Origin: Mobula hypostoma
Taxonomy: Eukaryota
Assembly (NCBI RefSeq): GCF_963921235.1
Contig: NC_086097.1
Coordinates: forward strand, 3,968,001 to 4,032,000
Length of the DNA: 64,000 nt
Reading direction: 5' to 3'
Shown here: one piece after another, positions 1-64,000 of the stretch
Layout of the letters: the number at the start of each line of letters is the position of its first letter
Position numbering within the stretch: position 1 is the stretch's first letter
Notes under the pieces: model-generated
Told to the model about the DNA's origin: nothing
Databases searched by the model: none
The model's input: only the letters and a program-made list of their open reading frames with translations
Translations under genes and position numbers: made by a program

Positions 1-481
1 AATAATGTGTGACAGGGCCATGGTGTTCTCCTTATGCACAAGTAAAATAAGGTGTGGTTAAGTCATAAGAGTGCATTCGTTCTGGGTGGTTATTTTATTT
101 TACTTTTATTATCGACGACAAGGGGTCATAATAAGATGGATAAGGAGAGATTATTTTCGCTTGTGGGAAAATCTAGAAATGAGGGTAGGGTCACTGTTAT
201 AAATGAGAATTGTTCTTTCAAAAAAACAGATTGTGATTTTTTTTCTTCTACAAGTTCCAAGTACTTAGAGCACTCTTCTTTATATGGAAGCAAAGTTTTC
301 AAATACTTTTATGGCAGTGGTAAACAAACCTATAATGTTTATTCCTTTTGCTAATTTGTACATGAAATGCTGAAAGGAGTTTGCACAAGAATTGAGTCTA
401 TTCTCTGATGTGCTAGGGTTTTTCTTAGGGAGATTTTAAAAGGACACATCACCAGGTTCAGATTTTACTATTGAAACCTAC

Positions 482-557
482 CTGATAATGAATAACATGC
501 TGTACATTTGGAATGTCCAGACCTCGAGCTGCAACGTCAGTGGTCAATAAAACACAG
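482..557 (-). CDS. DDX24: DDX24 coding exon 5 (motif V); the gene continues beyond the window start
   Basis: Manual translation CVLLTTDVAARGLDIPNVQHVIHYQ. Boundaries ttcag| and |gtagg; 76 nt. Confidence 0.95.
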
Positions 558-1124
558 CTGAAATACAATGAGACAAATATACATTGAGTGGTCAGTAATG
601 AAAATAATGAGCAGGCAGCTTCAAGTTCCTAGGTCAACATCCCACAGGATCTGCCCTGGGCCCAAAACTCCAATGCAATCATGAGGAAGGCATTCCAGAG
701 GCTCTACTCATTAGGAGTTTGAGGAGGTTTGGAATGTTAACAAAGACTTACAAACTTTTATATATGTACAGTAGAGAGCATTTTGACTGCTTGTTATAGA
801 GCCTACAACGCATGAGATGGCAAGAAGCTGCAGACTGTTATGGAGTCAGCCAGCTCCATCATAAGCACAACCCTCCACAACATCAAGGACATATTCAAGA
901 GGTGGTTACTCAAGAAAGTAGCATCCATCATTAAATACCCTCACCATTTGGAACATGCCCTCTTCATTTTACTATCATGAGGGAGGAGGTACAGGAGCCC
1001 GAAGACCCACACAATAATTTAGAAACAACTTTTTCCCTTACCCCATCAGATTTCTGAGTGGTCCACGAACACCCATTATTCCTTTTTTGTATGATTTATA
1101 TTTTGCAATTTATATATTTTTATT

Positions 1125-4100
1125 AGATGTCGCCCAACCTTTGCTGCTGTTGTACAAAGACAATCCTCCACCAAAGCTTGGAATCCATCCCCCTGCTGCC
1201 GGAGACTTCAGTGATTTTAGGTGACATCACCACCATTGGTCTGGTTATTTCTCTGGCGTCAAACTTTCGCCATTGACTGAGCTCCTTCAGCGAGACAGGG
1301 CTCACCCGGACCTAAGCCTTACATGAAGGCGGAGTTGTCTTGGGAGGGAGAAGCTATATAATTGCTATTGGCATTTCCTGATATTTAGTCAGGACACCAC
1401 CCCATACACCAGTAGAGGTCAAATGCTCTAGTTAGATGAGTACTGTGGCAACAGAAGGCAATGGCAAACCACTGCTGAAATTTCTGCCTAGTCAATCATG
1501 GAAAGAAACAAAAGAAGGAAACCAGACAACAGCGTGAATGGGGTTGATTCTAATCAACAGAACAACACCTCGCTCAGTAGGGGTAGTCATGTGCTGCAGC
1601 TAACACCAGACCGTCATCCAGAGACTGTAAGCAATAGGGAAAGGCTAAAGGTAGCAACATGGAACATCCGTACACTTCACCAGAAAGGAAAGTTGGACAA
1701 CACATTAAATGAAATGAAAAGGTTGGAAATTGATATCTGTCAGAAATTAGATGGACCGACTAAGAATAGTTCTCTGATAATGTATTCTGGAGGTCAACTA
1801 CATATGTATGGAGTTGGAATTATTTTAAACAAACAAGTATCAAAATGTCTTATGGGATTCTGGGCGATATCCGATCGGCTGCTTTTAGTTAGATTAAGGG
1901 GTAACCCTTTTAACATTAGCATAATCCAAGCCTACGCGCCAACAAATGATGCGGATGAAGAGGATATCAACAAGTTTTATGAAGATCTCGGCAGTGCTTA
2001 TAAGCAATACAAATCTCAGGATACAGAACTAGTCATGGGAGATTTTAACACCAAAAGTTGAACAGGAGAGGGTTGATAACATAATTGGACCCTTTGGATT
2101 AGTGGAGAAAAATGAAAATGGAGAAAGGTTTACTGATTGGTGTGTCAGAAACAAACCAATACTTGGTATAAAAACCATCCACGTAGATTGTGTACTTGGA
2201 TTAGCCCTGGAGATAGAACAAGGAATCAAATAGATTTCATTACCATCAATGAACGCTTTAGAAATAATATCACAAATTCCTAAGCCTACACAAGAGCAGA
2301 CTGTGGTTCAGACCACCATCCAGTAATAGCTACCATCAAAACAATGGAGGTCAACTGCATATGTAACTGAAATGTGGAAAAAAGAGCAAGTATATGTTGG
2401 GAGAACTTAAAAAAGATAACATACTTAAGCAACAATTCAAGACAGCTGTAGAAGAACACCTCAATGAAAACAAAACAACAGATTTGGGACAGATTTAAAT
2501 ATGCTATACTGCAATCAGCAGAGATAATCCCAGTACAAGAAATCCAACACACCAACAAGGGCGGATAACCCAAGAAATTTTAGTTCTGATGGAACAAAGA
2601 AGGTTAGTGAAGAATAACGAAGCGCAAAACAGAGAGCTGGACAGACATCAGACAATTGTGCAATATTGCAAAGGAAGAATGGCTGAATCAAAAATGCAAT
2701 GAAGTAGAAGGCCATATTAACAACACCAAAGAAATGTACAAGAAAATTAAGGAAATTACTGGAATTAAGAAAACCTCCTCTGCAGGATGCATAAGATCAG
2801 CAGACGGATCCATACTAACAGATCCAGATAAAGTATGTGAGAGGTGGATTCAGTATATAGAGCAGATGTTTGAGGATAATAGAGGGGAACCCCCAGATAT
2901 TAAACACCCTAATTCTGGCCCACCTATTACCAAAGAAGAAATAACTAAAGCAATGAAAAGCATGAAACATGGTAAAGCCACTGGACCTGATGAAATTTCA
3001 GTGGACATAATACAAGCCCTAGAAGATCTGAGCATAGATATTCTTTTTGAACTGTTTAATGTCATATATGAGTCTGGTGTTTTGCCTGACGATCTCTTGA
3101 AATCAGTATTTATAACTCTGCCAAAAATTCCTGGAACTATTGACTGCGAAAATTATAGAACAATCAGTCTTATGAGTCACATAATAAAGATTTTGTTGAG
3201 AATTGTTCTGAGACAAATTAAAAACAAGTTAAGGCCAGAAACTTCTAAACTGCAATATGGATTTATTGAGGATAGAGGAACTAGGAATGCAATTTTCCTA
3301 CTACGAATGCTTTCAGAAAGGGCAATTGAATATCAAAACGGTGTCTTTTTATGTTTTATTGATTTCACTAAAGCATTTGACAAAGTGCAACATGAAAAAT
3401 TATTTCAATTTCTCACTAAACTAAACATTGACGGAAGGGACCAACAACTGCTTCAAAATTTATATTGGAACCAAACGGCGGCGGTAAAAATTTACGATAA
3501 TATAAGCAGTTGGACTAAAATTCAAAGAGGAGTTAGACAGGGATGCATTGCCTCACTTGAATTATTTAATATCTATAGTGAAATGATTCTCAGAGAAATG
3601 GAAGACCTAGATGGGATAAAAATTGGAGGTGTTAACATTAACAATAAAGGATACGCAGACGATACTACCCTAATAGCAAGTGCTGCAGAAGACCTATAAA
3701 TCCTCCTAGACAAAGTAGTACAAACAAGTGCAGACTTTGGTCTAACCAAATGTATGGTAATATCAAAACAGCAGGATACTCCCAACTGCCAATTGTACAT
3801 CGGTAACCAAGAGATTAAACAAAAGACCAGCTTTAATTACCTTGGTAGCTTTCTATCACAAGATGCTAAAAGTAGAAATAAGAAGAAGAATTGCCATTGC
3901 CAAAACCAACTTCCAAAAAATGAAACCCATTTTTACCAACAGACACATTTCCATAACAACAAGGCTTAGGCTACTAAAATGTTATATCTGGTCAATCTTG
4001 CTGTATGCTTCCGAAACATGGACTAAACACCAGAACTCCAAAGAAACTTAGAAGCAACAGAAATGTGGTTTCTTAGAAGAATACTGAAAATTTCATATAG

Positions 4101-4417
4101 AGATAGGGTAACTAATGAGACAGTACTCCAACGTGCCCATACAAAAAGATCTTTAATGAGAACATTAAATGAGAGGAAGCTTAAATTCCTGGGCCATGTC
4201 ATCAGAAAGGGAGAAATAGAATGCCTTACATTACAAGGCCGAATGCCTGGGAAACACGGAAGAGGAAGGCAAAGAAGAAAATATGAACACTGTGAACACT
4301 GTGAAAGAACTAACAGATCTAAGTGTGCGAGATATCATTGACGCTGCGAGGGATCGTTCGATGTGGAGAGCCATGATTGCCCAAGCGTGTAATGTGCAAG
4401 GCACATGAAGAAGAATA
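1125..4417 (+). mobile_element. Full-length decayed RTE-clade LINE (APE endonuclease + RT, frameshifted)
   Basis: ORF pieces TWNIRTL...YAPT...MGDFN, RQGC...YADD and WFLRRIL...FLGHVIR. 5' motif AGAAGGCAATGGCAAACCAC, (GAA)n tail, TSD ATATTTTTATT at 1114-1124 and 4418-4428. Confidence 0.9.
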
Positions 4418-4431
4418 ATATTTTTATTGAG

Positions 4432-6575
4432 TCATAGACACTACTGAATAGAAACAGGCCCTTCAGCCCATTTAGCTTAGAACAAACTATTACTCTACCT
4501 AATTCCATTGACCTGCACCCAGCCATAGCCCTCCATACCTCTCCCATCCATGTACCTATCCAAATTTCTCTTAAAAGTTGAAACTGAACCTACATCCCCT
4601 CTTCTGCTGGCAGCTCATTCCACACTCTCACCACCCTCTGAGTGAAGAAATTTCTCATGTTCCCCTTAAACATTTCACCTTTCACCCTTAACCCATGACT
4701 TAATAGTTCTAGTCTCACCCAACCTCAGTGGAAAAAGCCTGCTTGCATTTACACTAGCTATACTCCACATAATTTTGTATACCTCTATCAAATCTCCCCT
4801 CGTTCTACGCTCCACGGAATTAACTCATAACCTATTCAATCTTTCCCTATAACTCATGTCCTCAAGTCCTGGCAACATCCTTGCAAATTTTCTCTGTACT
4901 CTTTCAATCCTATTGATATCCTTCCTGCAGATAGGTAACCAGAACTGCATACCATACACCAAATTAGGCCTCACCAATATCTTATACAACTTCAATATAA
5001 CATCCCAATTCCTGTACTCAATACTTAGATTTATGAAGGCCATTGTGCTAAAAACTCTCTTTAGGGCCCTACCCACTTGTGATACTACTTTCACGGAAGT
5101 ATTCCCAGATCCCTCGGTTCTACTGCACTCCTCAGTGCCGTATCACTCACCACGCAAGTCCTAACCTGGTTGGTTCTCCCAAAGTGCAACACCTCACACT
5201 TATCTGCTTTAAATTCCATCTGTCATTTCTCAGCCTATTTTCCCAGTTGGTCCAGATTCTACTGCAAGCATTCATAATTCTTCCTCGCTGCCACCATGCC
5301 TCCAATCTTGGGGTCATCTGCAAACTTGATGATCCTATTTTTAAAGACTTCGAGAGACTTTGAACTTTTACCGTGCTCATGGACTTATAGAACATAGAAA
5401 ATAGGTGCAGGAGTAGGCCATTCGGCCCTTCGAGTCTGCACCGCCATTTATTATGATCATGGCTGATCATCCAACTCAGAACCCAGCCTTCCCTCCATAC
5501 CCCCTGACCCCTGTAGCCACAAGGGCCATATCTAACTCCCTCTTAAACATAGCCAATGAACTGGCCTCAACAGTTTGCTGTGGCAGAGAATTCCACAGAT
5601 TCACCACCCTCTGTGTGAAGAAGTTTTTCCTAATCTCGGTCCTAAAAGGCTTCCCCTCTATCCTCAAACTGTGACCCCTCGTTCTGGACCTCCCCAACAT
5701 CGGGAACAATCTTCCCGCATCTAGCCTGTCCAATCCCTTTAGGATCTTATACGTTTCAATCAGATCCCCCCTCAATCTTCTAAATTCCAACGAGTACAAG
5801 CCCAGTTCATCCAGTCTTTCTTCATATGAAAGACCTGCCATCCCAGGAATCAATCTGGTGAACCTTCTTTGTACTCCCTCTATGGCAAAGATGTCTTTCC
5901 TCAGATTAGGGGACCAAAACTGCACACAATACTCCAGGTGTGGTCTCACCAAGGCCTTGTACAACTGCAGTAGTACCTCCCTGCTCCTGTACTCGAATCC
6001 TCTCGCTATAAATGCCAGCATACCGTTCGCCTTTTTCACCGCCTGCTGTACCTGCATGCCCACTTTCAATGACTGGTGTATAATGACACCCAGGTCCCGT
6101 TGCACCTCCCCTTTTCCTAATCGGCCACCATTCAGATAATAATCTGTTTTCCTATTTTTGCCACCAAAGTGGATAACTTCACATTTATCCACATTAAATT
6201 GCATCTGCCATGAGTTTGCCCACTCACCCAACCTATCCAAGTCACCCTGCATCCTCTTAGCATCCTCCTCACTGCTAACACTGCCACCCAGCTTCGTGTC
6301 ATCAAGTTATGGTATTGTTGTACTGTTGTAACTATATGTTATAATTATGTGGTTTTGTCAGTTTTTTCAGTCTTGGTCTGTCCTGTGTTTTGTGATATCA
6401 CACCAGAGGAAATATTGTATCATTTCTTAATGCATGCATTACTAAATGACAATAAAAGAGGACTGCGTGTCTTCATAATCTAAATTATCATCCAGATTGC
6501 TGATATAGATGACAAACAACAAATCCAGCACCGACCCATGCAGCCACAAGCCACCAGAGATGCAACCATCCACTA
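4432..6575 (-). mobile_element. Nested stack: older CR1 3' fragment interrupted at about 5339-6483 by a LINE-tail repeat, itself interrupted by a younger CR1
   Basis: CR1-type peptides (LVRPNL..QFW..IERVQR) at 4825-5470; the outer element resumes at about 6484. Confidence 0.7.
5386..6303 (-). mobile_element. Young 5'-truncated CR1 LINE
   Basis: Uninterrupted 258-aa ORF2 C-terminus (WQMQFNVDKC...LVRPHLEYCVQFWSP...FFTQRVVNLWNSLP) and (TTCTA)-type tail. Confidence 0.9.
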
Positions 6576-6786
6576 CCAGACTCAGCTGTCTGCAGAAGGC
6601 GACAGTAACTCAAATAGCCATGCATTACAACAACGGTGCGCAGTTTGTTGAACTCACAACACATCGAACCTTGAAGTGGATAGACTACAGATTACTAGCA
6701 GCAGATTACGAACATACACTCAGTGGCCAGGAGGTTCTGTATAAGTGGGCACCAAGCATACTTCTATCTCAAGTTAGCGAGCTCAC

Positions 6787-7302
6787 CTTTCTCTTTCAGC
6801 AAATCTCTCTAAATTCTTCAACCTCTGTTTCTGGTGCATGTTTGCATGTAGCGGCAGAGGACAACATTCCAAAATAGTAAGGAGTGCATTTAGACGCTTG
6901 ATACAATCTATACTATTTGCAAAGACCATAGTTCGGCCTGGATATTGAAGTAAGAAATAATAGAGGTAGATGTCTTTTTCCTCTACCTCACATTGGATTC
7001 TGGTTTCAGTGAGGGTTTCGACTGTGCCCTCTTTCCTGGATAAATCAATGACTTTGGGTTTTCCTCTGAGGCCTACTTTGTGTATCAGAGCTTCTAACTT
7101 TGTTTCTGTGTTTATTTTTTTGGTATTCTTCTTTCCCAACATTCTTGTAGGAACTTGATGAACCATTGTTAAAGTGGCAGAAAATATAAAAGTCCTTCTT
7201 TTTGGATGATATTCTTTATCTTGTAGGAGCTCCAGAAGTTGAGAAAGTTCTGCAAAATGTCCTTTTTCAACCATGCGATCTGCCTCATCAATTACCAGGC
7301 AC
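6787..7302 (-). CDS. DDX24: DDX24 coding exon 4 (DEAD box, SAT, motif IV)
   Basis: CLVIDEADRMVEKGHFAELSQLLE...FSATLT...YPGRTMVFANSIDCIKRL...LHANMHQKQRLKNLERF. Boundaries taaag| and |gtgag; 516 nt. Confidence 0.96.
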
Positions 7303-7454
7303 CTTTATCAAAAAGACAAGAGACAAAATTACTCAGAGTTTATCAGGTTATGGAGTAATCCACTTTTTCTTTCTTAATACATCTATAATTTGAAGAGCCT
7401 GACCTCACTGGGACTAGTCACTAGATCAGCAAGGTGTTTACTGTTTACCTGTAC

Positions 7455-7573
7455 GTCTTCCCCGTCTCGTTTTACGGTGGTGGGCGCCCAGCTTAATGGT
7501 GGATTACCGCCACCTTCTGCTCCGGAGTGTGCAATAGACTTACATTCCAAATCCCTTCACCCAAGCGCGCGCG

Positions 7574-7646
<73 letters not shown>

Positions 7647-8890
7647 CCACCCACCCACCCTAACCTACACTTTATCCTCCCAGCTCTGGCCATCCTAGTA
7701 CCCTATTCCTGCTTATCCATCATATCCTATAAAAAACCCCTGTAACCCTTAAGAAAGCTGAAAATACCCTGGCCTGTGCTCTCTCACCCATGTCCAGCAA
7801 CCCTTTTAATGTGAATTCCTGCATCCCCAATTCCCTTACATTAATTCTCATTATCTCCGTCTGTATCCCATACTTCCTGCAACTCAGAACTACATGTTCT
7901 ACTGACTCCTCTTCCTGACATTCCTCACACAATCCTGTCTGATGTTTCCCTATCATTTTCAATGTTTTGTTTAATGCACAGTGCCCCGGCCTTAAACTAG
8001 TCCGCACAGTTTCCTCTCTTCTGTATCCACTACCTACCCTCATACCTGCAACACTCTTTTGTATTTGATATAAATGCCTCCCTTTCCCCTCCCTGTCCCA
8101 TCTTTCTTGCCACAATTGGTTGATTTTTTCTCAGATTACACACTTAACCTCTGCTTTACAGATACTAATGTGCATTTCTATATTTTCTTTCTTTAACGCC
8201 CTCTTTGCCAACTCATCCACCCTCTCATTCCCCTTCACCCCTACATTTGCTGGAACCCATAGAAATTTTACCCGACCTCCCTGATTTGCAATTCTTGTAA
8301 CTAACTGAAGGTCTTCATGAAGTACATCTTGCCGACTGTTTGAGTGAAAAGACCTTAAATTTGCTAGAACTGAGGATGAATCTGAGCATATCAACACTTT
8401 GACTTGTCTAGCTTTCTCCACCCATCGCAACACAATCAACACTGCCAGCATCTCTACTGTATTTACCCTTAACTTATTAGATGTTCTTCTGCTGATTCCT
8501 ATTTCTTTTGCTGGTATAGCCACCCCAAACCCTGTCATTCCTGTTTCAGGTTCCTTAGCACCATCCATATAAATCTGAGTGTAATCACTATACTTTTCCA
8601 TCACATGACAGTTAAATGCACTTACCAAATCAGTTTTATATTTTCCTTTCCTTCTTACCTCCAACAAATGCCAGTCTAGGTCAGGCCATACAAGCTTTCA
8701 TGGAGCTACAACCAGATGAACTACTGAAGGACTTATCCTTAGATCAAACGCTCCACATTCTTTAGCAATATCATTCCCTATCCGACTAAAGTTATCCCTC
8801 TGAAACCTCCCATTTTCCCAGCATTCCTGCAACACTCCTTTTGCAGGGTGAGAATCACCCCGCAAATTAGCCCAGTAGTTTGTCATTTAT
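7455..8890 (-). mobile_element. 5'-truncated Nimb/I-clade LINE with RNase H and CCHC finger
   Basis: RNase H motifs YMDGA / EMLAV / SDS / WVPANVGVKGNERVDELAK and finger CEEC..HVVLSC. Characteristic 3' end CACACTCC..GGTGGCGGTAAT. 13-bp TSD TGTTTACCTGTAC at 7442-7454 and 8891-8903. Confidence 0.85.
7565..7644. repeat. (GC)n(AC)n microsatellite in the 3' UTR of the Nimb/I element
   Basis: Direct reading. Confidence 0.95.
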
Positions 8891-9084
8891 TGTTTACCTG
8901 TACTGCTCACTGCATGTACTTTGAATTATAATTTATATTAACTTATTTGTGTGCTTTATGTGCTGTGTGTGATATATATTTTGTGGGTACACTATGGTCC
9001 GGAAGAGCATTGTTTCATTCAGTTGTATGTAAGTACAGTCAGATGACAATAAACCTGAAACTGAATTAGAACTCCACGAACTGA

Positions 9085-11105
9085 TTTATTAAAGGTTATA
9101 CAAAAGCCAAAGAAAGGGAATTAATTAAAGCCAACATAAAAGCTAAAATTAGTGGGAAATTAGAGGATTGGAAAGCTTTTAAAAACCAACAGCAGGCAAC
9201 TAAAAGAATTATTAATGTAATGATGGAATACAAAAGTAAGCTAGCCAATAATATTAAAGAGGATACTAAAAGTTTCTTCAGATAGATAAAGTAAAGAGAG
9301 AGACGAGAGCGGATAGTGGTCCACTGGAAAACAATGCTAGTGAGGTAGTAATGGGGGACAACAAAATAGTGAATGAACTGTATTAGTATTTTCCATCAGC
9401 CTTCACTGTGGAAGACACTAGCAGTAAGTTCCAGGTGTCAGGCATCATGAAATGTGTGAAGTTACCATTAATAGGGAGAAGGTTCTTGGGAAAATGAAAG
9501 ATCCGAAGGTAGGTAAGTCACTTGGACCAGATTGTGTACACCCAGGGTTATGAAAGAGGTGGCTGAAGAAATTGTGGAGGCATTAGAAATGGTCTTTTCT
9601 AGATTCCAGAATGGTTCGGGAAGACTGGAAATTTACAAGTGTCACTTCACTCTTCAAGAACAGAGAGAGGCAGAAGAAATGAAACTACAGGCCAGTTAGT
9701 CTGACCTCAATGGTTGGGAAGATGTTTAATATTAAGAGTTGATTAATAAGGATGAGCTCTCAGGGAACCTGGAGGCACACAATAAAATAAACCGTAGTGA
9801 GCATGGTTTACTCAAGGGAAAGTCTTGCCTGACAAACCTGTTGGCATTCTTTGAAGAAATAACAAGCAGGATAAACATCAGTTGATGTTGTGTACTTGGA
9901 TCTTCAGAAGGCCTTTACAAGGTGTCACAAATGAATGAAGCTGCTTAACAAGCTATGAGCCGGCTCATGGTATTACAGGAAAGATACTAGCATGGACAAA
10001 GCAGTGCCTAATTGGCAGGAATCCAAAGAGTGGGAATAACGAGACCTTTTTTTGGCTGGCTGCCGGTGGTTAATAGTGTTCCCCAGGGGTCTGTGTTGGG
10101 ACTGATTCTTTTTATGTTAATATGTCAGCAATATGGATGATGGAATTGATGGCTTTGTTGCAAAGTTTGCAGATGATATGAAGACAGGTGGAGGGGCAGG
10201 TAGTTTTGAGTAAGTAGAGAGGCTACAGAATGACGTAGACAGATTAGGAGAATGAGCAAAGAAACAGCAGATGGCATACAGTGTCAGGAAGTCTATAGTT
10301 ATGCACTTTGGTAGAAGAAATGAAAGGGTTGACTATTTTCTAAATGGAGAGAAAATGCAAAGAACTGAGGGCCAATGGGACCTGGGAGTCCTGGCGGAGG
10401 TTTACCAAAAAGGTTAATTTGCAGGTTCAGTCTGTGGTCAGGATGGCAAATGCAATGTTGGCATTCATTTCAAGAGGACTAGAATATAAAAGCAAAGATA
10501 TAATATTGAGACGTTATACAGCACTGGCGAGGAAGAGTCTCTATAAAGCACTGGAATATTGTGAGCAGTTTTGGGCCCTTTTGTCTTAGAAAGGATGTGC
10601 TGAAACTGGAGAGGGTTCAAAGGAGATTCACGAAAGTTCCAGGATTGAATGGCTTGTCACATAAAGAGCTTTTGATGGCTCTGGGTCTGTATTCATTGAA
10701 ATTCAGAAGAATGAGGGGTGACCTCATTGAAACCTATCGAATGGTGAAAGGCCTTGATAGACTGGAGGTGGAGAGGATGTTTCCTAAGGTGGGAAGAGGC
10801 TAAGACCAGCGGACACAGCCTCAAAATAGAGGGTTGTCCTTTTATAATGGAGATGAGGAATTTCTTTAGCCAGAGAAGGGTGAATCTATGGAATTCTTTA
10901 CAACAGACAGACGTGGAGGCCAAGTCTTTATGTATATTTAAGGCAGAGGTTGATATATTCTTGATTGGTCAGGACCTGAAGGGATACAAGGAGGAGGCAG
11001 GAGATTGGGGCTGAGAGGAAAATTGGATCAGCCATGATGAACTGCAGAGCCGACTTAATGGGTGAAATAGCTTAAATCTGCTCCAATATTTAATGGTCTT
11101 ATCGT
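9085..11105 (+). mobile_element. Decayed CR1 LINE ORF2 and tail
   Basis: Fragmented RT (FADD-like at about 10165) and C-terminal CR1 peptides. Confidence 0.85.
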
Positions 11106-11479
11106 CTAATTCACAAATATATTTTATTGCAGGGAACTGGCCATTTGTACCCCATTTCTTTGTCTTTATTGTCTTATACCAATGTATAGCCTATAACAGG
11201 ACTGATCCTTCATTGAACTTGTGATAGCTACTATTGTATTGATTTGCTGAGCACGCCCACAGGAAAATGAATCTCAGGGTTATATATGGTGATATATATG
11301 AACTTTGATAATAAAATTTACTTTGTAACTTTAGAACTCACATCTTGTGCAGTCAGATAATGGTCGACTGAAACTTCACCACAGGCCTTCAGCACATGAA
11401 CTGACACACTAACACAAAAAGCACAACACTTGAAGAATCCAGTGGGCCAAACAATATCTGTTGAGGCAAGACATGTAAG

Positions 11480-14215
11480 CTGAAGAGGTAGTAATGGGGG
11501 ACAGAGAAATGGCAGATTAACTTAATTGGTTCTTTGCATCTGTCAGTTAGCCTAACCTCAGTGGTTGGGAAAGTGTTGGGAGTCGATTATTAAGGATGAG
11601 GTTTTCGGGGTACTTGGAGACTAATGATAAAATAAAGTCAGCGTGGTTTCTATGAAGGGAAATCTTGCCTGACAAACCTGTTAGAGATCTTCGAAGAAGT
11701 AACAAGCAGGGTGGACAAAGGAGAGGCAATGGATGTCATTTTAGAAACATAGAAAACCTACAGCACAAACAGGCCCTTTGGCCCACAATGTTGTGCCAAA
11801 CATGTACTTACTTTAGAAATTACCTAGGGTTACCCAGAGCCCTCTATTTTTCTAAGCTCCATGTACCTATCCAGGAGCCTCTTAAAAGACCCTATCATAT
11901 CCACCTCCACCAGTCACCAGCAGCCCATTCCATGCACTCACCACTCTGCGTAAAAAGCTACCCAACATCCCCTCTGTACCTACTTCCAAGCACCTTAAAA
12001 CTGTGCCCTCTCATGTAAGTCATTTCAGCCATGGGGAAAAGCCTCTGACTATCCCCACAATCAATGCCTCTCATCATCTTATACACCTCTATCAGGTCAC
12101 CTCTCATCCTCCGTCGCTCCAAGGAGAAAAGGCTGAGTTCACTCAACCTTTTCTCATAAGGCATGCTCCCCAATCCAGACAACATACTTGTACACCTCCT
12201 CTGCACCCTTTCTATGGTTTCCACATCCTTCTTGAGGTAAGATGACCAGAATTGAGCACAGTACTCCAAGTGGGGTCTGACCAGGGTTCTATACAGTCAT
12301 AACATTACCTCTTGGCTCTTAAACTCAATCCCACAGTTGATGAAGGCCAATGCACTGTATGCCTTCTTAACCACAGAGTCAACCTGCGCTGCAGCTTTGA
12401 GTGTCCTATGGGCTCGGGCCCCAAGATCCCTCTGATCCTCCACACAACCCAGAGTCTTACCATTAACACTATATTCTGCCATCATATTTGACCTACTAAA
12501 ATGAACCACTTCACACTTATCTGGGTTGAACTCCATTTGCCACTTCTCAGCCCAGTTTTGCATCCTATCAATGTTCCACTGTAACCTCTGACAGCCCTCC
12601 AAACTATCCACAACACCCCCAACCTTTGTGTCATCAGCAAATTTACTAACCCATCCCTCCACTTCCTCATCCAGGTCATTTTTATAAATCACAAAGAGAA
12701 GGGGTCCCAGAACAGACTCTGAGGCACACCACTGGTCACCAAACTCCATACAGAATATGACCCATCTACAACCACTCTTTGCCTTCTGTGGGCAAGCCAA
12801 TTCCGGATCAATTTTCTTGGATTTTCAGAAGGCATTGGGTAGGGTGCCACACACAAGGCTGCTTAACAAGATAAAAATCCTATCCTATAGCATTACAGGA
12901 AAGATACTGGCATGGGTAGTGGAATGGCTGACAGGAAAGAGGCTGTGAATGGGAATAAAGGGGCCTTTTCTTGTTGGCTGCTGGTGACCAGTGGTGTTCC
13001 TCAGGGGTCAGTATTGGGACTGCTGCTTTTCACATTGTTTGTCAGTGATTTAGATAATGGGATTGATGGCTTTGTGGCAAAGTTTGCGTATGATATGAAG
13101 ATAGGTGGAGGGGTAGGTAGTGCTGAGGATGCAATGCAATTGCTGCAGGACTCAGACAAATTGGAAGATTGGGCAAAAAAGTGGCAGATGGAATAGTCAC
13201 CAGGAAATCTGCAGGTGCTGGAAATTCAAGCAACACACACAAAAAATGCTGGTGAACGCAACAGGCCAGGCAGCATCTATGGGAAGAGGCACAGTCGACG
13301 TTTCAGGCCAAGACCCGGAAACATCGACTGTACCTCTTCCTATAGGTGCTGCCTGGCCTGCTGCGTTCACCAGCATTTTTTGTGTGTGTTGTTAGATGGA
13401 ATACAGAGTTGGGAATGTATGATAATGCATTTTGGTAAAAGGAACAATAGTGTGGACTATTATTTAAATGCGGAAAAGGTTCAAACATCAGAGGTGTGGA
13501 GGGACTGAGTAGTCCTCGTACAAGACTCCCATAAGGTTATCTACAGGTTGAGTCCGTGGTAAAGAAGGCAAACGCAATGTTGGCATTTATTTCAAAGGGA
13601 ATAGAATATAAAGCAAGGAGATAATACTAAGCCTTTATAAGACACTAGTCAGGCTGCACTTGTCAACAGTATTGTCAACAATTTTGGGCCCCATATCTCA
13701 GAAAGGATGTGTTGTCATTGGAGAGTGTCCAGAGGAGGTTCACGAGGATGATTCTGGGAATGAAGGGGTTAACATACGAAGAGCATTTGGCAGCTTTGGG
13801 CCTGTACTCGCTAAAATTTAGAAGAATGCGGGGGATCTCACGGAAACCTACCGAATGTTGAAAGGACTAAATAGGGTGGATGTCGACAGGATGTTTCTTA
13901 CGGTGTGGGTATCCAGAACTAGAGGGCACAGCCTCAAAACTGAGGGTTGACTGTTAGAACAGCGGTATGGAGGAATTATTTTCGCCAGAGCAGTAAATCT
14001 GTGGAATGCTCTGCCACAGACTGCAGTGGAGGCCAAGTCCATGTGTTTATTTAAAGTGGAAGTTGATCGATTCCTGATTAGTCAGGGCATCAAAGGATAT
14101 GGCGAGAAGGCAGGTGGATGGGGTTGAGTGGGATCTGGGCTCAGCCATGATGGAATAGCGCAGCAACTCGATGGATTGAATGGCCTAATTCTGCCCCTAT
14201 GTCTTATGGTCTTAA
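11480..14215 (+). mobile_element. Decayed CR1 LINE containing an antisense CR1 (about 11742-12808) and a Penelope-derived insert
   Basis: GVPQGSVLG..FAYD on the plus strand; the outer sequence 'ggatgtcattt...ttggattttcagaaggc' is split by the insert; the inner copy has KFADDTK on the minus strand. Confidence 0.85.
13196..13393. mobile_element. Penelope-derived short insertion, two head-to-head terminal-repeat copies
   Basis: Internal inverted repeat; TSD AGATGGAATA at 13186-13195 and 13394-13403. Confidence 0.8.
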
Positions 14216-16716
14216 GGTAATCTTTATTTTTGTTTTGTTCCCAGATTCCAGCATCTTTAAAATCATGATTATAATGTTTCAAGATTTTCATCTTCTTTGC
14301 TTTCTGACATATTAACATACTAGTCTTGGAATACTATATTGTTACAGATACCATCCTTTGACACCTTATTGTCCTGTTTCCTAAGGCATAAAAGATCCTG
14401 GCAAACAGTTACCCACCCAATGTCACAAATCAAATTATGCTGATATATCTCAGTTTTATTTGCAAAATGTGACTGAAAACTTAGATTTATTGCAATCGCA
14501 AATAGTGGAGCGGGGGTGAAAATAAATGATGTCAAAAGTTCATGCAAAGTCACAAACAGAAGGGTTGTGTGTGGTGGCAATAATCTTCTGAGGTGTGTCT
14601 ATTTCAATGCAAGGAGTATTGTGGGGAAGGCTGACGAGCTGAGGGCGTGGATTGACACATGGAATTACGACATTCTAGCCATTAGTGAAACTTAGCTACA
14701 GGAGGGGCAGGACTGGCAGCTTAATGTTCCAGGGTTCCGATGTTTCAGACGTGATAGAGGCAGAGCAATGAGGGATGGGGGGGGGGGGGGTGGCATTGCT
14801 AGTCAGGGAAAATATTACAGCAGTGCTCAGGCAGGACAGATCAGAGGGCTTGTCTACCAAGGCCATATGAATGGAACTGAGAAACAGGAAAGATACGACC
14901 ACATTAATGGGGTTGTATTATACACCACCCAACAGTCAGAGAGAATTGGAGGAGCAAATCTGCAGAGAGATAGCAGACAACTGCCTGAAACATAAAGTTG
15001 TGATAGTAGGGGATTTTAATTTTCCACATATTGATTTGAGACTCCCATACTGTTAAAGGTCTAGATGGGTTAGAGTTTGTGAAATGTGTTCAGGAAAGTT
15101 TTCTAAATAGAGGTACCAACTAGAGGGGATGCAATATTAGATCTTCTATTAGGAAATGAGTTAGGACAGGTTACAGAAGTGTGTGTTGGGGAACACTTTG
15201 GTTCCAGTGACCATAACACCATTAGTTTCAACTTGATCATGGATAAAGACAGATCTGGTCCTCGGGTTGAGGTTCTAAACTGAAAAAAGGCCAGATTTGA
15301 AGAAATGAGAAAGGATCTAAAAAGCGTGGATTGGAACAGGTTGTTCTCTGGCAAGGATGTGATTCGTAAGTGGGAGGCCTTCAAAGGAGAAATTTTGAGA
15401 GTGCAGAGTTTGTATGTTCCTGTCAGGATTAAAGGCAAAGTGAATACGAATAAGGAACCTTAGTTCGCAAGGGATACTGGAACTCTGATATAAAAAAGAG
15501 AAATGAATGACATGTATAGGAAACAGGGCAAATAAGGTGCTTGAGGAGTATAAAAAGTGCCAAAAAAACTTAAGGAGGAAATCAGGAGGGCTAAAAGACA
15601 TGAGGTTGCTTTGGCAGTCAAGGTGAAGGATAATTCAAAGAGCTTCTACAGGTATATTAAGAGCAAAAGGATAGTAAAGGATAAAATTGGTCCTCTTGAA
15701 GATCAGAGTGGTCGGCTATGTAAGGAACCAAAAGAAATGGAGATCTTAAATGGGTTCTTTACATCTGTATTTACTAAGGAAACTGGCATGGAGTCAATGG
15801 AAATAAGGCAAACAAGTAGTGAGGTCATGGAACCTATACAAATTGAGGAGGAGGAGGTGCTTGCTATCTTGAGGCAAATCAGAGTAGATAAATCCCTAGG
15901 ACCTGACAGGGTATTCCCTTGGACCTTCAAGGAGACTAGTGTTGAAATTGCAGGGGCCCTGGCAGATATATTTAGAACGTCGGTATCTACGGGTGAAGTG
16001 CCGGAGGATTGGAGGATAGATCATGTTGTTCTGTTGTTTAAAAAAGGCTGTAAAAGTAACCCGGGAAATTATAGGCCGGTAAGTTTGACGTCGGTAGTAG
16101 GTAAATTATTGGAAGGACTACTAAGAGATAGGATCTACAAGTATTTCGATAGACAGGGACTTATTAGGGAGGGTCAACATGGCTTTGTGCGTGGTAGGTC
16201 ATGTTTCACCAATCTGTTAGAGTTTTTTGAGGAGGTTACCAGGAAAGTGGATGAAGGGAAGGCAGTGGATGTTGTCTATATGGACTTCAGTAAGGCCTCT
16301 GACAAGGTTCCGCATGGGAGGTTAGTTAGGAAGATTCAGTCACTAGGTATACATGGAGAGGTAGCAAATTGGATTAGACATTGGCTCAATGGAAGAAGCC
16401 AGAGAGTGGTAATGGAGGATTGCTTCTCAGAGTGGAGGCCTGTGACTAGTGGTGTGCCACAGGGATCAGTGCTGGGTCCATTGTTATTTGTCATCTATAT
16501 CAATGATCTGGACGATAATGTGGTAAATTGGATCAGCAAATTTGCTGATGATACAAAGATTGGAGGTGTAGTGGACAGTGAGGAAGGTTTTCAAAGCTTG
16601 CAGAGGGATTTGGACCAGCTGGAAAAGTGGGCTGAAAAATGGCAGATGGAGTTTAATACGGACAAGTGTCAGGTATTGCACTTTGGAAGGACAAACCAAG
16701 GTAGAACATACAAGGT

Positions 16717-16932
16717 CAAACACAAGGAAATCTGCAGATGCTGGAAATTCAAGTAACACATATTAAAAAATGCTGGTGAACGCAGCAGGCCAGGCAGTAT
16801 CTATAGGAAGAGGTACAGTCGACGTTTCGGGCCGAGACCCTTCGTCAGGACTAACTCTCGGCCCGAAACGTCGACTGTACCTCTTCCTATAGCTGTTGCC
16901 TGGCCTGTTGCATTCACCAGCATTTTTTATGT
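16717..16932. mobile_element. Penelope-derived short insertion, two head-to-head terminal-repeat copies
   Basis: Inverted repeat; 16-bp TSD GTAGAACATACARGGT at 16701-16716 and 16933-16948. Confidence 0.85.
16817..16852 (-). ncRNA. Minimal type I hammerhead ribozyme motif
   Basis: Minus strand reads AGTC CTGACGA A GGGT CTCG GCCC GAAA CG TC GACT: core boxes, stem I AGUC/GACU, stem II, palindromic stem III and a GUC triplet. Confidence 0.8.
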
Positions 16933-18225
16933 GTAGAACATACAGGGTTAATGGTAGGGCACTGAGGAGTGCAGTGGAACAGAGGGATCTAGGAATATAG
17001 ATACAAAATTATCTAAAAGTGTCCTCACAGGTAGATAGGATCGCAAAGAGAGCTTTTGGTACATTAGCCTTTATAAATCAAAGTATTGAGTATGAGTTGG
17101 AATGTTATGGTGAGGTTGTACAAGGCATTGGTGAGGCCGAATTTGGAGTATTGTGTTCAGTTTTGGTCACCAAATTACAGGAAGGATATAAATAAGGTTG
17201 AAAGAGTGCAGAGAAGGTTTACAAGGATGTTGCCGGGACTTGAGAAACTCAGTTACAGAGAAAAGTTGAATAGGTTAGGACTTTATTCCCTGGAGCGTAG
17301 AAGAATGAGGGGAGATTTGAAAGAGGTATATAAAATTATGATGGGTATAGATAGAGTGAATGCAAGCAGGCTTTTCCCACTGAGGCAAGGGGAGAAAAAA
17401 ACCAGAGGACATGGGTTAAGGGTGAATGGGGAAAAGTTTAAATGGAACATTGGGGAGGGGTCTTCACACAGAGAGTGGTGGGAGTGTGGAATGAGCTGCC
17501 AGATGAAGTGGTAAATGTGAGCTCACTTTTAACATTTATGAAAAACTTGGACAGGTACGTGGATGAGAGGTGAATGGAGGGATACGGTCCAGGTGCAGGT
17601 CAGTGGGACTAGGCAGATGAATGGTTCGGCACAGCCAAGAAGGGCCAAAAGGCCTGTTTCTGTGCTGTAATGTTCTATGGTTCCAATAGAAACATGATGA
17701 ATTGGTTGTGTAACATTTCAAGATACTCTAAAATTGTGGAAAAACAAATATTAATAAAAGTTCCTACTTTCAAGATGCAAGATTGTTTAATGCGATTTCA
17801 AGTAGATAACTGTTTTGTTCTTTTTGTACAATTGTTACTCTGGATCAGATGCGGCACAAACAAGAACACAAAAGATAACACAATAATAAACACAATGAAT
17901 GTAAATGCAAAAGACAGTTTATATCCATAGACTAATTGTACATCCATAAAGTGACACTAAGCACGGGAGTGTCTGTATAAGGTGACTGACTGGAAATAAT
18001 TAAGTAGTGGTGGTTGGGGATATGAAGGGGAGGGTTAGTAGGTGGAGGTGTTGATCAGTCTTACTGTTCGGGGAAAGTAACTGTTTTTGAGTCTGATGGT
18101 CCTGACATGGATGCTGCACAGCCTCCTCCTTGATGGGAGTGAGTTCAACCATCATTTAATCAGTTACAAGTGTTATTTGATGATGCATCATTACCATTTC
18201 AACATGTTCAGAATGACCACCTCAC

Positions 18226-18379
18226 CTGAGTTGTTTCAAATGACAGAGATGTGGATGTCTTTCCTTTATCAATTCCCACAATCTCCCTGGTGTTGCAATC
18301 ACGATTTCTGGTCTATAATTTAAAATCCTTTCCTGTTTCTGAGCAGCCATTCCTCCAACTATTGTCGCAGTTTTGATCC
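18226..18379 (-). CDS. DDX24: DDX24 coding exon 3 (GG doublet, motif Ib TPGR); absent from the ORF track
   Basis: Manual translation IKTATIVGGMAAQKQERILNYRPEIVIATPGRLWELIKERHPHLCHLKQL(R). Boundaries tgtag| and |gtgag; 154 nt; phases match both neighbouring exons. Confidence 0.95.
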
Positions 18380-19264
18380 CTACAAATGTATAGATTTGCG
18401 ATTTATTTATTCATTAGTGAGGAGTACACATATGGCACAATAAATTAAAAAATGTACAACAACCAGCTAGAGGGAGCAAATAATACACAAGCATATAGTA
18501 TAAAACACAAGTCATGCTACAAATACGTTAGGTTTTTGAACAATCACCGGTGTAATATCTACAGTTCAGATTTGTTAATCCAGAGATATATTTCCACCAT
18601 AGGACGTGCCATGAGAATTCAGCTGATTGATTCTTGAAATGAGAAGATGAACCTGAGGAGATGGTCCCATCTTTAATAAGTTAGTTACATTGCAGGTAGG
18701 ATAGCTTAGATTTTCAGAAACCATTTTCCCTTTCCTGGAGGATCTACAACAAAAGGTCACAGTCTAATGATTAAAGGACCTATAATTTTAGAAGATACTG
18801 AAAATAAATTTTAATAAAAGGATGTCACTCAAAGTCAGAAACTATCCAAATATATTTTCCCTCAAGAGGACTGTTAATCTTTGGAACACTTCTTCAAAGG
18901 GTGATAGAAATGGTTTTTAAAATTTTTAAGGGAAAAGATTCTTGACAAGATAGGGGATAAAATCTTGCTGAGGTAGGTGTATCACAGTCATCACCATCAC
19001 AGGCACAACCCTGCTCACCACTGAGGGGATCTTCAAGAGGTGGTGCCTTAAAAAGAGGTATCCATCATCAATGTCTCTGACCATCTAGGACTTGTCTTCT
19101 TCTCATTACTACTATGGTATAGGATGTGGTATAGGACCCTGAAGACCCACCCTTATTGTTTTAGAAACAGTTTCTGCCCCTCTGCCATCAGATTTCTGAA
19201 TGGTCAACTAATACAAACTTGCTATTCCTATTTTTATTTATCTATCTATATGTCTAATATTTAT

Positions 19265-19535
19265 TTAGAGATATAGTGTGGAAAAGGCCCTTCCAGCCCA
19301 ATGACCTAGGCCACTCAGACCCAGCTATTTAATCCAGGTTGAATCACGGAACAATTAGTAACGACCAATTAACCTACTAGCCAGTTGCCTGGAGGGGGCA
19401 ACTGGAGCATTCGGAGGGAACCCACGTGGTCATGGGAAGAACACACAAACTCCCTGCAGAGAGTTTTGGAATTGAACTCCGAACTCCAATGCACTGAGCT
19501 GAAAGAGCATCATGCTAATCATTATGCTATCGTTG
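19265..19535 (-). mobile_element. V-SINE/HE1-like SINE, decayed
   Basis: Resembles the V-domain reverse complement (GGAGCA..CGGAGG.AACCCACG.GGTCA.GGG.AGAAC...CAAACTCC). Confidence 0.55.
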
Positions 19536-19836
19536 TACCATTTATTTATTGCAACTTGCAAATTAGTTGATAAATTAGGTGATAATAAAACTGATTGTGA
19601 ATATGGAATTAAGGACATAATCAAATCAGCTATTATCTTATTAAATGGCAAAGCAGGCTCCTGGGGCCAACTGGCTTACCTCCTCCTCCTACATGTTTGT
19701 AATGAGAACGTTCTATGAAAGTATACACACTTATAGGTGTAAATTGTTATCTCATCTCAGATTCCGTGGTTTCTAATTCAGAACCATTCTTTCTCATTTG
19801 TTTCACAAATATACAGTACAAAAGTCTTAGTACAAA

Positions 19837-21399
19837 CTGTGCCTGTCACAAGTATTCAACCCCTTGGAAGTTTTCATGTTTTACTGTTTTACAACATTGA
19901 ATCATAGTGGATTTAATTTGGCTTTTTTGACACTGATCAATGGAAAAAAACTCTTTCATATCAAAATGAAAACAAATTTCTACAGATTGGTCTAAATTTA
20001 TTACAAATATTAAACATAAAATAATTGATTACATAATTACTTACCTCCTGCAAGTCAGTATTTAGTAGATGTACCTTTGGCAGCAATTACAGCCTTGAAT
20101 CTGTGTGGATAGGTCTCTATCAGCTTTGCACTGCTGGACACTGCAGATTTCCCGTTCTTTACAAAACTGCTCAAGCTCTGTCAGATTGCATGGGAATCGT
20201 CAGTGAACAGCCCTTTTCAAGTCCAACCACAAATTCTCAATTGGATTGAGGTCTGGACTCTGACTTGGTCATTCCAGGACAATAACTTCATTGCTCCTAA
20301 GCCATTCCTATATATGACTTTATGCTTGGGGTCATTGTCTTGCTGGAAAACAAATCTTCTCCTACAGCACAGTTCTCTTGCAGACTGCATCAGGTTTTTC
20401 TCCAGGATTTCCCTGTTTTTTTGTTGCATTCATTTTACCCTCTACCTCACAAGCCTTTTAGGGCCTGCTGCAGTGAAACATCCTCACAGCATGATGCAGC
20501 CACCACCATGCTTCACAGTAGGGATGGTGGTTTTTTAATGATATGTGGCGTTCGGCTTACACCAAACATAACGTTTAGCCTGATGGTTAAAAGGTTCAAT
20601 TTTGGTTTCATTAGATCATAGACCCTTCTTCCTGCTGATTTCAGAGTCTCTCACATGCCTTCTGGCAAACTCTAGCTCAGATTTCATGTAGGATTTTTCA
20701 ACAGTGGCTTTCACTTTGCTGCTCTCCCATAAAGCTTGTATGTGCAGTCTCTCCTATGAAGCTTGTAACTCCTTCAGAGTTGTCATAGGCCTCTTGGCGG
20801 CCTCCCTCACTCATCTTCTTCTTGACTGGTCACCCGGTTTTTGAGGATGGTCTGCTCAAAGTAAATATACAGCTGTGCCATATTCTTTCCATTTCTTGAT
20901 AATTCACTTAACTGTACTCCAGTGACTTGGAAATTTTCTTGTATCCGTCTCCTGACTTGTGCATTTCAAAACTTTTTTGTGGAGATGCATGGAGTGTTCT
21001 TTTGACTTCATGGTGTAGGTTTTGCCAGGATACTGACTCACCAGCTGCTGGACCTTCCAGATACATTTACTACAATCAATTGAAACACCTTGACTGAACA
21101 CAGCGATCTCCATTTAACTATGTGACTTCTAAAACCAACTGGCTGCACCCGTGATGATTTGGTGTGTCATATTAAAAGGGGTGAATACTGATGCAAACAA
21201 TATTTTTGTGTTTTATACTGTATATGTAATTCATTTAGCTCTCTTTGTAGAGATCTGTTTTCACTTTGAAATGAAAGAGTCCTTTTTCTGTTGATCAGCG
21301 TCAAAAAAGCCAAATTAAATCCACCGTGATTAAATGTTGTAAAACAATAAACAGGAAAACTTCTGGGGTGGGGGGGTTGAATTATTTTTATAGGTATTG
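19837..21399 (-). mobile_element. Tc1-family DNA transposon with long TIRs, decayed transposase
   Basis: Roughly 150-200 bp inverted termini (..ACAACATTGAATCATAGTGGATTTAATTTGGCTTTTTTGAC.. mirrored at 21300-21345); FQQDNDPKH on the minus strand; TA at the right flank. Confidence 0.88.
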
Positions 21400-21599
21400 T
21401 ATGTATAGCTTGAACGCCTAAGATTTTTGCACGGTACTATATTTGTCAGCGAGCATGTAAATCTAGAGGGAGCAAGGTTGTTTGGAATGGCGAGAGTGGA
21501 GTACAGCGAGAGGGTTGTAGAGAAGGAGTGGAGAGTAGGCAGGTGCAGACACACCCAGCCTTGAGACACCAAACAAGGTTTCAAAGGTTTCTGGAGTGG

Positions 21600-22380
21600 A
21601 GTGACGATGGCACTAAACAGCAACTCCTTTGCTTGCATCTTCAGAAACAGCTCTATTTCCATCTTTAATATCTTTATTTTTCCCTTTCAGGGTTCTTTTG
21701 AAGACCCTGACCTGGAGTTACACATTGACTACGGTTCTTTGCGGGAATGGGACTCACACTCGGGGTTTCATAACCAGCCGTTGTTGTTTGGCACGTCAAG
21801 GGCTCGGCCTAAGAATCCAGGTGGGATTTGGAAGCCTAGGATCTCAGGGCTCAGGAGATGGGCAGATCAAGAGTCGATGTCACGACAGGAGACCTGTGCG
21901 TCATCGGGGGAGTTGGAATATCTGCGGTTGTGTGCCCAGATTTTTGGGCACAGAACACGAAAAAAGTGACGTGGCAGACTTTTAACATCGTAAACCAGCA
22001 AGTTGTTTGTTACGTCTCCCCACTCGATGGGAAAACAGACACCTCTTTCTCCCTTATTAAGGCGAGAAAGAACCAGTGGTATGTCGAATACCAGGTGAAA
22101 CGCAAAGTCTTTGGGGTAACTGCGTCTGTGTTTTTTGCTGTTGCTTTGTTCACACTTGAGTGCTCGGTGGCGGGTGCCAATCCTCTTTTTTTTGCCTGTG
22201 AGGGGAGGGGGGATTATTGCTTGCTGCCATCCACTTACATGCAGGAGGAGGGAGCTGGGGGGTACTTTAGGGTTCTAACATTTGACTGTCATTCATTTTT
22301 TGGGGCACTCCTCTGTTTTCGTGGATGGTTGTGAACAAAAAGCATTTCAGGATGTATATTGTATACATTTCTCTGACTTA
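21600..22380 (+). repeat. Unclassified interspersed repeat (probable LINE-derived non-autonomous element)
   Basis: CpG-richer than its flanks with a LINE-like tail; none of its ORFs has recognisable motifs. Confidence 0.35.
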
Positions 22381-22429
22381 TTGTGAAGATGAGACCACAT
22401 TTTATGAGTAATTAATGCAGAAAACCAAG

Positions 22430-23000
22430 GCATTGGCCTTAATTAATCGTGGGATTGAATTTAGGAGCCAAGAGGTAATGTTACAGCTATACAGGGCCCT
22501 GGTCAAACCCCACTGGAGTACTGTGCTCAGTTCTGGTCACCTCACTACAGGAAGGACGTGGAAACTATAGAAAAGGTGCAGAGGAGATTTACAAGGATGT
22601 TGCCTGGATTGGGGAACATGCCTTATGAAAATAGGTTGAGTGAACTCGGCCTTTATTCCTTGGAGCGACGGAGGATGAGAGGTGACCTGATAGAGGTGTA
22701 CAAGATGATGAGAGGCATTGATCATGTGGATACTCAGAGGCTTTTTCCTAGGGCTGAAATGGTTAACACAAGAGGGCACAGTTTTAAGGTGCTTGGATGT
22801 AGGTACAGGAGATGTCGGGGGTAAGTTTTTTTAAGCAGAGAGTTGCGAGTTTGTGGAATGTGCTGCCGGTGACGGTGGAGGAGGCAGATACGATAGGGTC
22901 TTTTATGGTTAACCCTAGGTAATTTCTAAGGTAAGGACATGTTTGGCACAGCATTGTGGGCTGAAGGGCCTGTATTGTGCTATAGGTACTCTATGTTTCT
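22430..23000 (+). mobile_element. CR1 3' fragment
   Basis: IEKVQRRFTRMLPG...RRRMRGDLIEVYK; same subfamily as 11742-12808. Confidence 0.85.
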
Positions 23001-23282
23001 AAGCAATGCCCGGCTGTACTAAGTTATCAAGGTAATTTCATTAAGCAATGTAGTTCGCTAGTCTGCACCAAGTATGTTCCATTTAAAATGGGACAGCCAC
23101 TGGATTTTAGCCTAACAATTAAAATGAGGCATTAATCTGAAATACTTTCTAAATATAAGTAAGAATCATGGGAAGAGAGCAAATTATATGAAAAATCAAT
23201 ATTTTTTTATTTCACATAGCAATAGCACTGTATCTAAAGTAGCATTAGTAAGCTGCAAAACAGTGTAGACTGCATTACTTAC

Positions 23283-23660
23283 CAGTGAATTTGGTGACTG
23301 CATCAATGTGATGTTTTACCTGCACAGCTAATTCTCTTGTTGGAGTCAGGACCAAGCCCAAGAGTGGCTTTTTAACATTAGAAGCCTCCGCATTCTCGAA
23401 ATCAAAGTTTACATTGTTGATCACTTTTACACAACCCAGGTTGGAATTCTCTTCATCACCACTTTCTTCCACTTCTTCACTTTCTTCCAGATGTTCACTA
23501 TCAATTTTAATTAGGTCGTCAATAAATGTTTCCTGGCCTTCATTAGAATCCTGGTTCTCGTGCATTTCCTCATTCTTCTTCAATCTGGCTTCTTCAGCTT
23601 GCCTCCACTCTAATATAAGGTGGATCATGGGAATAGCAAACGCTAGCGTTTTACCACTAC
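23283..23660 (-). CDS. DDX24: DDX24 coding exon 2 (motif I GSGKT, acidic insert, motif Ia PTRELA)
   Basis: tgtag|GT AGT GGT AAA ACG completes AETGSGKT, then ...KKPLLGLVLTPTRELAVQVKHHIDAVTKFTG|gtaag. 378 nt, phase 1-1. Confidence 0.95.
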
Positions 23661-24222
23661 CTACAAATTTTTAAAAAAAGTCACTGGAGTCACATAATTC
23701 ATTTTGAATGAGCAGATCAAGAATTGGCAAATTCCAGAAAAATCACCTGTATAACAATTAAAATCTAAAATCTATAACATTTTTATATGGATGAACATAA
23801 ACAAAGTTGTTTCTTTTGATAGTGATAATATATTTATTTGGATTCAAAGTACCACAGTAAAAACTTGATGAGGTTATCAGTCAAAAAGTGAAAAAAAAAC
23901 AGCTGCTGGAAAAACTCAGCAGGGTTCAGCAGAATCTGTACAAAAGGAAATAGTTAGTGTTCAGGTCAATTTTAATGCAACATCTGAATCAGAATCAGAT
24001 TTAATATCACTGCCATACATTGTGAAATATGTTTTTTGCGGCAGTAGGGAAGTGCAATACATAATAAAAGCTATATATATGTGCACGCGCGCACACACAC
24101 ACTTTTTTATTATTAGTTAATATTATTAATATATTTATTATTACTGCTGTGTTTTTAAATGTTGCTGCTGTAATTAAACAATTTTCCACTCTGGATCAAT
24201 AAAGTTTTTTTATACACACACA

Positions 24223-25871
24223 CACTTGCAAGAAAAAAATTGTGAATTCTTTGCAATTATCTGGTTTTCTGCATTAATTACTCATAAAATGTGGTCCGAT
24301 CTTCACCTAAGTCACAATAATAGACAAACACAATATGCTTAAACTAATAACACACTTCTCGTCAATACTGAGTACACAATTTAAACAACCATAGTCTAGG
24401 TTCAAGAAAGTACGTGAACCTCTAGTATAATGCTTTCTACAAAAGCTATTTGGAGTCAGGTCTTCAATCAATGAGATGAGATTGGAAGTGTGGGTTGTAG
24501 AGGTGCCCTGCCCTATATTAAAAAAGACACACAAAGCCAGGTTACTGACAGAGCCTGCTCTCCTCGAGAAAGATCTGTTTATGTGCACCATGCCTTGATC
24601 AAAACAACTTTCAGAGGACCTTAGAAGAATTGTAAAGATGCATGAAGCTGGAAAAGACCTGCGTGTTCATCAGTCCACAGTAAGAAAAATTGTCTTCAAA
24701 TGCAAGAAATTCAATACTGTTGCTACTCTCCATAAGAGTGGGTATCCTGCAAATGTCACACCAGAGCACAATGTGCAATGCTAAAGGAGATGAAAAAAAA
24801 ACATAATAAACGTAAGGGTAACAGCAGAAGACCTGCAGCATTCTCTAGAACTTGCTGAAGTCTCTGTTCATGTGTCCACTATAAGAAAAACACTGAATGA
24901 GAATGGTGTTCATGGAAGGACACCACAGAGGAAACCACAACTCTCCAAAAAAAAAACACTGCTGCATGTCTTAGGTTTGTGGATGATCCACAACACTTTT
25001 GGGACAACGTTCTGTGGACAGATGAGACAAAGTTCAGCTTTTTGGCAGAAATGCCATGCTATGTTTGGAGGAAGAATTCAACTGCACACCAACACCAAAA
25101 CCTCATCCGAACTGTGAAGCACGGTAGAAGGAGGATCGTGGTTTGGGGCTGCTTTGCTCCCTCAGGGCCCGGACAGTTTGTAGTAAGTGAGGGAACAATG
25201 AATTCAACATTGTATCAAGACATTTTACAGGAGAATGTTAGGGTAGCAGTCCATCACCTGAAGCTTAATACAATTTGGATGATGCAACAGGACAATGATC
25301 CAAAATAGAAGAGAACAATAGAATAGTATAAAAAGAAGAAAGCAACACACATCAAAGTTGCTGGTGAACACAGCAGGCCAGGCAGCATCTGTAGGAAGAG
25401 GTACAGTCGACGTTTCAGGCCGAGACCCTTCGTCTATCCTGACATGTTCGCATAAAAAGAAGAAATTCAGGTTTCGGAATGGCCAAGTCAGTCCAGGCTT
25501 TAACCCAATTGAGATGCTGTGACATGACCTGAAGAGGGCTGTTCATGCAAGGTATTCCTGAAATATTGATGAACTAAAACAGTTTTCAATGGTGGAATGG
25601 TCTAAAATTACACCAAGCCAATGTGCAGGACTGATCAACAGTTACCAGAAATGTTTAGCTGTTATTGCTAAAAGAGGTTCTAACATTTATTAAATACATG
25701 TATTCACATAGTTTTTCCAGCCTGGACTGTGAATGATTAAACAATGTGTTGAATAAAGACATGAAAAGTACAATTGTTTACATGATAATTAGTATATGCA
25801 GATTGTGTTTGTCTATTATTGTGATTTAAATGAAGATCAGACCACATTTTATGAGTAATTAATGCAGAAAA
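24223..25871 (+). mobile_element. Second Tc1-family transposon, decayed
   Basis: TIR TTTTCTGCATTAATTACTCATAAAATGTGGTC.GATCTTCA mirrored at 25830-25871; DDE motifs WTDETK, QQDNDPK and NPIEML. Confidence 0.88.
25342..25451 (-). mobile_element. Penelope-derived short insertion inside the Tc1
   Basis: Same terminal repeat; 14-bp TSD ATAAAAAGAAGAAA at 25328-25341 and 25452-25465. Confidence 0.8.
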
Positions 25872-26914
25872 TATATGCAATTAAGGAGTAATTTAATGAG
25901 TAAATATATGCAAAAGGAAAAAGAAAACATGTCGGATTGTGAATATTGTATATAAGGTTCATTGCCCATTCAAAATCTGATGGCAGTGGGGTAGTAGTTG
26001 TTTCTGAAACATTGAGTATGTGTCTTAAATACCTCATGAACATCGTGGGGCACTGATACTGTCATTGCCGATAACTGGACTCAGAACTTACTGCTGAAAC
26101 ACACTTTATTTTACTTTTGCACAAGGGGAACACCGTAGCCCGTCACCACACTGTTCTGAATTCTGAACAGAGAAATGCTACTTTTTACAGAACTAACTTG
26201 CAGTTATGGAAATTGACCATTGGTAAACTAAGTATGTTTGAATTCCTTACTTGCAAGAACAATCGCCATTCATAATAAAGATGTTAAAAGTCAATAGAAA
26301 CTACAAGCTGACAACTGATGATACTTTGAAGTTAGTAAAGGAATTCTCCCTTAGTTGTTGTGTGTGCATTGAATCACTTATCTCATCTCCAGACCCCTGG
26401 GATGTTAAGCTTTCTTACCTGGCACTATCTGCAGGCTATACTAGCCTGGATATTATGTTAACGCTTGCCTTATGCAACTTCCACAATATAATAGACTACC
26501 AAAACAAGAGCGGTGTTCCTTTTTTACTTCAGGGTTATAGTATGAGTATATCAGACAGACTTACTGGTAAGAGGTCACAAGAGATTCAGGAAAATACTAA
26601 AACTCTAACTGTATACTTAAACTATCTTTAGCTTTCTCCAATACAATGGAGATCCCATTGTGAGTACTAAGTGCAGCATACTAAATTAGAAAAGGCACAA
26701 GAGAGACTGGGATAAATTGGATATGAATACAGACGGTGTGGTTTGAAGCTGCATTTTACTGCTGTATATATATGTTATGTGTTCTGTGTGCCTTGTGTTG
26801 TGTGTGACTATTGGTACTGTCCCTGGACCAACAGTTTTGCTTGGCTGTATTCATGGATATTCAAGTATGGTTTATTGACAATTAAACTTGAACTTGAACA
26901 GTAAAATTGCAGAT

Positions 26915-27675
26915 GATTGGTGGCAGATCGGAATAACATCTCCTCCTTGATGGCAATCAGCAATAGCACACCTCAAGGAAGTGCTCAGTCCACTACTCTA
27001 CTCTCTCTACACTCACGACTGGGTGGCTAGGCACAGCTCAAACGCCATCTATAAATTTGCTGACAACACAACTATTGTTGGCGGAATTTCAGATAGTTAC
27101 AAGAAGTCCTAAAGGAGTAAGATAGCTCAGCTGGTTGAGTGGTGTTCGCAACAACTCAATGCAAGACCAAGGAATCGATTGTGGACGTCAGGAAGGGGAA
27201 GTTGGGGGAGCACACACCATTCCTCATCGAGGGATCAGGAGTGGAAATGGTAAGCAGTTTCAAGTTCCTGGGTGTCAAAATCTTCAAAGATTTATCCTGG
27301 GCCTGAATCACAAAGAGGGAATGACAGCAGCTATATTTCATTAGGAGTTTGAGGAGATTTAGTACATCGCCAAAGACACTCGCAAATTTCTACAGATGTA
27401 CCGTGGACAGCATTCTAACTGGTTGCATCACTATATGGTATGGAGGAGCCACTGCACAGGATAGAAAGGAGCTGCATAAAGCTGAAAAATGAGCCACTGC
27501 CATCATGGGCACTAGCCTCCCCAGCACTGAGGACACTTTCAAAAGGCGGCATCAATCATTAAGATCACCATCACCCAGGATACCTCTTCTCATTTCTACC
27601 ATCAAAGAAGCTCAAGAGATTGAAGACACACATTCATCTTCTTCCTCTTACACCAGTGATATTAAACCAGATTCT
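26915..27675 (+). mobile_element. Decayed Rex1/L2-type LINE 3' fragment
   Basis: PQG.VLSPLLYSLYT..KFAD-like RT remnant and FKFLGV. Confidence 0.6.
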
Positions 27676-30600
27676 AATTCTGGCACAGAAGATGATAAGG
27701 AAAGCTTTCTAAGGCTACAGAATTATATAGATCAGCTTAAAGCAGGTGGAACAATGGTCAATGGAATTTAATTGAGGTCCCATGACACAGTTATGTAGGA
27801 CAAGGGAGAATGGGTTAATGGTGACAGCTAAAATGTTTAAAGCAGCATTTGTCAACCTGGGGTCCATGGACTCCTCAGTTAATGGTAAGGTTCCATGGTG
27901 TAAAAAGGTTGGGAACTCCTGGCTTAGAGGGATCTAATACCGATTTTTCAGAGTGGTTGTAGCCTGGAATATACAGCCTGAAGAAATGGTAAGGGCAGAA
28001 ACTCTCAAGACAGTTGAGAAGCACCTATACACATCACTGGAACTCTCAAGGCATACAAAGTGCCCTCTTTGTGTTGTATGACTACGAATATTTAATTCAC
28101 TCCTACTCTGACATTTTTATCTTTAGTTTTGTACACCAACAAAGCCACTTGCAATGTCAAACAAGTTTGCATCTTCCAACTTGGCACATTACTGCCCTCA
28201 AAACATAACAACAGTCTCAAAAATTTCAGATTCCATTTGGGATTAACTAAACTTTGCAAGGCTGAAATCTAAAGCATCAAGTATACATGCTTTGACAAGG
28301 ATAACATTTTCTGTTAAAATTTTGCCTAAATTTTCAACAAATTAATGCTCAAAGTGTTTCTCTTTGTTGGCCAGACTGATTTAATATCCTACAAGGGAAT
28401 GTCAGCTTGAATCATTGAGTGTTTTCATGGCAGCCAGCAACCCGTAAGACATAGGAGCAGAATTAGGCCATTCAGCCCATCGAGTTTGCTTCGCTATTCC
28501 ATTGTGGCTGAACCCGAATCCCCATACCCTTGCCTTCCGACATAACCTTTGATACACTGACTATCAGGAAACGGTCAACTTCTGCCTTAAATATACACAC
28601 GGACATGGCCTCCACTGAAGTCTGTGGCAGAGCTTTAAAAAAAAACCTCCTTATCTCTGTTCTAAAGGGTTGCCCCTCAATTCTGAGGTCGCGCCCTCTG
28701 GTTCTGGATACCCCCACCACAGGAAACATCCTCTCCACATCCACCCATCCAGTCCTTCCAACATTCAGTAGGTTTCAATGTGATTCTCCCTGCATTCTTC
28801 TAAATTCCAGTGAGTACAAGCCTGAAGTTGCCAAACGCTCCTCATATCTTAACCCGTTCATTCCCGGAAGCATCCTGTGAACCTCCTTTGGACTTTCTCC
28901 AATGACAACACAGATATTAGTCTGCATTAAGAGGGTGCCAGTCTTATCCTGAGGCTGTGCCCCCTTGTGCTATACTCTCCCACCATGGGAAACATCCTTT
29001 CCACAATCTACCCTATCTGGGACTTTCAACATTCAAAAGGTTTCAATGAGATCCCCCCTCATCCTTCTGAATTCCAGGGAGTACAGACCCAGAGCCATCA
29101 TACGTTCCTCGTATGATAACCCTTTCATTTCCAGAATCATCCTTGTGAATCTCCTCTGAACCCTCTCCAATGTCAGCACATCTTTTCTAAGATGAGGGGC
29201 CCAAAACTGTTCACAATATTCAAAGTGAAGCCTCACCAGTGCCTTATAAAGCCTCAGCATCACATCCTTCTTCTTGTATTCTAGACCTCTTGAAATCAAT
29301 GCTAACAAGGCATTTGCCTTCCTCACCACCGTCTCAACCTACGTTAACCTTCAGGGTGTTCTGCACAAGGACTCCCAAGACCCTTGGCATTCCAGAATCG
29401 TGGATTTTCTCCCCATTTAGAAAATAGTCTGCACATTTATTTCTACTACCAAAGTGTATGACCATGCATTTTCTAACATTGTATTTCATTTGCCACTTTC
29501 TTGCCCATTCTCCTAATCTGTCAAAGTCCTTTTGCCTACCTGTTTCCTTAACACTACCTGCCCCTACACCAATCTTTGTATCATCTGCAAACCTGGCAAC
29601 AAAGCCATCTATTTCATCATCTAAATCATTTACATACAGCATAAAAAGAAGCGATCCCAACACCAACACCTGCGGAACACCACTAGTCACTGGCGGCCAA
29701 CCAGACAAGAATCCTTTTATTCCCACTCGTTGCCTTCTTCAATCAGCTAATGCTCGCACCATGTTAGTAACTTTCCTGTAATAACATGGGCACTTAACTT
29801 GGTAAGCAGCCTCATGTGTGGCACCTTGTCAAAAGCCTTCTGAAAGTCCAAATATACAACATCCACTACATCCCCTTTATGTATCCTACTTGTAATCTCC
29901 TCAAATGAATTCCAACAAGTTTATCAGGCAGGATTTTTATCTTGTCCTGTGTCACCAAGTACTCCATCACCCCATCCTTAACAATTTATTCTAACATTCT
30001 CCCAACCACTGAGGTCAGGCTAACTGGTTGACAGTTTCCTTTCCATTGCCTTCCTCCTTTCTTAAAGAGTGGAATGATATTTGCCACTTTCCAGTGCTCT
30101 GGCACCATGCCAGAGTCCAATGATTTTTGAAAGATCATTTCTAATGCCACCACAATCTCAAACACTACATTTTTCATAACTCTAGAATGCAGTTCATCTG
30201 GTCCAGATGACTTATGTACCTTTAGCACCTTCTCTCTTGTAATAATAACTGCACCCACTTCTCTTCCTTCATGCACTACAACATCAGGCACACTGGTGTC
30301 CTCCACAGTGAAGATTGATGCAAAATACTCATTTAGTTCATCAGCCATCTCCTTGGCCCGCGTTATTATTTCTCCTGCCTCATTTTCTAGCGGTCCTATA
30401 TCCACACTCATTTCACTTTTATTTCTAACATATTTGAAAAAACTTTTACTATCAACTTTGATATTATTTGCTAGCTTATATATATTTCATATTTCATCTT
30501 TTCCCTAATGTTTTTTTTTTGCTCTCTGTAGGTTTTTAAAAACTTCCAAATTCTCTTATCTTCTCACTAATTTTTGCTTTGTTGTATGCCCTTCTCCTTT

Positions 30601-32391
30601 GCTTTTACAATAGCTTTGACTTCCTTTGTCAGTCATGGTTGTACTATTTTATTATTTGAGTATTTCTTCATTTTTGGAATATACATGTCCTGCACCTTCC
30701 TTATTTTTCCCAGAAATGCACACCATTGCTGCTCTGCTGATATTCCTCTCAGCAGCTCCTTCCAATTTACTTTGGCCAACTCCTCTCTTATACCACTGTA
30801 ATTTCCTTTATTCCACTGAAATACTGCTACATCAGACTTTACTTTCTCCCTATCAAATTTCATGTTGATCTCAATCATATTGTGATCACTGGTTCCTAAG
30901 GGTTCTTTTACCTTAAGCTCCGTAATCACCACTGGTTCATTACATAACACCCAATCCAGTATAGCTGATTCCCTAGTAGGCTCAACGACAAACTGGTCTA
31001 AAAAGCCATCTCTTAGGCGTTAACAAACTCACTCTCTTGAGATTCATTACCAGTCTGATTTTCCCAATTGACCTGCATGTTAAAATCTCCCATGACTACC
31101 ATAACATTGCTCCTTTTGACTCGCTTTTTCTATTTCCTGTTATAACCTGTGGTCTACCTCCCTGCCACTGCTGGGAGGCCTGTATATAACTGCCATCAAT
31201 GTCCTTTTACCCTTGCAGTTTCTTAACTCAACCCACAAGGATTCAACATCTCCTGATCCTATGTCACATCTTTCTACTGATTTGATGCCATTCTTTACAG
31301 TAGAGCCACACCAACCTCTCTGCCTACCTTCCTATCCCTCCAATACAATGTGTAACCTTGGACATTCAGCTCCCAATTACAACCATCCTTCAGCCATGAT
31401 TCAGTAATGGCCACAACATCATGCCTGGCAATCTGTAATATTGCAACAAGATCTTCCACCTTATTTCTTATACTACGTGCATTTAGATACAACACCTTGA
31501 GTACCGTACTTGCTATCCTTTCTGATTTTGCATCCCTAATGATTTGATACACAGCCTGTTGACTGCAATTAAGTTGCATCACCTGCCTGCCCTTCCTGAC
31601 AGTCTGGCTGTACGCTATCTTCACTTTTTTACCATTCGCCCTTTCCTGAGTCCCTTCAGTCTGGTTTCCACCCCACTGCCAAATTCATTTAAACCCTCCC
31701 CAACAGCTCTAACAAACCTGCCCACAAGAATATTGGTCCCCCTCGAGTTCAGGTGCAACACATCACTTTTGAACAGGTCATACCTCCCCCAGAAGAGATC
31801 CTAATGATCCAAGAACCTGAAGCCCTGCCCACTGCACCAGCTTCTCAGCCACACATTTATCTGCCAACTCATCCTGTTTCTACCCTCACTGCCACGTAGC
31901 ACAGGCAGCAATCCAGAAATTACTACCCTTAGCTGTCTTGCATCTTCGGGTTGACTACTTCCTTGTAAGCTTGATCAATTATGTCCTCACTCTCTCGTAC
32001 AAGCCGAAGGTCATCCAGTTGCTGTTCCAAATCCTTTTCTTTCTTTTTAAATCTTTTTATTGAGTAAGTATACAAAAAAGGTAAGCCATATAAACATTAA
32101 TACAATGTTAAAGTATAATAAAATTCCAAAAGATAACAATACCAAAAAGAAAATACTACAAACAATGTAATTTAAGCATAAGAAACCAAGATAACATAAT
32201 AGTATACTAGATTTTATATATATCAATGGAAAAAAAGAAAAAAAAAACCCCCCAAAAAAACCCACCGTGCAACTAACTAAAAGCAAAGCAAAGCAATGGG
32301 CTAACTTGAAACCAAACAGAGTTAAACTTAAAATCACGTCCTCAATCCCGACCTCCATTAAAACAGTAAAAAAAAACAAGAAGGGTAAATA

Positions 32392-35300
32392 TTACATTAA
32401 ATGAAAATATCGAATAAAAGGTCCCCAAATCTGTTCAAATTTAAATGAAGAATCATAAAGGTTACTTCTAATTTTCTCCAGATTCAAACATAAGATCGTC
32501 TGAGAAAACCAAAAAAAGGTAGTTGGAGCATTAAGCTCTTTCCAATGTTGTAAAATACATCTTTTCGCCATTAAAGTAAGAAATGCAATCATTCTACGGG
32601 CTGAAGGGGAAAGATTACTAGAAATTTTAGGTAGTCCAAAGATAGCAGTAATAGGGTGAGGAGAGATATCTATATTTAATACCTTAGAAATAATATTGAA
32701 AATATCTCTCCAAAAAGTTTCCAAAGTAGGGCAAGACCAAAACATATGAGTTAAAGAGGCTATCTGCCCCGAACATCTATCACAGAAAGGATTAATATGC
32801 GAGTAAAAACGCGCTAACTTATCTTTGGACATATGTGCTCTATGAACCACTTTAAATTGAATTAGGGAATGTTTAGCACAAATAGAGGAAGTATTAACTA
32901 ATTGTAAAATCTGCCCCCAATCATCCACAGAAATGGTAAGCCCCAATTCCTGTTCCCAATCTACCCTAATCTTATCAAATGGAGCTTTCCTAAGTTTCAT
33001 AATAATATTATAAATCATAGCCGATGCACCTTTCTGACATGGATTAAGGTTAATTATCGAATCTAAAATATATATAGGAGGAAGCATTGGAAAGGAAGAA
33101 AGTATAGTACTTAGGAAATTTCTAACTTGTAAATATCTAAAAAAATGTATTCTTGATAAGTTATATTTATTAGATAATTGTTCAAAAGACATAAGGGAAC
33201 CATCTAAAAATAAATCCAAAAACCGTAAAATACCCTTAGTCTTCCAAGTTTGAAAAGCGCGATCCGTAAAAGAGGGAGGAAAAAATATGTTACCTAAAAT
33301 AGGAATCGCTAACCCGAATTGATTAAGATCAAAAAATTTTCTGAATTGAAACCAAATACGCAAAGCATATTTAACAATCGGGTTAGAGACCTGCTTAAGG
33401 CGTTTCGAATCAAAAGGAAGAGATGAACCTAAAATAGAACCAAGTGTATAACCCTGAACAGATTGTAATTCCAATGCTACCCATTTAGGAATAGATAGTA
33501 TGTCCCGGTCAAGTAACCAAAATTTCATATGTCGAATATTAATAGCCCAATAATAAAATCTAAAGTTAGGTAATGCTAAACCTCCATCTCTCTTAGCTTT
33601 CTGTAAATGTATTTTACCCAGTCTCGGATTCTTATTCTGCCAAATAAATGAAGAAATTTTAGAGTCGACTTTATCAAAAAAAGATTTAGGAACAAAAATT
33701 GGTAATGCCTGAAACACATATAAAAATTTTGGCAAAAAAAACATCTTAACTGCATTAATACGACCAATCAAAGTTAAATATAAGGGAAACCATTTAGATG
33801 AAAGTTGAGTATTATGGTCTATTAATGGTAAAAAGTTAGTCTTAAATAAATCTTTATGTTTACAAGTAATTTTAATCCCAAGATATGAAAGATAATTATT
33901 AATCAATTTAAATGGAAATTTATAATATAAGGGAAGATGTTTATTAATCGGAAAAAGTTCACTCTTACTAAGATTTAATTTATAACCCGAGAAAAGACCA
34001 AATTGTGCTAATAACTCTAAAACAGCAGGAATAGATCTCTCAGGATTAGAAATATATAAAAGTAAATCATCAGCATAGAGTGATAATTTATGGGACTTTA
34101 ATCCCCGAGTTATCCCAGTAATATTTGAAGATTCTCGAATAGCAATTGCAAGAGGTTCTACTGCAATATCAAATAATAGGGGACTAAGAGGACAGCCTTG
34201 TCGAGTACCACGAAAGAGAGGAAAAAAAGGTGAGTTTAAAGAGTTAGTACGAACCGAGGCTACAGGGGAGTGATATAACAGTTTAATCCAGGATATAAAT
34301 TTCAAGCTAAAATTAAACATTTCAAGCACCTTAAATAAATAAGGCCATTCTACTCTATCAAAAGCTTTCTCGGCATCTAAAGAAATAACACACTCAGGAA
34401 CATTTTGTGAGGGAGTATAAACGATATTTAACAATGTACGAATATTATAAAAAGAGTAACGACCTTTAATAAAACCCGTTTGGTCTTCCGAAATAATAGA
34501 AGGAAGTACTTTTTCTAGTCTATTTGCTAATAACTTAGAAAAAACTTTAGAATCAACATTTAATAAAGATATTGGTCTATAAGATGCACATTGAGCAGGG
34601 TCTTTATCCTTCTTTAGTATTAAAGAAATTGATGCTCTATTAAAAGATTCCGGAAGTTTACCAAGTTTCAAAGAAGCCTCAAAAACTTTATAGAGCCAAG
34701 GAATCAATAAAGAGGCAAAACATTTATAAAATTCAACGGTAAACCCATCAGGGCCAGGAGCTTTCCCCAGATTCATAGAAAAAATAACATTCTTAATCTC
34801 ATCCATTGTAATGGAAGTATCTAATAAAGAAGACATATCCTGTGAAATCTGAGGGAAGTCTAACTTATCTAAAAAATCATTCATATATTTAGAATCTCGA
34901 GGAGACTCTGATTGATATAAAGAAGAATAAAAATCACAAAAGGTTTGATTAATCCCCACATGATCCAATGTCAATCGATCATTTTGGTTATAAATCTGAT
35001 TAATTTGAGATTTAACATAATTAGATTTCAATTGATTAGCCAGCAGCTTCCCAATTTTATCACTGTGAACATAAAAATCACTTCTTGTTTTCTTTAATTG
35101 GTTTACAATCGAGGACGAGAGTAGTAAACTGTGTTCCATTTGAAGTTCAGTTCTTTGTTTGTATAGCTCCTCAGAAGGAGCCATAACATATTTCTTATCA
35201 ATTTCTTTAATCTTGTCCACAATTGCCATCTCCTCCTGCTTCTGTTTCTTCCTCAAAGCAACGGAATACGAAATAATCTGACCCCGAATATAGGCTTTAA

Positions 35301-36168
35301 AAGTGTCCCAAAGAGTGTTAACCGAAATATCTTCTGTATGGTTAATTGTAAAAAAAAGCTCAATCTGTTCATTCATAAAATTAACAAAGTCCGAGTCCTG
35401 AAGCAACAGCGAATTAAAACGCCATTGTCTATTGTTTGGTATATTGGCCATAATTTTAATAGAAAGCTTAAGTGGAGCATGATCCGAAATGGTTATAGAA
35501 TCATAATCACATTTAATCACTGAAGGAATGAGACGAGAATCAATAAAAAAATAATCAATTCTTGAATAGGAATGATGAACATGTGAAAAAAAGGAAAAAT
35601 CTTTTTCCTGAGGATGCAGAAAACGCCAAATGTCCGTCGACCCAGAATCAGAAAGGAAAAAATTAATCAAATTTGCAGATTTATTAGGTAAAGTCCGTAA
35701 AGGAGCCGAACGGTCCAAAGCTGGAGATAAACAGGTATTAAGATCTCCGCCCCAAATCAATGAAAACTCGTTCAAATTAGGAAACTGATCAAACAGTGAT
35801 TTATAAAATTCCGGACAATCCATATTAGGAGCATAAACATTAACCAAAACTACTTTTTTATTAAATAGTAAACCACTAACCAATAAAAATCTACCATTCG
35901 GATCAGAGATAATATCCTGTTGTATAAAAGTAACTGAGGAATCTATAAAAATAGAGACGCCTCGAATCTTAGCATTGGAGTTCGAATGAAATTGTTGTCC
36001 CTTCCAGAATTTGAAAAAACGTAGTCTGTCCCCCCTCCGTACATGGGTCTCTTGTAAAAATAAAATTTGTGCTTTAAGTCTCCGGAACACTTTAAAAACT
36101 TTTTTTCTTTTAATAGGATGATTAAGACCATTAGTATTCCAGGAGACAAAATTAATAATAGACTCCAT
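32392..36168 (-). CDS. L1 ORF2p (APE endonuclease, reverse transcriptase, CCHC finger)
   Basis: SWNTNGL, QETH, GGDLN, SDH; KAPGPDG, LDAEKAFD, RQGCPLSP, YADD; CDRC..HMFWSC. Probable start is the ATG at 36168 (MESII); the track extends the ORF to 36222. Confidence 0.95.
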   Translation of the reverse strand: MESIINFVSWNTNGLNHPIKRKKVFKVFRRLKAQILFLQETHVRRGDRLRFFKFWKGQQFHSNSNAKIRGVSIFIDSSVTFIQQDIISDPNGRFLLVSGLLFNKKVVLVNVYAPNMDCPEFYKSLFDQFPNLNEFSLIWGGDLNTCLSPALDRSAPLRTLPNKSANLINFFLSDSGSTDIWRFLHPQEKDFSFFSHVHHSYSRIDYFFIDSRLIPSVIKCDYDSITISDHAPLKLSIKIMANIPNNRQWRFNSLLLQDSDFVNFMNEQIELFFTINHTEDISVNTLWDTFKAYIRGQIISYSVALRKKQKQEEMAIVDKIKEIDKKYVMAPSEELYKQRTELQMEHSLLLSSSIVNQLKKTRSDFYVHSDKIGKLLANQLKSNYVKSQINQIYNQNDRLTLDHVGINQTFCDFYSSLYQSESPRDSKYMNDFLDKLDFPQISQDMSSLLDTSITMDEIKNVIFSMNLGKAPGPDGFTVEFYKCFASLLIPWLYKVFEASLKLGKLPESFNRASISLILKKDKDPAQCASYRPISLLNVDSKVFSKLLANRLEKVLPSIISEDQTGFIKGRYSFYNIRTLLNIVYTPSQNVPECVISLDAEKAFDRVEWPYLFKVLEMFNFSLKFISWIKLLYHSPVASVRTNSLNSPFFPLFRGTRQGCPLSPLLFDIAVEPLAIAIRESSNITGITRGLKSHKLSLYADDLLLYISNPERSIPAVLELLAQFGLFSGYKLNLSKSELFPINKHLPLYYKFPFKLINNYLSYLGIKITCKHKDLFKTNFLPLIDHNTQLSSKWFPLYLTLIGRINAVKMFFLPKFLYVFQALPIFVPKSFFDKVDSKISSFIWQNKNPRLGKIHLQKAKRDGGLALPNFRFYYWAINIRHMKFWLLDRDILSIPKWVALELQSVQGYTLGSILGSSLPFDSKRLKQVSNPIVKYALRIWFQFRKFFDLNQFGLAIPILGNIFFPPSFTDRAFQTWKTKGILRFLDLFLDGSLMSFEQLSNKYNLSRIHFFRYLQVRNFLSTILSSFPMLPPIYILDSIINLNPCQKGASAMIYNIIMKLRKAPFDKIRVDWEQELGLTISVDDWGQILQLVNTSSICAKHSLIQFKVVHRAHMSKDKLARFYSHINPFCDRCSGQIASLTHMFWSCPTLETFWRDIFNIISKVLNIDISPHPITAIFGLPKISSNLSPSARRMIAFLTLMAKRCILQHWKELNAPTTFFWFSQTILCLNLEKIRSNLYDSSFKFEQIWGPFIRYFHLM

Positions 36169-36888
36169 AAATCCTAAAGTCAACCCACAACAAGGAGGGT
36201 TGACAATAGGCGCGACCCACAAACCCGGAGAGGAAACAGAACATACAAAAGATACCGGGGAAAAGGACGCAACCAGTACTTCAATAATGTATATAGCCCA
36301 AAGAAAAACAAACTAAAACGTGAAGCCCCTCCCACCACCCCCCGCCCCAAGACCCCAAGGCAAAATCTAAAGCAGACTCGCCAGAAAGAAGCAAGCGCTA
36401 AAACTACCCCCATGACTTCCGGTATACGCTCCCTAAAAAAAAGGTATAAATATGAAAAGGATCAGCTAATTGTAAAACAGTAAAAAAATAAGTAAAAAAA
36501 GGTTAGCTCAATTAGAATACACACAGAACAGAACAAAAGCCGGAAAATATATATTAAGAAAAACCACAATAAACCTCAAACTCATGAATAGACACAGCAA
36601 CAAAAAAAAATAGGATTATTAACATAAAGTGATTATAAAAAGCAAAACAGAATAAAATTTTAAAAAACTACAAAATTTAAGGCCGCACAGGAAATACGTA
36701 AGATGACAAAAGGGAAGTAACCACCCAGAATCCCCTGGGAAAAGAAAGAAATGACGCAGTTAAAAAGAAAGTTTAGCAGCCATATTAAGAAATCAAAAGT
36801 AAACTTTTCTGCCCAAATAGGGCACAGAAAAGTTAAAACCAACCAATTCACAGCCTCCGATCAACGGAGAAAATTAAAAAAAAAGCAA

Positions 36889-37770
36889 TTAAGATGTTGA
36901 AGATGAAAGTTGATCCAGATAACTCTGGGCATCCGATGGAGAATCAAAAAAACGAAGGGCTCCATCTGACATGCGAATCCTTAGACGTGCAGGGTACAGC
37001 AGCGCTGGTCTTAAATCCATCTTATAGAATTCCGACATCACGGATCTGTAACGGACCCGTTGGTCCCAGATTGGTTTACTGAAATCTTCCACAAATCGGA
37101 ACTTAAGATCCGAAAAATCAATGAAACCTTTAGATCGAGCGAATCGAAACAGTCTCTCCTTGTCTTGAAAGTAATGAAAACGTAAGATAACATGCCTAGG
37201 TCTATCTGACCTAGACGAGTATGATGGGATTCTGTGAACACGATCCAGTAGCGGTGGTTGGTCAGGAAATACAGTAGGGAATGCATCTTTTAAAAGCTGA
37301 GAGAAATATTTCATGGGGTTGTTAGCTTCTACGGCTTCCCTCACGCCAATCATTCGTAAATTCTGCCGTCGCATTCTAGATTCCAAGTCAGAGTTTTTAA
37401 AAGTCAAAAAGTCAAGTTTCTTCTTCATTACATTAATTGTTTCTTCGATTTTCCCCATCTTAAGCTCACCTTGTTGCGCGAATTTTTGAAGATCAGATCT
37501 AGCCGACTGATGTTCCGCAATACATGTTTGCATCTTATCAATTAAATCGGCAATTTTCTGGAAATTAGTTGAGATCTCCGTATGAATCAGGTCTTTAACA
37601 AAGCGTGCAATTTCCGTACGAATCATCTCCCTAACAGAGGTTGAAATTTCCCTCTGAATTAACTCCGATATCGCTTTCAAAGTCACCGGTGATTCAGTCG
37701 GAGGGAGATCCGTAGGTTTCGGTTTAACCGGAGGTTTACCATCCTTGCCGTTTTTCCCGTTCTTAGACAT
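36889..37770 (-). CDS. L1 ORF1p (coiled coil, RRM, C-terminal domain)
   Basis: DLESRMRRQNLRMIGVRE...LDRVHR...PRHVILRFH...EDFS...LLYPARLRI. Confidence 0.92.
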   Translation of the reverse strand: MSKNGKNGKDGKPPVKPKPTDLPPTESPVTLKAISELIQREISTSVREMIRTEIARFVKDLIHTEISTNFQKIADLIDKMQTCIAEHQSARSDLQKFAQQGELKMGKIEETINVMKKKLDFLTFKNSDLESRMRRQNLRMIGVREAVEANNPMKYFSQLLKDAFPTVFPDQPPLLDRVHRIPSYSSRSDRPRHVILRFHYFQDKERLFRFARSKGFIDFSDLKFRFVEDFSKPIWDQRVRYRSVMSEFYKMDLRPALLYPARLRIRMSDGALRFFDSPSDAQSYLDQLSSSTS

Positions 37771-38261
37771 AGCAGATCTAAGTATCTTCCAATTGTCAGA
37801 GAATTCAGTTTAATTCAAAGTATTGTAAAAATTGATGCCTTAATGGTTAATTAAAGTATAGCTGACCATAGAGAAAAAAAACTCAGAGGTAATGGAGCGA
37901 GTCAAGAACGCGACTTCACTCCATGAGCGCTACCGGAAGTCCGAGTCTTCCAAATCCCTAACACGGTCTTCAAGGAGCTGCAGCTGGATACACTTCACGC
38001 AGATGTAGTTCCCCAGGAGACTCTGGGTCTCCCAGCTCTCCAGCACCTGGTATGACGAGCACACCACAGCCATTTAAATGATACAGTAAGAGAGGGGAAA
38101 AAAAAACAAAAAGGAAACCTTAACAGATGCTTTACACAGAGCCGACACCTCTTCCTAGCCAAGGCCTCTTTTAAGCCAACGCCTGTCGCTTCTATTCTCG
38201 CCACTGGCCTACTCCCGACAATGGCCGCTCCGCTTATCCCTTCTGTACTTTTATTTTGTTC

Positions 38262-38604
38262 GTAGAGCTCTGTTGCTGCCACTGATAGGCCCATACAATG
38301 GACAACGGTTGCGAAGCGCTCTTTTTAAATAACTGCCACTGACCTGCAAGAAATACCTCTCATAGAGGTCTGTCGACACTGCTGATAGGCCCCGTACAAC
38401 ACCCGCGAAGCGCTCTTTTTAATTAACCGCTGGCCGCCGACCTGTGAGAAACACCTCTTTGTAGAGGTCTGTTGAAGCTGCTGATAGGCTCCGTACAACG
38501 GACAACGCCCGCGAAGCGCTCTTTTTAATTAACCGCTGGCCGCCGACCTGCGAGAAACATCTCTTCGTAGAGGTCTGTCGACACTGCTGGTAGGCCCCGT
38601 ACAA
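38262..38604. repeat. Tandem array of about 95-105 bp monomers (3 full copies plus a partial)
   Basis: GAAGCGCTCTTTTTAA...GACCTG...TAGAGGTCTGT...TAGGC.CCGTACAA starts at 38313, 38407 and 38513. Confidence 0.9.
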
Positions 38605-38998
38605 TGTTTGGACTTTATCCCATTATAGGTATATTGACCTATATTGACTGTCTGGAAAGTGCTCCATAAATAAGTTATTATTATAAGGTAGAAATGAAAG
38701 ATCCAAAGTGCTCTCTCAGAACTTTGGCCAACGTTAATTTCTTCTCTCTTCTGCTATTGTAATATACTTTTTGTCATGAAATTTATTTGTGGGACCTTGC
38801 CAAGTACAAAGAGACTGCTGTACTTAACAACATAAGAACTCTTGATAACTAAGGAATCCCAACAGTTGTTACCAACTGGTGCATCCTGAGCACTTAGATG
38901 TCCTTTCCACTGAGAGTCCTTTCCAATGCCTCATGAAAAGAAGTTAAACATTTATTCATTATGGCTTACATGACGTATTACACAATTATAGTACTAAC

Positions 38999-39689
38999 CT
39001 GTTTCTGCAGCACCAAGAATATCTTGTTTATCTCTAATAGCAGGGGGCAGAACCAAAGCTTGGATCGGAGTGGGATAACTGTAACCAAGAAAACTCAGAG
39101 CCTTAAGTACTGGCTCTGGGACAAACAGATCTTTCCAGGCAGAAACATCACTCTCATGCTCAGATGAACAGGAATATTTTGTCCAGTTTTTCACTCTGTC
39201 GCCCGGCTTGGAGGACTGAGTAACTCCAGTCCCTTTCTTCTTCCTTTTCTTCTTCCTTCGAGCCCCAGATATTTCTGCTTCACCTGCCTCATTTTTATCT
39301 GCATATTCAACTTTATTTATACCTTCAAAAGAATTAATTCCACCCTCTTCCACTTTGGCAGGCACTATGTTCAACCTTTTCTTTTTTCTTTTTACCTTTG
39401 TTTCTTTTATTGAGGCTGGTGAATCATCTCTACTAATTTTCTGTTTCTTTGGTGAAGATTTTAACTCCACTGAATTGTCAAGCGTTCGTTTTCTGGCTTT
39501 CTTCTCAGATGACTTAGTGGCACTAATCAACTCATAATCTGTAAGCTCCTCACAACAGATCAGCCCTTCCATGTCTTCCTCGCCAAAACGAGTTGTGTCT
39601 ATTGACATTGGCTTCCATTCTCCTGTCACTTTTATTTTCTTCCGATGGGCTTTAGGCAAGCTTAAAGACTTCTTTTTTCTTTCTTTCAT
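38999..39689 (-). CDS. DDX24: DEAD-box RNA helicase DDX24, first coding exon (basic N-terminus, Q motif, start of motif I)
   Basis: ORF MKERKKK...WKDLFVPEPVLKALSFLGYSYPTPIQALVLPPAIRDKQDILGAAET(G). Acceptor ttttag lies about 8 nt upstream of the ATG; phase-1 donor G|GTTAG at 38998. Confidence 0.95.
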
Positions 39690-40237
39690 TTTGACCTCTA
39701 AAACAAAAGCAAAAGCATAATTGAAAAGTGTTATGCAACGTGCTAAGTGTATTCACAACCAGAGTGAGCTGACAACATAAAGCAAAAATTTTGTTAAATA
39801 TACCACGTTCTTGTACAATAAATATACATGACATTAAGTGACATTGTATAATGAAATCAGACTAGTTTGAAGTCCATACAAATATTAAAAATCACCACAC
39901 AGGATTGCAAAAAGCTACAGAAAGTTATAAACTCTGCCAGCACCATCATACGAACTATCCTCCGCAGAATCAAGGACACCTCCAAAAGGTGATGCGTCAG
40001 AAAAATGGCATGGACAATTAAGAACCCCATCATCCAGGACATGCCCTCCTCTCATTACTAACACGAAGGTAGACACACTCAACAATTTAGGAATAGTTTC
40101 TTCCCCTCCGCCATCAGATTTCTGAATGGACAATGAACCCAAGAACACTAGCTTTTTTTTCGTTTTTGCTTTCTTTTTGTACTATTTATTTAATTTTTTC
40201 TCTCTATATATTTTCTTATTGTAATTTGTAGTTTCAT

Positions 40238-40497
40238 GGGCCAGCTGGTGGCACAATGACATTAGTGCCGGACCCCAGAACGGAGGTTCCCGGGTTCGAA
40301 CCCAGTCGGAGCCGCTCCTGAGTACGCTTTCCATCCATGCCGGGTTGAGTGTTGAGATCGCAACTCAACCTCGAAAAATAAAGGGAAAAATACTGCGAAA
40401 ATGTCTGTGTGATGACTGGCACGCCACACGGTCTCCCTCTCGCCCCACGCCTTGTAAAGGCATGAAAAAGACATCATGGCGCACTCGCAGAAAAAAA
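40238..40497 (+). mobile_element. tRNA-derived SINE, full length
   Basis: A-box-like TGGCACAATG, B box GGTTCGAACCC, poly(A) tail, 15-bp TSD AATTTGTAGTTTCAT at 40223-40237 and 40498-40512. Confidence 0.88.
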
Positions 40498-40702
40498 AAT
40501 TTGTAGTTTCATTATGTATTGCACTGTACTGCTCACAACATATGCCAGTGACATTAAACCTGATTCTATTTAATATATTGATTTTTTTCTACCTCAACTG
40601 ATTTTGTGAAAGGTATTCGGTGAATTCCCAGCAAGACCGATTCAATTTTCTTCATTATTTTTTACTGTGTCAAATGATGAAAAAGCAAGTAAAAGCGACT
40701 GT

Positions 40703-41303
40703 AAGCCCAGAGGATGGGCAAGGGGTATATTCAGAGGGACAGAGGGAGAAAAAGGAGAGTGAGAGAAAGAATGAGTGTATAAAAATAAATAACGGATGGG
40801 GTACGAGGGGGAGGTGGGGCATTAGCGGAAGTTAGAGAAGTCGATGTTCATGCCATCAGGTTGGAGGCTACCCAGACGGAATATAAGGTGTTGTTCCTCC
40901 AACCTGAGTGTGGCTTCATCTTTACAGTAGAGGAGGCCGTGGATAGACATGTCAGAATGGGAATGGGATGTGGAATTAAAATGTGTGGCCACTGGGAGAT
41001 CCTGCTTTCTCTGGTGGTGGGTTTCCCCCCCTCCCCCTTTTCCTTCTCCCTGGGCCTCCTGTCCCATGATCCTCTCATATCCCTTTTGCCTATCACCTGT
41101 CCAGCTCTTGGCTCCATCCCTCCCCCTCCTGTCTTCTCCTATCATTTTGGATCTCCCCCTTCCCCTCCCACTTTCAAATCTCTTACTAACTCTTCCTTCA
41201 GTTAGTCCTGACGAAGGGTCTTGGCCTGAAACGTCGACTGTACCTCTTCCTAGAGATGCTGCCTGGCCTGCTGCGTTCCACCAGCAACTTTGATGTGTGT
41301 TGT
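40703..41303. mobile_element. Penelope-like element 3' end with inverted 5' segment (GIY-YIG C-terminus on minus, terminal repeat on plus)
   Basis: PVATHFNSTSHS..DM...RLEEQHLIFRLGSLQPDGMNIDF is a typical PLE GIY-YIG tail and is linked to the hammerhead-bearing repeat. Confidence 0.85.
41204..41239 (+). ncRNA. Minimal type I hammerhead ribozyme motif
   Basis: AGTC CTGACGA A GGGT CTTG GCCT GAAA CG TC GACT; predicted cleavage after C41235. Confidence 0.78.
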
Positions 41304-42123
41304 TGTCCATTATTAAAGTCCTCCAGCACCTAGGGCATGCCCTTTTTTCACTGTTACCATCAGGTAGGAGGTACAGAAGCCTGAAAGCACACACTCAGTG
41401 ATTCAAGAACAGCTTCTTCCCCTCTGCCATCTGATCCCTAAATGGGACATTGAAGCTTTGGACACCACCTCACTTTTTAAAAATATACGGTATTTCTGTT
41501 TTTGCATGTTTTTTTTAATCTGCTCAATATATGTAATTGATTTATTTGTTTATTTATTATGTTTTTTTTTCTTCTAGATTATGTATTGCTGCTAGTTAAC
41601 AAATTTCACGTCACATGCCGGTGATAATAAACCTGATTCTGATCAAGAACCTACCAATCTCTGCTTTAACTTAGCAACAGGACAGAGATTGATACGGTTC
41701 TTGATTGGAATCATAGAAAAGTTCAAAGAACTATAGAAAAGTACAGCAAAGAAACAGATCCTTCAGCCCAGCTAATTAACGCTGAACCATTTTAACTGCC
41801 TACTCCCATCAACCTGCACTCGGACCACAGCCTCCATACCCTCAGAATCAGAATCAGCTTTATTATCACCGGGATGTGATTCCATGTATCTACCCAAACT
41901 TCTCTTGAACATTAAAATCAAGTCCACATTCTCACGAGCCTCTGAGTGAAGGTTTCCCCTCATGTTCCCCTTGAACCTTTGACGCTTCACCCTCTACCCG
42001 TGACCTCCAGTGTTGTTCCACGCAACCTCAGCGGAAAAAGCCTGCTTGCATTTACCCTCTCTATACCCCTCATAATTTTGTATACCTCCATCAAATCTCC
42101 TCTCAATCTACTGGTGAATATCT

Positions 42124-42249
42124 CCAGTCCTGAAGAGGGGTCTCAGCCCAAAACATCAGCTGTTTATTCATTTTTATGGATGGTGCCTGACCTCCAGCAT
42201 TTTGTGAGTGTTGCTCTGGATTTTCAGCATCTGTAGAACCCCTCGTGTT
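42124..42249 (+). mobile_element. Older Penelope terminal-repeat copy with degenerate hammerhead
   Basis: CAGTCCTGAAGAGGGGTCTCAGCCCAAAACATCAGCTG (GAAA mutated) followed by the same tail. Confidence 0.6.
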
Positions 42250-42512
42250 ACTGATGAATAACAGCCGCGTGGTTATACCAGTGTATCACCACATACTATT
42301 GTGTAATTATACGAGTATACTTCCGTCACATTTCTGATGACTACTGCTGGAAATGAAGTCGAAAACCTCAACAGGGTAAAGTGAAACACCGGACAGCCCA
42401 CTGGCTGCTTTCCTCATGGCGATTTCATCAATAATTCCTTTGTAAAAGCATGTGAAGCACAAAGCTCAGTCCACTGCCAAGCACCGTATGTACCCAGCAC
42501 CGTATGTACACA

Positions 42513-42595
42513 GCTTCTTCTTATAACGTTAAATGGCAGTTGGCTGCCCAACATAAAGTGCATTATTGCCACCTACCGAGTTGGAGTATGGAGCA
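42513..42595 (-). mobile_element. Short Nimb/I-clade 3' end
   Basis: Reverse complement ATACTCCAACTCGGTAGGTGGCAATAATGCAC...AGAAGAAG is homologous to 7455-7535. Confidence 0.6.
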
Positions 42596-42654
42596 AAGAG
42601 ACAGGAAGAGAGGGACCCCAGGTGGTGGGGTGGAGGTAAGAGGGAGGGACAGTG

Positions 42655-43310
42655 TCCTTGGTGTCCACATTTCCAATGAGCTCACTTGGTCCCTGAACTC
42701 CTCCATCCTGATCAAAAAGGCGCAACAGCACCTTTATTTCCTGCGGAGCATGAAGAAAGCTCACCTCTGTCCCAGGATACTGACGGACTCTTACCGCTGT
42801 ACCATTGAGAGCATGCTCACCAACTGCATCTCAGTGTGGTATGGCAATTGTCCCGTATCAGACTGCAAAACACTCCAGCGTGTGGTGAAAACTGCCCAGC
42901 GAATTATTGGCACCCAATTGCCCACCATTGAGAACATCTACCATAAACGCTGCCTGGGCAGGGCGAAAAGCATTATCAAGGATACATCTCACCCTAACCA
43001 TGGACTTTTTACTCTCCTCCCATCCAGTAGGCGCTACAGGAGACTCCGCTCCCGCACCAGCAGGCACAGGAAGAGCTTCTTCCCTGAGGCTGTGACACTG
43101 CTGAACCTCACATCACAGCGCTAAGCAGTATTGCACCCAGATTGTACTGTCTCAGTACTTTTATACTTGTGTGCTGTAGCACTTCTTTTATTCACAGTTA
43201 TTTTGAAAATAACACTATTCTTTGCATTTCTGGTCAGATGCTAAATGCATTTCATTGGCTTCGTATCTGTACTCGGCACAATGACAATAAAGTTGAATCT
43301 AATCTAATCT
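42655..43310 (+). mobile_element. Rex1/L2-type LINE 3' fragment
   Basis: LGVHISNELTW..KKAQQHLYFLR..WYGN..LQRVV; AATAAA and (AATCT)n tail. Confidence 0.75.
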
Positions 43311-43859
43311 TTGGTGGGGTGGGTCCCTGGTCAGGCAGAAGGGGGGAGTGCCTGTGTGGGCAGGTGAGTGTACCTACTAAATTACACCACACCAAAAATA
43401 TTCAACCAATATCAAAAAGTCTAATGCTTTTCAGAAAGTCAATACGCACTTATATACATTGCGGTGGCACAGATAGCCTAAAAAAATGCTCCCTCTCCTA
43501 ACAAGCTTGTTAAACTGTGCTAAAGATCTCAATTTAGTAATTAGATGTTTCCTTTGCATCCTCATAGGAACTGCACTCAAACAATATGTGCTGTACCCTT
43601 TACTGACAAGTGCATTCCCTACAAATGACTGTTATTACGTATATTAATTTTGAACAAGGAATTATTCAACCTAGTATGTCCAATGCATAAACATGTGGGT
43701 GTAACTTCTTTCCCCATTTATCCCCATCTCCAAGTTCAGTTCCCACTATCCTCAGAATTTTATATAAATGTTGTCCTTTTCAGTATCCCAACTTCATCGC
43801 CGCAGTGCCGTTTCACCACCCCTTTATGCAAAGGCACCACTTCATTGATGTAGTCCAGA

Positions 43860-44347
43860 CATCCCACCTCTCCTGGAAGTTCCGGGAGTCTCCTGCATAT
43901 TAACAGTGGCTCCCTGATGCCCGCAAATTATATACAAAATCACAGAAATCAATTTTTTTGAGAGCAAGCGAGAGAAAGCAAGAGAGAGCACAAGAGCGAC
44001 CACGAGAGAGAGAGAGAGAGAGCACAAGAGAGCATATGTCACCCCAGACTACACTAAAGTGTAGCCCTGCCGAATAGGGGTCAAAATAATGACAGTCTTG
44101 CTCGCTGCACTGTTTGCAACAGTGACTTTTCTATTGCCCATGGTGGGTTAAGACTGTAAAAGACATATTGAGGTGAGTTTAACAGGTGTCATTCGTTCAT
44201 TAGCATAGCTAACGTTATTTAAACTAGCTGGTTAGCTGCTAAGGTGCTACTCTATTGCAGACATCCCACCTCTCCCGGAAGTTCTGGGAGCCTTCCACAA
44301 ATTGATGGTGCTACCACCCTGCAATGAGTTTTTGCAGGGTGGGATGG
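43860..44347. mobile_element. MITE-like non-autonomous element
   Basis: Termini CATCCCACC / GGTGGGATG; an approximately 30-bp sub-terminal motif repeated at 43857 and 44258. Confidence 0.45.
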
Positions 44348-44639
44348 CCAATAGTCACAGAAAACTACAACACAGAAACGGGCCTTTCGGCCCATCTAGA
44401 CCATGCCGAACGTTTATACTACCTACACCAGGACCGTAGCCCTACCACCCATATAACTATTCAAACTTTAATTCTAAAGATTTTATCTTTCACTTTAAGT
44501 GACTGTTTGGCTAAAATGTCTGTCATCTCGCTTCCATCAACTCCGACATGGGCAGGGATCCATAAGAAATGTATACAGCAGCCTAGACCCCCACAGTCTT
44601 GTCCAATCTGGGGCCTTCAACTCGAAATACGTGTTTCAA

Positions 44640-44900
44640 TAGATGTGCAAACCGACAACAGGCGCGAAGCACGGTCCGCCGCCGGGACCCGTCTCTGGCG
44701 CTGCCAGTTGCACTGATCCAGCTGGCCCACCGACCCGGCCATTACCTTACCCGAGAAACGTGGTCCGGTCACCCGGCGAACACGCCGCACTCCGACTCCA
44801 GCGCCGCACCGCCGCGCGTCACTCCGCAGTGACCAATAGCAGACCCCGATACTCCGCGGTGTGGGGGGAAGATGGGCCGCCCCGCCGGGCAAGAACGGGG
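44640..44900 (-). promoter_or_regulatory. CpG island, probable DDX24 promoter and non-coding first exon
   Basis: CpG-dense patch about 5 kb upstream of the ATG exon. Minus-strand donor G|GTAAGG at 44750 (alternative AAG|GTAAT at 44745), CCAAT at about 44833, GC box CCCCGCC at about 44880. Confidence 0.65.
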
Positions 44901-47900
44901 AAGATGATAGGAGCGCTTAAGATAAACAAAAAAACTGATGTGGTTGTAGAAGACATTTTAAGGGGCAATTCGAGAGTACAGGTCTGTATCATGATGTGTC
45001 TGAAAGACTCAGGTTTACTAGGGAATGCAATTCTTTTCCCTTCTCCTGTTTATGCCAACCGCCATAAAACAACACAAGAAGAAGAACGGGGAAGTCTCGA
45101 CTCTCATTGAATCAGGGTTAAGTATTATTAGACAGCAGTCCCTTTACTACATCTCAGAAGCAGGCTTAATATGTTGTCAAATTTGTTGTCTTTGCGGTAG
45201 CAGTACAATAAAATACATAATCGAAAAACATGAAATATAGTTTGATTAACATATATCATATGCAATTTAACTGTTATCTATCTATATAGAGAGAGATAGA
45301 GAACAGTTAAATAAGAAATATAAAAATTCTAGTGTTCATTGTCCATTAAGAAATCTGATGGCAGAGGGGAAGAAGCTGCTTCTGAATCTTTGAGTGTGTG
45401 TCTTCGGGCTTCTGTACCTCCTCCCTGATGGTAGGAATGAGAAGAGGGAGATGGAGATCCTTAATGATGGACGCCACCTTTTTTAAGGAGGCATTGCTCC
45501 TTGCAAGCCAGTGCCCATGATGGAGCTGTCTGAGTTCACAACTTTCTTCAGCTTCTTTTGATCCTGTGCATTCCCCCCACCTCAAAGAAACAGATGGTGA
45601 TGCAGCTAATTGGAAAGCTCTCCACAGTACATCTGTAGAAATTTGAGAGTGAATCAGAATCAGGTTTATTATCACTGGCTTGTGTCATGAAATTTGTTAA
45701 CTTAGCAACAGCAGTTCAATGCAATACATGATCTAGAAAAAGAAGAAAATAATAAATAAGTAAATCAATTAATACATATATTGAATAGATTCATAATCGT
45801 GCAAAACCCAGAAATAATATATATTAAAAAAGTGAGGTAGTGTTCACGGGTTCAATGTCCATTTAGGAATCGGATGGCAGAGGGGAAGAAGCTGTTCCTG
45901 AATCGCTGAGTGTGTGCCTTCAGGCTTCTGTACCTCCTACCTGATGGTAACAGTGAGAAAAGGGAGGTCCTTAATAATGGACACTACCTTTCTGTAAGAC
46001 TTTGTTGACATACCAAATCTCCTCAAACTCCGAAAGAAATCTAGCCGCTGTCATGCCTTCTCTGTAGCTGCATTGATAGGTTCGGCCCTGGACAGATCCT
46101 CAGAGATATTGACACCCAAGAATTTGAAATTGCTTAGTCTCTCCACTTCTGATCCCGCAATAAGGACTGCTGTGAGTTCCCTCGCCCTACCCTTTCTGAA
46201 GTCCTCAATCAGTTCATTGGTCTTACTGATGTTGAATGCAAGGTTGTTGCTGCGACACCACTCCACTAGCTGGTTTATCTCGGTTTTTTCATTATTACGC
46301 TTTTTTTTATCTTACTTTTTTTTTGCTGCTTAAAATCCAGAGTAACAATCATTTTGTTCTGTTTTACACTTGTACTAGACATGGCATTAAGCAATCTTGA
46401 ACCTTGAATCTCTCTGCCCTGTTCATGTAAATGGGCCTCCATGTGCCATTTAACTGATTTTGTTCTTGACTCCTCTGACAGCTCATTTCAGATATCAACT
46501 ACTTTTTCTGTGAAAATTTTACCTCTCAGATCCCTTTTAAACCTCCTTCCTCTCTCCTCAAGCCCTAGTTTCAGACTCCCCTCAGAGGATAGATGGCCAC
46601 AATATTTTTCCTGTCTGTTCTTCTCATTATTTTATTGATGTGGGTTTATTATTGCCACAAATATCAGGATACGGCGAAAAACTTGACTTGCATACTGCTC
46701 ATACAGATCAAATCATTACACAGTGCATTGAGCAGAACAGAGTAAAACAATAACAATGCAGAATATAGTGTAAAAGCTATAGAGAAAATACAGAGAAGGT
46801 CTATGGGGGGGGGTCAATAGTCCATCTTGTTGTACAAGAGGTCCATTTCCCATTGTTAACCACTTCAAACTACATTGTCTGTATGAAAAGTGCTCAATAA
46901 ATAAGTTATTATTATTAACATCCAAGAGTTCTCCTGTTAGGTCAGTAGATCAGCTCCTGGAGAACGGAAGATTGCCAGATCTGTAAGACTTAAAGGAACA
47001 ATATTAGTAATTCTTCGAGACAAGTACAGAGTTGACTGACTCCAGAAGTAATAAGTGGATCTGCAGGAATCAGCTTGCAACAAATGCCATCTTTCTGAGT
47101 TACACACCTAGATCATGTCACCTCTTGGTCACAGGGAAAACAGATGCAGTCTACTCAATCACACTCTCCATCAAGGCCACGTATTTGCGAATCTTTGCTG
47201 CACCCCTCCTGCTTAATCATATCTCTCCTGCTGCATGATGCCCAGAGCTGCACACATATCCTACTCTTCCTGATGATGAATGGCATGAGATCGCCAATTC
47301 AATGGATAAGAGTCAGATCATATTTGTTTAGCCTTGCTTTGAACTAACATCTTTTTTTCTTTTATTTACACGTTATTTATTTTTGTGTTTATACTTCATC
47401 CATTGTAAGTGGGACTTCATCCCATCGTAAGTTCAATGTTGTCTGTGTGGAAAGTGCTCGATAAATAAGTTTCCTCTGTTCAAGCTGTAAAACCTGAGGT
47501 ACAGCAATAGCCAAGCACACTCATTTCTCAATTGCTACAAACTTTCAGACTAATTTAGTGGTGTTTCGTATTGTTGCTTTCTGTAGATTTGCATAAATAT
47601 TACTGTGTAGGCCCAATTGTTTAATGCTATTGAGCAGTGACTTTGGGATGATACCAGTGGTAGATATTACTATTGGGACAATGTATACCCTGTTCATGTT
47701 CCATACTCTATCAATTTCCCAACTCTATCATGGGCACTAGCCTCCAAGATATCATTTTTACCATCAGGAAGGAGGTACAGAAGCCTGAAGGCACACACTC
47801 AGTGATTCAGGAACAGCTTCTTCCCCTCTGCCATCAGATTTCTGTACGGACAATGAACGTATGAACACTACCTCACTACATTTATTATTTCTGTTTTTGC

Positions 47901-48064
47901 ACTACTTATTTAATTTACATATTACACATTATGGTTATTATGGGTTGTCCTATTTGTAATAATGGATCAGTCATATTATTATTAAAATTATTGCACAGGT
48001 GGGGGTGAAGATATAGCTGGATTGTATATTTAAATATGCAAGGTGAAAATGAGACAGCATACTG

Positions 48065-48895
48065 TAAACTCAGTTGAAATACAATGTTGGAAAATGCATG
48101 GCCATGCACTTGGTAGTAGAAATAAATGTGCAGACTATTTTCTAAACGGGCAGAAAATCCAGGAATCTGAGATACAGAGGGACTTGGGAGTGCATTTGCA
48201 GAACACCCTGAAGGTTAACTTGCAGATTGAGTTGGTTGTGTGGAAGGCAAATGCCATGTTAGCATTCATTTCAAGAGGTCTGGAATACAAGAGCAGGGAT
48301 GTGATGCTGAGGCTTTATAAGGCATTGGTGAGGCCTCACCTTGACTATTGTGAACAGTTTTGGGCCCCTCATCTTAGAAAAGATGTGCTGGCATTGGAGA
48401 GGGTCCAGAGGAGGTTCACAAGGATGATTCTAGGAATGAAAGGGTTATCATATGAGGAACGTTTGATGGCTCTGGCTCTGTACTCGCTGGAATTCAGAAG
48501 GATGAGGGGGGATCTCATTGAAACCTTTCGAATGTTGAAAGGCCTAGACAGAACAGATGTGGAAAGGATGCTTCCCATTGGTGGAAGAGTCTAGGATAAG
48601 AGAGCACAGCCTCAGGATAGAAGGGCGCCCTTTCGAAACAGAGATGTGGAGAAATTTATTTAGCCAGAGGGTGGTGAATTTGTGGAATTTGTTGCCATGT
48701 GCAGCTGTGGAGGCCAGGTCATTGGATATATTTAAGGTAGAGATTGATAGGTTCTTAATTGGACATGGTATCAAAGGTTACAGGGAAAAGGGCAGGAATT
48801 GGGGTTGAGGAGGAGATAGAAAAAAAGATCAGCCATGATCAGAGCAGACTCGATGGGCCAGATGGCCCAATTCTGCTACTATGTCTTACGGTCTT
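48065..48895 (+). mobile_element. CR1 3' fragment
   Basis: 183-aa ORF with LVRPHLDYCEQFW..LERVQRRFTR. Confidence 0.88.
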
Positions 48896-50589
48896 TAACA
48901 CAGTATCTGAAAGGTGGCACTGATAATCTTGCTCCTGGAAGAAGTATCAGAACAATTTGTCTAACAAAACTCCGGTTTTGAATTTTGTTGAAAAATCATT
49001 ATCAAAGATCTTTATCTGTTTAATCAAAAGTGTTCCAAAAGGTTCCCCCTTATCTATATTCTGCTAGTCATTGTCTATAACCAGATGTAATGTATGGTAC
49101 AGAGAAATATGCAAAGGTTTTAACAAAATTGAAAAATTATTGATAGGAAGAAAATTGGGTTGTTTCACTTTTAATCAGGGACGTTGTGGGGATGTTTGCA
49201 TCAAATCAAGGGGCCTGGATGGAATAAGTAGGAAGGCACGATAGTGGCTATATTTCGTTAGGAATTTGAGGAGACTTGATATGTCACCAAAATCTCTCGC
49301 AAATTTCTACAAATGTTCTGTGGAGACCATTCTAACTGGTTGCAACACTGTCTGCTATGCTCAGGATTGGAAAAAAGATGCAGAAAGTTGCAAGCCCAGC
49401 CAGCTCCATCATGGGCACCGGCCTCCAAGCATTAAGGACACCTTTGAATGGCAGCGTGTCTGAAGGGCAGCATCCATGATTAAGGATCTCCATCACCCAG
49501 GACATGCCCTCTTCTCATTGCTACCATCAAGGAGGAAGTTCAGGAGCCTGAAGACTCACACTCAACATTTTAGGAACAGCTTCTTCCACTCCACCATCAT
49601 ATTTCTGAAAGGACCATGAACCCGTGTACATTACCTCACTATTTTTTATTTTTTCTGCTCGCTTCTTGCACTATATGTACTTAATTTAATGTTATATATT
49701 TCTTATTGTAATTTATAGTTTTTTTATTATGTACTGCTGTCACAAATCAAAAAAATTCTCAACATATGCCAGTGATATTAAACTTGATTCAGATTCTAGT
49801 AATAGATGGGAAAAAAATAAGCTGTTTCATTAGTATTCGAGGATGCTGTGGGGACAGTTGCATCAAATCGAGGGGCCTGGACAGAATAACTAAGAAGGAT
49901 CTTAGCACTAACAAAATATGATATATTGATTTAAGGTCATTGGTCGATGCATTCAAGGAGAGAAGAATTATTTCACCCAGAAGATGGTAGGGATCTTGCA
50001 AACCCTCACCACATTTCAACAGCTGTTGGATTGGAACAGTAATTCCTCTTTGATTATTTCCAAAGACTATGCAAAGTTCCTGAAACTTGACTCCATTGAA
50101 AATTTCAACGGGACTTTGGGAAGGGAGTGTGGGATAAATAAATATATTTATGCATGTATTGTTTTCCATTGGAGCACAACTGTTCATATTGTGGCCACTA
50201 GTACAAATTGGGAATTTGTGGCCAAATAATCCTATTTGCGAGCTTTGTGGGCTTGTTCATGTGGAAACGTGGCTCTAGGACAACATCCCATGCACCATCA
50301 ACCATGACATTCAGGGACTTGGGACTTGGGCATCAAGGAGAAGGTACAGGATGCTGAAGACACACATTCAACATTTCCGGAACAGCTTCTTTCACTGCGC
50401 CATCAAATTTCTGTATGGACATTGAATCCAGGAACACCACCCATTTTCCTCCCTCTCTTTTTTCACTACTTATTTAATTTAATTTATTCTTTTGTATACA
50501 GTACTCATTGTAATTTATAGTTTTTATTATTATGTGTTGGAATGTTCTACTGCTGCTAAACAACATAATTCATGACATTTCACGACAAC

Positions 50590-52470
50590 AGGAGGTGTGA
50601 GAGGCAAGAACATCACTGGCTTCAATCAGCCGAGCTGTAGAGCCTTGGAATGCAGCCGTGAATAGGCTAAACTAATTCTTAAATAGCTTTAACAATTGTC
50701 CTCCTGTTCACAACCCCCTCAGCATACCAGTCCAGACGACAAGGCACGCAGTGCTCCCTCAGCACCAATACATCTCCTCCTCCCTCCTCCCCCATCCAGT
50801 TCAACACGTGAATGAACAATACAGGCTACCGCTGTCTGCATCCCCTCCTTGCCCTGCACCTCCCATCCACACCTCCCACTTACCAACGGCTATCGTCCCA
50901 ATCTTCATCTCCTCAGAACCCGCCTTACCAGTCATCATGGACTCACCTTCTCTACTGAGCAGGTAGAGTCTCTGGGGCAACTCAGACACGGCAAAGCATT
51001 GGGACCAGATGGTGTGAACTCCAGGGTCCTGAAGGAGTGTGCTGAGCAGCTGTGTGGAGTTCTCCAGCACATTGTCACCCTGACTTTCAGACTGGAAAGG
51101 GTCCCGATTGTGTGGAAAGCATCATGTGTAGTTCCAGTACTCAAGAAGGGACAACAGAAAATCTTAAATGACTACCATCCAGTGGCCCTGACCTTACACA
51201 TCATGAAGACCTGGCTCACCTCCGACTCCTGGTCAGATCAGCCCTCGATCCCCTGCAGTTTGCCTACCAGGAGCACATTGGAGTCGATGATGCTGTCATC
51301 TACCTGCTGAACAGAGCCTATTCCCATTTGGATAAGCAGGGTAGCAATATGAGGATCATGTTTTTTGATTTCGCAAGTGCCTTCGATACCGTACAGCCCT
51401 CATTGCTGGGGAAAAGCTCCATTCAATGCAGGTTGGCACTTCCGTTGTATCGTAGATAATGGACTACCTGACTGGCAGACCAGTTTGTGCAGCTTCAGAG
51501 CTGTGTGTCAGACATGACTATAAGCAGCGCTGGGGCCCCACAGCGCACTGTATCGGCTCCCTTCCTGTTTACCCTGTATACCTCAGACTTTAGATACAAC
51601 ATTGGGTCATGTCATCTGCAGAAATTCTCTGATGACTCAGCAATAGTTGGGTGTATAAAGGGAGGACGGGAGGATGAATACAGGGCCCTGGTGGAGGACT
51701 TTGTCAAATGGTGCAAGCTGAGTCATTTGCAGCTCAACATCAGTACGACAAAGGAAATGGTGATGGACTTTAGGAAGACTAAGCCTGCGCTACTCCCTGT
51801 TACTACTGATGGAGAGGATATTGAGGTGGTGAGGACCTACAAGTACCGGGGGGTGCACCTGGATGACAGACTTGAGTGGAGCACCAACACAGAGGCTGTG
51901 TACAAGAAGGGTCAGAGTTGCCCCTACTTCCTGAGGAGACTGAGGTCCTTTGGAGTATGCAGGCCTCTCCTTCACGTTCTCCCAGTCTGTTTTCACCAGT
52001 ACAATCTTCTATGTGGTGGTGTGCTGGGGCAATGGCATCAACATGGGTGATGCCAACAGGCTCAATAAACCGATTAGAAAGGTAGGCTCTGGTTTTGGAG
52101 TCAAATTTGCCACACTGGAGGCTGTGGTAGAACTAAGGACGCTTCAGAAAATCTTGGCAATTCTGGACAATATTTCACACCCTCTGCAGGTCACCTTGTC
52201 TGACAGAGGTGCACGTTTAGTAATAGACTAAGACAACTGCGCTGTTCCAAAGAGCGATATATGAGGTCATTCTTACCCTCAGTCATTAGGCTCTATAATG
52301 AGTCAACCAATAGCTGGGGAAGGAATGAGCCCCTCCTGTTAGACTGTTTGTGGTAACTTATTTTTTTAATCTTTCTACTTCTCTTCTAATATTTATATAT
52401 CCGTGCACTTGCAATGCTACTGTGACACTAATTTCCTTTGAGATCAATAAAGAATCCATCTATCTATCTA
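50590..52470 (+). mobile_element. Rex1/Babar LINE, decayed
   Basis: KALGPDG..LKECAEQL..NDYHPVALT, GAPQRTV..KFSDDSAIVGCI; (ATCT)n tail. Confidence 0.8.
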
Positions 52471-52879
52471 TATGCCAGTGATGCTAAACCTGATTCTGAT
52501 TTTTTAACATTTGTAACTATGTTTTCTGCTATCATAACGAAATGTGTTGTGTGTGTCTTGTGCTGGGTATGACTGTGTTACACCGTGGCCCCGGAGGAAC
52601 GCTGTCTTGTTTGGCTGTATTCATGTCAATAGTTGAATGACAAACTTGAACTTGATTTTGCGGCTACTGGTACAAATCGGGAATCCGCGGCCGAATAATC
52701 CTGCTGGCCAGCATTGAAGCTGGCCGCGGTCGGTCGTTATCACGGAACTGCAGGCCGCACTGTCAGATCCGCACTGACGCAAGTAACAGTGATTTTAAAA
52801 TGCCTACGTGCTACTGCAGCGATTTGGTTTCTAAGATTCAGCAACTGCTCGTATATATAACTTCGTTCTCTTTACAAAT

Positions 52880-53345
52880 GTGTACAGGAAATGACATTAC
52901 TGCAATGCACATTTTACTGGCCTTCTAAAGCAATCAATTGACAAACTTCATCTCATTCAGAACGCCGCTGCTAGACTTTTAAATAGAACCAGGATGAGCG
53001 AACATATGACTCCCGTCCTAACTACTCTGCATTGGCTTCCTGTATCTTTAGAATTGATGTTACAGTGTATTTCACTTGTTTTTAAAGCTCTTAATGGTCT
53101 GGCACCGGAGTACATCAGAAAATCATTTTCGTTTTATAATCCTGCTCGAGTTCTCAGGTTTTCTTCCACCAGTCTCTTCAATTTATACTATATCCCTCAA
53201 AAGATAATTGCCAGTCAGCTGTTTTTTGAACTACGCTCCTAAACAGAGGAACTCAATACCTAAAACTATAAGGGATGCAGACCCAGTTGACACTTTTAAA
53301 CGTCAGCCCAAAACCAATTTATTCAACCTTGGTTTTAGCTAAAAT
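52880..53345 (+). mobile_element. L2 LINE 3' fragment
   Basis: QNAAARLL..EHMTPVLTTLHWLPV..KALNGLAPEY. Confidence 0.75.
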
Positions 53346-53354
53346 CATTTTTTT

Positions 53355-53700
53355 TGTGAGCAGGGCATGTCTTAGGCGTGAAGGATTCCCGAATCCCCAA
53401 GCAGCTGCTATATGGTGAGCTTTCGCTGGACACGAGGAATCGAAAAGAGGAACCTCGGAAGAGGTTCAAAGACTACATGAAAGCTAACAATCGCACACGC
53501 TGGGCTTGTAGCAACGCGGCTGGATCAGAGCACACAAGACTGGAGTAGCTGTCGAGTCTTGGTTAGTTAGAACCGCTCACAACAACCTGGAGGAGAGAAG
53601 CCGAGTAGTACTAATCGCTGACCGACAAAGAAAGAACGCATTGACAACAGCTCCACTTCCAGATCCAGCAGAGTTTTCACCTCCTTATTCAGGACGCCCG
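53355..53700 (+). mobile_element. RTE-type LINE 3' fragment
   Basis: AGHV..DSRIPKQLLYGEL..RKRFKD. Confidence 0.6.
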
Positions 53701-53735
53701 TGCCACTTGCAACTTGGACCCAGCTGCCACCTACG

Positions 53736-53870
53736 GTCCTGAGGAAGTGTTTCGGCCCAAAACGTCGACTGTTTATTAATTTCCATAGATGCTGCTTGAC
53801 CAGCCGAGTTCCTCCAGCATTTTCTGCGTGTTCCTCTGGATTTCCAGCTTCTGCACAATCTCTCGTGTTT
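53736..53870 (+). mobile_element. Older Penelope terminal-repeat copy with degenerate hammerhead
   Basis: GTCCTGAGGAAGTGTTTCGGCCCAAAACGTCGACTG plus tail. Confidence 0.65.
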
Positions 53871-54199
53871 ATGCACAAATTTAACTGTCATTGTCACAGA
53901 TGGCAGACAACCAATCACATTTTGTCTTTTATTTTCTATTTTATTTTTATGTTTGTACTTTGTCCCTTGTACGCGCATTCAGCTACTTAATTTGTATGAA
54001 TAGAGTTCGATAAATAAGATTATTATTATTGTATATTTATTTTTTTCTCAGCTTAAGCCGATAAAAGCCTGAGGTATGGGCATAGCTAAGCACATTCATT
54101 TCTAGGAACTTTCGTACTTTATCCCGAACTACTTCATCTGTATGAAAAATGCTCTATAAATAAAGTTATTATTAAACAATGTTGAATCGTTTCTCTCAG

Positions 54200-55128
54200 G
54201 GAGAGGACGAACACGAGTGCGGGGGGGGGTTTGTCCGCTGCCGCTTTCCGTAGCGCCTGGTTGCCTAGGTGACGGCCTCGGTGCCGGGGTGACGGAGGGT
54301 GGGAACGGATGACGGTCCCCATGCGGTGGTGGCTTCACCTCCTGCCGATGCCGCCCGCCAGCAGAGCCGCTGGATGAGGCTGCGTGTCACGCAGAGAACA
54401 GATTGCCGCAGGCCGTGCGGAGTTTGGGCCAGAGTTCTCGGGATCGGTCGCTGATCAGTTGGGTCGGGGAGGAGGGAGACGCAGGCGGCGTCACCCCGAC
54501 TGTCTCCCCTTCGAAGGTGGACAGGGACGGCCACAGCAGCAGGCGATGATGCTGGTGTGGTCCGAGAACCGCTGAGCTTTCCTCCTCTGCCTCTCCCCTC
54601 CATCCCGTACTGATCCCCCTCCTCCTCCTCCCTTTCATCCTTCTACCCCTCCTTCAGCCTCCCTCCCTCCAATCCTCCCCCCTTTCCTCCCTTCACCCTC
54701 CCTCTCTCCCCCTCACATCCTCCCTCCCCCTCCGATCTCCTCACCCTTCCTCCCCTTCTTCTTCCCTCTCCTTCTCCATCTCCCACTCTTTCTTCCCTTC
54801 CCTCCCTCCCTCCCTACTTCTTTCCACCTCCCTCCCCCTTCCCTTTCTCCTCCCTCTCCTCCTCGCTCCCTCTCTAGACACCTCATCCCTCTCTCTCCTC
54901 CTCCCTCTCTCTCCCCTCCCTCCCCGTCTCTCCCTCCTCTCTCCCTCCCCTCTCTTCCCTCTCTCGCCCCCTCTCCATCCTCTCTCCCCTCCCCCTCGCC
55001 CCCTCTCTCCTCCTCCCTCTCTCTCTCTCCCATCCTCCCCCTCTCCCCCTCTCTTCCCCCTCCTCCCCTCTCTCTCCCCACTCTCTGCCTCCCGCCCCCG
55101 CCGCATTCTGTGCACCGGCGACGGAAGA
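54200..55128 (+). promoter_or_regulatory. CpG island and 5' region of PPP4R4
   Basis: CpG-rich stretch 54200-54575, then a pyrimidine tract and GC boxes (CCCGCCCCCGCC) just before the ATG. Confidence 0.65.
54577..55092. repeat. About 515-bp polypyrimidine/polypurine (CT-rich) low-complexity tract
   Basis: Almost exclusively C and T on the plus strand. Confidence 0.95.
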
Positions 55129-55218
55129 ATGGATCTGAACCCGGAGAATATGTTCACTCAGATGGGAGATTTACAAGAACTTAGTTTCATTGAAAGACCC
55201 GTGCGAAGATACCTGAAG
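55129..55218 (+). CDS. PPP4R4: Protein phosphatase 4 regulatory subunit 4, coding exon 1; absent from the ORF track
   Basis: MDLNPENMFTQMGDLQELSFIERPVRRYLK|gtatgt matches the recalled PPP4R4 N-terminus (..MEDLQELTIIERPVRRSLK). Synteny with DDX24 agrees. Confidence 0.93.
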
Positions 55219-55814
55219 GTATGTACCTGGGACAACGAATAATAGATCATATTTTAAATCGCATTTATTGATCATTGCTCCGCTTGCAATAAGCAAGTAC
55301 TGTATAACGGACGGTCCAGTTGCAATGCATTCGCTCCCTGACCCGACGGCGCTCCGAATGATTTGAGAAGGAAATTTAACTACCTGGGATAATGGGATTC
55401 AATCCAATGTTTTGTAACCACAAGGCAGTGAAATGAATTGGGAAAATATCAGCAAATGAAACATTTAAACCCAGTGTCGCAATTGGCATGGTTAACGAAT
55501 TAGTTATTCTAACGGCAAACCAACACTATAATATGGAGTACCCGTATCGTGCTTATTTACGGAGCATAAAACGTTAGACTTACTCATGTTCTACAGATAT
55601 GAAATCGTTCACAAATGTTACCAATAAATCGATCAGGATAAATTTCAGTTCGCATTTCAATGTTAATTCAGTAGCATTAATGATGGAGAGATGTCAATCA
55701 TTCACTGAAAGAATTTCTGGTGCTTTACAAACTGGGTATCTTACACATAAAGCACATCTCACCTCAGTCTCCCTCCTCTGCACAAATAAGTCAACTGTAA
55801 ATCTGACACTTTAA

Positions 55815-56238
55815 AAAGAACATTTGCTGCAGTTATGATTCTGGGAGTGAAATGATTAACATCTGAGGAGCATTTGATAGCTCTGGGTAGGTACTGGCAG
55901 GAGTTTGGAAGAATGGAGGGGGAGGGGCTGGAACCTAGGACCAGATGGCACAGCCTCAGAATGGAGGGCCGTCCATTTAGAACAGAGATGAGAAGGATTT
56001 TTTTAGCCAGAGAGTGGTGAATCTGTGCAATTTGTCGCCACAGATGGCTGTTGAGAGCAAGTCTTTGGGTATATTTAAAGCAGAGGTTGGTAGGTTCTTG
56101 ATTTGTCAGGGTGTCAAAGGTTACAGGGAGAAGGCAGGATAATGTGGTTGAGAGGGATAATAAATCAGCCATGATGCATGGCAGAGCAGACTTGATGGAC
56201 TGAATGGCCTAATTCTGATCCTCTATCTTATGGTCTCA
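55815..56238 (+). mobile_element. CR1 3' fragment in PPP4R4 intron 1
   Basis: Homologous to the other CR1 tails in the window. Confidence 0.8.
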
Positions 56239-56704
56239 TGAAATGTTTGTCCTGTGAAATGCATATACAGCCACATTCATAAATTCCTTAAGAGGTTAAA
56301 AGTTACCATGTTCTTTGACTGGAACCTGTATGTCTTGTATGTCTCCCTAGCTGTGTATAGGGAGTGGATGATCATGTACCAATAGCAAATTCAAAATTCT
56401 GAACCTTGGGCACATTGTTACCAGTGTATCAGAGGTGCTGCTATATTTAGTTGATGATGATTTACCTTCCTGACGACTTCACACCAATGAATTTCTTGTA
56501 CTGTATAAATAAATAGGTAGTCAGAGCTGTGCTTACCTTCGACAATTCAGATTAATTTTCTTCCATATTGACAAAAATAAGTTCCAAAATATAAACAGTT
56601 CTGTATAATTGTACATAAATTTCAGAAATTTCAGAAATTGTACATAAATTTCAGAAATAGAAAAAGCTTCTATTTTAAAAACAGTCACAAATGTTGATGC
56701 TGAG

Positions 56705-57340
56705 ATATTGTACATCCTTGGACACATCATCAAAGATGTAACCTGGGGTCATCTGCTATTTCAGTCTTTGAGCATCAGCCTCTCTTGCCTAGCGACCCAG
56801 CCAGGGTTGATCAGGCCCTGGCTTGAGTCCCAGCAGCATTGGTCGACAGGTCAAATGTCTTGATCCATAGCCAACAGGAGGCTCACTCAGCAGCCTATGT
56901 TATGGTCCTGGTGGCTCTTTTCTCTGCAGCCCCTGTAATGCCAAGGAGATAGTAGGCTCTGCCCAGTGAGCAACCAGAAAACCTGTACCTCTATAATGTC
57001 ACAGCGTTCCCTCCACCCCTGGCTCTGGCACTGCTCTACCAGCTCATAGTACTTGGCTTTCTTATGCTCAAACGCATCCTTGATCCAGTCTTTCCAAGGC
57101 ACTATGCATGACGATCTGCTTTGAGGTTTCTGGGAAAATGACCATGTCAGGACTCAGGGATGATGATGCGATGAAGTCAGGGAACTTTAATTGCTTGCTG
57201 GGATTGACTTTCAGTTGCCAGTCATACAGTGGTGAGCAAGCCTGCTGGTGATCTGGTCTGAGGCTGTGATTGGTCTCCAGCTTTGACAAAGGCTGTGGGT
57301 TTTCTGGGTTGGCAGAGCTTCCTTTGGAGAGGCTTTTCCA
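56705..57340 (-). mobile_element. Hero-clade (restriction-like endonuclease) non-LTR retrotransposon 3' fragment
   Basis: DWQLKV...LKFP...PDMVI...PWKDWIKDAFEHKKAKYYELVEQCQSQGW...IEV is an RLE domain. Confidence 0.75.
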
Positions 57341-57437
57341 TTACAGTTTATTTTATATCAAATCCTTTTAATAATTACTTATTGCCACCCAGTTATTCCG
57401 TATCAATAACATCTTAAATATCTATTTATATTTTTAG

Positions 57438-57511
57438 ACTCCAGAGGAGATAGAAAGATTGACAGTTGATGAAAAGCTCAATGATATTGAAAGGGCTGTC
57501 TATCTTCTGAG
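57438..57511 (+). CDS. PPP4R4: PPP4R4 coding exon 2
   Basis: tttttag|TPEEIERLTVDEKLNDIERAVYLL(S)|gtaggt; 74 nt, in phase with exon 1. Confidence 0.94.
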
Positions 57512-57689
57512 GTAGGTTACAAATTCCAATTTCCTAACACTGAACAGGAAGTGAAATGTCTGAAACTGTAATTGTAATTAAAACCAATAATGTCATATTG
57601 TATTTATAAAAGTTGGAAGATCATTTACTTATTTTGCAAAGTCATCAGCCAGTGGTGTTTTTAAATCTGGTACTACTTTTTGAGGGGTA

Positions 57690-58040
57690 GAGATTCATCT
57701 CCAAAACAAGGTGTAAGGCACTCCTTCCCTCTGCTAGCCCGGAGGTCAAGCTTGGGCAAGTTGTAACACCTGCTTAGCCCCTCCGATCAGGGTCACGTGA
57801 AGCCATGGGACTAGCTGGTGGATGGTCGTATGAGCAACCGGTGCATTTCATAAGTCTTGGTTATGCGATCAGTCTCTAAAGAGTATTGATAATGGCTGGG
57901 GTCACCCATCTTGTAAAGACACTGCCCAGAAGAAGGCAATGGGAAACCACTTCTGTTAAAAAAATATTGCCAAGAACAATGATAAATCATGATCGCCCAT
58001 GTCATATGACACAACACATAATGATGAAGATGATGATGAC
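57690..58040 (+). mobile_element. Bipartite RTE-derived non-autonomous element
   Basis: AGAAGGCAATGGGAAACCAC (compare RTE 5' UTR at 1452) joined to CATGATCGCCCA (compare RTE 3' end at 4372); (GAT)n tail. Confidence 0.65.
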
Positions 58041-59116
58041 TATTTTTGGCCATAATACATGAGTAGAATTAGGCCATTCGGTCCATCAAGTTTGCTTCAA
58101 CATGGCTTGTTTATTATCCCTCTTTACTTCATTCACCTGCCTTCTCTCCATAACCTTTGATGCCCTGTCTAATCAAGAACCTATCGATCTCTGCTTTAAA
58201 TACACTCAATGACAGCCTGCACAGTTGTCTGTGGCAATGAATTCCACAGATTCACCACTCCCTGGCTAAAGGAATGTTCCTTATCTCTGTTGTAAATAGA
58301 CATCCCTCAATTCTGAGGTTGTGCCATGTGGTCCTAGACCCCCTTGCTATAAGAAAAATCCTCTCCACATCCACTCTATCTAGGCCTTTATCTATTTGAT
58401 AGGTTTCAAAGGGATCCCCCTTCCTTCTCAGCTTCAGTGAGTATAGGCCCAAAGTCATCAAACACTCCTTGTATGTTAACCCTTTCATTCCTGGGATCCT
58501 TCTCATTAATGTCCTCTGGTCGCTCTCCAATGCGAACACATCTTAGATAAGGGGCCCTTAACTGCTCACAACACCCCCAAGTGTAGTCTGACCAATGCCT
58601 TGTAAAGCCTCAGCATTACATCCTTGCTTTCATATTCTAGTCCTCTCTAACATCGCATTTGCTTTCCTTACCGCTGACTCAATCTGCAAGTTAACCTTCA
58701 GGGAAACATAACGTGCATGAGGACTCCCAAGTGCCTTTGCACCGCTGATATTTAAATTTCCTCCTCATTTAGAAAATAGCCTATGTCTTTATTCCTTTTG
58801 TCAAAGTGCATGATTATTATACATTATATTCCATCTGCTATTTCTTTGCCCATTTTCCCAATCTGTTTAAGTCCTTTTGCAGACACCCTGCTCCCTCAAG
58901 ACTAACTACCCCTCCACCTATCTTCATATCATCCACAAACTTGGCCACAAGCCATCAATTTCATTATCCAAATCACTGAAATATAATGTGAAACAAAGGG
59001 TCCCAAAATTGACCCCTGTGGAACACAACTTGTCACCAGCAGACAACCAGAAAAGGCCCCCTTTATTCCCACTCTTAGCCTCTTGCAAATCAGCCAATTT
59101 TCTTAACGTCTTTCAA

Positions 59117-59330
59117 CCCTTGCAATGTCCATTAGGGTCTTTTTACCCTTGCAGTGTCCAGTAGAGTCTTTTTACCCTTGCAGTGTCCAGCAGGGTCTTT
59201 TTACCCTTGCAGTGTCTGTTAGGGTCTGTTTACCCTTCCAGTGTCCATTAGGATCTTTTTACCCTTACAATATCCATTAGGGTCTTTATATCCTTTCAGT
59301 GTCCATTAGGGTCTTTTTACCTTTGCAGTT
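59117..59330. repeat. Minisatellite, about 28-29 bp unit, about 7 copies
   Basis: CCTTGCAGTGTCCATTAGGGTCTTTTTAC repeated. Confidence 0.92.
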
Positions 59331-60617
59331 TCTTCACTCTACCCACAAGGATTTTATATTTTCTGATCATACATCACCTCTTTCTAAGGATTTGATTTCA
59401 TTTTTTTTTACCAACACAGCCAAGCTATTCTCTCTGCCTACCTACTTGTCCTTTTGATACAATGTGTTTCCTTAGATGCTAAACTCCCAACCATAATTTT
59501 CTTTCAGCTAGAACTCACAGATGCCCACATCGTACCTGCCAACCACTAACTGTGAAGCAAGATCATCTACCTTATTCCCTACACTGCGTGCATTCAAATA
59601 TAACACTTTCATTCCTGTATTCATCACTTTTTAAAAAAAATTTAGTCCCCTGTTACACTTTAATCCATTCCACTGACTGCAATTTTGCCCTATCATCTGT
59701 CTTTTCTTCCTCACAGTCTCACTACACACCACATCTAATTGTATACCAACTGCTTCATCCTCAGCTAACACTCCAGCTCCCATCTCTCTGCCAGATTAGT
59801 TTAAACCCTCCCCAACAGCTCTAGCAAACCTGCTTGCAAGAATATTGGTCCCCCTCAGGTTCATGAGTAACCCATCCTTTTTATACAGGTCATACCTTCC
59901 CCAGAAGAGATCCCAAAGATCCAGAAATTTGAAATCCTGTCCCTTGCACCAATTCTTCAGCCACACATTCATCTAGCAAATCATCCCACTCTTACTCTCA
60001 CTGGTATGTGGCACAGGCAGAAATCCAGAGATTACAACCTGGATGTCCTGCTTTTCAGCTTTCTACTTAACTCCCCATATTATCTCTCCAGGATCCCCTC
60101 CCATTTCCTACCTATTGTTGATACCAATATGTCCAACTGTTCACCCTCCCCCTTTAGAATACTGTAGACCTGATCTGAGAGATCTCTGACCCTGGCACCT
60201 GGGAGGCAACATGCCATCAAGGTGACTCTTTCATGTCCATAGAATCTGCTTTTTGTTCCTCTAACTATGGAATTCCCAATCACTACTTCACTCCTATTCT
60301 CCCCTCTTCCCTCTGAGCCAGACTCAGTGCCAGAGACTTGACGGCTGCAGCTTCCCCCTTGTAGGTTCCCCCCAACAACCTTGTCCAAAGTGGTATACTT
60401 ATTATTGAGTGGTATGGACACAGGGGTACTCTGCTTATTTCCTTTCCCGCTCCTGATGGTCACCCAGGTACCTGCCTCCTACAACTTGGGGTGACTACCT
60501 CCCTGTAGCTTCTACCTATCACCACCTCAGTTTCCTGAGTAAGCCGCAGGTCATCCAGCGGCGCTCCAGTTCCTTAACACAGTGTCGAAGGAGCTGCAGC
60601 TCGATGCACATCGCACA

Positions 60618-63493
60618 TAGTCCGCGAGCCAAGACCCCAAATTTGGGCCACTGGTACCATCTGGGGGGAATAATTCTTATAGCGATTTTTGGCAAGGTAT
60701 ACACCCCTAGTGCTAGAGAATATGTGATAGCATTGCAGTGATGGTGGCTTGCATGGTAACCGCCATGCTATAAGAACCATGATCCTATGGTGCTTTGCCT
60801 ATGATAAGATGAATTATGCCAGGTACCTGTCCCCTTACTTTGTTCAGATGATGAACCTCCCAGAGAAGAATCCTTCTCTGTCTGAGGCCTTCAAGACAGG
60901 CCAATTCTCAGTGCAGCTGTCAAGTAACAACCTCTTTGGGCAGATCCCTGTGGACCAGGCTATTGAAGCCACAGTGAACAAAGACACACAGACTCCTGGA
61001 GGCACATCACGGTTCAGCCTGAATGCTGGAGCTATCAAGCTTTACTACGTAACAGCTGAGCACGCAGTGCATTCCTGGGACAGTTAAGGGAGATGGTGCA
61101 AGGCAACAAATCAGAGCTTTGTCACATGGAGCTGCAGCGGCCAAAAATCCAGAAAGATGAGGAAGCAGTTTCAGCAGTGGTTAGCCTCATACATGGTCAA
61201 CCCATTTGCAGAGAAGCAGGACCTCATTAGCATCTCTACGGCAAAGGCAGCCCCCAAGGACATTGCCTCCAACCTGATGAAGGCATATGAGATTGGTGAG
61301 CAATGCTATGCAGCCTTCAAGGATGAGAGACTAGAGGAAGACCCACCAGCAAAGAAATTCCATGACCCAATGAAAACCAAGAAGCTGAAACATTCAGTGA
61401 TATGTGTAAGAAGCAAGAAGTAAAGTCATATGGGAGGGCGATCATCTTGAAAGCAGACAGGTCTTTGTTTGGACGCATCATAGTGATGGCACAAGGGCGC
61501 ACTCTACATATGGAGGATATCCTTTCTCATCCCCTTGGACCATTGCCCTGGGCCTTGTCCACACCAGAAGGATTGCTGAGAAAGACAAATGAAGCTACTT
61601 TAGCCACAACCTTGCAGAAAAATGTAGCAGTAGAAGAGCAACTCCCAGGAAACTCTGCTACAGTGGTTGATGGAATGAACTTGGTCCAATGAGTGAAAGG
61701 TGATCAAGTTCAAGTGCAGTTTGGTGGGACTAGGTGAGAGAAAGCATTTGGCACGGACTAGAAGGGCCTAGAGAGCCTGTTTCTGTGCTGTAATTGTTAT
61801 ATGTTTATATAAATTACTTTCAGAGATGTTGCCACAACAGTTCTGGGTATGGCTCTGAGGGAAGGCAGTCAGAGTAGCAGAATAGAGAGGTCGACTGTAC
61901 CTCTTCCTAGAGATGCTGCCTGGCCTGCTGCGTTCACCAGCAACTTTGATGTGGGTAGCAGAATAGATGTTGTGTTTGACACATACAAGGAGAACTCTAT
62001 TAAGAATAGTGACAGATCTCTACGGGGTGAAGAGACTGGTCATGAGTTGCAAGGTATCACAGGCACACAGATGGTGAGGCAGTGGAGGAGCTTCCTGACC
62101 AAAGTCAGTAACAAAAGTAGTCTCATTAGATTCATAGTCCATGAATGGAGGAAGGCAGAGTACAGAGCAAAGCCACAGGAGAAGATTCTGTATGCAACTG
62201 TGAATGACAAATGTTACAGAATCACATCTCAAGGCAGTGAGGAGGTGTCAGCTCTTCAGTGTCAACACTGTGCCGCCTACTTCTCCATGCTGCCCATGCC
62301 ACGAGAGGGATACCAATCTGTAGTGATCTGCTCAGAAAACACAGATGTCTTTATCATGAATTTAGCATTTTGTGACAAGATTGAGGCCCCATTGTTCCAG
62401 AAGTGTGGCACTAGAACCCGTACAAGGCTTGTAGACATCAGGAAGGTTGCTGCCACTGTTGGCATAGAGGGCTCTCATCGGGTTGCACGCATATACAGGA
62501 TGTGACACTGTAAGCGCTTTTGCAGGCAAAGGGAAGACAAGTGCCCTAAAACTTCTGACCAGCAACAGGGAAACTCAGGACACATTCTTGAAGTTGGGTC
62601 AGGAATGGGACCTCTCCCCAGAACTGATGGACAAATTTTCTGTGCCAAAAAAGGGTGAAATCGAAAGTCATCAACTCCCACCATGCAAAGACTGCTTAAC
62701 AAAACATGCACAGCGAGCCAACTGCCAGGCTGGTATATGGAGAAGATGTTTGGAGAAGGACCCACAAGCGCCAAGCCCTGTTGGCAGAGGATGGAAGATG
62801 GAGAGAGAAGAGGAAGCTGAACAGTTGGTGGTGCACTGGATGGAAGGCCAGCCAGCACCCGATGCCGTCCTGGATCTACTGGCCTGTAACTGTCCAAAAA
62901 AATGTTCCCTCCCAAGATGTATGTGTGTTGCAAATGGCCTCAGGTGTACTGACATGTGTAGACTGGCAGACTGTGAGAACCAGGCATCCACCTCAGAGTG
63001 TGGAAAGTTCAGGCGAAGATGTGGAAGACTTGGAAAATTATTATGATTATTAATAGGTTATGAAAGTATGGAAAACAAAGTATGGAAAGCAGTCTTTGAT
63101 TAAGTATATTCATTTTACAACCAAATGGGGCCTAGGTTATGGCCGTGTGGAACCCCACATTTGTTATTGTACAGTAATTCTACATGCTATGACAAAAGCT
63201 TAAGATTGTTTTGATTTGATACAACAAAATGGAAAATATCATGACATTGATAAAACAGAAATCTCTCCAAATGAGGTGTTTTACCTTTTGGGGGGTGGGG
63301 TAACATTTTCTGCTGTACTGATGTTAATATGGAATATATACGAAAACTGATTACTTATTTGAAGTAATAAAGCTACCACTGGTGCAATGCTATCACATAT
63401 TTTCTAACACTGGAGATGTATACCTTGCCAAAAATCACTATGAGCATTATTCCCCTCAGATGGTACCGACCAACCCTACTGGCTCACGGACTA
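60618..63493 (+). mobile_element. AcademX-type DNA transposon (deleted, frameshifted)
   Basis: About 120-bp imperfect TIRs TAGTCCGYGAGCC...; 3-bp TSD ACA; XPG/FEN1-like motifs VVDGM, DVVFDTY, NTDV, HAYTGCDTVSAFAGKGK; C-terminal Cys cluster CNC..C..C.C..CTDMC..C. Confidence 0.8.
61887..61954 (+). mobile_element. 68-bp Penelope-derived insertion in the Academ ORF
   Basis: 13-bp TSD GTAGCAGAATAGA at 61874-61886 and 61955-61967. Confidence 0.8.
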
Positions 63494-63576
63494 ACAGATG
63501 TAGTTACCACGGAGACTAAGGTCTCTGAGAGTTCCCATATCTTGCACAAAGAAAATACTACAACCTCTGGATTCAT

Positions 63577-63661
63577 GCAACACACATAAAAGTTGCTGGT
63601 GAACGCAGCAGGCCAGGCAGCATCTATTGGAGGAGGTACCGTCGACGTTTCGGGCCGAGAC
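63577..63661 (-). mobile_element. Penelope terminal-repeat fragment
   Basis: GCAACACACATAAAAGTTGCTGGTGAACGCAGC...GTCGACGTTTCGGGCCGAGAC. Confidence 0.75.
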
Positions 63662-64000
63662 ATTCTCAGTGCACTAGCTATGTATTAACACAAAAAACAC
63701 AACATTTTGCCTTTTGGTGCACTTAGTTTACATAACTAGTTTGCTCACAGCTGTGTCAGCTTTCTATCAGTGTTTCAAGGTCTCTGATATTGGAGTGTTA
63801 AAAGAATACTTGGAAGATGCATGACACTCCTAGATTGCCGCTGATCTGTTTTTATTTCTGTATCATTACTCAATGGAAAGTTTTAAAAATACTATTTCAG
63901 GTATGTACGTTATTTTCTTGTTATGTAATATGAAATATTCATCTGTTTCATTGGTTCTATAATATTTAATCACTTAAGTTTCAAATTTTCCTTTTACCCA

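What the first reader, a model, noticed from the sequence alone, without database searches (positions are those of the whole stretch)
13196..63661. 5' breakpoints of tiny Penelope insertions cluster inside the ~36-nt ribozyme
Seen: independent 70-220 bp insertions (13196, 16717, 25342, 61887, 63577), four with 10-16 bp TSDs, start or invert within or right beside the hammerhead. Breakpoints are in stem II or GAAA (about 13316, 16856, 63661), in the CUGA core (about 25434) and 3 nt before the cleavage site (about 61890). Older copies at 42124 and 53736 also begin at stem I. Inference: the ribozyme, through cleavage or structure, defines the mobilised RNA or stalls RT. This would give a ribozyme-delimited, non-autonomous micro-retroelement family reminiscent of retrozymes.
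Basis: partly seen in the sequence, partly recalled or inferred. Interest (0 to 1): 0.72.

Follow-up and report, generated by a model that had tools for sequence, protein, structure and literature searches.

The report
Penelope mini-insertions starting at the hammerhead
Tiny copies of a Penelope-like jumping gene in this cartilaginous-fish genome really do begin, far more often than chance allows, at the outer edge of the element's small self-cutting RNA motif, but the cut site itself plays no visible part and most of the architecture is already known for this class of element.

Summary
All the listed insertions are there, and four have target-site duplications. The element is a true Penelope-like element (reverse transcriptase plus C-terminal GIY-YIG) with about 68,000 exact tail cores in the 3.5-Gb genome.

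- **Position of the ends.** In an unselected sample of 100 tail-bearing arms, 16 of the 65 mapped 5' ends fall in the 8 nt at the outer edge of hammerhead helix I (2.5 to 3.6 expected). In a second sample, 24 of 100 hammerhead-bearing arms end within 7 nt there and 1 in the next 9 nt.
- **Hairpins.** Genome-wide, 10,965 head-to-head pairs peak where both arms stop at that edge, then drop 3.4-fold.
- **Refinement.** The peak lies at the ribozyme's 5' edge. The ribozyme interior is not strongly enriched, and the cleavage site is nearly empty (1 of 65; 1 of 100).
- **Already in print.** Inverted pairs, the 35-nt "tail" on one side only, and two reverse-transcription start sites are published Penelope traits.
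- **Not a separate family.** Hairpin junctions differ between copies, and short copies share variants with long ones. So these are recurrent by-products, not a separate retrozyme-like family.

Best reading (moderate confidence): the copied RNA often begins at the hammerhead edge. Other windows of this scan noted similar short palindromic elements in other shark genomes.

The parts
13196..13393 (.). Head-to-head (hairpin) mini-insertion. The minus arm 13198-13316 reaches the long 3' end. The plus arm 13315-13396 reaches the short 3' end. The junction lies in hammerhead helix II. TSD at 13186-13195 and 13394-13403.
   Evidence: listed as C1:3981282-3981340
16717..16934 (.). Head-to-head mini-insertion. 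The minus arm 16717-16856 holds a whole hammerhead (core 16821-16848) and the long 3' end. The plus arm, about 16857-16934, starts in the helix II loop and reaches the short end. TSD at 16703-16716 and 16935-16948 (1 mismatch). It sits inside a LINE RT ORF (15554-16756).
25341..25451 (-). Single mini-insertion. Element sequence 25340-25434 begins about 3 nt into the CUGANGA box. It is preceded, in element sense, by 17 nt of unexplained filler (25435-25451). TSD at 25328-25340 and 25452-25464.
40800..41302 (+). 41018-41302 is the 3' 285 nt with an intact hammerhead core (41208-41235) and the short 3' end. 40800-40978 is an inverted piece of the endonuclease-coding part, an inversion-plus-deletion of the twin-priming type.
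42126..42249 (+). Old copy of a diverged Penelope family. It begins about 5 nt before AGTCC of helix I. TSD of about 11 bp with 1 mismatch, read from the sequence.
53736..53870 (+). Old copy of another diverged Penelope family. It begins at GGTCC of helix I. No clear TSD.
61887..61954 (+). Single 68-bp mini-insertion that begins about 3-6 nt before the cleavage site. It is the only window case near the cut site. TSD at 61874-61886 and 61955-61967.
63549..63661 (-). Single mini-insertion that begins in helix II (ruler position about 580). No TSD found.

Best explanation
These are pseudo-LTR-only insertions, single or in head-to-head pairs, of a young and very abundant canonical Penelope-like element. 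The copied unit runs from the outer edge of helix I of the element's minimal type I hammerhead to one of two reverse-transcription start sites about 100 or 135 nt downstream.

Shown:
- The element is a Penelope-like element.
- 5' ends pile up in a 5-8 nt window at the helix I edge, in single and in paired insertions alike.
- The cleavage site is not used.
- Paired insertions are made anew each time, and always combine one long and one short 3' end.

Inferred:
- The template RNA often has its 5' end at that edge. This could be a transcription start in the pseudo-LTR (the sequence TTCAGT there fits an initiator) or a processed or protected end.
- The RT enters internally at the nearest start site and runs off the RNA after 100-140 nt.
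- Because the enzyme can cut and extend both target strands, two such cDNAs are often made. They are joined by microhomology or self-priming within the self-complementary hammerhead DNA, which places the second set of breakpoints inside the ribozyme.
For: Penelope identity:
- The 532-aa ORF of a long copy has 608 relatives at E<=1e-10.
- An 806-aa relative at 50% identity has RVT_1 plus a C-terminal GIY-YIG above the Pfam cut-off.

Abundance:
- 67,795 exact 28-nt tail cores, with 0 in the control.

Edge peak:
- 16 of 65 mapped ends lie in 562-569, p = 2e-9.
- 24 of 100 ends lie in 561-567 against 1 of 100 in 552-560.
- 8 of 16 TSD-supported single copies start at 563-568.

Hairpins genome-wide, counted by the gap between the two arms:

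| Gap (nt) | Loci |
|---|---|
| 1-24 | 547 |
| 25-48 | 3,194 |
| 49-72 | 4,931 |
| 73-96 | 1,467 |
| 97-120 | 826 |

The drop comes where both arms would have to pass the edge (2 x 36 nt).

Made anew each time:
- Junctions differ among 30 copies.
- Arms share private variants.

One long plus one short end:
- 25 of 25 determinable pairs show this, against 32 long: 35 short among singles.

Published support:
- Both strands are cut and extended, there are two internal RT start sites with the tail between them, and the RT copies to the RNA 5' end (PMC11167929, main text).
- The transcript start lies in the upstream pseudo-LTR (PMC6765202 passages; PMC2377424 passages).
- Pseudo-LTRs have defined lengths, and palindromes at inverted junctions are read as self-priming (PMC3846280 passages).
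Against: - No RNA 5' end was observed.
- In Drosophila virilis the mapped start is 121 nt upstream of helix I in DNA, not at it (PMC2377424; PMC4209133).
- The ends spread over 561-567 rather than sitting on one base.
- A second, broader cluster at 526-547 (13 of 100 arms) is unexplained.
- Three quarters of hammerhead-bearing arms read through the edge, so longer templates are common.
- I could not reach a full-length copy to see whether its upstream pseudo-LTR starts at the same place.
- The samples hold only young copies (exact words were required). Two of the three come from the first 4.4 Mb of one contig and the third from its first 3.2 Mb.
- The rows were classed by eye.
Confidence: 0.55

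Rival explanations
1. The RT stops or switches template at the edge. The cause would be the hammerhead fold, a protein bound just upstream, or the nascent cDNA folding back on its own hammerhead-like helices. This would be a template boundary, loosely like telomerase.
For: - Copies of three diverged Penelope families in the window start at helix I.
- Ends are spread over 7 nt.
- The commonest single hairpin junction (gap 54) makes up 11 of the 50 loci listed. It recurs on three variant backgrounds and fits a cDNA ending at GTCC that primes on an internal GTC.
- Self-priming has been proposed for Penelope (PMC3846280).
Against: - The RT has already unwound and copied the whole ribozyme when it stops.
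- In vitro, shorter RNA 5' ends give shorter products and hammerhead mutants change nothing (PMC11167929).
- 75 of 100 arms read through.
Confidence: 0.2
2. An independent, self-propagating non-autonomous family (SINE-like or retrozyme-like) that starts with the ribozyme and is moved in trans by Penelope RT.
For: - Penelope promoters can be internal (PMC2377424).
- Pseudo-LTRs suffice in trans (PMC3846280).
- A few retrozyme-like micro-tandems of 59-122-nt hammerhead units exist.
- Vertebrate non-LTR retrozymes are reported as pseudo-LTR derivatives (bioRxiv 10.64898/2026.07.22.740005, results read).
Against: - The variant spectrum (TA/CA/CG at one site, tail types) is alike in long and short copies. 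The numbers are small.
- Hairpin junctions are copy-specific.
- Head-to-tail pairs number 62 matches against 10,965 head-to-head loci.
- Ends are not at the cut site.
Confidence: 0.12
3. Partly an artefact of homology. The hammerhead-plus-tail module is shared by several Penelope subfamilies whose upstream sequences differ. Alignment to one reference then ends at the hammerhead without any truncation.
For: - Contigs from four runs lose likeness to the reference at ruler positions 566 and 603. The loose ends are semi-consistent and pyrimidine-rich (table 7).
- Many ends in 400-547 lack a TSD.
Against: - TSDs abut the ends in at least 8 single copies.
- In paired copies the sequence beyond the end is the other arm.
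Confidence: 0.1
4. Hammerhead self-cleavage makes the 5' end of the mobilised RNA.
For: One window copy (61887) begins 3-6 nt before the cut site.
Against: - 1 of 65 ends lies within 595-601.
- 1 of 100 arms ends at the cut site.
- Published in vitro and RNA-seq data found no use of the cut site (PMC11167929).
Confidence: 0.03

Closest known systems
Canonical endonuclease-bearing Penelope-like elements with pseudo-LTRs, inverted 5'-truncated partners and a one-sided 30-40-bp tail (Arkhipova et al. 2013, PMC3846280; Craig et al. 2021, PMC8557442; Frangieh et al. 2024, PMC11167929)
   Same: - RT plus C-terminal GIY-YIG.
- A minimal hammerhead near the 3' end.
- Heavy 5' truncation.
- Head-to-head pairs with palindromic junctions.
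- Two 3' ends 35 nt apart, with the extension on one side only.
- TSDs of about 10-16 bp.
   Different: - The recurrent unit here is minimal: it starts at the hammerhead's own outer edge.
- Such units, alone or paired and without any internal part, make up about a quarter or more of hammerhead-bearing arms.
- I found no statement of this 5'-end hot spot in the passages I read.
Minimal hammerheads of metazoan Penelope-like elements (Cervera and de la Pena 2014, PMC4209133)
   Same: - Type I motif with a CUGANGA box, a long helix II with an unpaired base before it, GAAA, a palindromic mini helix III and a short helix I.
- Mostly found as single motifs or as pairs on opposite strands 100-700 bp apart.
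- In D. virilis the intron's 3' end maps at the 5' end of helix I. Here a branch-point-like TACTAAC, a pyrimidine tract and AG sit directly before helix I.
   Different: That paper ascribes single motifs to truncated elements without mapping the truncation points. Cleavage was not tested here.
Retrozymes (plant LTR type; animal non-LTR tandem type)
   Same: Short, non-coding, hammerhead-bearing sequences that depend on another element's RT. The animal type is reported as derived from Penelope pseudo-LTRs.
   Different: - Retrozyme units are bounded by the self-cleavage site and lie head to tail, so that two cuts free a unit that is circularised.
- Here the ends are at the opposite side of the ribozyme, copies are single or head to head, and tandems are rare.
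R2, RTE and L1Tc elements that begin with an HDV-like ribozyme
   Same: The element's 5' end coincides with the 5' edge of a self-cleaving ribozyme. In L1Tc the same stretch is also an internal promoter (as summarised in PMC6765202).
   Different: HDV-like ribozymes cut at their own 5' edge, so cleavage explains that boundary. A type I hammerhead cuts near its 3' side, so cleavage cannot explain this one.

Membership tests
Penelope-like element (endonuclease-bearing, canonical) | Single ORF with reverse transcriptase followed by a C-terminal GIY-YIG endonuclease | tested here: met
   - The ORF of a long copy (L063, 532 aa) matches RVT_1 at E = 1.8e-4 and GIY-YIG weakly at residues 435-473.
- Its 806-aa relative P0025 (50% identity, E = 1.9e-155) has RVT_1 plus GIY-YIG at 25 bits, above the 22.6-bit cut-off.
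- The copies in the window itself are too short to hold the ORF, except for the inverted piece at 40800-40978.
Penelope-like element (endonuclease-bearing, canonical) | Inverted or tandem pseudo-LTR arrangements, an optional 30-40-bp tail at one end, and short TSDs | tested here: met
   - 27 of about 95 sampled events are inverted pairs.
- 25 of 25 determinable pairs have one long and one short end, 35 nt apart.
- TSDs are 9-17 bp.
Penelope-like element (endonuclease-bearing, canonical) | Full-length unit of about 3 kb with an upstream pseudo-LTR | tested here: inconclusive
   The longest copies reached are about 1.9-2.1 kb and 5'-truncated, each next to an inverted partner.
Minimal type I hammerhead ribozyme (min-HHR) | Conserved core (CUGANGA ... 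GAAA ... cleavage triplet) with helices I and II and a palindromic mini helix III | tested here: met
   - The pattern has 2 matches in the window against 0.02 expected.
- Helices were read from the sequence.
- 60,767 exact 20-nt 5' halves occur genome-wide.
- Rfam models did not score it.
- The motif rules are partly recalled and partly taken from PMC4209133.
Minimal type I hammerhead ribozyme (min-HHR) | Self-cleavage activity | not testable with these tools
   Published min-HHRs cleave poorly, as dimers or with protein help (PMC4209133; PMC11167929).
Retrozyme | Unit bounded by hammerhead cleavage sites | tested here: not met
   Ends at the cut site: 1 of 65 and 1 of 100.
Retrozyme | Head-to-tail repeats (or LTRs) giving two ribozymes on one transcript | tested here: not met
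   - 62 direct matches with a 95-125-nt gap, against 10,965 inverted loci.
- No direct pair lies within 300 nt among the first 100 tail cores.
- A few micro-tandems elsewhere in the genome do fit.
Retrozyme | Circular RNA | not testable with these tools
   No run on record as RNA; contigs only.

The most novel reading that the evidence does not exclude
The hammerhead marks the true 5' end of the RNA that Penelope RT copies, and the fold itself sets that end. It would do so together with bound RT, either by shielding the RNA from 5'-to-3' decay or by acting as a telomerase-like template boundary. A 100-140-nt 'ribozyme-first' RNA would then be a major template of retrotransposition. That would give Penelope hammerheads a function that does not need cleavage.
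Probability: 0.2. Interest if true: 0.7.

Novelty: new member of a known kind. Interest (0 to 1): 0.42.

Why it matters
What the hammerhead does in Penelope-like elements is an open question. Published work found that cleavage is weak, is dispensable for insertion in vitro, and leaves no trace in RNA reads.

This genome offers tens of thousands of young insertions whose 5' ends point to the ribozyme's outer edge, not to its cut site. That gives a sharp, testable lead: the edge may be a transcription start, a protected RNA end or a template boundary.

The result also has a practical use. Repeat annotators will meet these 70-220-bp palindromic or single fragments in large numbers in cartilaginous-fish genomes, and can file them as pseudo-LTR-only Penelope insertions.

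Tried and rejected
- **Rfam.** The window gave no hammerhead hit at gathering score or at E<=10. Minimal hammerheads without helix III escape these models.
- **Random 10-kb regions.** That sample held too few copies (3) and was replaced by short stretches around pattern matches.
- **One-master hairpin family.** I first read the 40 near-full-length matches to the 16717 hairpin as one family from a master copy. The alignment of 30 of them showed different junctions, so I rejected that reading.
- **RNA evidence.** No RNA holder was listed. The four runs laid are contigs that cannot show starts or ends. A joint skipping 323 nt up to ruler position 566 appeared in one contig each of three runs. It has no GT..AG ends, and I could not interpret it.
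- **Splicing as the source of the ends.** A good 3' splice-site look-alike precedes helix I. However, no shared exon-1 sequence precedes the ends, and almost no ends lie at the branch point (1 of 100 in 552-560).
- **ORF start inside the hammerhead, as in the lizard element.** That frame stops after 32 codons.
- **Full-length copy.** Two further long copies are again truncated next to inverted partners.
- **Pfam on the ORF alone.** Matches were weak. Relatives were needed.
- **Lunse et al. 2016.** The paper is not held. Its supplements and those of the papers I read were not opened and may bear on the claim that the hot spot is unreported.
- **Not-in-print claim.** It rests on searches and on the passages I read, not on whole texts.


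Full report
**What is in the window.** A BLAST of one hammerhead-plus-tail arm against the window finds ten arms (repeated against a 700-nt ruler).

I use one genomic copy, L033:1122-1821, only as a coordinate ruler:
- the hammerhead begins at 562 (AGTTAGTCC);
- the CUGACGA box is 570-576;
- helix II is 578-589;
- GAAAC is 590-594;
- the cut would fall after 597;
- the short 3' end is near 665 and the long 3' end is at 700.

On this ruler the window's young arms start as follows:

| Window copy | Arm starts at (ruler) |
|---|---|
| 16717 hairpin | 562 and about 583 |
| 13196 hairpin | 578 and 587 |
| 25341 | about 572 |
| 63661 | about 580 |
| 61887 | about 592-595 |

A sixth, longer copy (41018-41302) was missed. 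Upstream of it lies an inverted piece of coding sequence (40800-40978).

The two old copies (42126, 53736) belong to diverged families and start at (A/G)GTCC, the 5' strand of helix I. Two intact minimal-hammerhead cores are in the window, against 0.02 expected. Rfam models do not score them.

**What the element is.** The window lies in a 3.48-Gb genome of 200 contigs. Earlier notes of this scan call it a cartilaginous fish, and the best protein relatives are from rays and sharks.

[quoted passage not shown] So this is a canonical endonuclease-bearing Penelope-like element.
- A 28-nt core of its tail occurs 67,795 times exactly, with 0 in the reversed control.
- The ruler's endonuclease frame stays open through a pyrimidine-rich 300 nt, up to a TAG that lies inside the helix I strand.
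- Directly before helix I sit TACTAAC, a pyrimidine tract and AG. This parallels Drosophila virilis, where the Penelope intron ends at the 5' end of helix I (PMC4209133, passages).

**Is the clustering more than chance?** I used three unselected samples and one genome-wide count.

1. **First 100 exact tail cores on contig C1.** I fetched each with 230 nt upstream.
   - 35 arms run past the fetched stretch.
   - Of the 65 mapped 5' ends, 16 fall in 562-569. The expectation is 2.5 if uniform and 3.6 under an exponential length decay (p = 2e-9).
   - 24 fall in 557-574. One lies within 3 nt of the cut site.
   - Among 16 single copies whose ends are fixed by a TSD, 8 start at 563-568.
2. **First 100 arms with an exact 567-586, with 15 nt upstream printed** (classed by eye).
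   - 24 lose likeness within 561-567, 1 at 558, and 75 read on.
   - The first pattern letter excluded G. That slightly under-counts truncated arms.
3. **First 100 arms with an exact 598-617**.
   - 98 read on through 583. One ends at the cut site and one at 587.
4. **Head-to-head pairs counted genome-wide,** by the gap between the two 15-mers that follow the cut site:

| Gap (nt) | Loci |
|---|---|
| 1-24 | 547 |
| 25-48 | 3,194 |
| 49-72 | 4,931 |
| 73-96 | 1,467 |
| 97-120 | 826 |

A smooth decay would fall steadily. Instead the count rises to the bin in which both arms stop at or just inside the ribozyme's 5' edge (2 x 36 = 72), and then drops 3.4-fold.

The refinement is that the hot spot is the outer edge of helix I. 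The interior carries only a modest excess, mostly second arms of pairs. The cut site is almost empty.

**Are the hairpins one family or many events?** The 224-bp hairpin at 16717 has at least 40 near-full-length matches among 2,785 candidates, which at first looked like a master-copy family. Aligning 30 of them shows otherwise:
- The centre differs from copy to copy. One arm mostly ends at or near 562-567. The other starts anywhere from the CUGANGA box to GAAAC.
- Each copy has its own flanks.
- Both arms share copy-private variants.

They are therefore made anew at each insertion. In the unselected sample, 27 of about 95 events are inverted pairs. In 25 of 25 pairs where both 3' ends could be seen, one arm has the long end and the other the short end. 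Two more were cut off by the fetch. Single copies split 32 long: 35 short. Head-to-tail pairs are rare: 62 matches at a 95-125-nt gap.

Short and long copies carry the same variants in similar shares. Long copies have TA 18, CA 6, CG 3. Edge-starting copies have TA 9, CA 6, CG 2. This argues against a separately evolving short lineage, although the numbers are small.

**What is already known.** The following are in print:
- Heavy 5' truncation, an adjacent inverted 5'-truncated copy, and a 30-40-bp tail often at only one end (Craig et al. 2021, PMC8557442, passages).
- Pseudo-LTRs of defined length, a 31-bp tail on one of two inverted pseudo-LTRs, palindromes at the inverted junction read as self-priming, and pseudo-LTRs sufficient in trans (Arkhipova et al. 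2013, PMC3846280, passages).
- Cleavage and extension of both target strands, two adjacent internal RT start sites with the tail between them, no effect of hammerhead mutants on insertion, and no RNA reads at the cut site (Frangieh et al. 2024, PMC11167929, main text).
- Minimal hammerheads found mostly singly or as opposite-strand pairs 100-700 bp apart, ascribed to truncated elements (Cervera and de la Pena 2014, PMC4209133, passages).
- Vertebrate non-LTR retrozymes as pseudo-LTR derivatives (bioRxiv 10.64898/2026.07.22.740005, results).

In these passages, and in the listings of searches, I found no statement that 5' ends pile up at the hammerhead's outer edge. I did not read whole texts or supplements, and Lunse et al. 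2016 is not held.

**How it most likely works.**

*Shown:* the ends; the non-use of the cut site; recurrent formation of pairs; the long-plus-short rule.

*Inferred:*
- The lizard RT copies to the RNA's 5' end in vitro whatever the hammerhead's state. By the time the enzyme reaches the edge it has already copied the whole fold. The simplest reading is therefore that many templates begin there.
- The sequence TTCAGT at 559-564 fits an initiator, with A at 562. That motif rule is recalled, not tested. Penelope transcripts are known to start inside the pseudo-LTR (PMC6765202, PMC2377424).
- An RT that enters internally at the nearest start site would then make a 100-140-nt cDNA.
- With both target strands extended, two like-sense cDNAs must be joined. 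The hammerhead DNA is rich in self-complementary stretches. The commonest junction (gap 54) makes up 11 of the 50 loci listed, recurs on three variant backgrounds, and fits a cDNA ending at GTCC that pairs its last three bases with an internal GTC.

I put this reading at about 0.55. The rivals are:
- a structure- or protein-set stop (0.2);
- a self-propagating short family (0.12);
- a homology artefact from diverged subfamilies (0.1). This surely contributes upstream of 557, where contigs of four runs lose likeness at ruler 566 and 603 with semi-consistent loose ends;
- self-cleavage (0.03).

**Limits.**
- The samples need exact words, so they hold young copies only.
- Two of the samples come from the first 4.4 Mb of one contig and the third from its first 3.2 Mb.
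- BLAST ends can run a few bases too far in palindromes.
- The rows were classed by eye.
- No RNA data with ends were available.
- No full-length copy was reached.
- A second cluster of ends at 526-547 (13 of 100 arms) is unexplained.

**Verdict.** The element is a new member of a known kind. The edge hot spot is the part worth a specialist's attention.

Noticed in passing
window 40800-41302; also G000:C67:41352223-41352763: A Penelope copy whose 5' part is an inverted piece of the endonuclease-coding region, followed after about 40 nt by the direct 3' 285 nt. This is an inversion-with-deletion like the twin-primed L1 inversions. A second locus has the same arrangement at 90% identity.
   Followed up: partly
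ruler positions 526-547 of L033:1122-1821 (window equivalent about 41164-41185): A second, broader cluster of 5' ends (13 of 100 arms) lies 20-40 nt upstream of the hammerhead. Many hairpins are centred there: the 97-120 gap class often has GGGATCCC-like centres. Most of these ends lack a detectable TSD.
   Followed up: partly
window 41185-41205 (ruler 547-567): TACTAAC, a pyrimidine tract and AG lie directly before helix I. They look like a 3' splice site, as reported for the D. virilis Penelope intron. The endonuclease reading frame also stays open through 300 pyrimidine-rich nt, up to a TAG inside the helix I strand.
   Followed up: partly
G000:C50:67866282-67866730; C63:13592797-13593177; C91:20265584-20265799; C36:13603943-13604134: Rare head-to-tail micro-arrays of 59-122-nt units, each holding a whole hammerhead plus about 25-30 nt of tail. 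These look like animal non-LTR retrozymes derived from this element. In the C50 array the unit joint is again at AGTCC.
   Followed up: no
genome-wide, e.g. G000:C1:15897481-15897564, 25644552-25644635, 28869842-28869925: One hairpin centre (gap of 54 nt, ...CCCTTCGTCCTGACGAAGGG...) recurs in 11 of the 50 loci listed for the 49-72 class. It appears on three different variant backgrounds, so it is a favoured junction and not one amplified copy.
   Followed up: partly
L071 (G000:C1:170368-170700) and L126 (C1:2960739-2961071): Two sampled mini-insertions have the same 60-nt upstream flank. The insertion therefore lies inside a larger repeated unit, and the two are not independent events.
   Followed up: no
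window 32392-37809 (minus strand): A long L1-type LINE. A 1,306-aa ORF has endonuclease, RT and zf-RVT matches, and an upstream ORF has an L1 ORF1-type RNA-binding domain. Several other RT fragments are also present (2611-3699, 12297-12824, 15554-16756), and there is an RNase H ORF at 8131-8697.
   Followed up: no
window 42456-43124 and 51472-52050: Two ORFs match the short Pfam family ALKBH8_N (E = 7e-15 and 1e-6) inside what looks like repeat sequence.
   Followed up: no
L062:5190-5514 (ruler 242-566): One contig in each of three sequencing runs joins ruler position 242 (the end of the endonuclease domain) to 566 (helix I), skipping the 323-nt pyrimidine-rich stretch. The skipped part does not have GT..AG ends.
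   Followed up: no

What the first reader, a model, noticed from the sequence alone, without database searches (positions are those of the whole stretch)
16817..16852. Complete minimal hammerhead ribozyme carried by a dispersed Penelope repeat, sense to the DDX24 pre-mRNA
Seen: the minus strand reads AGUC-CUGACGA-A-GGGU(CUCG)GCCC-GAAA-CG-UC^GACU, and a second complete copy is at 41204-41239(+). Established: Penelope-like elements carry minimal hammerheads in their terminal repeats, and the palindromic stem III (here ACGU) implies cleavage as a dimer. Inference: this copy is transcribed within a DDX24 intron and could self-cleave the intron RNA if it finds a partner.
Basis: partly seen in the sequence, partly recalled or inferred. 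Interest (0 to 1): 0.7.

Follow-up and report, generated by a model that had tools for sequence, protein, structure and literature searches.

The report
Penelope-element hammerhead relic in DDX24 intron
The reported self-cutting RNA motif is real, but it is one of roughly a hundred thousand tail fragments of a Penelope-like jumping gene in this genome, a known pairing, and this copy is locked in a long hairpin that should keep it from cutting the DDX24 intron.

Summary
Window 16852..16817 (-) reads as a complete minimal type I hammerhead. A second copy at 41204-41239 (+) differs by two C>T changes. The motif is far above chance: 2 in the window against 0 in shuffles, and 91,154 in the genome against 1,141 for the control.

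The repeat is the 3' tail of a Penelope-like element. Genome copies run upstream into a GIY-YIG reading frame, and one copy has a 949-aa frame with RT followed by GIY-YIG. The host gene is DDX24 on the minus strand. Copy 1 lies sense in the 10.9-kb intron between 18225 and 7304. Copy 2 lies upstream of the first coding exon on the other strand.

The kind is already described (Cervera and de la Pena 2014), and this scan has noted it before in sharks and in this genome.

The inference of intron self-cleavage is not supported. Copy 1 is half of a TSD-flanked head-to-head pair that folds into a hairpin of about 75 bp (-146.6 kcal/mol). Forcing the ribozyme fold costs about 40 kcal/mol. Genomic copies decay neutrally. 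The finding is ordinary and of low interest.

The parts
16817..16852 (-). Minimal type I hammerhead motif, copy 1. It has stem I of 4 bp, CUGACGA, an unpaired A, helix II of 4 bp with a CUCG loop, GAAA, the palindrome ACGU in place of helix III, and the GUC cut site (C17 = 16821).
   Evidence: Read directly; pattern statistics; no Rfam hammerhead hit.
16719..16856 (-). 5'-truncated tail of a Penelope-like element (positions 393-529 of the reference tail L019:5401-5960). It carries copy 1.
   Evidence: blastn against the tail of the full-length genome copy, 89% identity.
16856..16932 (+). Inverted, more truncated partner copy (tail 412-488). It starts inside the helix II loop and lacks the CUGANGA box. 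Together with 16719-16856 it forms a head-to-head pair.
   Evidence: (D8/D14); hairpin fold.
16701..16716 (.). Left copy of a 16-bp target-site duplication that flanks the whole inverted pair.
   Evidence: 15 of 16 identical to 16933-16948. Contigs of other runs join 16713 to 16946/16953, skipping the pair (table 5).
16933..16948 (.). Right copy of the target-site duplication.
41204..41239 (+). Minimal hammerhead motif, copy 2 (two C>T changes at CpG; G10.1-U11.1 wobble; C17 = 41235).
41024..41305 (+). PLE 3' UTR plus tail (tail 219-498) carrying copy 2.
   Evidence: 91% identity.
40706..40924 (-). Inverted piece of the same element (end of the GIY-YIG coding region and start of the 3' UTR, tail 1-218). 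It is the complementary part to 41024-41305.
   Evidence: 95% identity.
38997..39689 (-). DDX24 coding exon, residues 1-231 of the closest DDX24.
   Evidence: tblastn of P0001 on the window.
23281..23742 (-). DDX24 coding exon (about residues 203-357; Pfam DEAD).
18225..18395 (-). DDX24 coding exon (residues 352-408); upstream border of the intron that holds copy 1.
6789..7304 (-). DDX24 coding exon (residues 408-579; DEAD plus Helicase_C); downstream border of the intron.
   Evidence: (99% identity to a DDX24; every hit that carries a descriptive name among the 120 listed is DDX24 or an ATP-dependent RNA helicase).
461..559 (-). DDX24 coding exon (residues 580-612).
13198..13391 (.). Second head-to-head pair of truncated PLE tails: 13198-13316(-) is tail 409-527 and 13315-13391(+) is tail 418-494. 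It has no CUGANGA box, is flanked by an ~11-bp TSD, and lies in the same intron.
   Evidence: (I24).
25340..25434 (-). Solo truncated PLE tail (tail 403-497) starting inside the CUGACGA box, with a 16-bp TSD, in DDX24 intron 1.
53736..53859 (+). Older, diverged PLE tail (75% identity, tail 398-519) with a decayed hammerhead (CTGAGGA ... AAAA).
61887..61952 (+). TSD-flanked PLE tail scrap of about 63-66 bp. It begins GAG+GTCGACTG, which is 3 nt upstream of the predicted cut site.
63571..63661 (-). Truncated PLE tail (tail 411-501) starting in the helix II loop.

Best explanation
The 36-nt motif is the minimal hammerhead that every copy of one very abundant Penelope-like retroelement family carries. 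It sits about 300 nt downstream of the RT/GIY-YIG reading frame and about 100-130 nt before the element's 3' end. Copy 1 is a dead, 5'-truncated tail fragment (about 138 nt). It was inserted in a single event together with an inverted, shorter partner into another repeat inside a 10.9-kb intron of DDX24, in the sense orientation. Whatever the hammerhead does, it does for the element, in RNAs that hold two sense copies or with the element's own protein (inferred from the literature). At this locus it is a passenger. In the pre-mRNA its 3' half, including the cut site, is base-paired to the antisense arm transcribed just before it. It has no sense partner nearby, and it should not cleave the intron to any meaningful extent. 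Shown here: motif, family, copy numbers, gene, strand, intron, inverted pair, TSD, fold energies, neutral decay. Inferred: lack of cleavage in vivo.
For: Motif and statistics. PLE identity: in L002, L003 and L008 the tail continues upstream into a frame with a GIY-YIG match (19.1 bits, E 0.0016; sequences). That 187-aa segment gave 228,169 first-look candidates in the genome, and the 150 scored share 88-100% identity. L019 holds a 949-aa open frame with RVT_1 at 453-603 and GIY-YIG at 852-926, with the hammerhead about 300 nt after the stop. An inverted 5'-truncated copy lies upstream at 99% identity. The nearest Atlas clusters carry HTH_animal, DUF8422, RVT_1 and GIY-YIG at score 0.98. Abundance: 116,330 tails by a 19-base anchor; 65,334 copies with both flanks; 91,154 exact cores. 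Host gene and intron. Inverted pair as one event: 16-bp TSD, and foreign contigs bridge 16713 to 16946/16953. Competing fold: MFE -146.6 kcal/mol, z -16.1; -106.3 with the hammerhead enforced. The isolated monomer prefers a GACG:CGUC rod (-11.9) over the hammerhead-like fold (-7.9). The double hammerhead scores -14.7 against -32.1 for an extended duplex. Neutral decay in 96 flank-anchored copies: private non-CpG substitutions are 9/864 in the core, 20/1632 in the rest of the motif and 121/11,094 in the flanks (p = 1.0). G8>A (inactivating) occurs in 8/96 and C7>T (neutral) in 6/96. Only 54/96 keep the core and all stems. Literature: minimal hammerheads in PLE repeats, the unpaired base after A9, palindromic 15.2-16.2, the dimer model, low in vitro activity, and opposite-strand pairs 100-700 bp apart (PMC4209133 main text). 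An Anolis PLE hammerhead cleaves only with the element's protein, is not needed for insertion in vitro, and no RNA-seq reads end at the site (PMC11167929 passages). Adjacent inverted 5'-truncated copies and a 30-40-bp tail are typical PLE features (PMC8557442 passages).
Against: Nothing here measures cleavage. Nearest-neighbour energies ignore tertiary contacts, proteins and helicases, and a ribozyme could act on a small unfolded fraction of molecules. The Pfam matches to RVT_1 (20.6 bits) and GIY-YIG (18.5-19.1 bits) fall below the curated cut-offs, so PLE identity rests on domain order, the Atlas neighbours and the structural hallmarks. No Rfam hammerhead model matches. No direct pLTR repeat was seen in the one full-length locus examined. 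No compensatory base-pair change supports the stems within this young family; only a one-sided G-C/G-U change was seen.
Confidence: 0.85

Rival explanations
1. One reading: the intronic copy is a working ribozyme that, by pairing with a second copy (in trans or elsewhere in the pre-mRNA), cuts the DDX24 intron RNA and so affects DDX24 expression.
For: The core and all three pairing elements of copy 1 are intact, with the canonical G10.1-C11.1 pair. It is sense to the gene. Sense-strand fragments that keep GAAACGUC^GACU, and could in principle offer a substrate strand, lie at 13198-13316 and 25340-25434. With about 10^5 copies in the genome, trans partners may be plentiful.
Against: The local hairpin sequesters the 3' half as it is transcribed, a penalty of about 40 kcal/mol. 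The nearest sense fragment is itself locked in an inverted pair. PLE minimal hammerheads show low activity even as dimers, and in one case only with the element's protein. Cleaving an intron that is spliced out and degraded has no obvious consequence. Copies show no selection.
Confidence: 0.05
2. The relevant feature is not the ribozyme but the ~75-bp inverted repeat. In the intron it forms double-stranded RNA that is edited (ADAR) or diced into small RNAs, possibly feeding silencing of the PLE family.
For: The hairpin is very stable, z -16.1. Rfam microRNA-precursor models give sub-threshold hits on both strands (mir-5681, 53.7 bits against a gathering score of 88). Head-to-head pairs are common: 6 (-,+) pairs under 500 nt apart and no (+,-) pair that close among the first 100 places (my hand count).
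Against: The miRNA hits are below threshold and are what any long perfect hairpin gives. No RNA data could be obtained. There is no conservation evidence for this locus.
Confidence: 0.1
3. Chance resemblance: the hammerhead core boxes occur by accident in a repeat and have no ribozyme history.
For: No Rfam hammerhead model matches. A loose descriptor (CTGANGA..GAAA..TH) finds 8 window matches against 4.9 expected.
Against: The strict motif has 0 chance matches. It shows all four descriptor-independent traits that the 2014 paper lists or reports for PLE hammerheads: the unpaired base after A9, G10.1-C11.1, palindromic 15.2-16.2, and location in the PLE terminal region. A diverged older PLE lineage in the window keeps the same layout.
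Confidence: 0.02

Closest known systems
Minimal hammerhead ribozymes (min-HHR) in the terminal repeats of metazoan Penelope-like elements (Cervera and de la Pena 2014, PMC4209133; dimer cleavage reported by Lunse, Weinberg and Breaker, cited in PMC6765202 but not readable here)
   Same: Type I topology with an open, short helix I (4-5 bp). CUGANGA and GAAA boxes. One unpaired base between A9 and G10.1. G10.1-C11.1 pair. No helix III, but a palindromic ACGU. GUC cut site. Location near the 3' end of an RT/GIY-YIG element. Massive dispersal, mostly as single truncated copies. Pairs on opposite strands 100-700 bp apart.
   Different: Helix II is 4 bp here, against 7-8 bp in the Schistosoma families described. 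Copy number is higher than the ~4,000 to ~9,000 called remarkable in that paper (91,154 exact cores here). The commonest subfamily has G10.1-U11.1 (68 of 96). The family is young and nearly uniform, unlike the high variability stressed there. I found no mention of cartilaginous fishes in the text I read. One Chondrichthyes genome is sampled in bioRxiv 10.64898/2026.07.22.740005.
Poseidon PAc element of Anolis carolinensis (PMC11167929)
   Same: Vertebrate EN+ PLE with a hammerhead. Both target strands are cleaved and extended in vitro, which would give the head-to-head, tails-outward pairs seen here. Reverse transcription initiates internally, leaving a variable tail.
   Different: In PAc the hammerhead overlaps the ORF start. 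Here it lies about 300 nt after the stop in the one full-length locus examined. No biochemistry was done here.
Non-LTR retrozymes (tandem type I hammerhead repeats giving circular RNAs; PMC7229834 abstract only, and bioRxiv 10.64898/2026.07.22.740005)
   Same: Short non-coding units with a type I hammerhead that depend on PLE machinery. Short hammerhead-plus-tail units of about 100-140 nt are a common form here.
   Different: The window shows dispersed single or inverted copies with TSDs, not head-to-tail tandem arrays. No circular RNA evidence.
Intronic hammerheads HH9/HH10 of amniotes (Rfam RF02275, RF02277; names recalled)
   Same: A hammerhead in the sense strand of an intron of a protein-coding gene.
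   Different: Those are single-copy, conserved, monomer-active motifs with a full helix III. This one is a repeat copy with no helix III, no Rfam match and no sign of locus-level conservation.

Membership tests
Hammerhead ribozyme | Conserved core C3 U4 G5 A6 N7 G8 A9 ... G12 A13 A14, A15.1-U16.1, and cut site N-U-H | tested here: met
   CUGACGA, GAAA and GUC are present in both copies.
Hammerhead ribozyme | Helices I and II formed by complementary strands around the core | tested here: met
   Stem I AGUC/GACU (4 bp). Helix II GGGU/GCCC in copy 1 and GGGU/GCCU in copy 2. The hammerhead-like fold scores -7.9 kcal/mol but is not the MFE.
Hammerhead ribozyme | A helix III that closes the three-way junction in one molecule | tested here: not met
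   A15.1-C-G-U16.1 has no loop, so helix III can form only between two copies. The double-hammerhead energy is -14.7 against -32.1 for the MFE dimer.
Hammerhead ribozyme | Match to a curated covariance model (Rfam hammerhead families) | tested here: not met
   No match at gathering scores in the window. No hammerhead family at E<=10 in either 401-nt stretch.
Hammerhead ribozyme | Site-specific self-cleavage | not testable with these tools
   No RNA holder was listed, and only contigs were available.
min-HHR of metazoan Penelope-like elements | Unpaired nucleotide between A9 and G10.1; G10.1-C11.1 pair; palindromic 15.2-16.2 | tested here: met
   Extra A, G-C pair and C-G (ACGU) in copy 1. The criteria come from PMC4209133. 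Copy 2 and 68 of 96 genome copies have U11.1.
min-HHR of metazoan Penelope-like elements | Lies in the terminal region of an element encoding RT plus GIY-YIG | tested here: met
   L003, L002, L008 and L019. The window copies keep only the tail.
min-HHR of metazoan Penelope-like elements | Present in both flanking direct repeats (pLTRs) of full elements | tested here: inconclusive
   The one full-length locus has no direct repeat. It has an inverted truncated copy with its own motif instead. No further long loci could be fetched.
min-HHR of metazoan Penelope-like elements | Covariation or compensatory changes in the stems within families | tested here: not met
   In 96 copies the only common stem variant is a one-sided C/U at 11.1. 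No column pair shows a double change. The family is too young (about 1% private divergence) for this to count against it.
Penelope-like element (canonical EN+) | Single ORF with RT followed by a C-terminal GIY-YIG endonuclease | tested here: met
   949-aa frame with RVT_1 at 453-603 (20.6 bits) and GIY-YIG at 852-926 (18.5 bits). Both are below Pfam cut-offs. The Atlas neighbours share HTH_animal, DUF8422, RVT_1 and GIY-YIG. No RT phylogeny was made.
Penelope-like element (canonical EN+) | Strong 5' truncation, adjacent inverted truncated copies, and a 30-40-bp tail at one end | tested here: met
   (3' ends near 485-510 or at 529). In the pair at 16719-16932 the arms end at 529 and 488. The criteria come from PMC8557442.
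Non-LTR retrozyme | Head-to-tail tandem repeats of a hammerhead-bearing unit | tested here: not met
   No tandem copy at either locus.
mir-5681 / other microRNA precursors | Score at or above the Rfam gathering threshold | tested here: not met
   53.7 bits against 88, on both strands. This is a generic long-hairpin match.

The most novel reading that the evidence does not exclude
The short palindromes of the minimal hammerhead (GUC-CU-GAC at stem I/core, the helix II hairpin, ACGU/GUCGAC) may matter at the DNA level. When the element's enzyme primes reverse transcription on both cut target strands, the two converging cDNAs have the same sequence and can anneal only at palindromes. That would join them head to head at or near the hammerhead. 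It would explain why inverted pairs and 5' ends pile up there, and it would give the motif a role in integration as well as, or instead of, RNA cleavage. Evidence so far: TSDs flank whole pairs. Junction midpoints lie near tail 401-402 in four cases (16856; L001; L007; the 7-nt inverted snippet at 25340-25434) and near 413-414 in one (13315). About 41 of 100 tail-anchored copies do not reach the anchor just upstream of the motif (hand count). Of the 96 that do, 22 end within the next 50 nt.
Probability: 0.12. Interest if true: 0.55.

Novelty: new member of a known kind. Interest (0 to 1): 0.15.

Why it matters
It matters little for DDX24. The motif is a passenger in one of about 10^5 retroelement tail fragments, and nothing suggests that it acts on the host transcript. 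It is a useful annotation point: hammerhead-like hits in introns of this genome, and of related cartilaginous fishes, should be read as Penelope-like element tails before any regulatory role is proposed. The family is unusually abundant and young. That makes this genome a good place to test in vivo whether PLE hammerheads cut at all, and why insertion junctions cluster at the motif.

Tried and rejected
1. Rfam at gathering thresholds on the whole window and at E<=10 on both loci gave no hammerhead family, only sub-threshold microRNA-precursor hits caused by the hairpin.

I used the 225 stop-to-stop frames of 70 aa or more instead, so shorter exons are not covered by Pfam. The DDX24 exon map comes from tblastn.

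3. A PDB sequence search gave nothing for the 949-aa ORF, and only DDX18/Has1 for the DDX24 exon.

4. The Atlas search with the 131-aa exon said only 'DEAD'.

5. Sequencing runs: no RNA holder was listed. Laying contigs of X1, X3, X4 and X19 showed only repeat cover and cannot show RNA ends. This is no evidence on expression or cleavage.

The 5'-end figures therefore rest on 12 unbiased fragments and on hand cross-tabulation of listed places.

7. The first core-versus-flank comparison seemed to show a three-fold conserved core (p = 0.0003). I rejected it because gaps and subfamily markers inflated the flank figure. With private substitutions only, the difference vanishes.

8. The idea that short copies start exactly at the ribozyme cut site was not borne out in this window. 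Starts are at tail 393, 403, 409, 411, 412, 418 and 426, and none is at 429.

9. Lunse et al. (PMC5785218) is not held, so I know it only through a review's passages.

10. Literature searches for PLE hammerheads in elasmobranchs found no paper holding that word together with the other terms among those listed.

Full report
**Observation.** The minus strand of the window from 16852 to 16817 reads AGTC CTGACGA A GGGT CTCG GCCC GAAA CG TC GACT. This is a complete hammerhead core. It has C3-A9 as CUGACGA and G12-A14 followed by A15.1. The cut-site triplet is GUC, with C17 at window 16821. Stem I has 4 bp and helix II has 4 bp capped by CUCG. One unpaired A sits between A9 and G10.1. In place of helix III there is only the palindrome ACGU. 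The copy at 41204-41239(+) is the same 36-mer with two C>T changes, both at CpG. Its loop is CUUG, and U11.1 gives a G-U wobble. The strict pattern CTGANGAN{6,30}GAAACGTC occurs twice in the window and never in 100 dinucleotide-preserving shuffles. In the window's 3.48-Gb genome it occurs 91,154 times, against 1,141 for the reversed control. No Rfam hammerhead model reports either copy, at gathering scores or at E<=10. That fits a motif without a monomeric helix III.

**What the repeat is.** Genome copies found with the pattern share about 180 nt upstream of the motif. They then continue into a reading frame with a CxxC...GVIYCIRC...LYIGET stretch. Pfam assigns that frame weakly to GIY-YIG (19.1 bits, E 0.0016, below the cut-off). 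This 187-aa segment has 228,169 first-look candidates in the genome, and the 150 scored are 88-100% identical.

One locus (L019) has a 949-aa open frame with RVT_1 at 453-603 and GIY-YIG at 852-926. Both matches are weak. The motif lies about 300 nt after the stop, and the element ends about 95 nt further on. Directly upstream lies an inverted, 5'-truncated copy at 99% identity with its own motif. No direct repeat was found. The nearest ESM Atlas clusters (score 0.98) combine HTH_animal, DUF8422, RVT_1 and GIY-YIG.

Four features match the canonical EN+ Penelope-like elements described in PMC8557442 (passages). These are the domain order, strong 5' truncation, adjacent inverted copies, and 3' ends falling either near tail position 485-510 or at 529. 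I made no RT phylogeny, so I do not name a clade.

**Host gene.** Two long frames on the minus strand match DEAD and Helicase_C. The 173-aa frame at 6786-7304 is 99% identical to an annotated DDX24, and every hit that carries a descriptive name among the 120 listed is DDX24 or an ATP-dependent RNA helicase. Mapping that protein onto the window gives five coding exons, all on the minus strand:
- 39689-38997
- 23742-23281
- 18395-18225
- 7304-6789
- 559-461

Copy 1 therefore lies, in sense, in the 10.9-kb intron between 18225 and 7304. Copy 2 lies about 1.5 kb upstream of the first coding exon on the opposite strand. It cannot be part of the coding-span pre-mRNA in sense.

**Anatomy of the two loci.** Coordinates below refer to the tail of L019 (5401-5960), where the motif is 397-432 and the cut follows 428. 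Copy 1 sits in a fragment covering tail 393-529 (16856-16719, minus). That fragment abuts an inverted fragment covering tail 412-488 (16856-16932, plus), which lacks the CUGANGA box. A 16-bp target-site duplication (16701-16716 and 16933-16948, one mismatch) flanks the whole pair, so the pair arose in one insertion. Contigs from three of the four other runs laid (X3, X4, X19) join 16713 to 16946/16953, which shows the flanking repeat without the pair. The insertion interrupts a reverse-transcriptase frame of another element (15554-16753, RVT_1 115 bits).

Copy 2 sits in tail 219-498 (41024-41305, plus). It is preceded by the complementary part, tail 1-218, in inverted orientation (40706-40924).

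Five further tail fragments lie in the window:
- A second TSD-flanked inverted pair at 13198-13391.
- 25340-25434(-).
- 61887-61952(+).
- 63571-63661(-).
- An older 75%-identical copy at 53736-53859, whose hammerhead is decayed.

**How it most likely works, and why not here.** For the family, the literature proposes that two copies pair through the palindrome to form a double hammerhead that processes element RNA. Measured activity is low even for dimers (PMC4209133; review passages in PMC6765202). In an Anolis element, cleavage needed the element's protein and was dispensable for insertion in vitro (PMC11167929 passages).

For copy 1 the context argues against activity. A transcript of 16960-16700 folds into one long hairpin (MFE -146.6 kcal/mol; z -16.1 against shuffles). 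In that fold the helix II 3' strand, GAAA, the cut site and the stem I 3' strand are all paired to the antisense arm, which is transcribed first. Enforcing stems I and II with an open core raises the energy to -106.3. The isolated 36-mer also prefers a rod in which GACG pairs with CGUC (-11.9 against -7.9). The double hammerhead scores -14.7, against -32.1 for an extended duplex. These are nearest-neighbour estimates and ignore tertiary contacts and proteins.

No second sense copy with a full core lies in the DDX24 span. The sense fragments at 13198-13316 and 25340-25434 lack the full CUGANGA box, and the first is itself in a hairpin.

**Conservation test.** I sampled copies by their flanks only, using CTTCNTTCAGTT, 35-43 free bases, then CCTCTTCCTA. 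This gives 65,334 genome matches and a control of 0. I analysed 96 of the first 100 listed places. The last four were not fetched. All 96 have exactly 39 bases between the anchors. The core is intact in 75 of 96, and the core plus all pairings in 54 of 96.

Private substitutions at non-CpG sites are 9/864 in the core, 20/1632 in the rest of the motif and 121/11,094 in flanking columns (Fisher p = 1.0). At the C7-G8 CpG, the harmless C7>T (6/96) and the inactivating G8>A (8/96) are about equally common. An earlier version of the test suggested a conserved core. That result was an artefact of counting gaps and subfamily markers.

Copies therefore decay neutrally, as dead insertions should. This says nothing about selection on the active lineage. 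Core columns carry no shared variant (0 of 9, against 25 of 135 flank columns), but the numbers are too small to test (p = 0.36). No compensatory pair change exists in this young family. The commonest subfamily has U at 11.1 (68 of 96).

**Comparison and novelty.** All four descriptor-independent traits of PLE minimal hammerheads in PMC4209133 are present: the unpaired base after A9, G10.1-C11.1, palindromic 15.2-16.2, and PLE terminal location. This is a member of that known kind in a genome where it is very abundant (116,330 tails by a 19-base anchor).

Earlier notes of this scan reached the same conclusion for shark windows. They also noted, in this same genome, a 63-bp insertion starting at the cut site. 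In my window the comparable insertion keeps GTC upstream of the cut, and no fragment starts at 429.

What I could not find described is why junctions and 5' ends gather at the motif. I give a speculative reading under the novel case.

**Verdict.** The Penelope, DDX24 and sense-intron parts of the interpretation are supported. The self-cleavage inference is not supported for this copy. The finding is ordinary.

Noticed in passing
window 32395-37809 (-): An L1-like LINE in DDX24 intron 1, sense to the gene. It has an uninterrupted 1306-aa ORF2 (Exo_endo_phos, RVT_1 132.7 bits, zf-RVT) and a 306-aa ORF1 (Transposase_22).
   Followed up: no
window 15554-16753 (+): A 400-aa reverse-transcriptase frame (RVT_1, 115 bits) of another retroelement. 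It ends where the PLE pair is inserted. Contigs of other runs bridge the insertion.
   Followed up: partly
genome G000, first 3 Mb of C1 and window fragments: 5' ends of PLE tail copies gather around the hammerhead. Nine of 12 unbiased fragments start at tail 393-426. By hand count, 41 of 100 tail-anchored copies lack the exact anchor just upstream of the motif, although 13-14 of these still carry a complete core. A further 22 of 96 end within 50 nt upstream of the anchor. None in the window starts at the cut site (429).
   Followed up: partly
genome G000 C1, places listed: Complete motifs often come in head-to-head pairs. There are six (-,+) pairs under 500 nt apart, and no (+,-) pair that close, among the first 100 places (hand count). 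Whole pairs are flanked by one TSD in the window. This fits the priming on both target strands reported in vitro for an Anolis PLE.
   Followed up: partly
96 genome copies, tail position 420 (hammerhead 11.1): The commonest subfamily has U11.1 (68 of 96), which replaces the usually conserved G10.1-C11.1 pair with a wobble. Window copy 1 belongs to the C11.1 minority (26 of 96).
   Followed up: no
window 25435-25449 (-): The 15-nt filler between the TSD and the truncated tail contains GTCAGGA, the reverse complement of the element's own TCCTGAC (tail 399-405). This is a tiny inverted snippet at the 5' junction.
   Followed up: no
window 59074-59362: Tandem array of a 29-nt unit, about 10 copies (D1).
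   Followed up: no
window 8134-8697 (-), 24794-25114 (+), 42456-43121 (+), 51472-52047 (+): Other mobile-element remnants: an RNase H frame, a Tc1-type transposase HTH, and two frames with the ALKBH8_N-type motif.
   Followed up: no
window 16807-16886, both strands: Sub-threshold Rfam hits to mir-5681, MIR6136 and mir-1237. They are produced by the PLE inverted pair and could mislead automatic microRNA annotation.
   Followed up: yes
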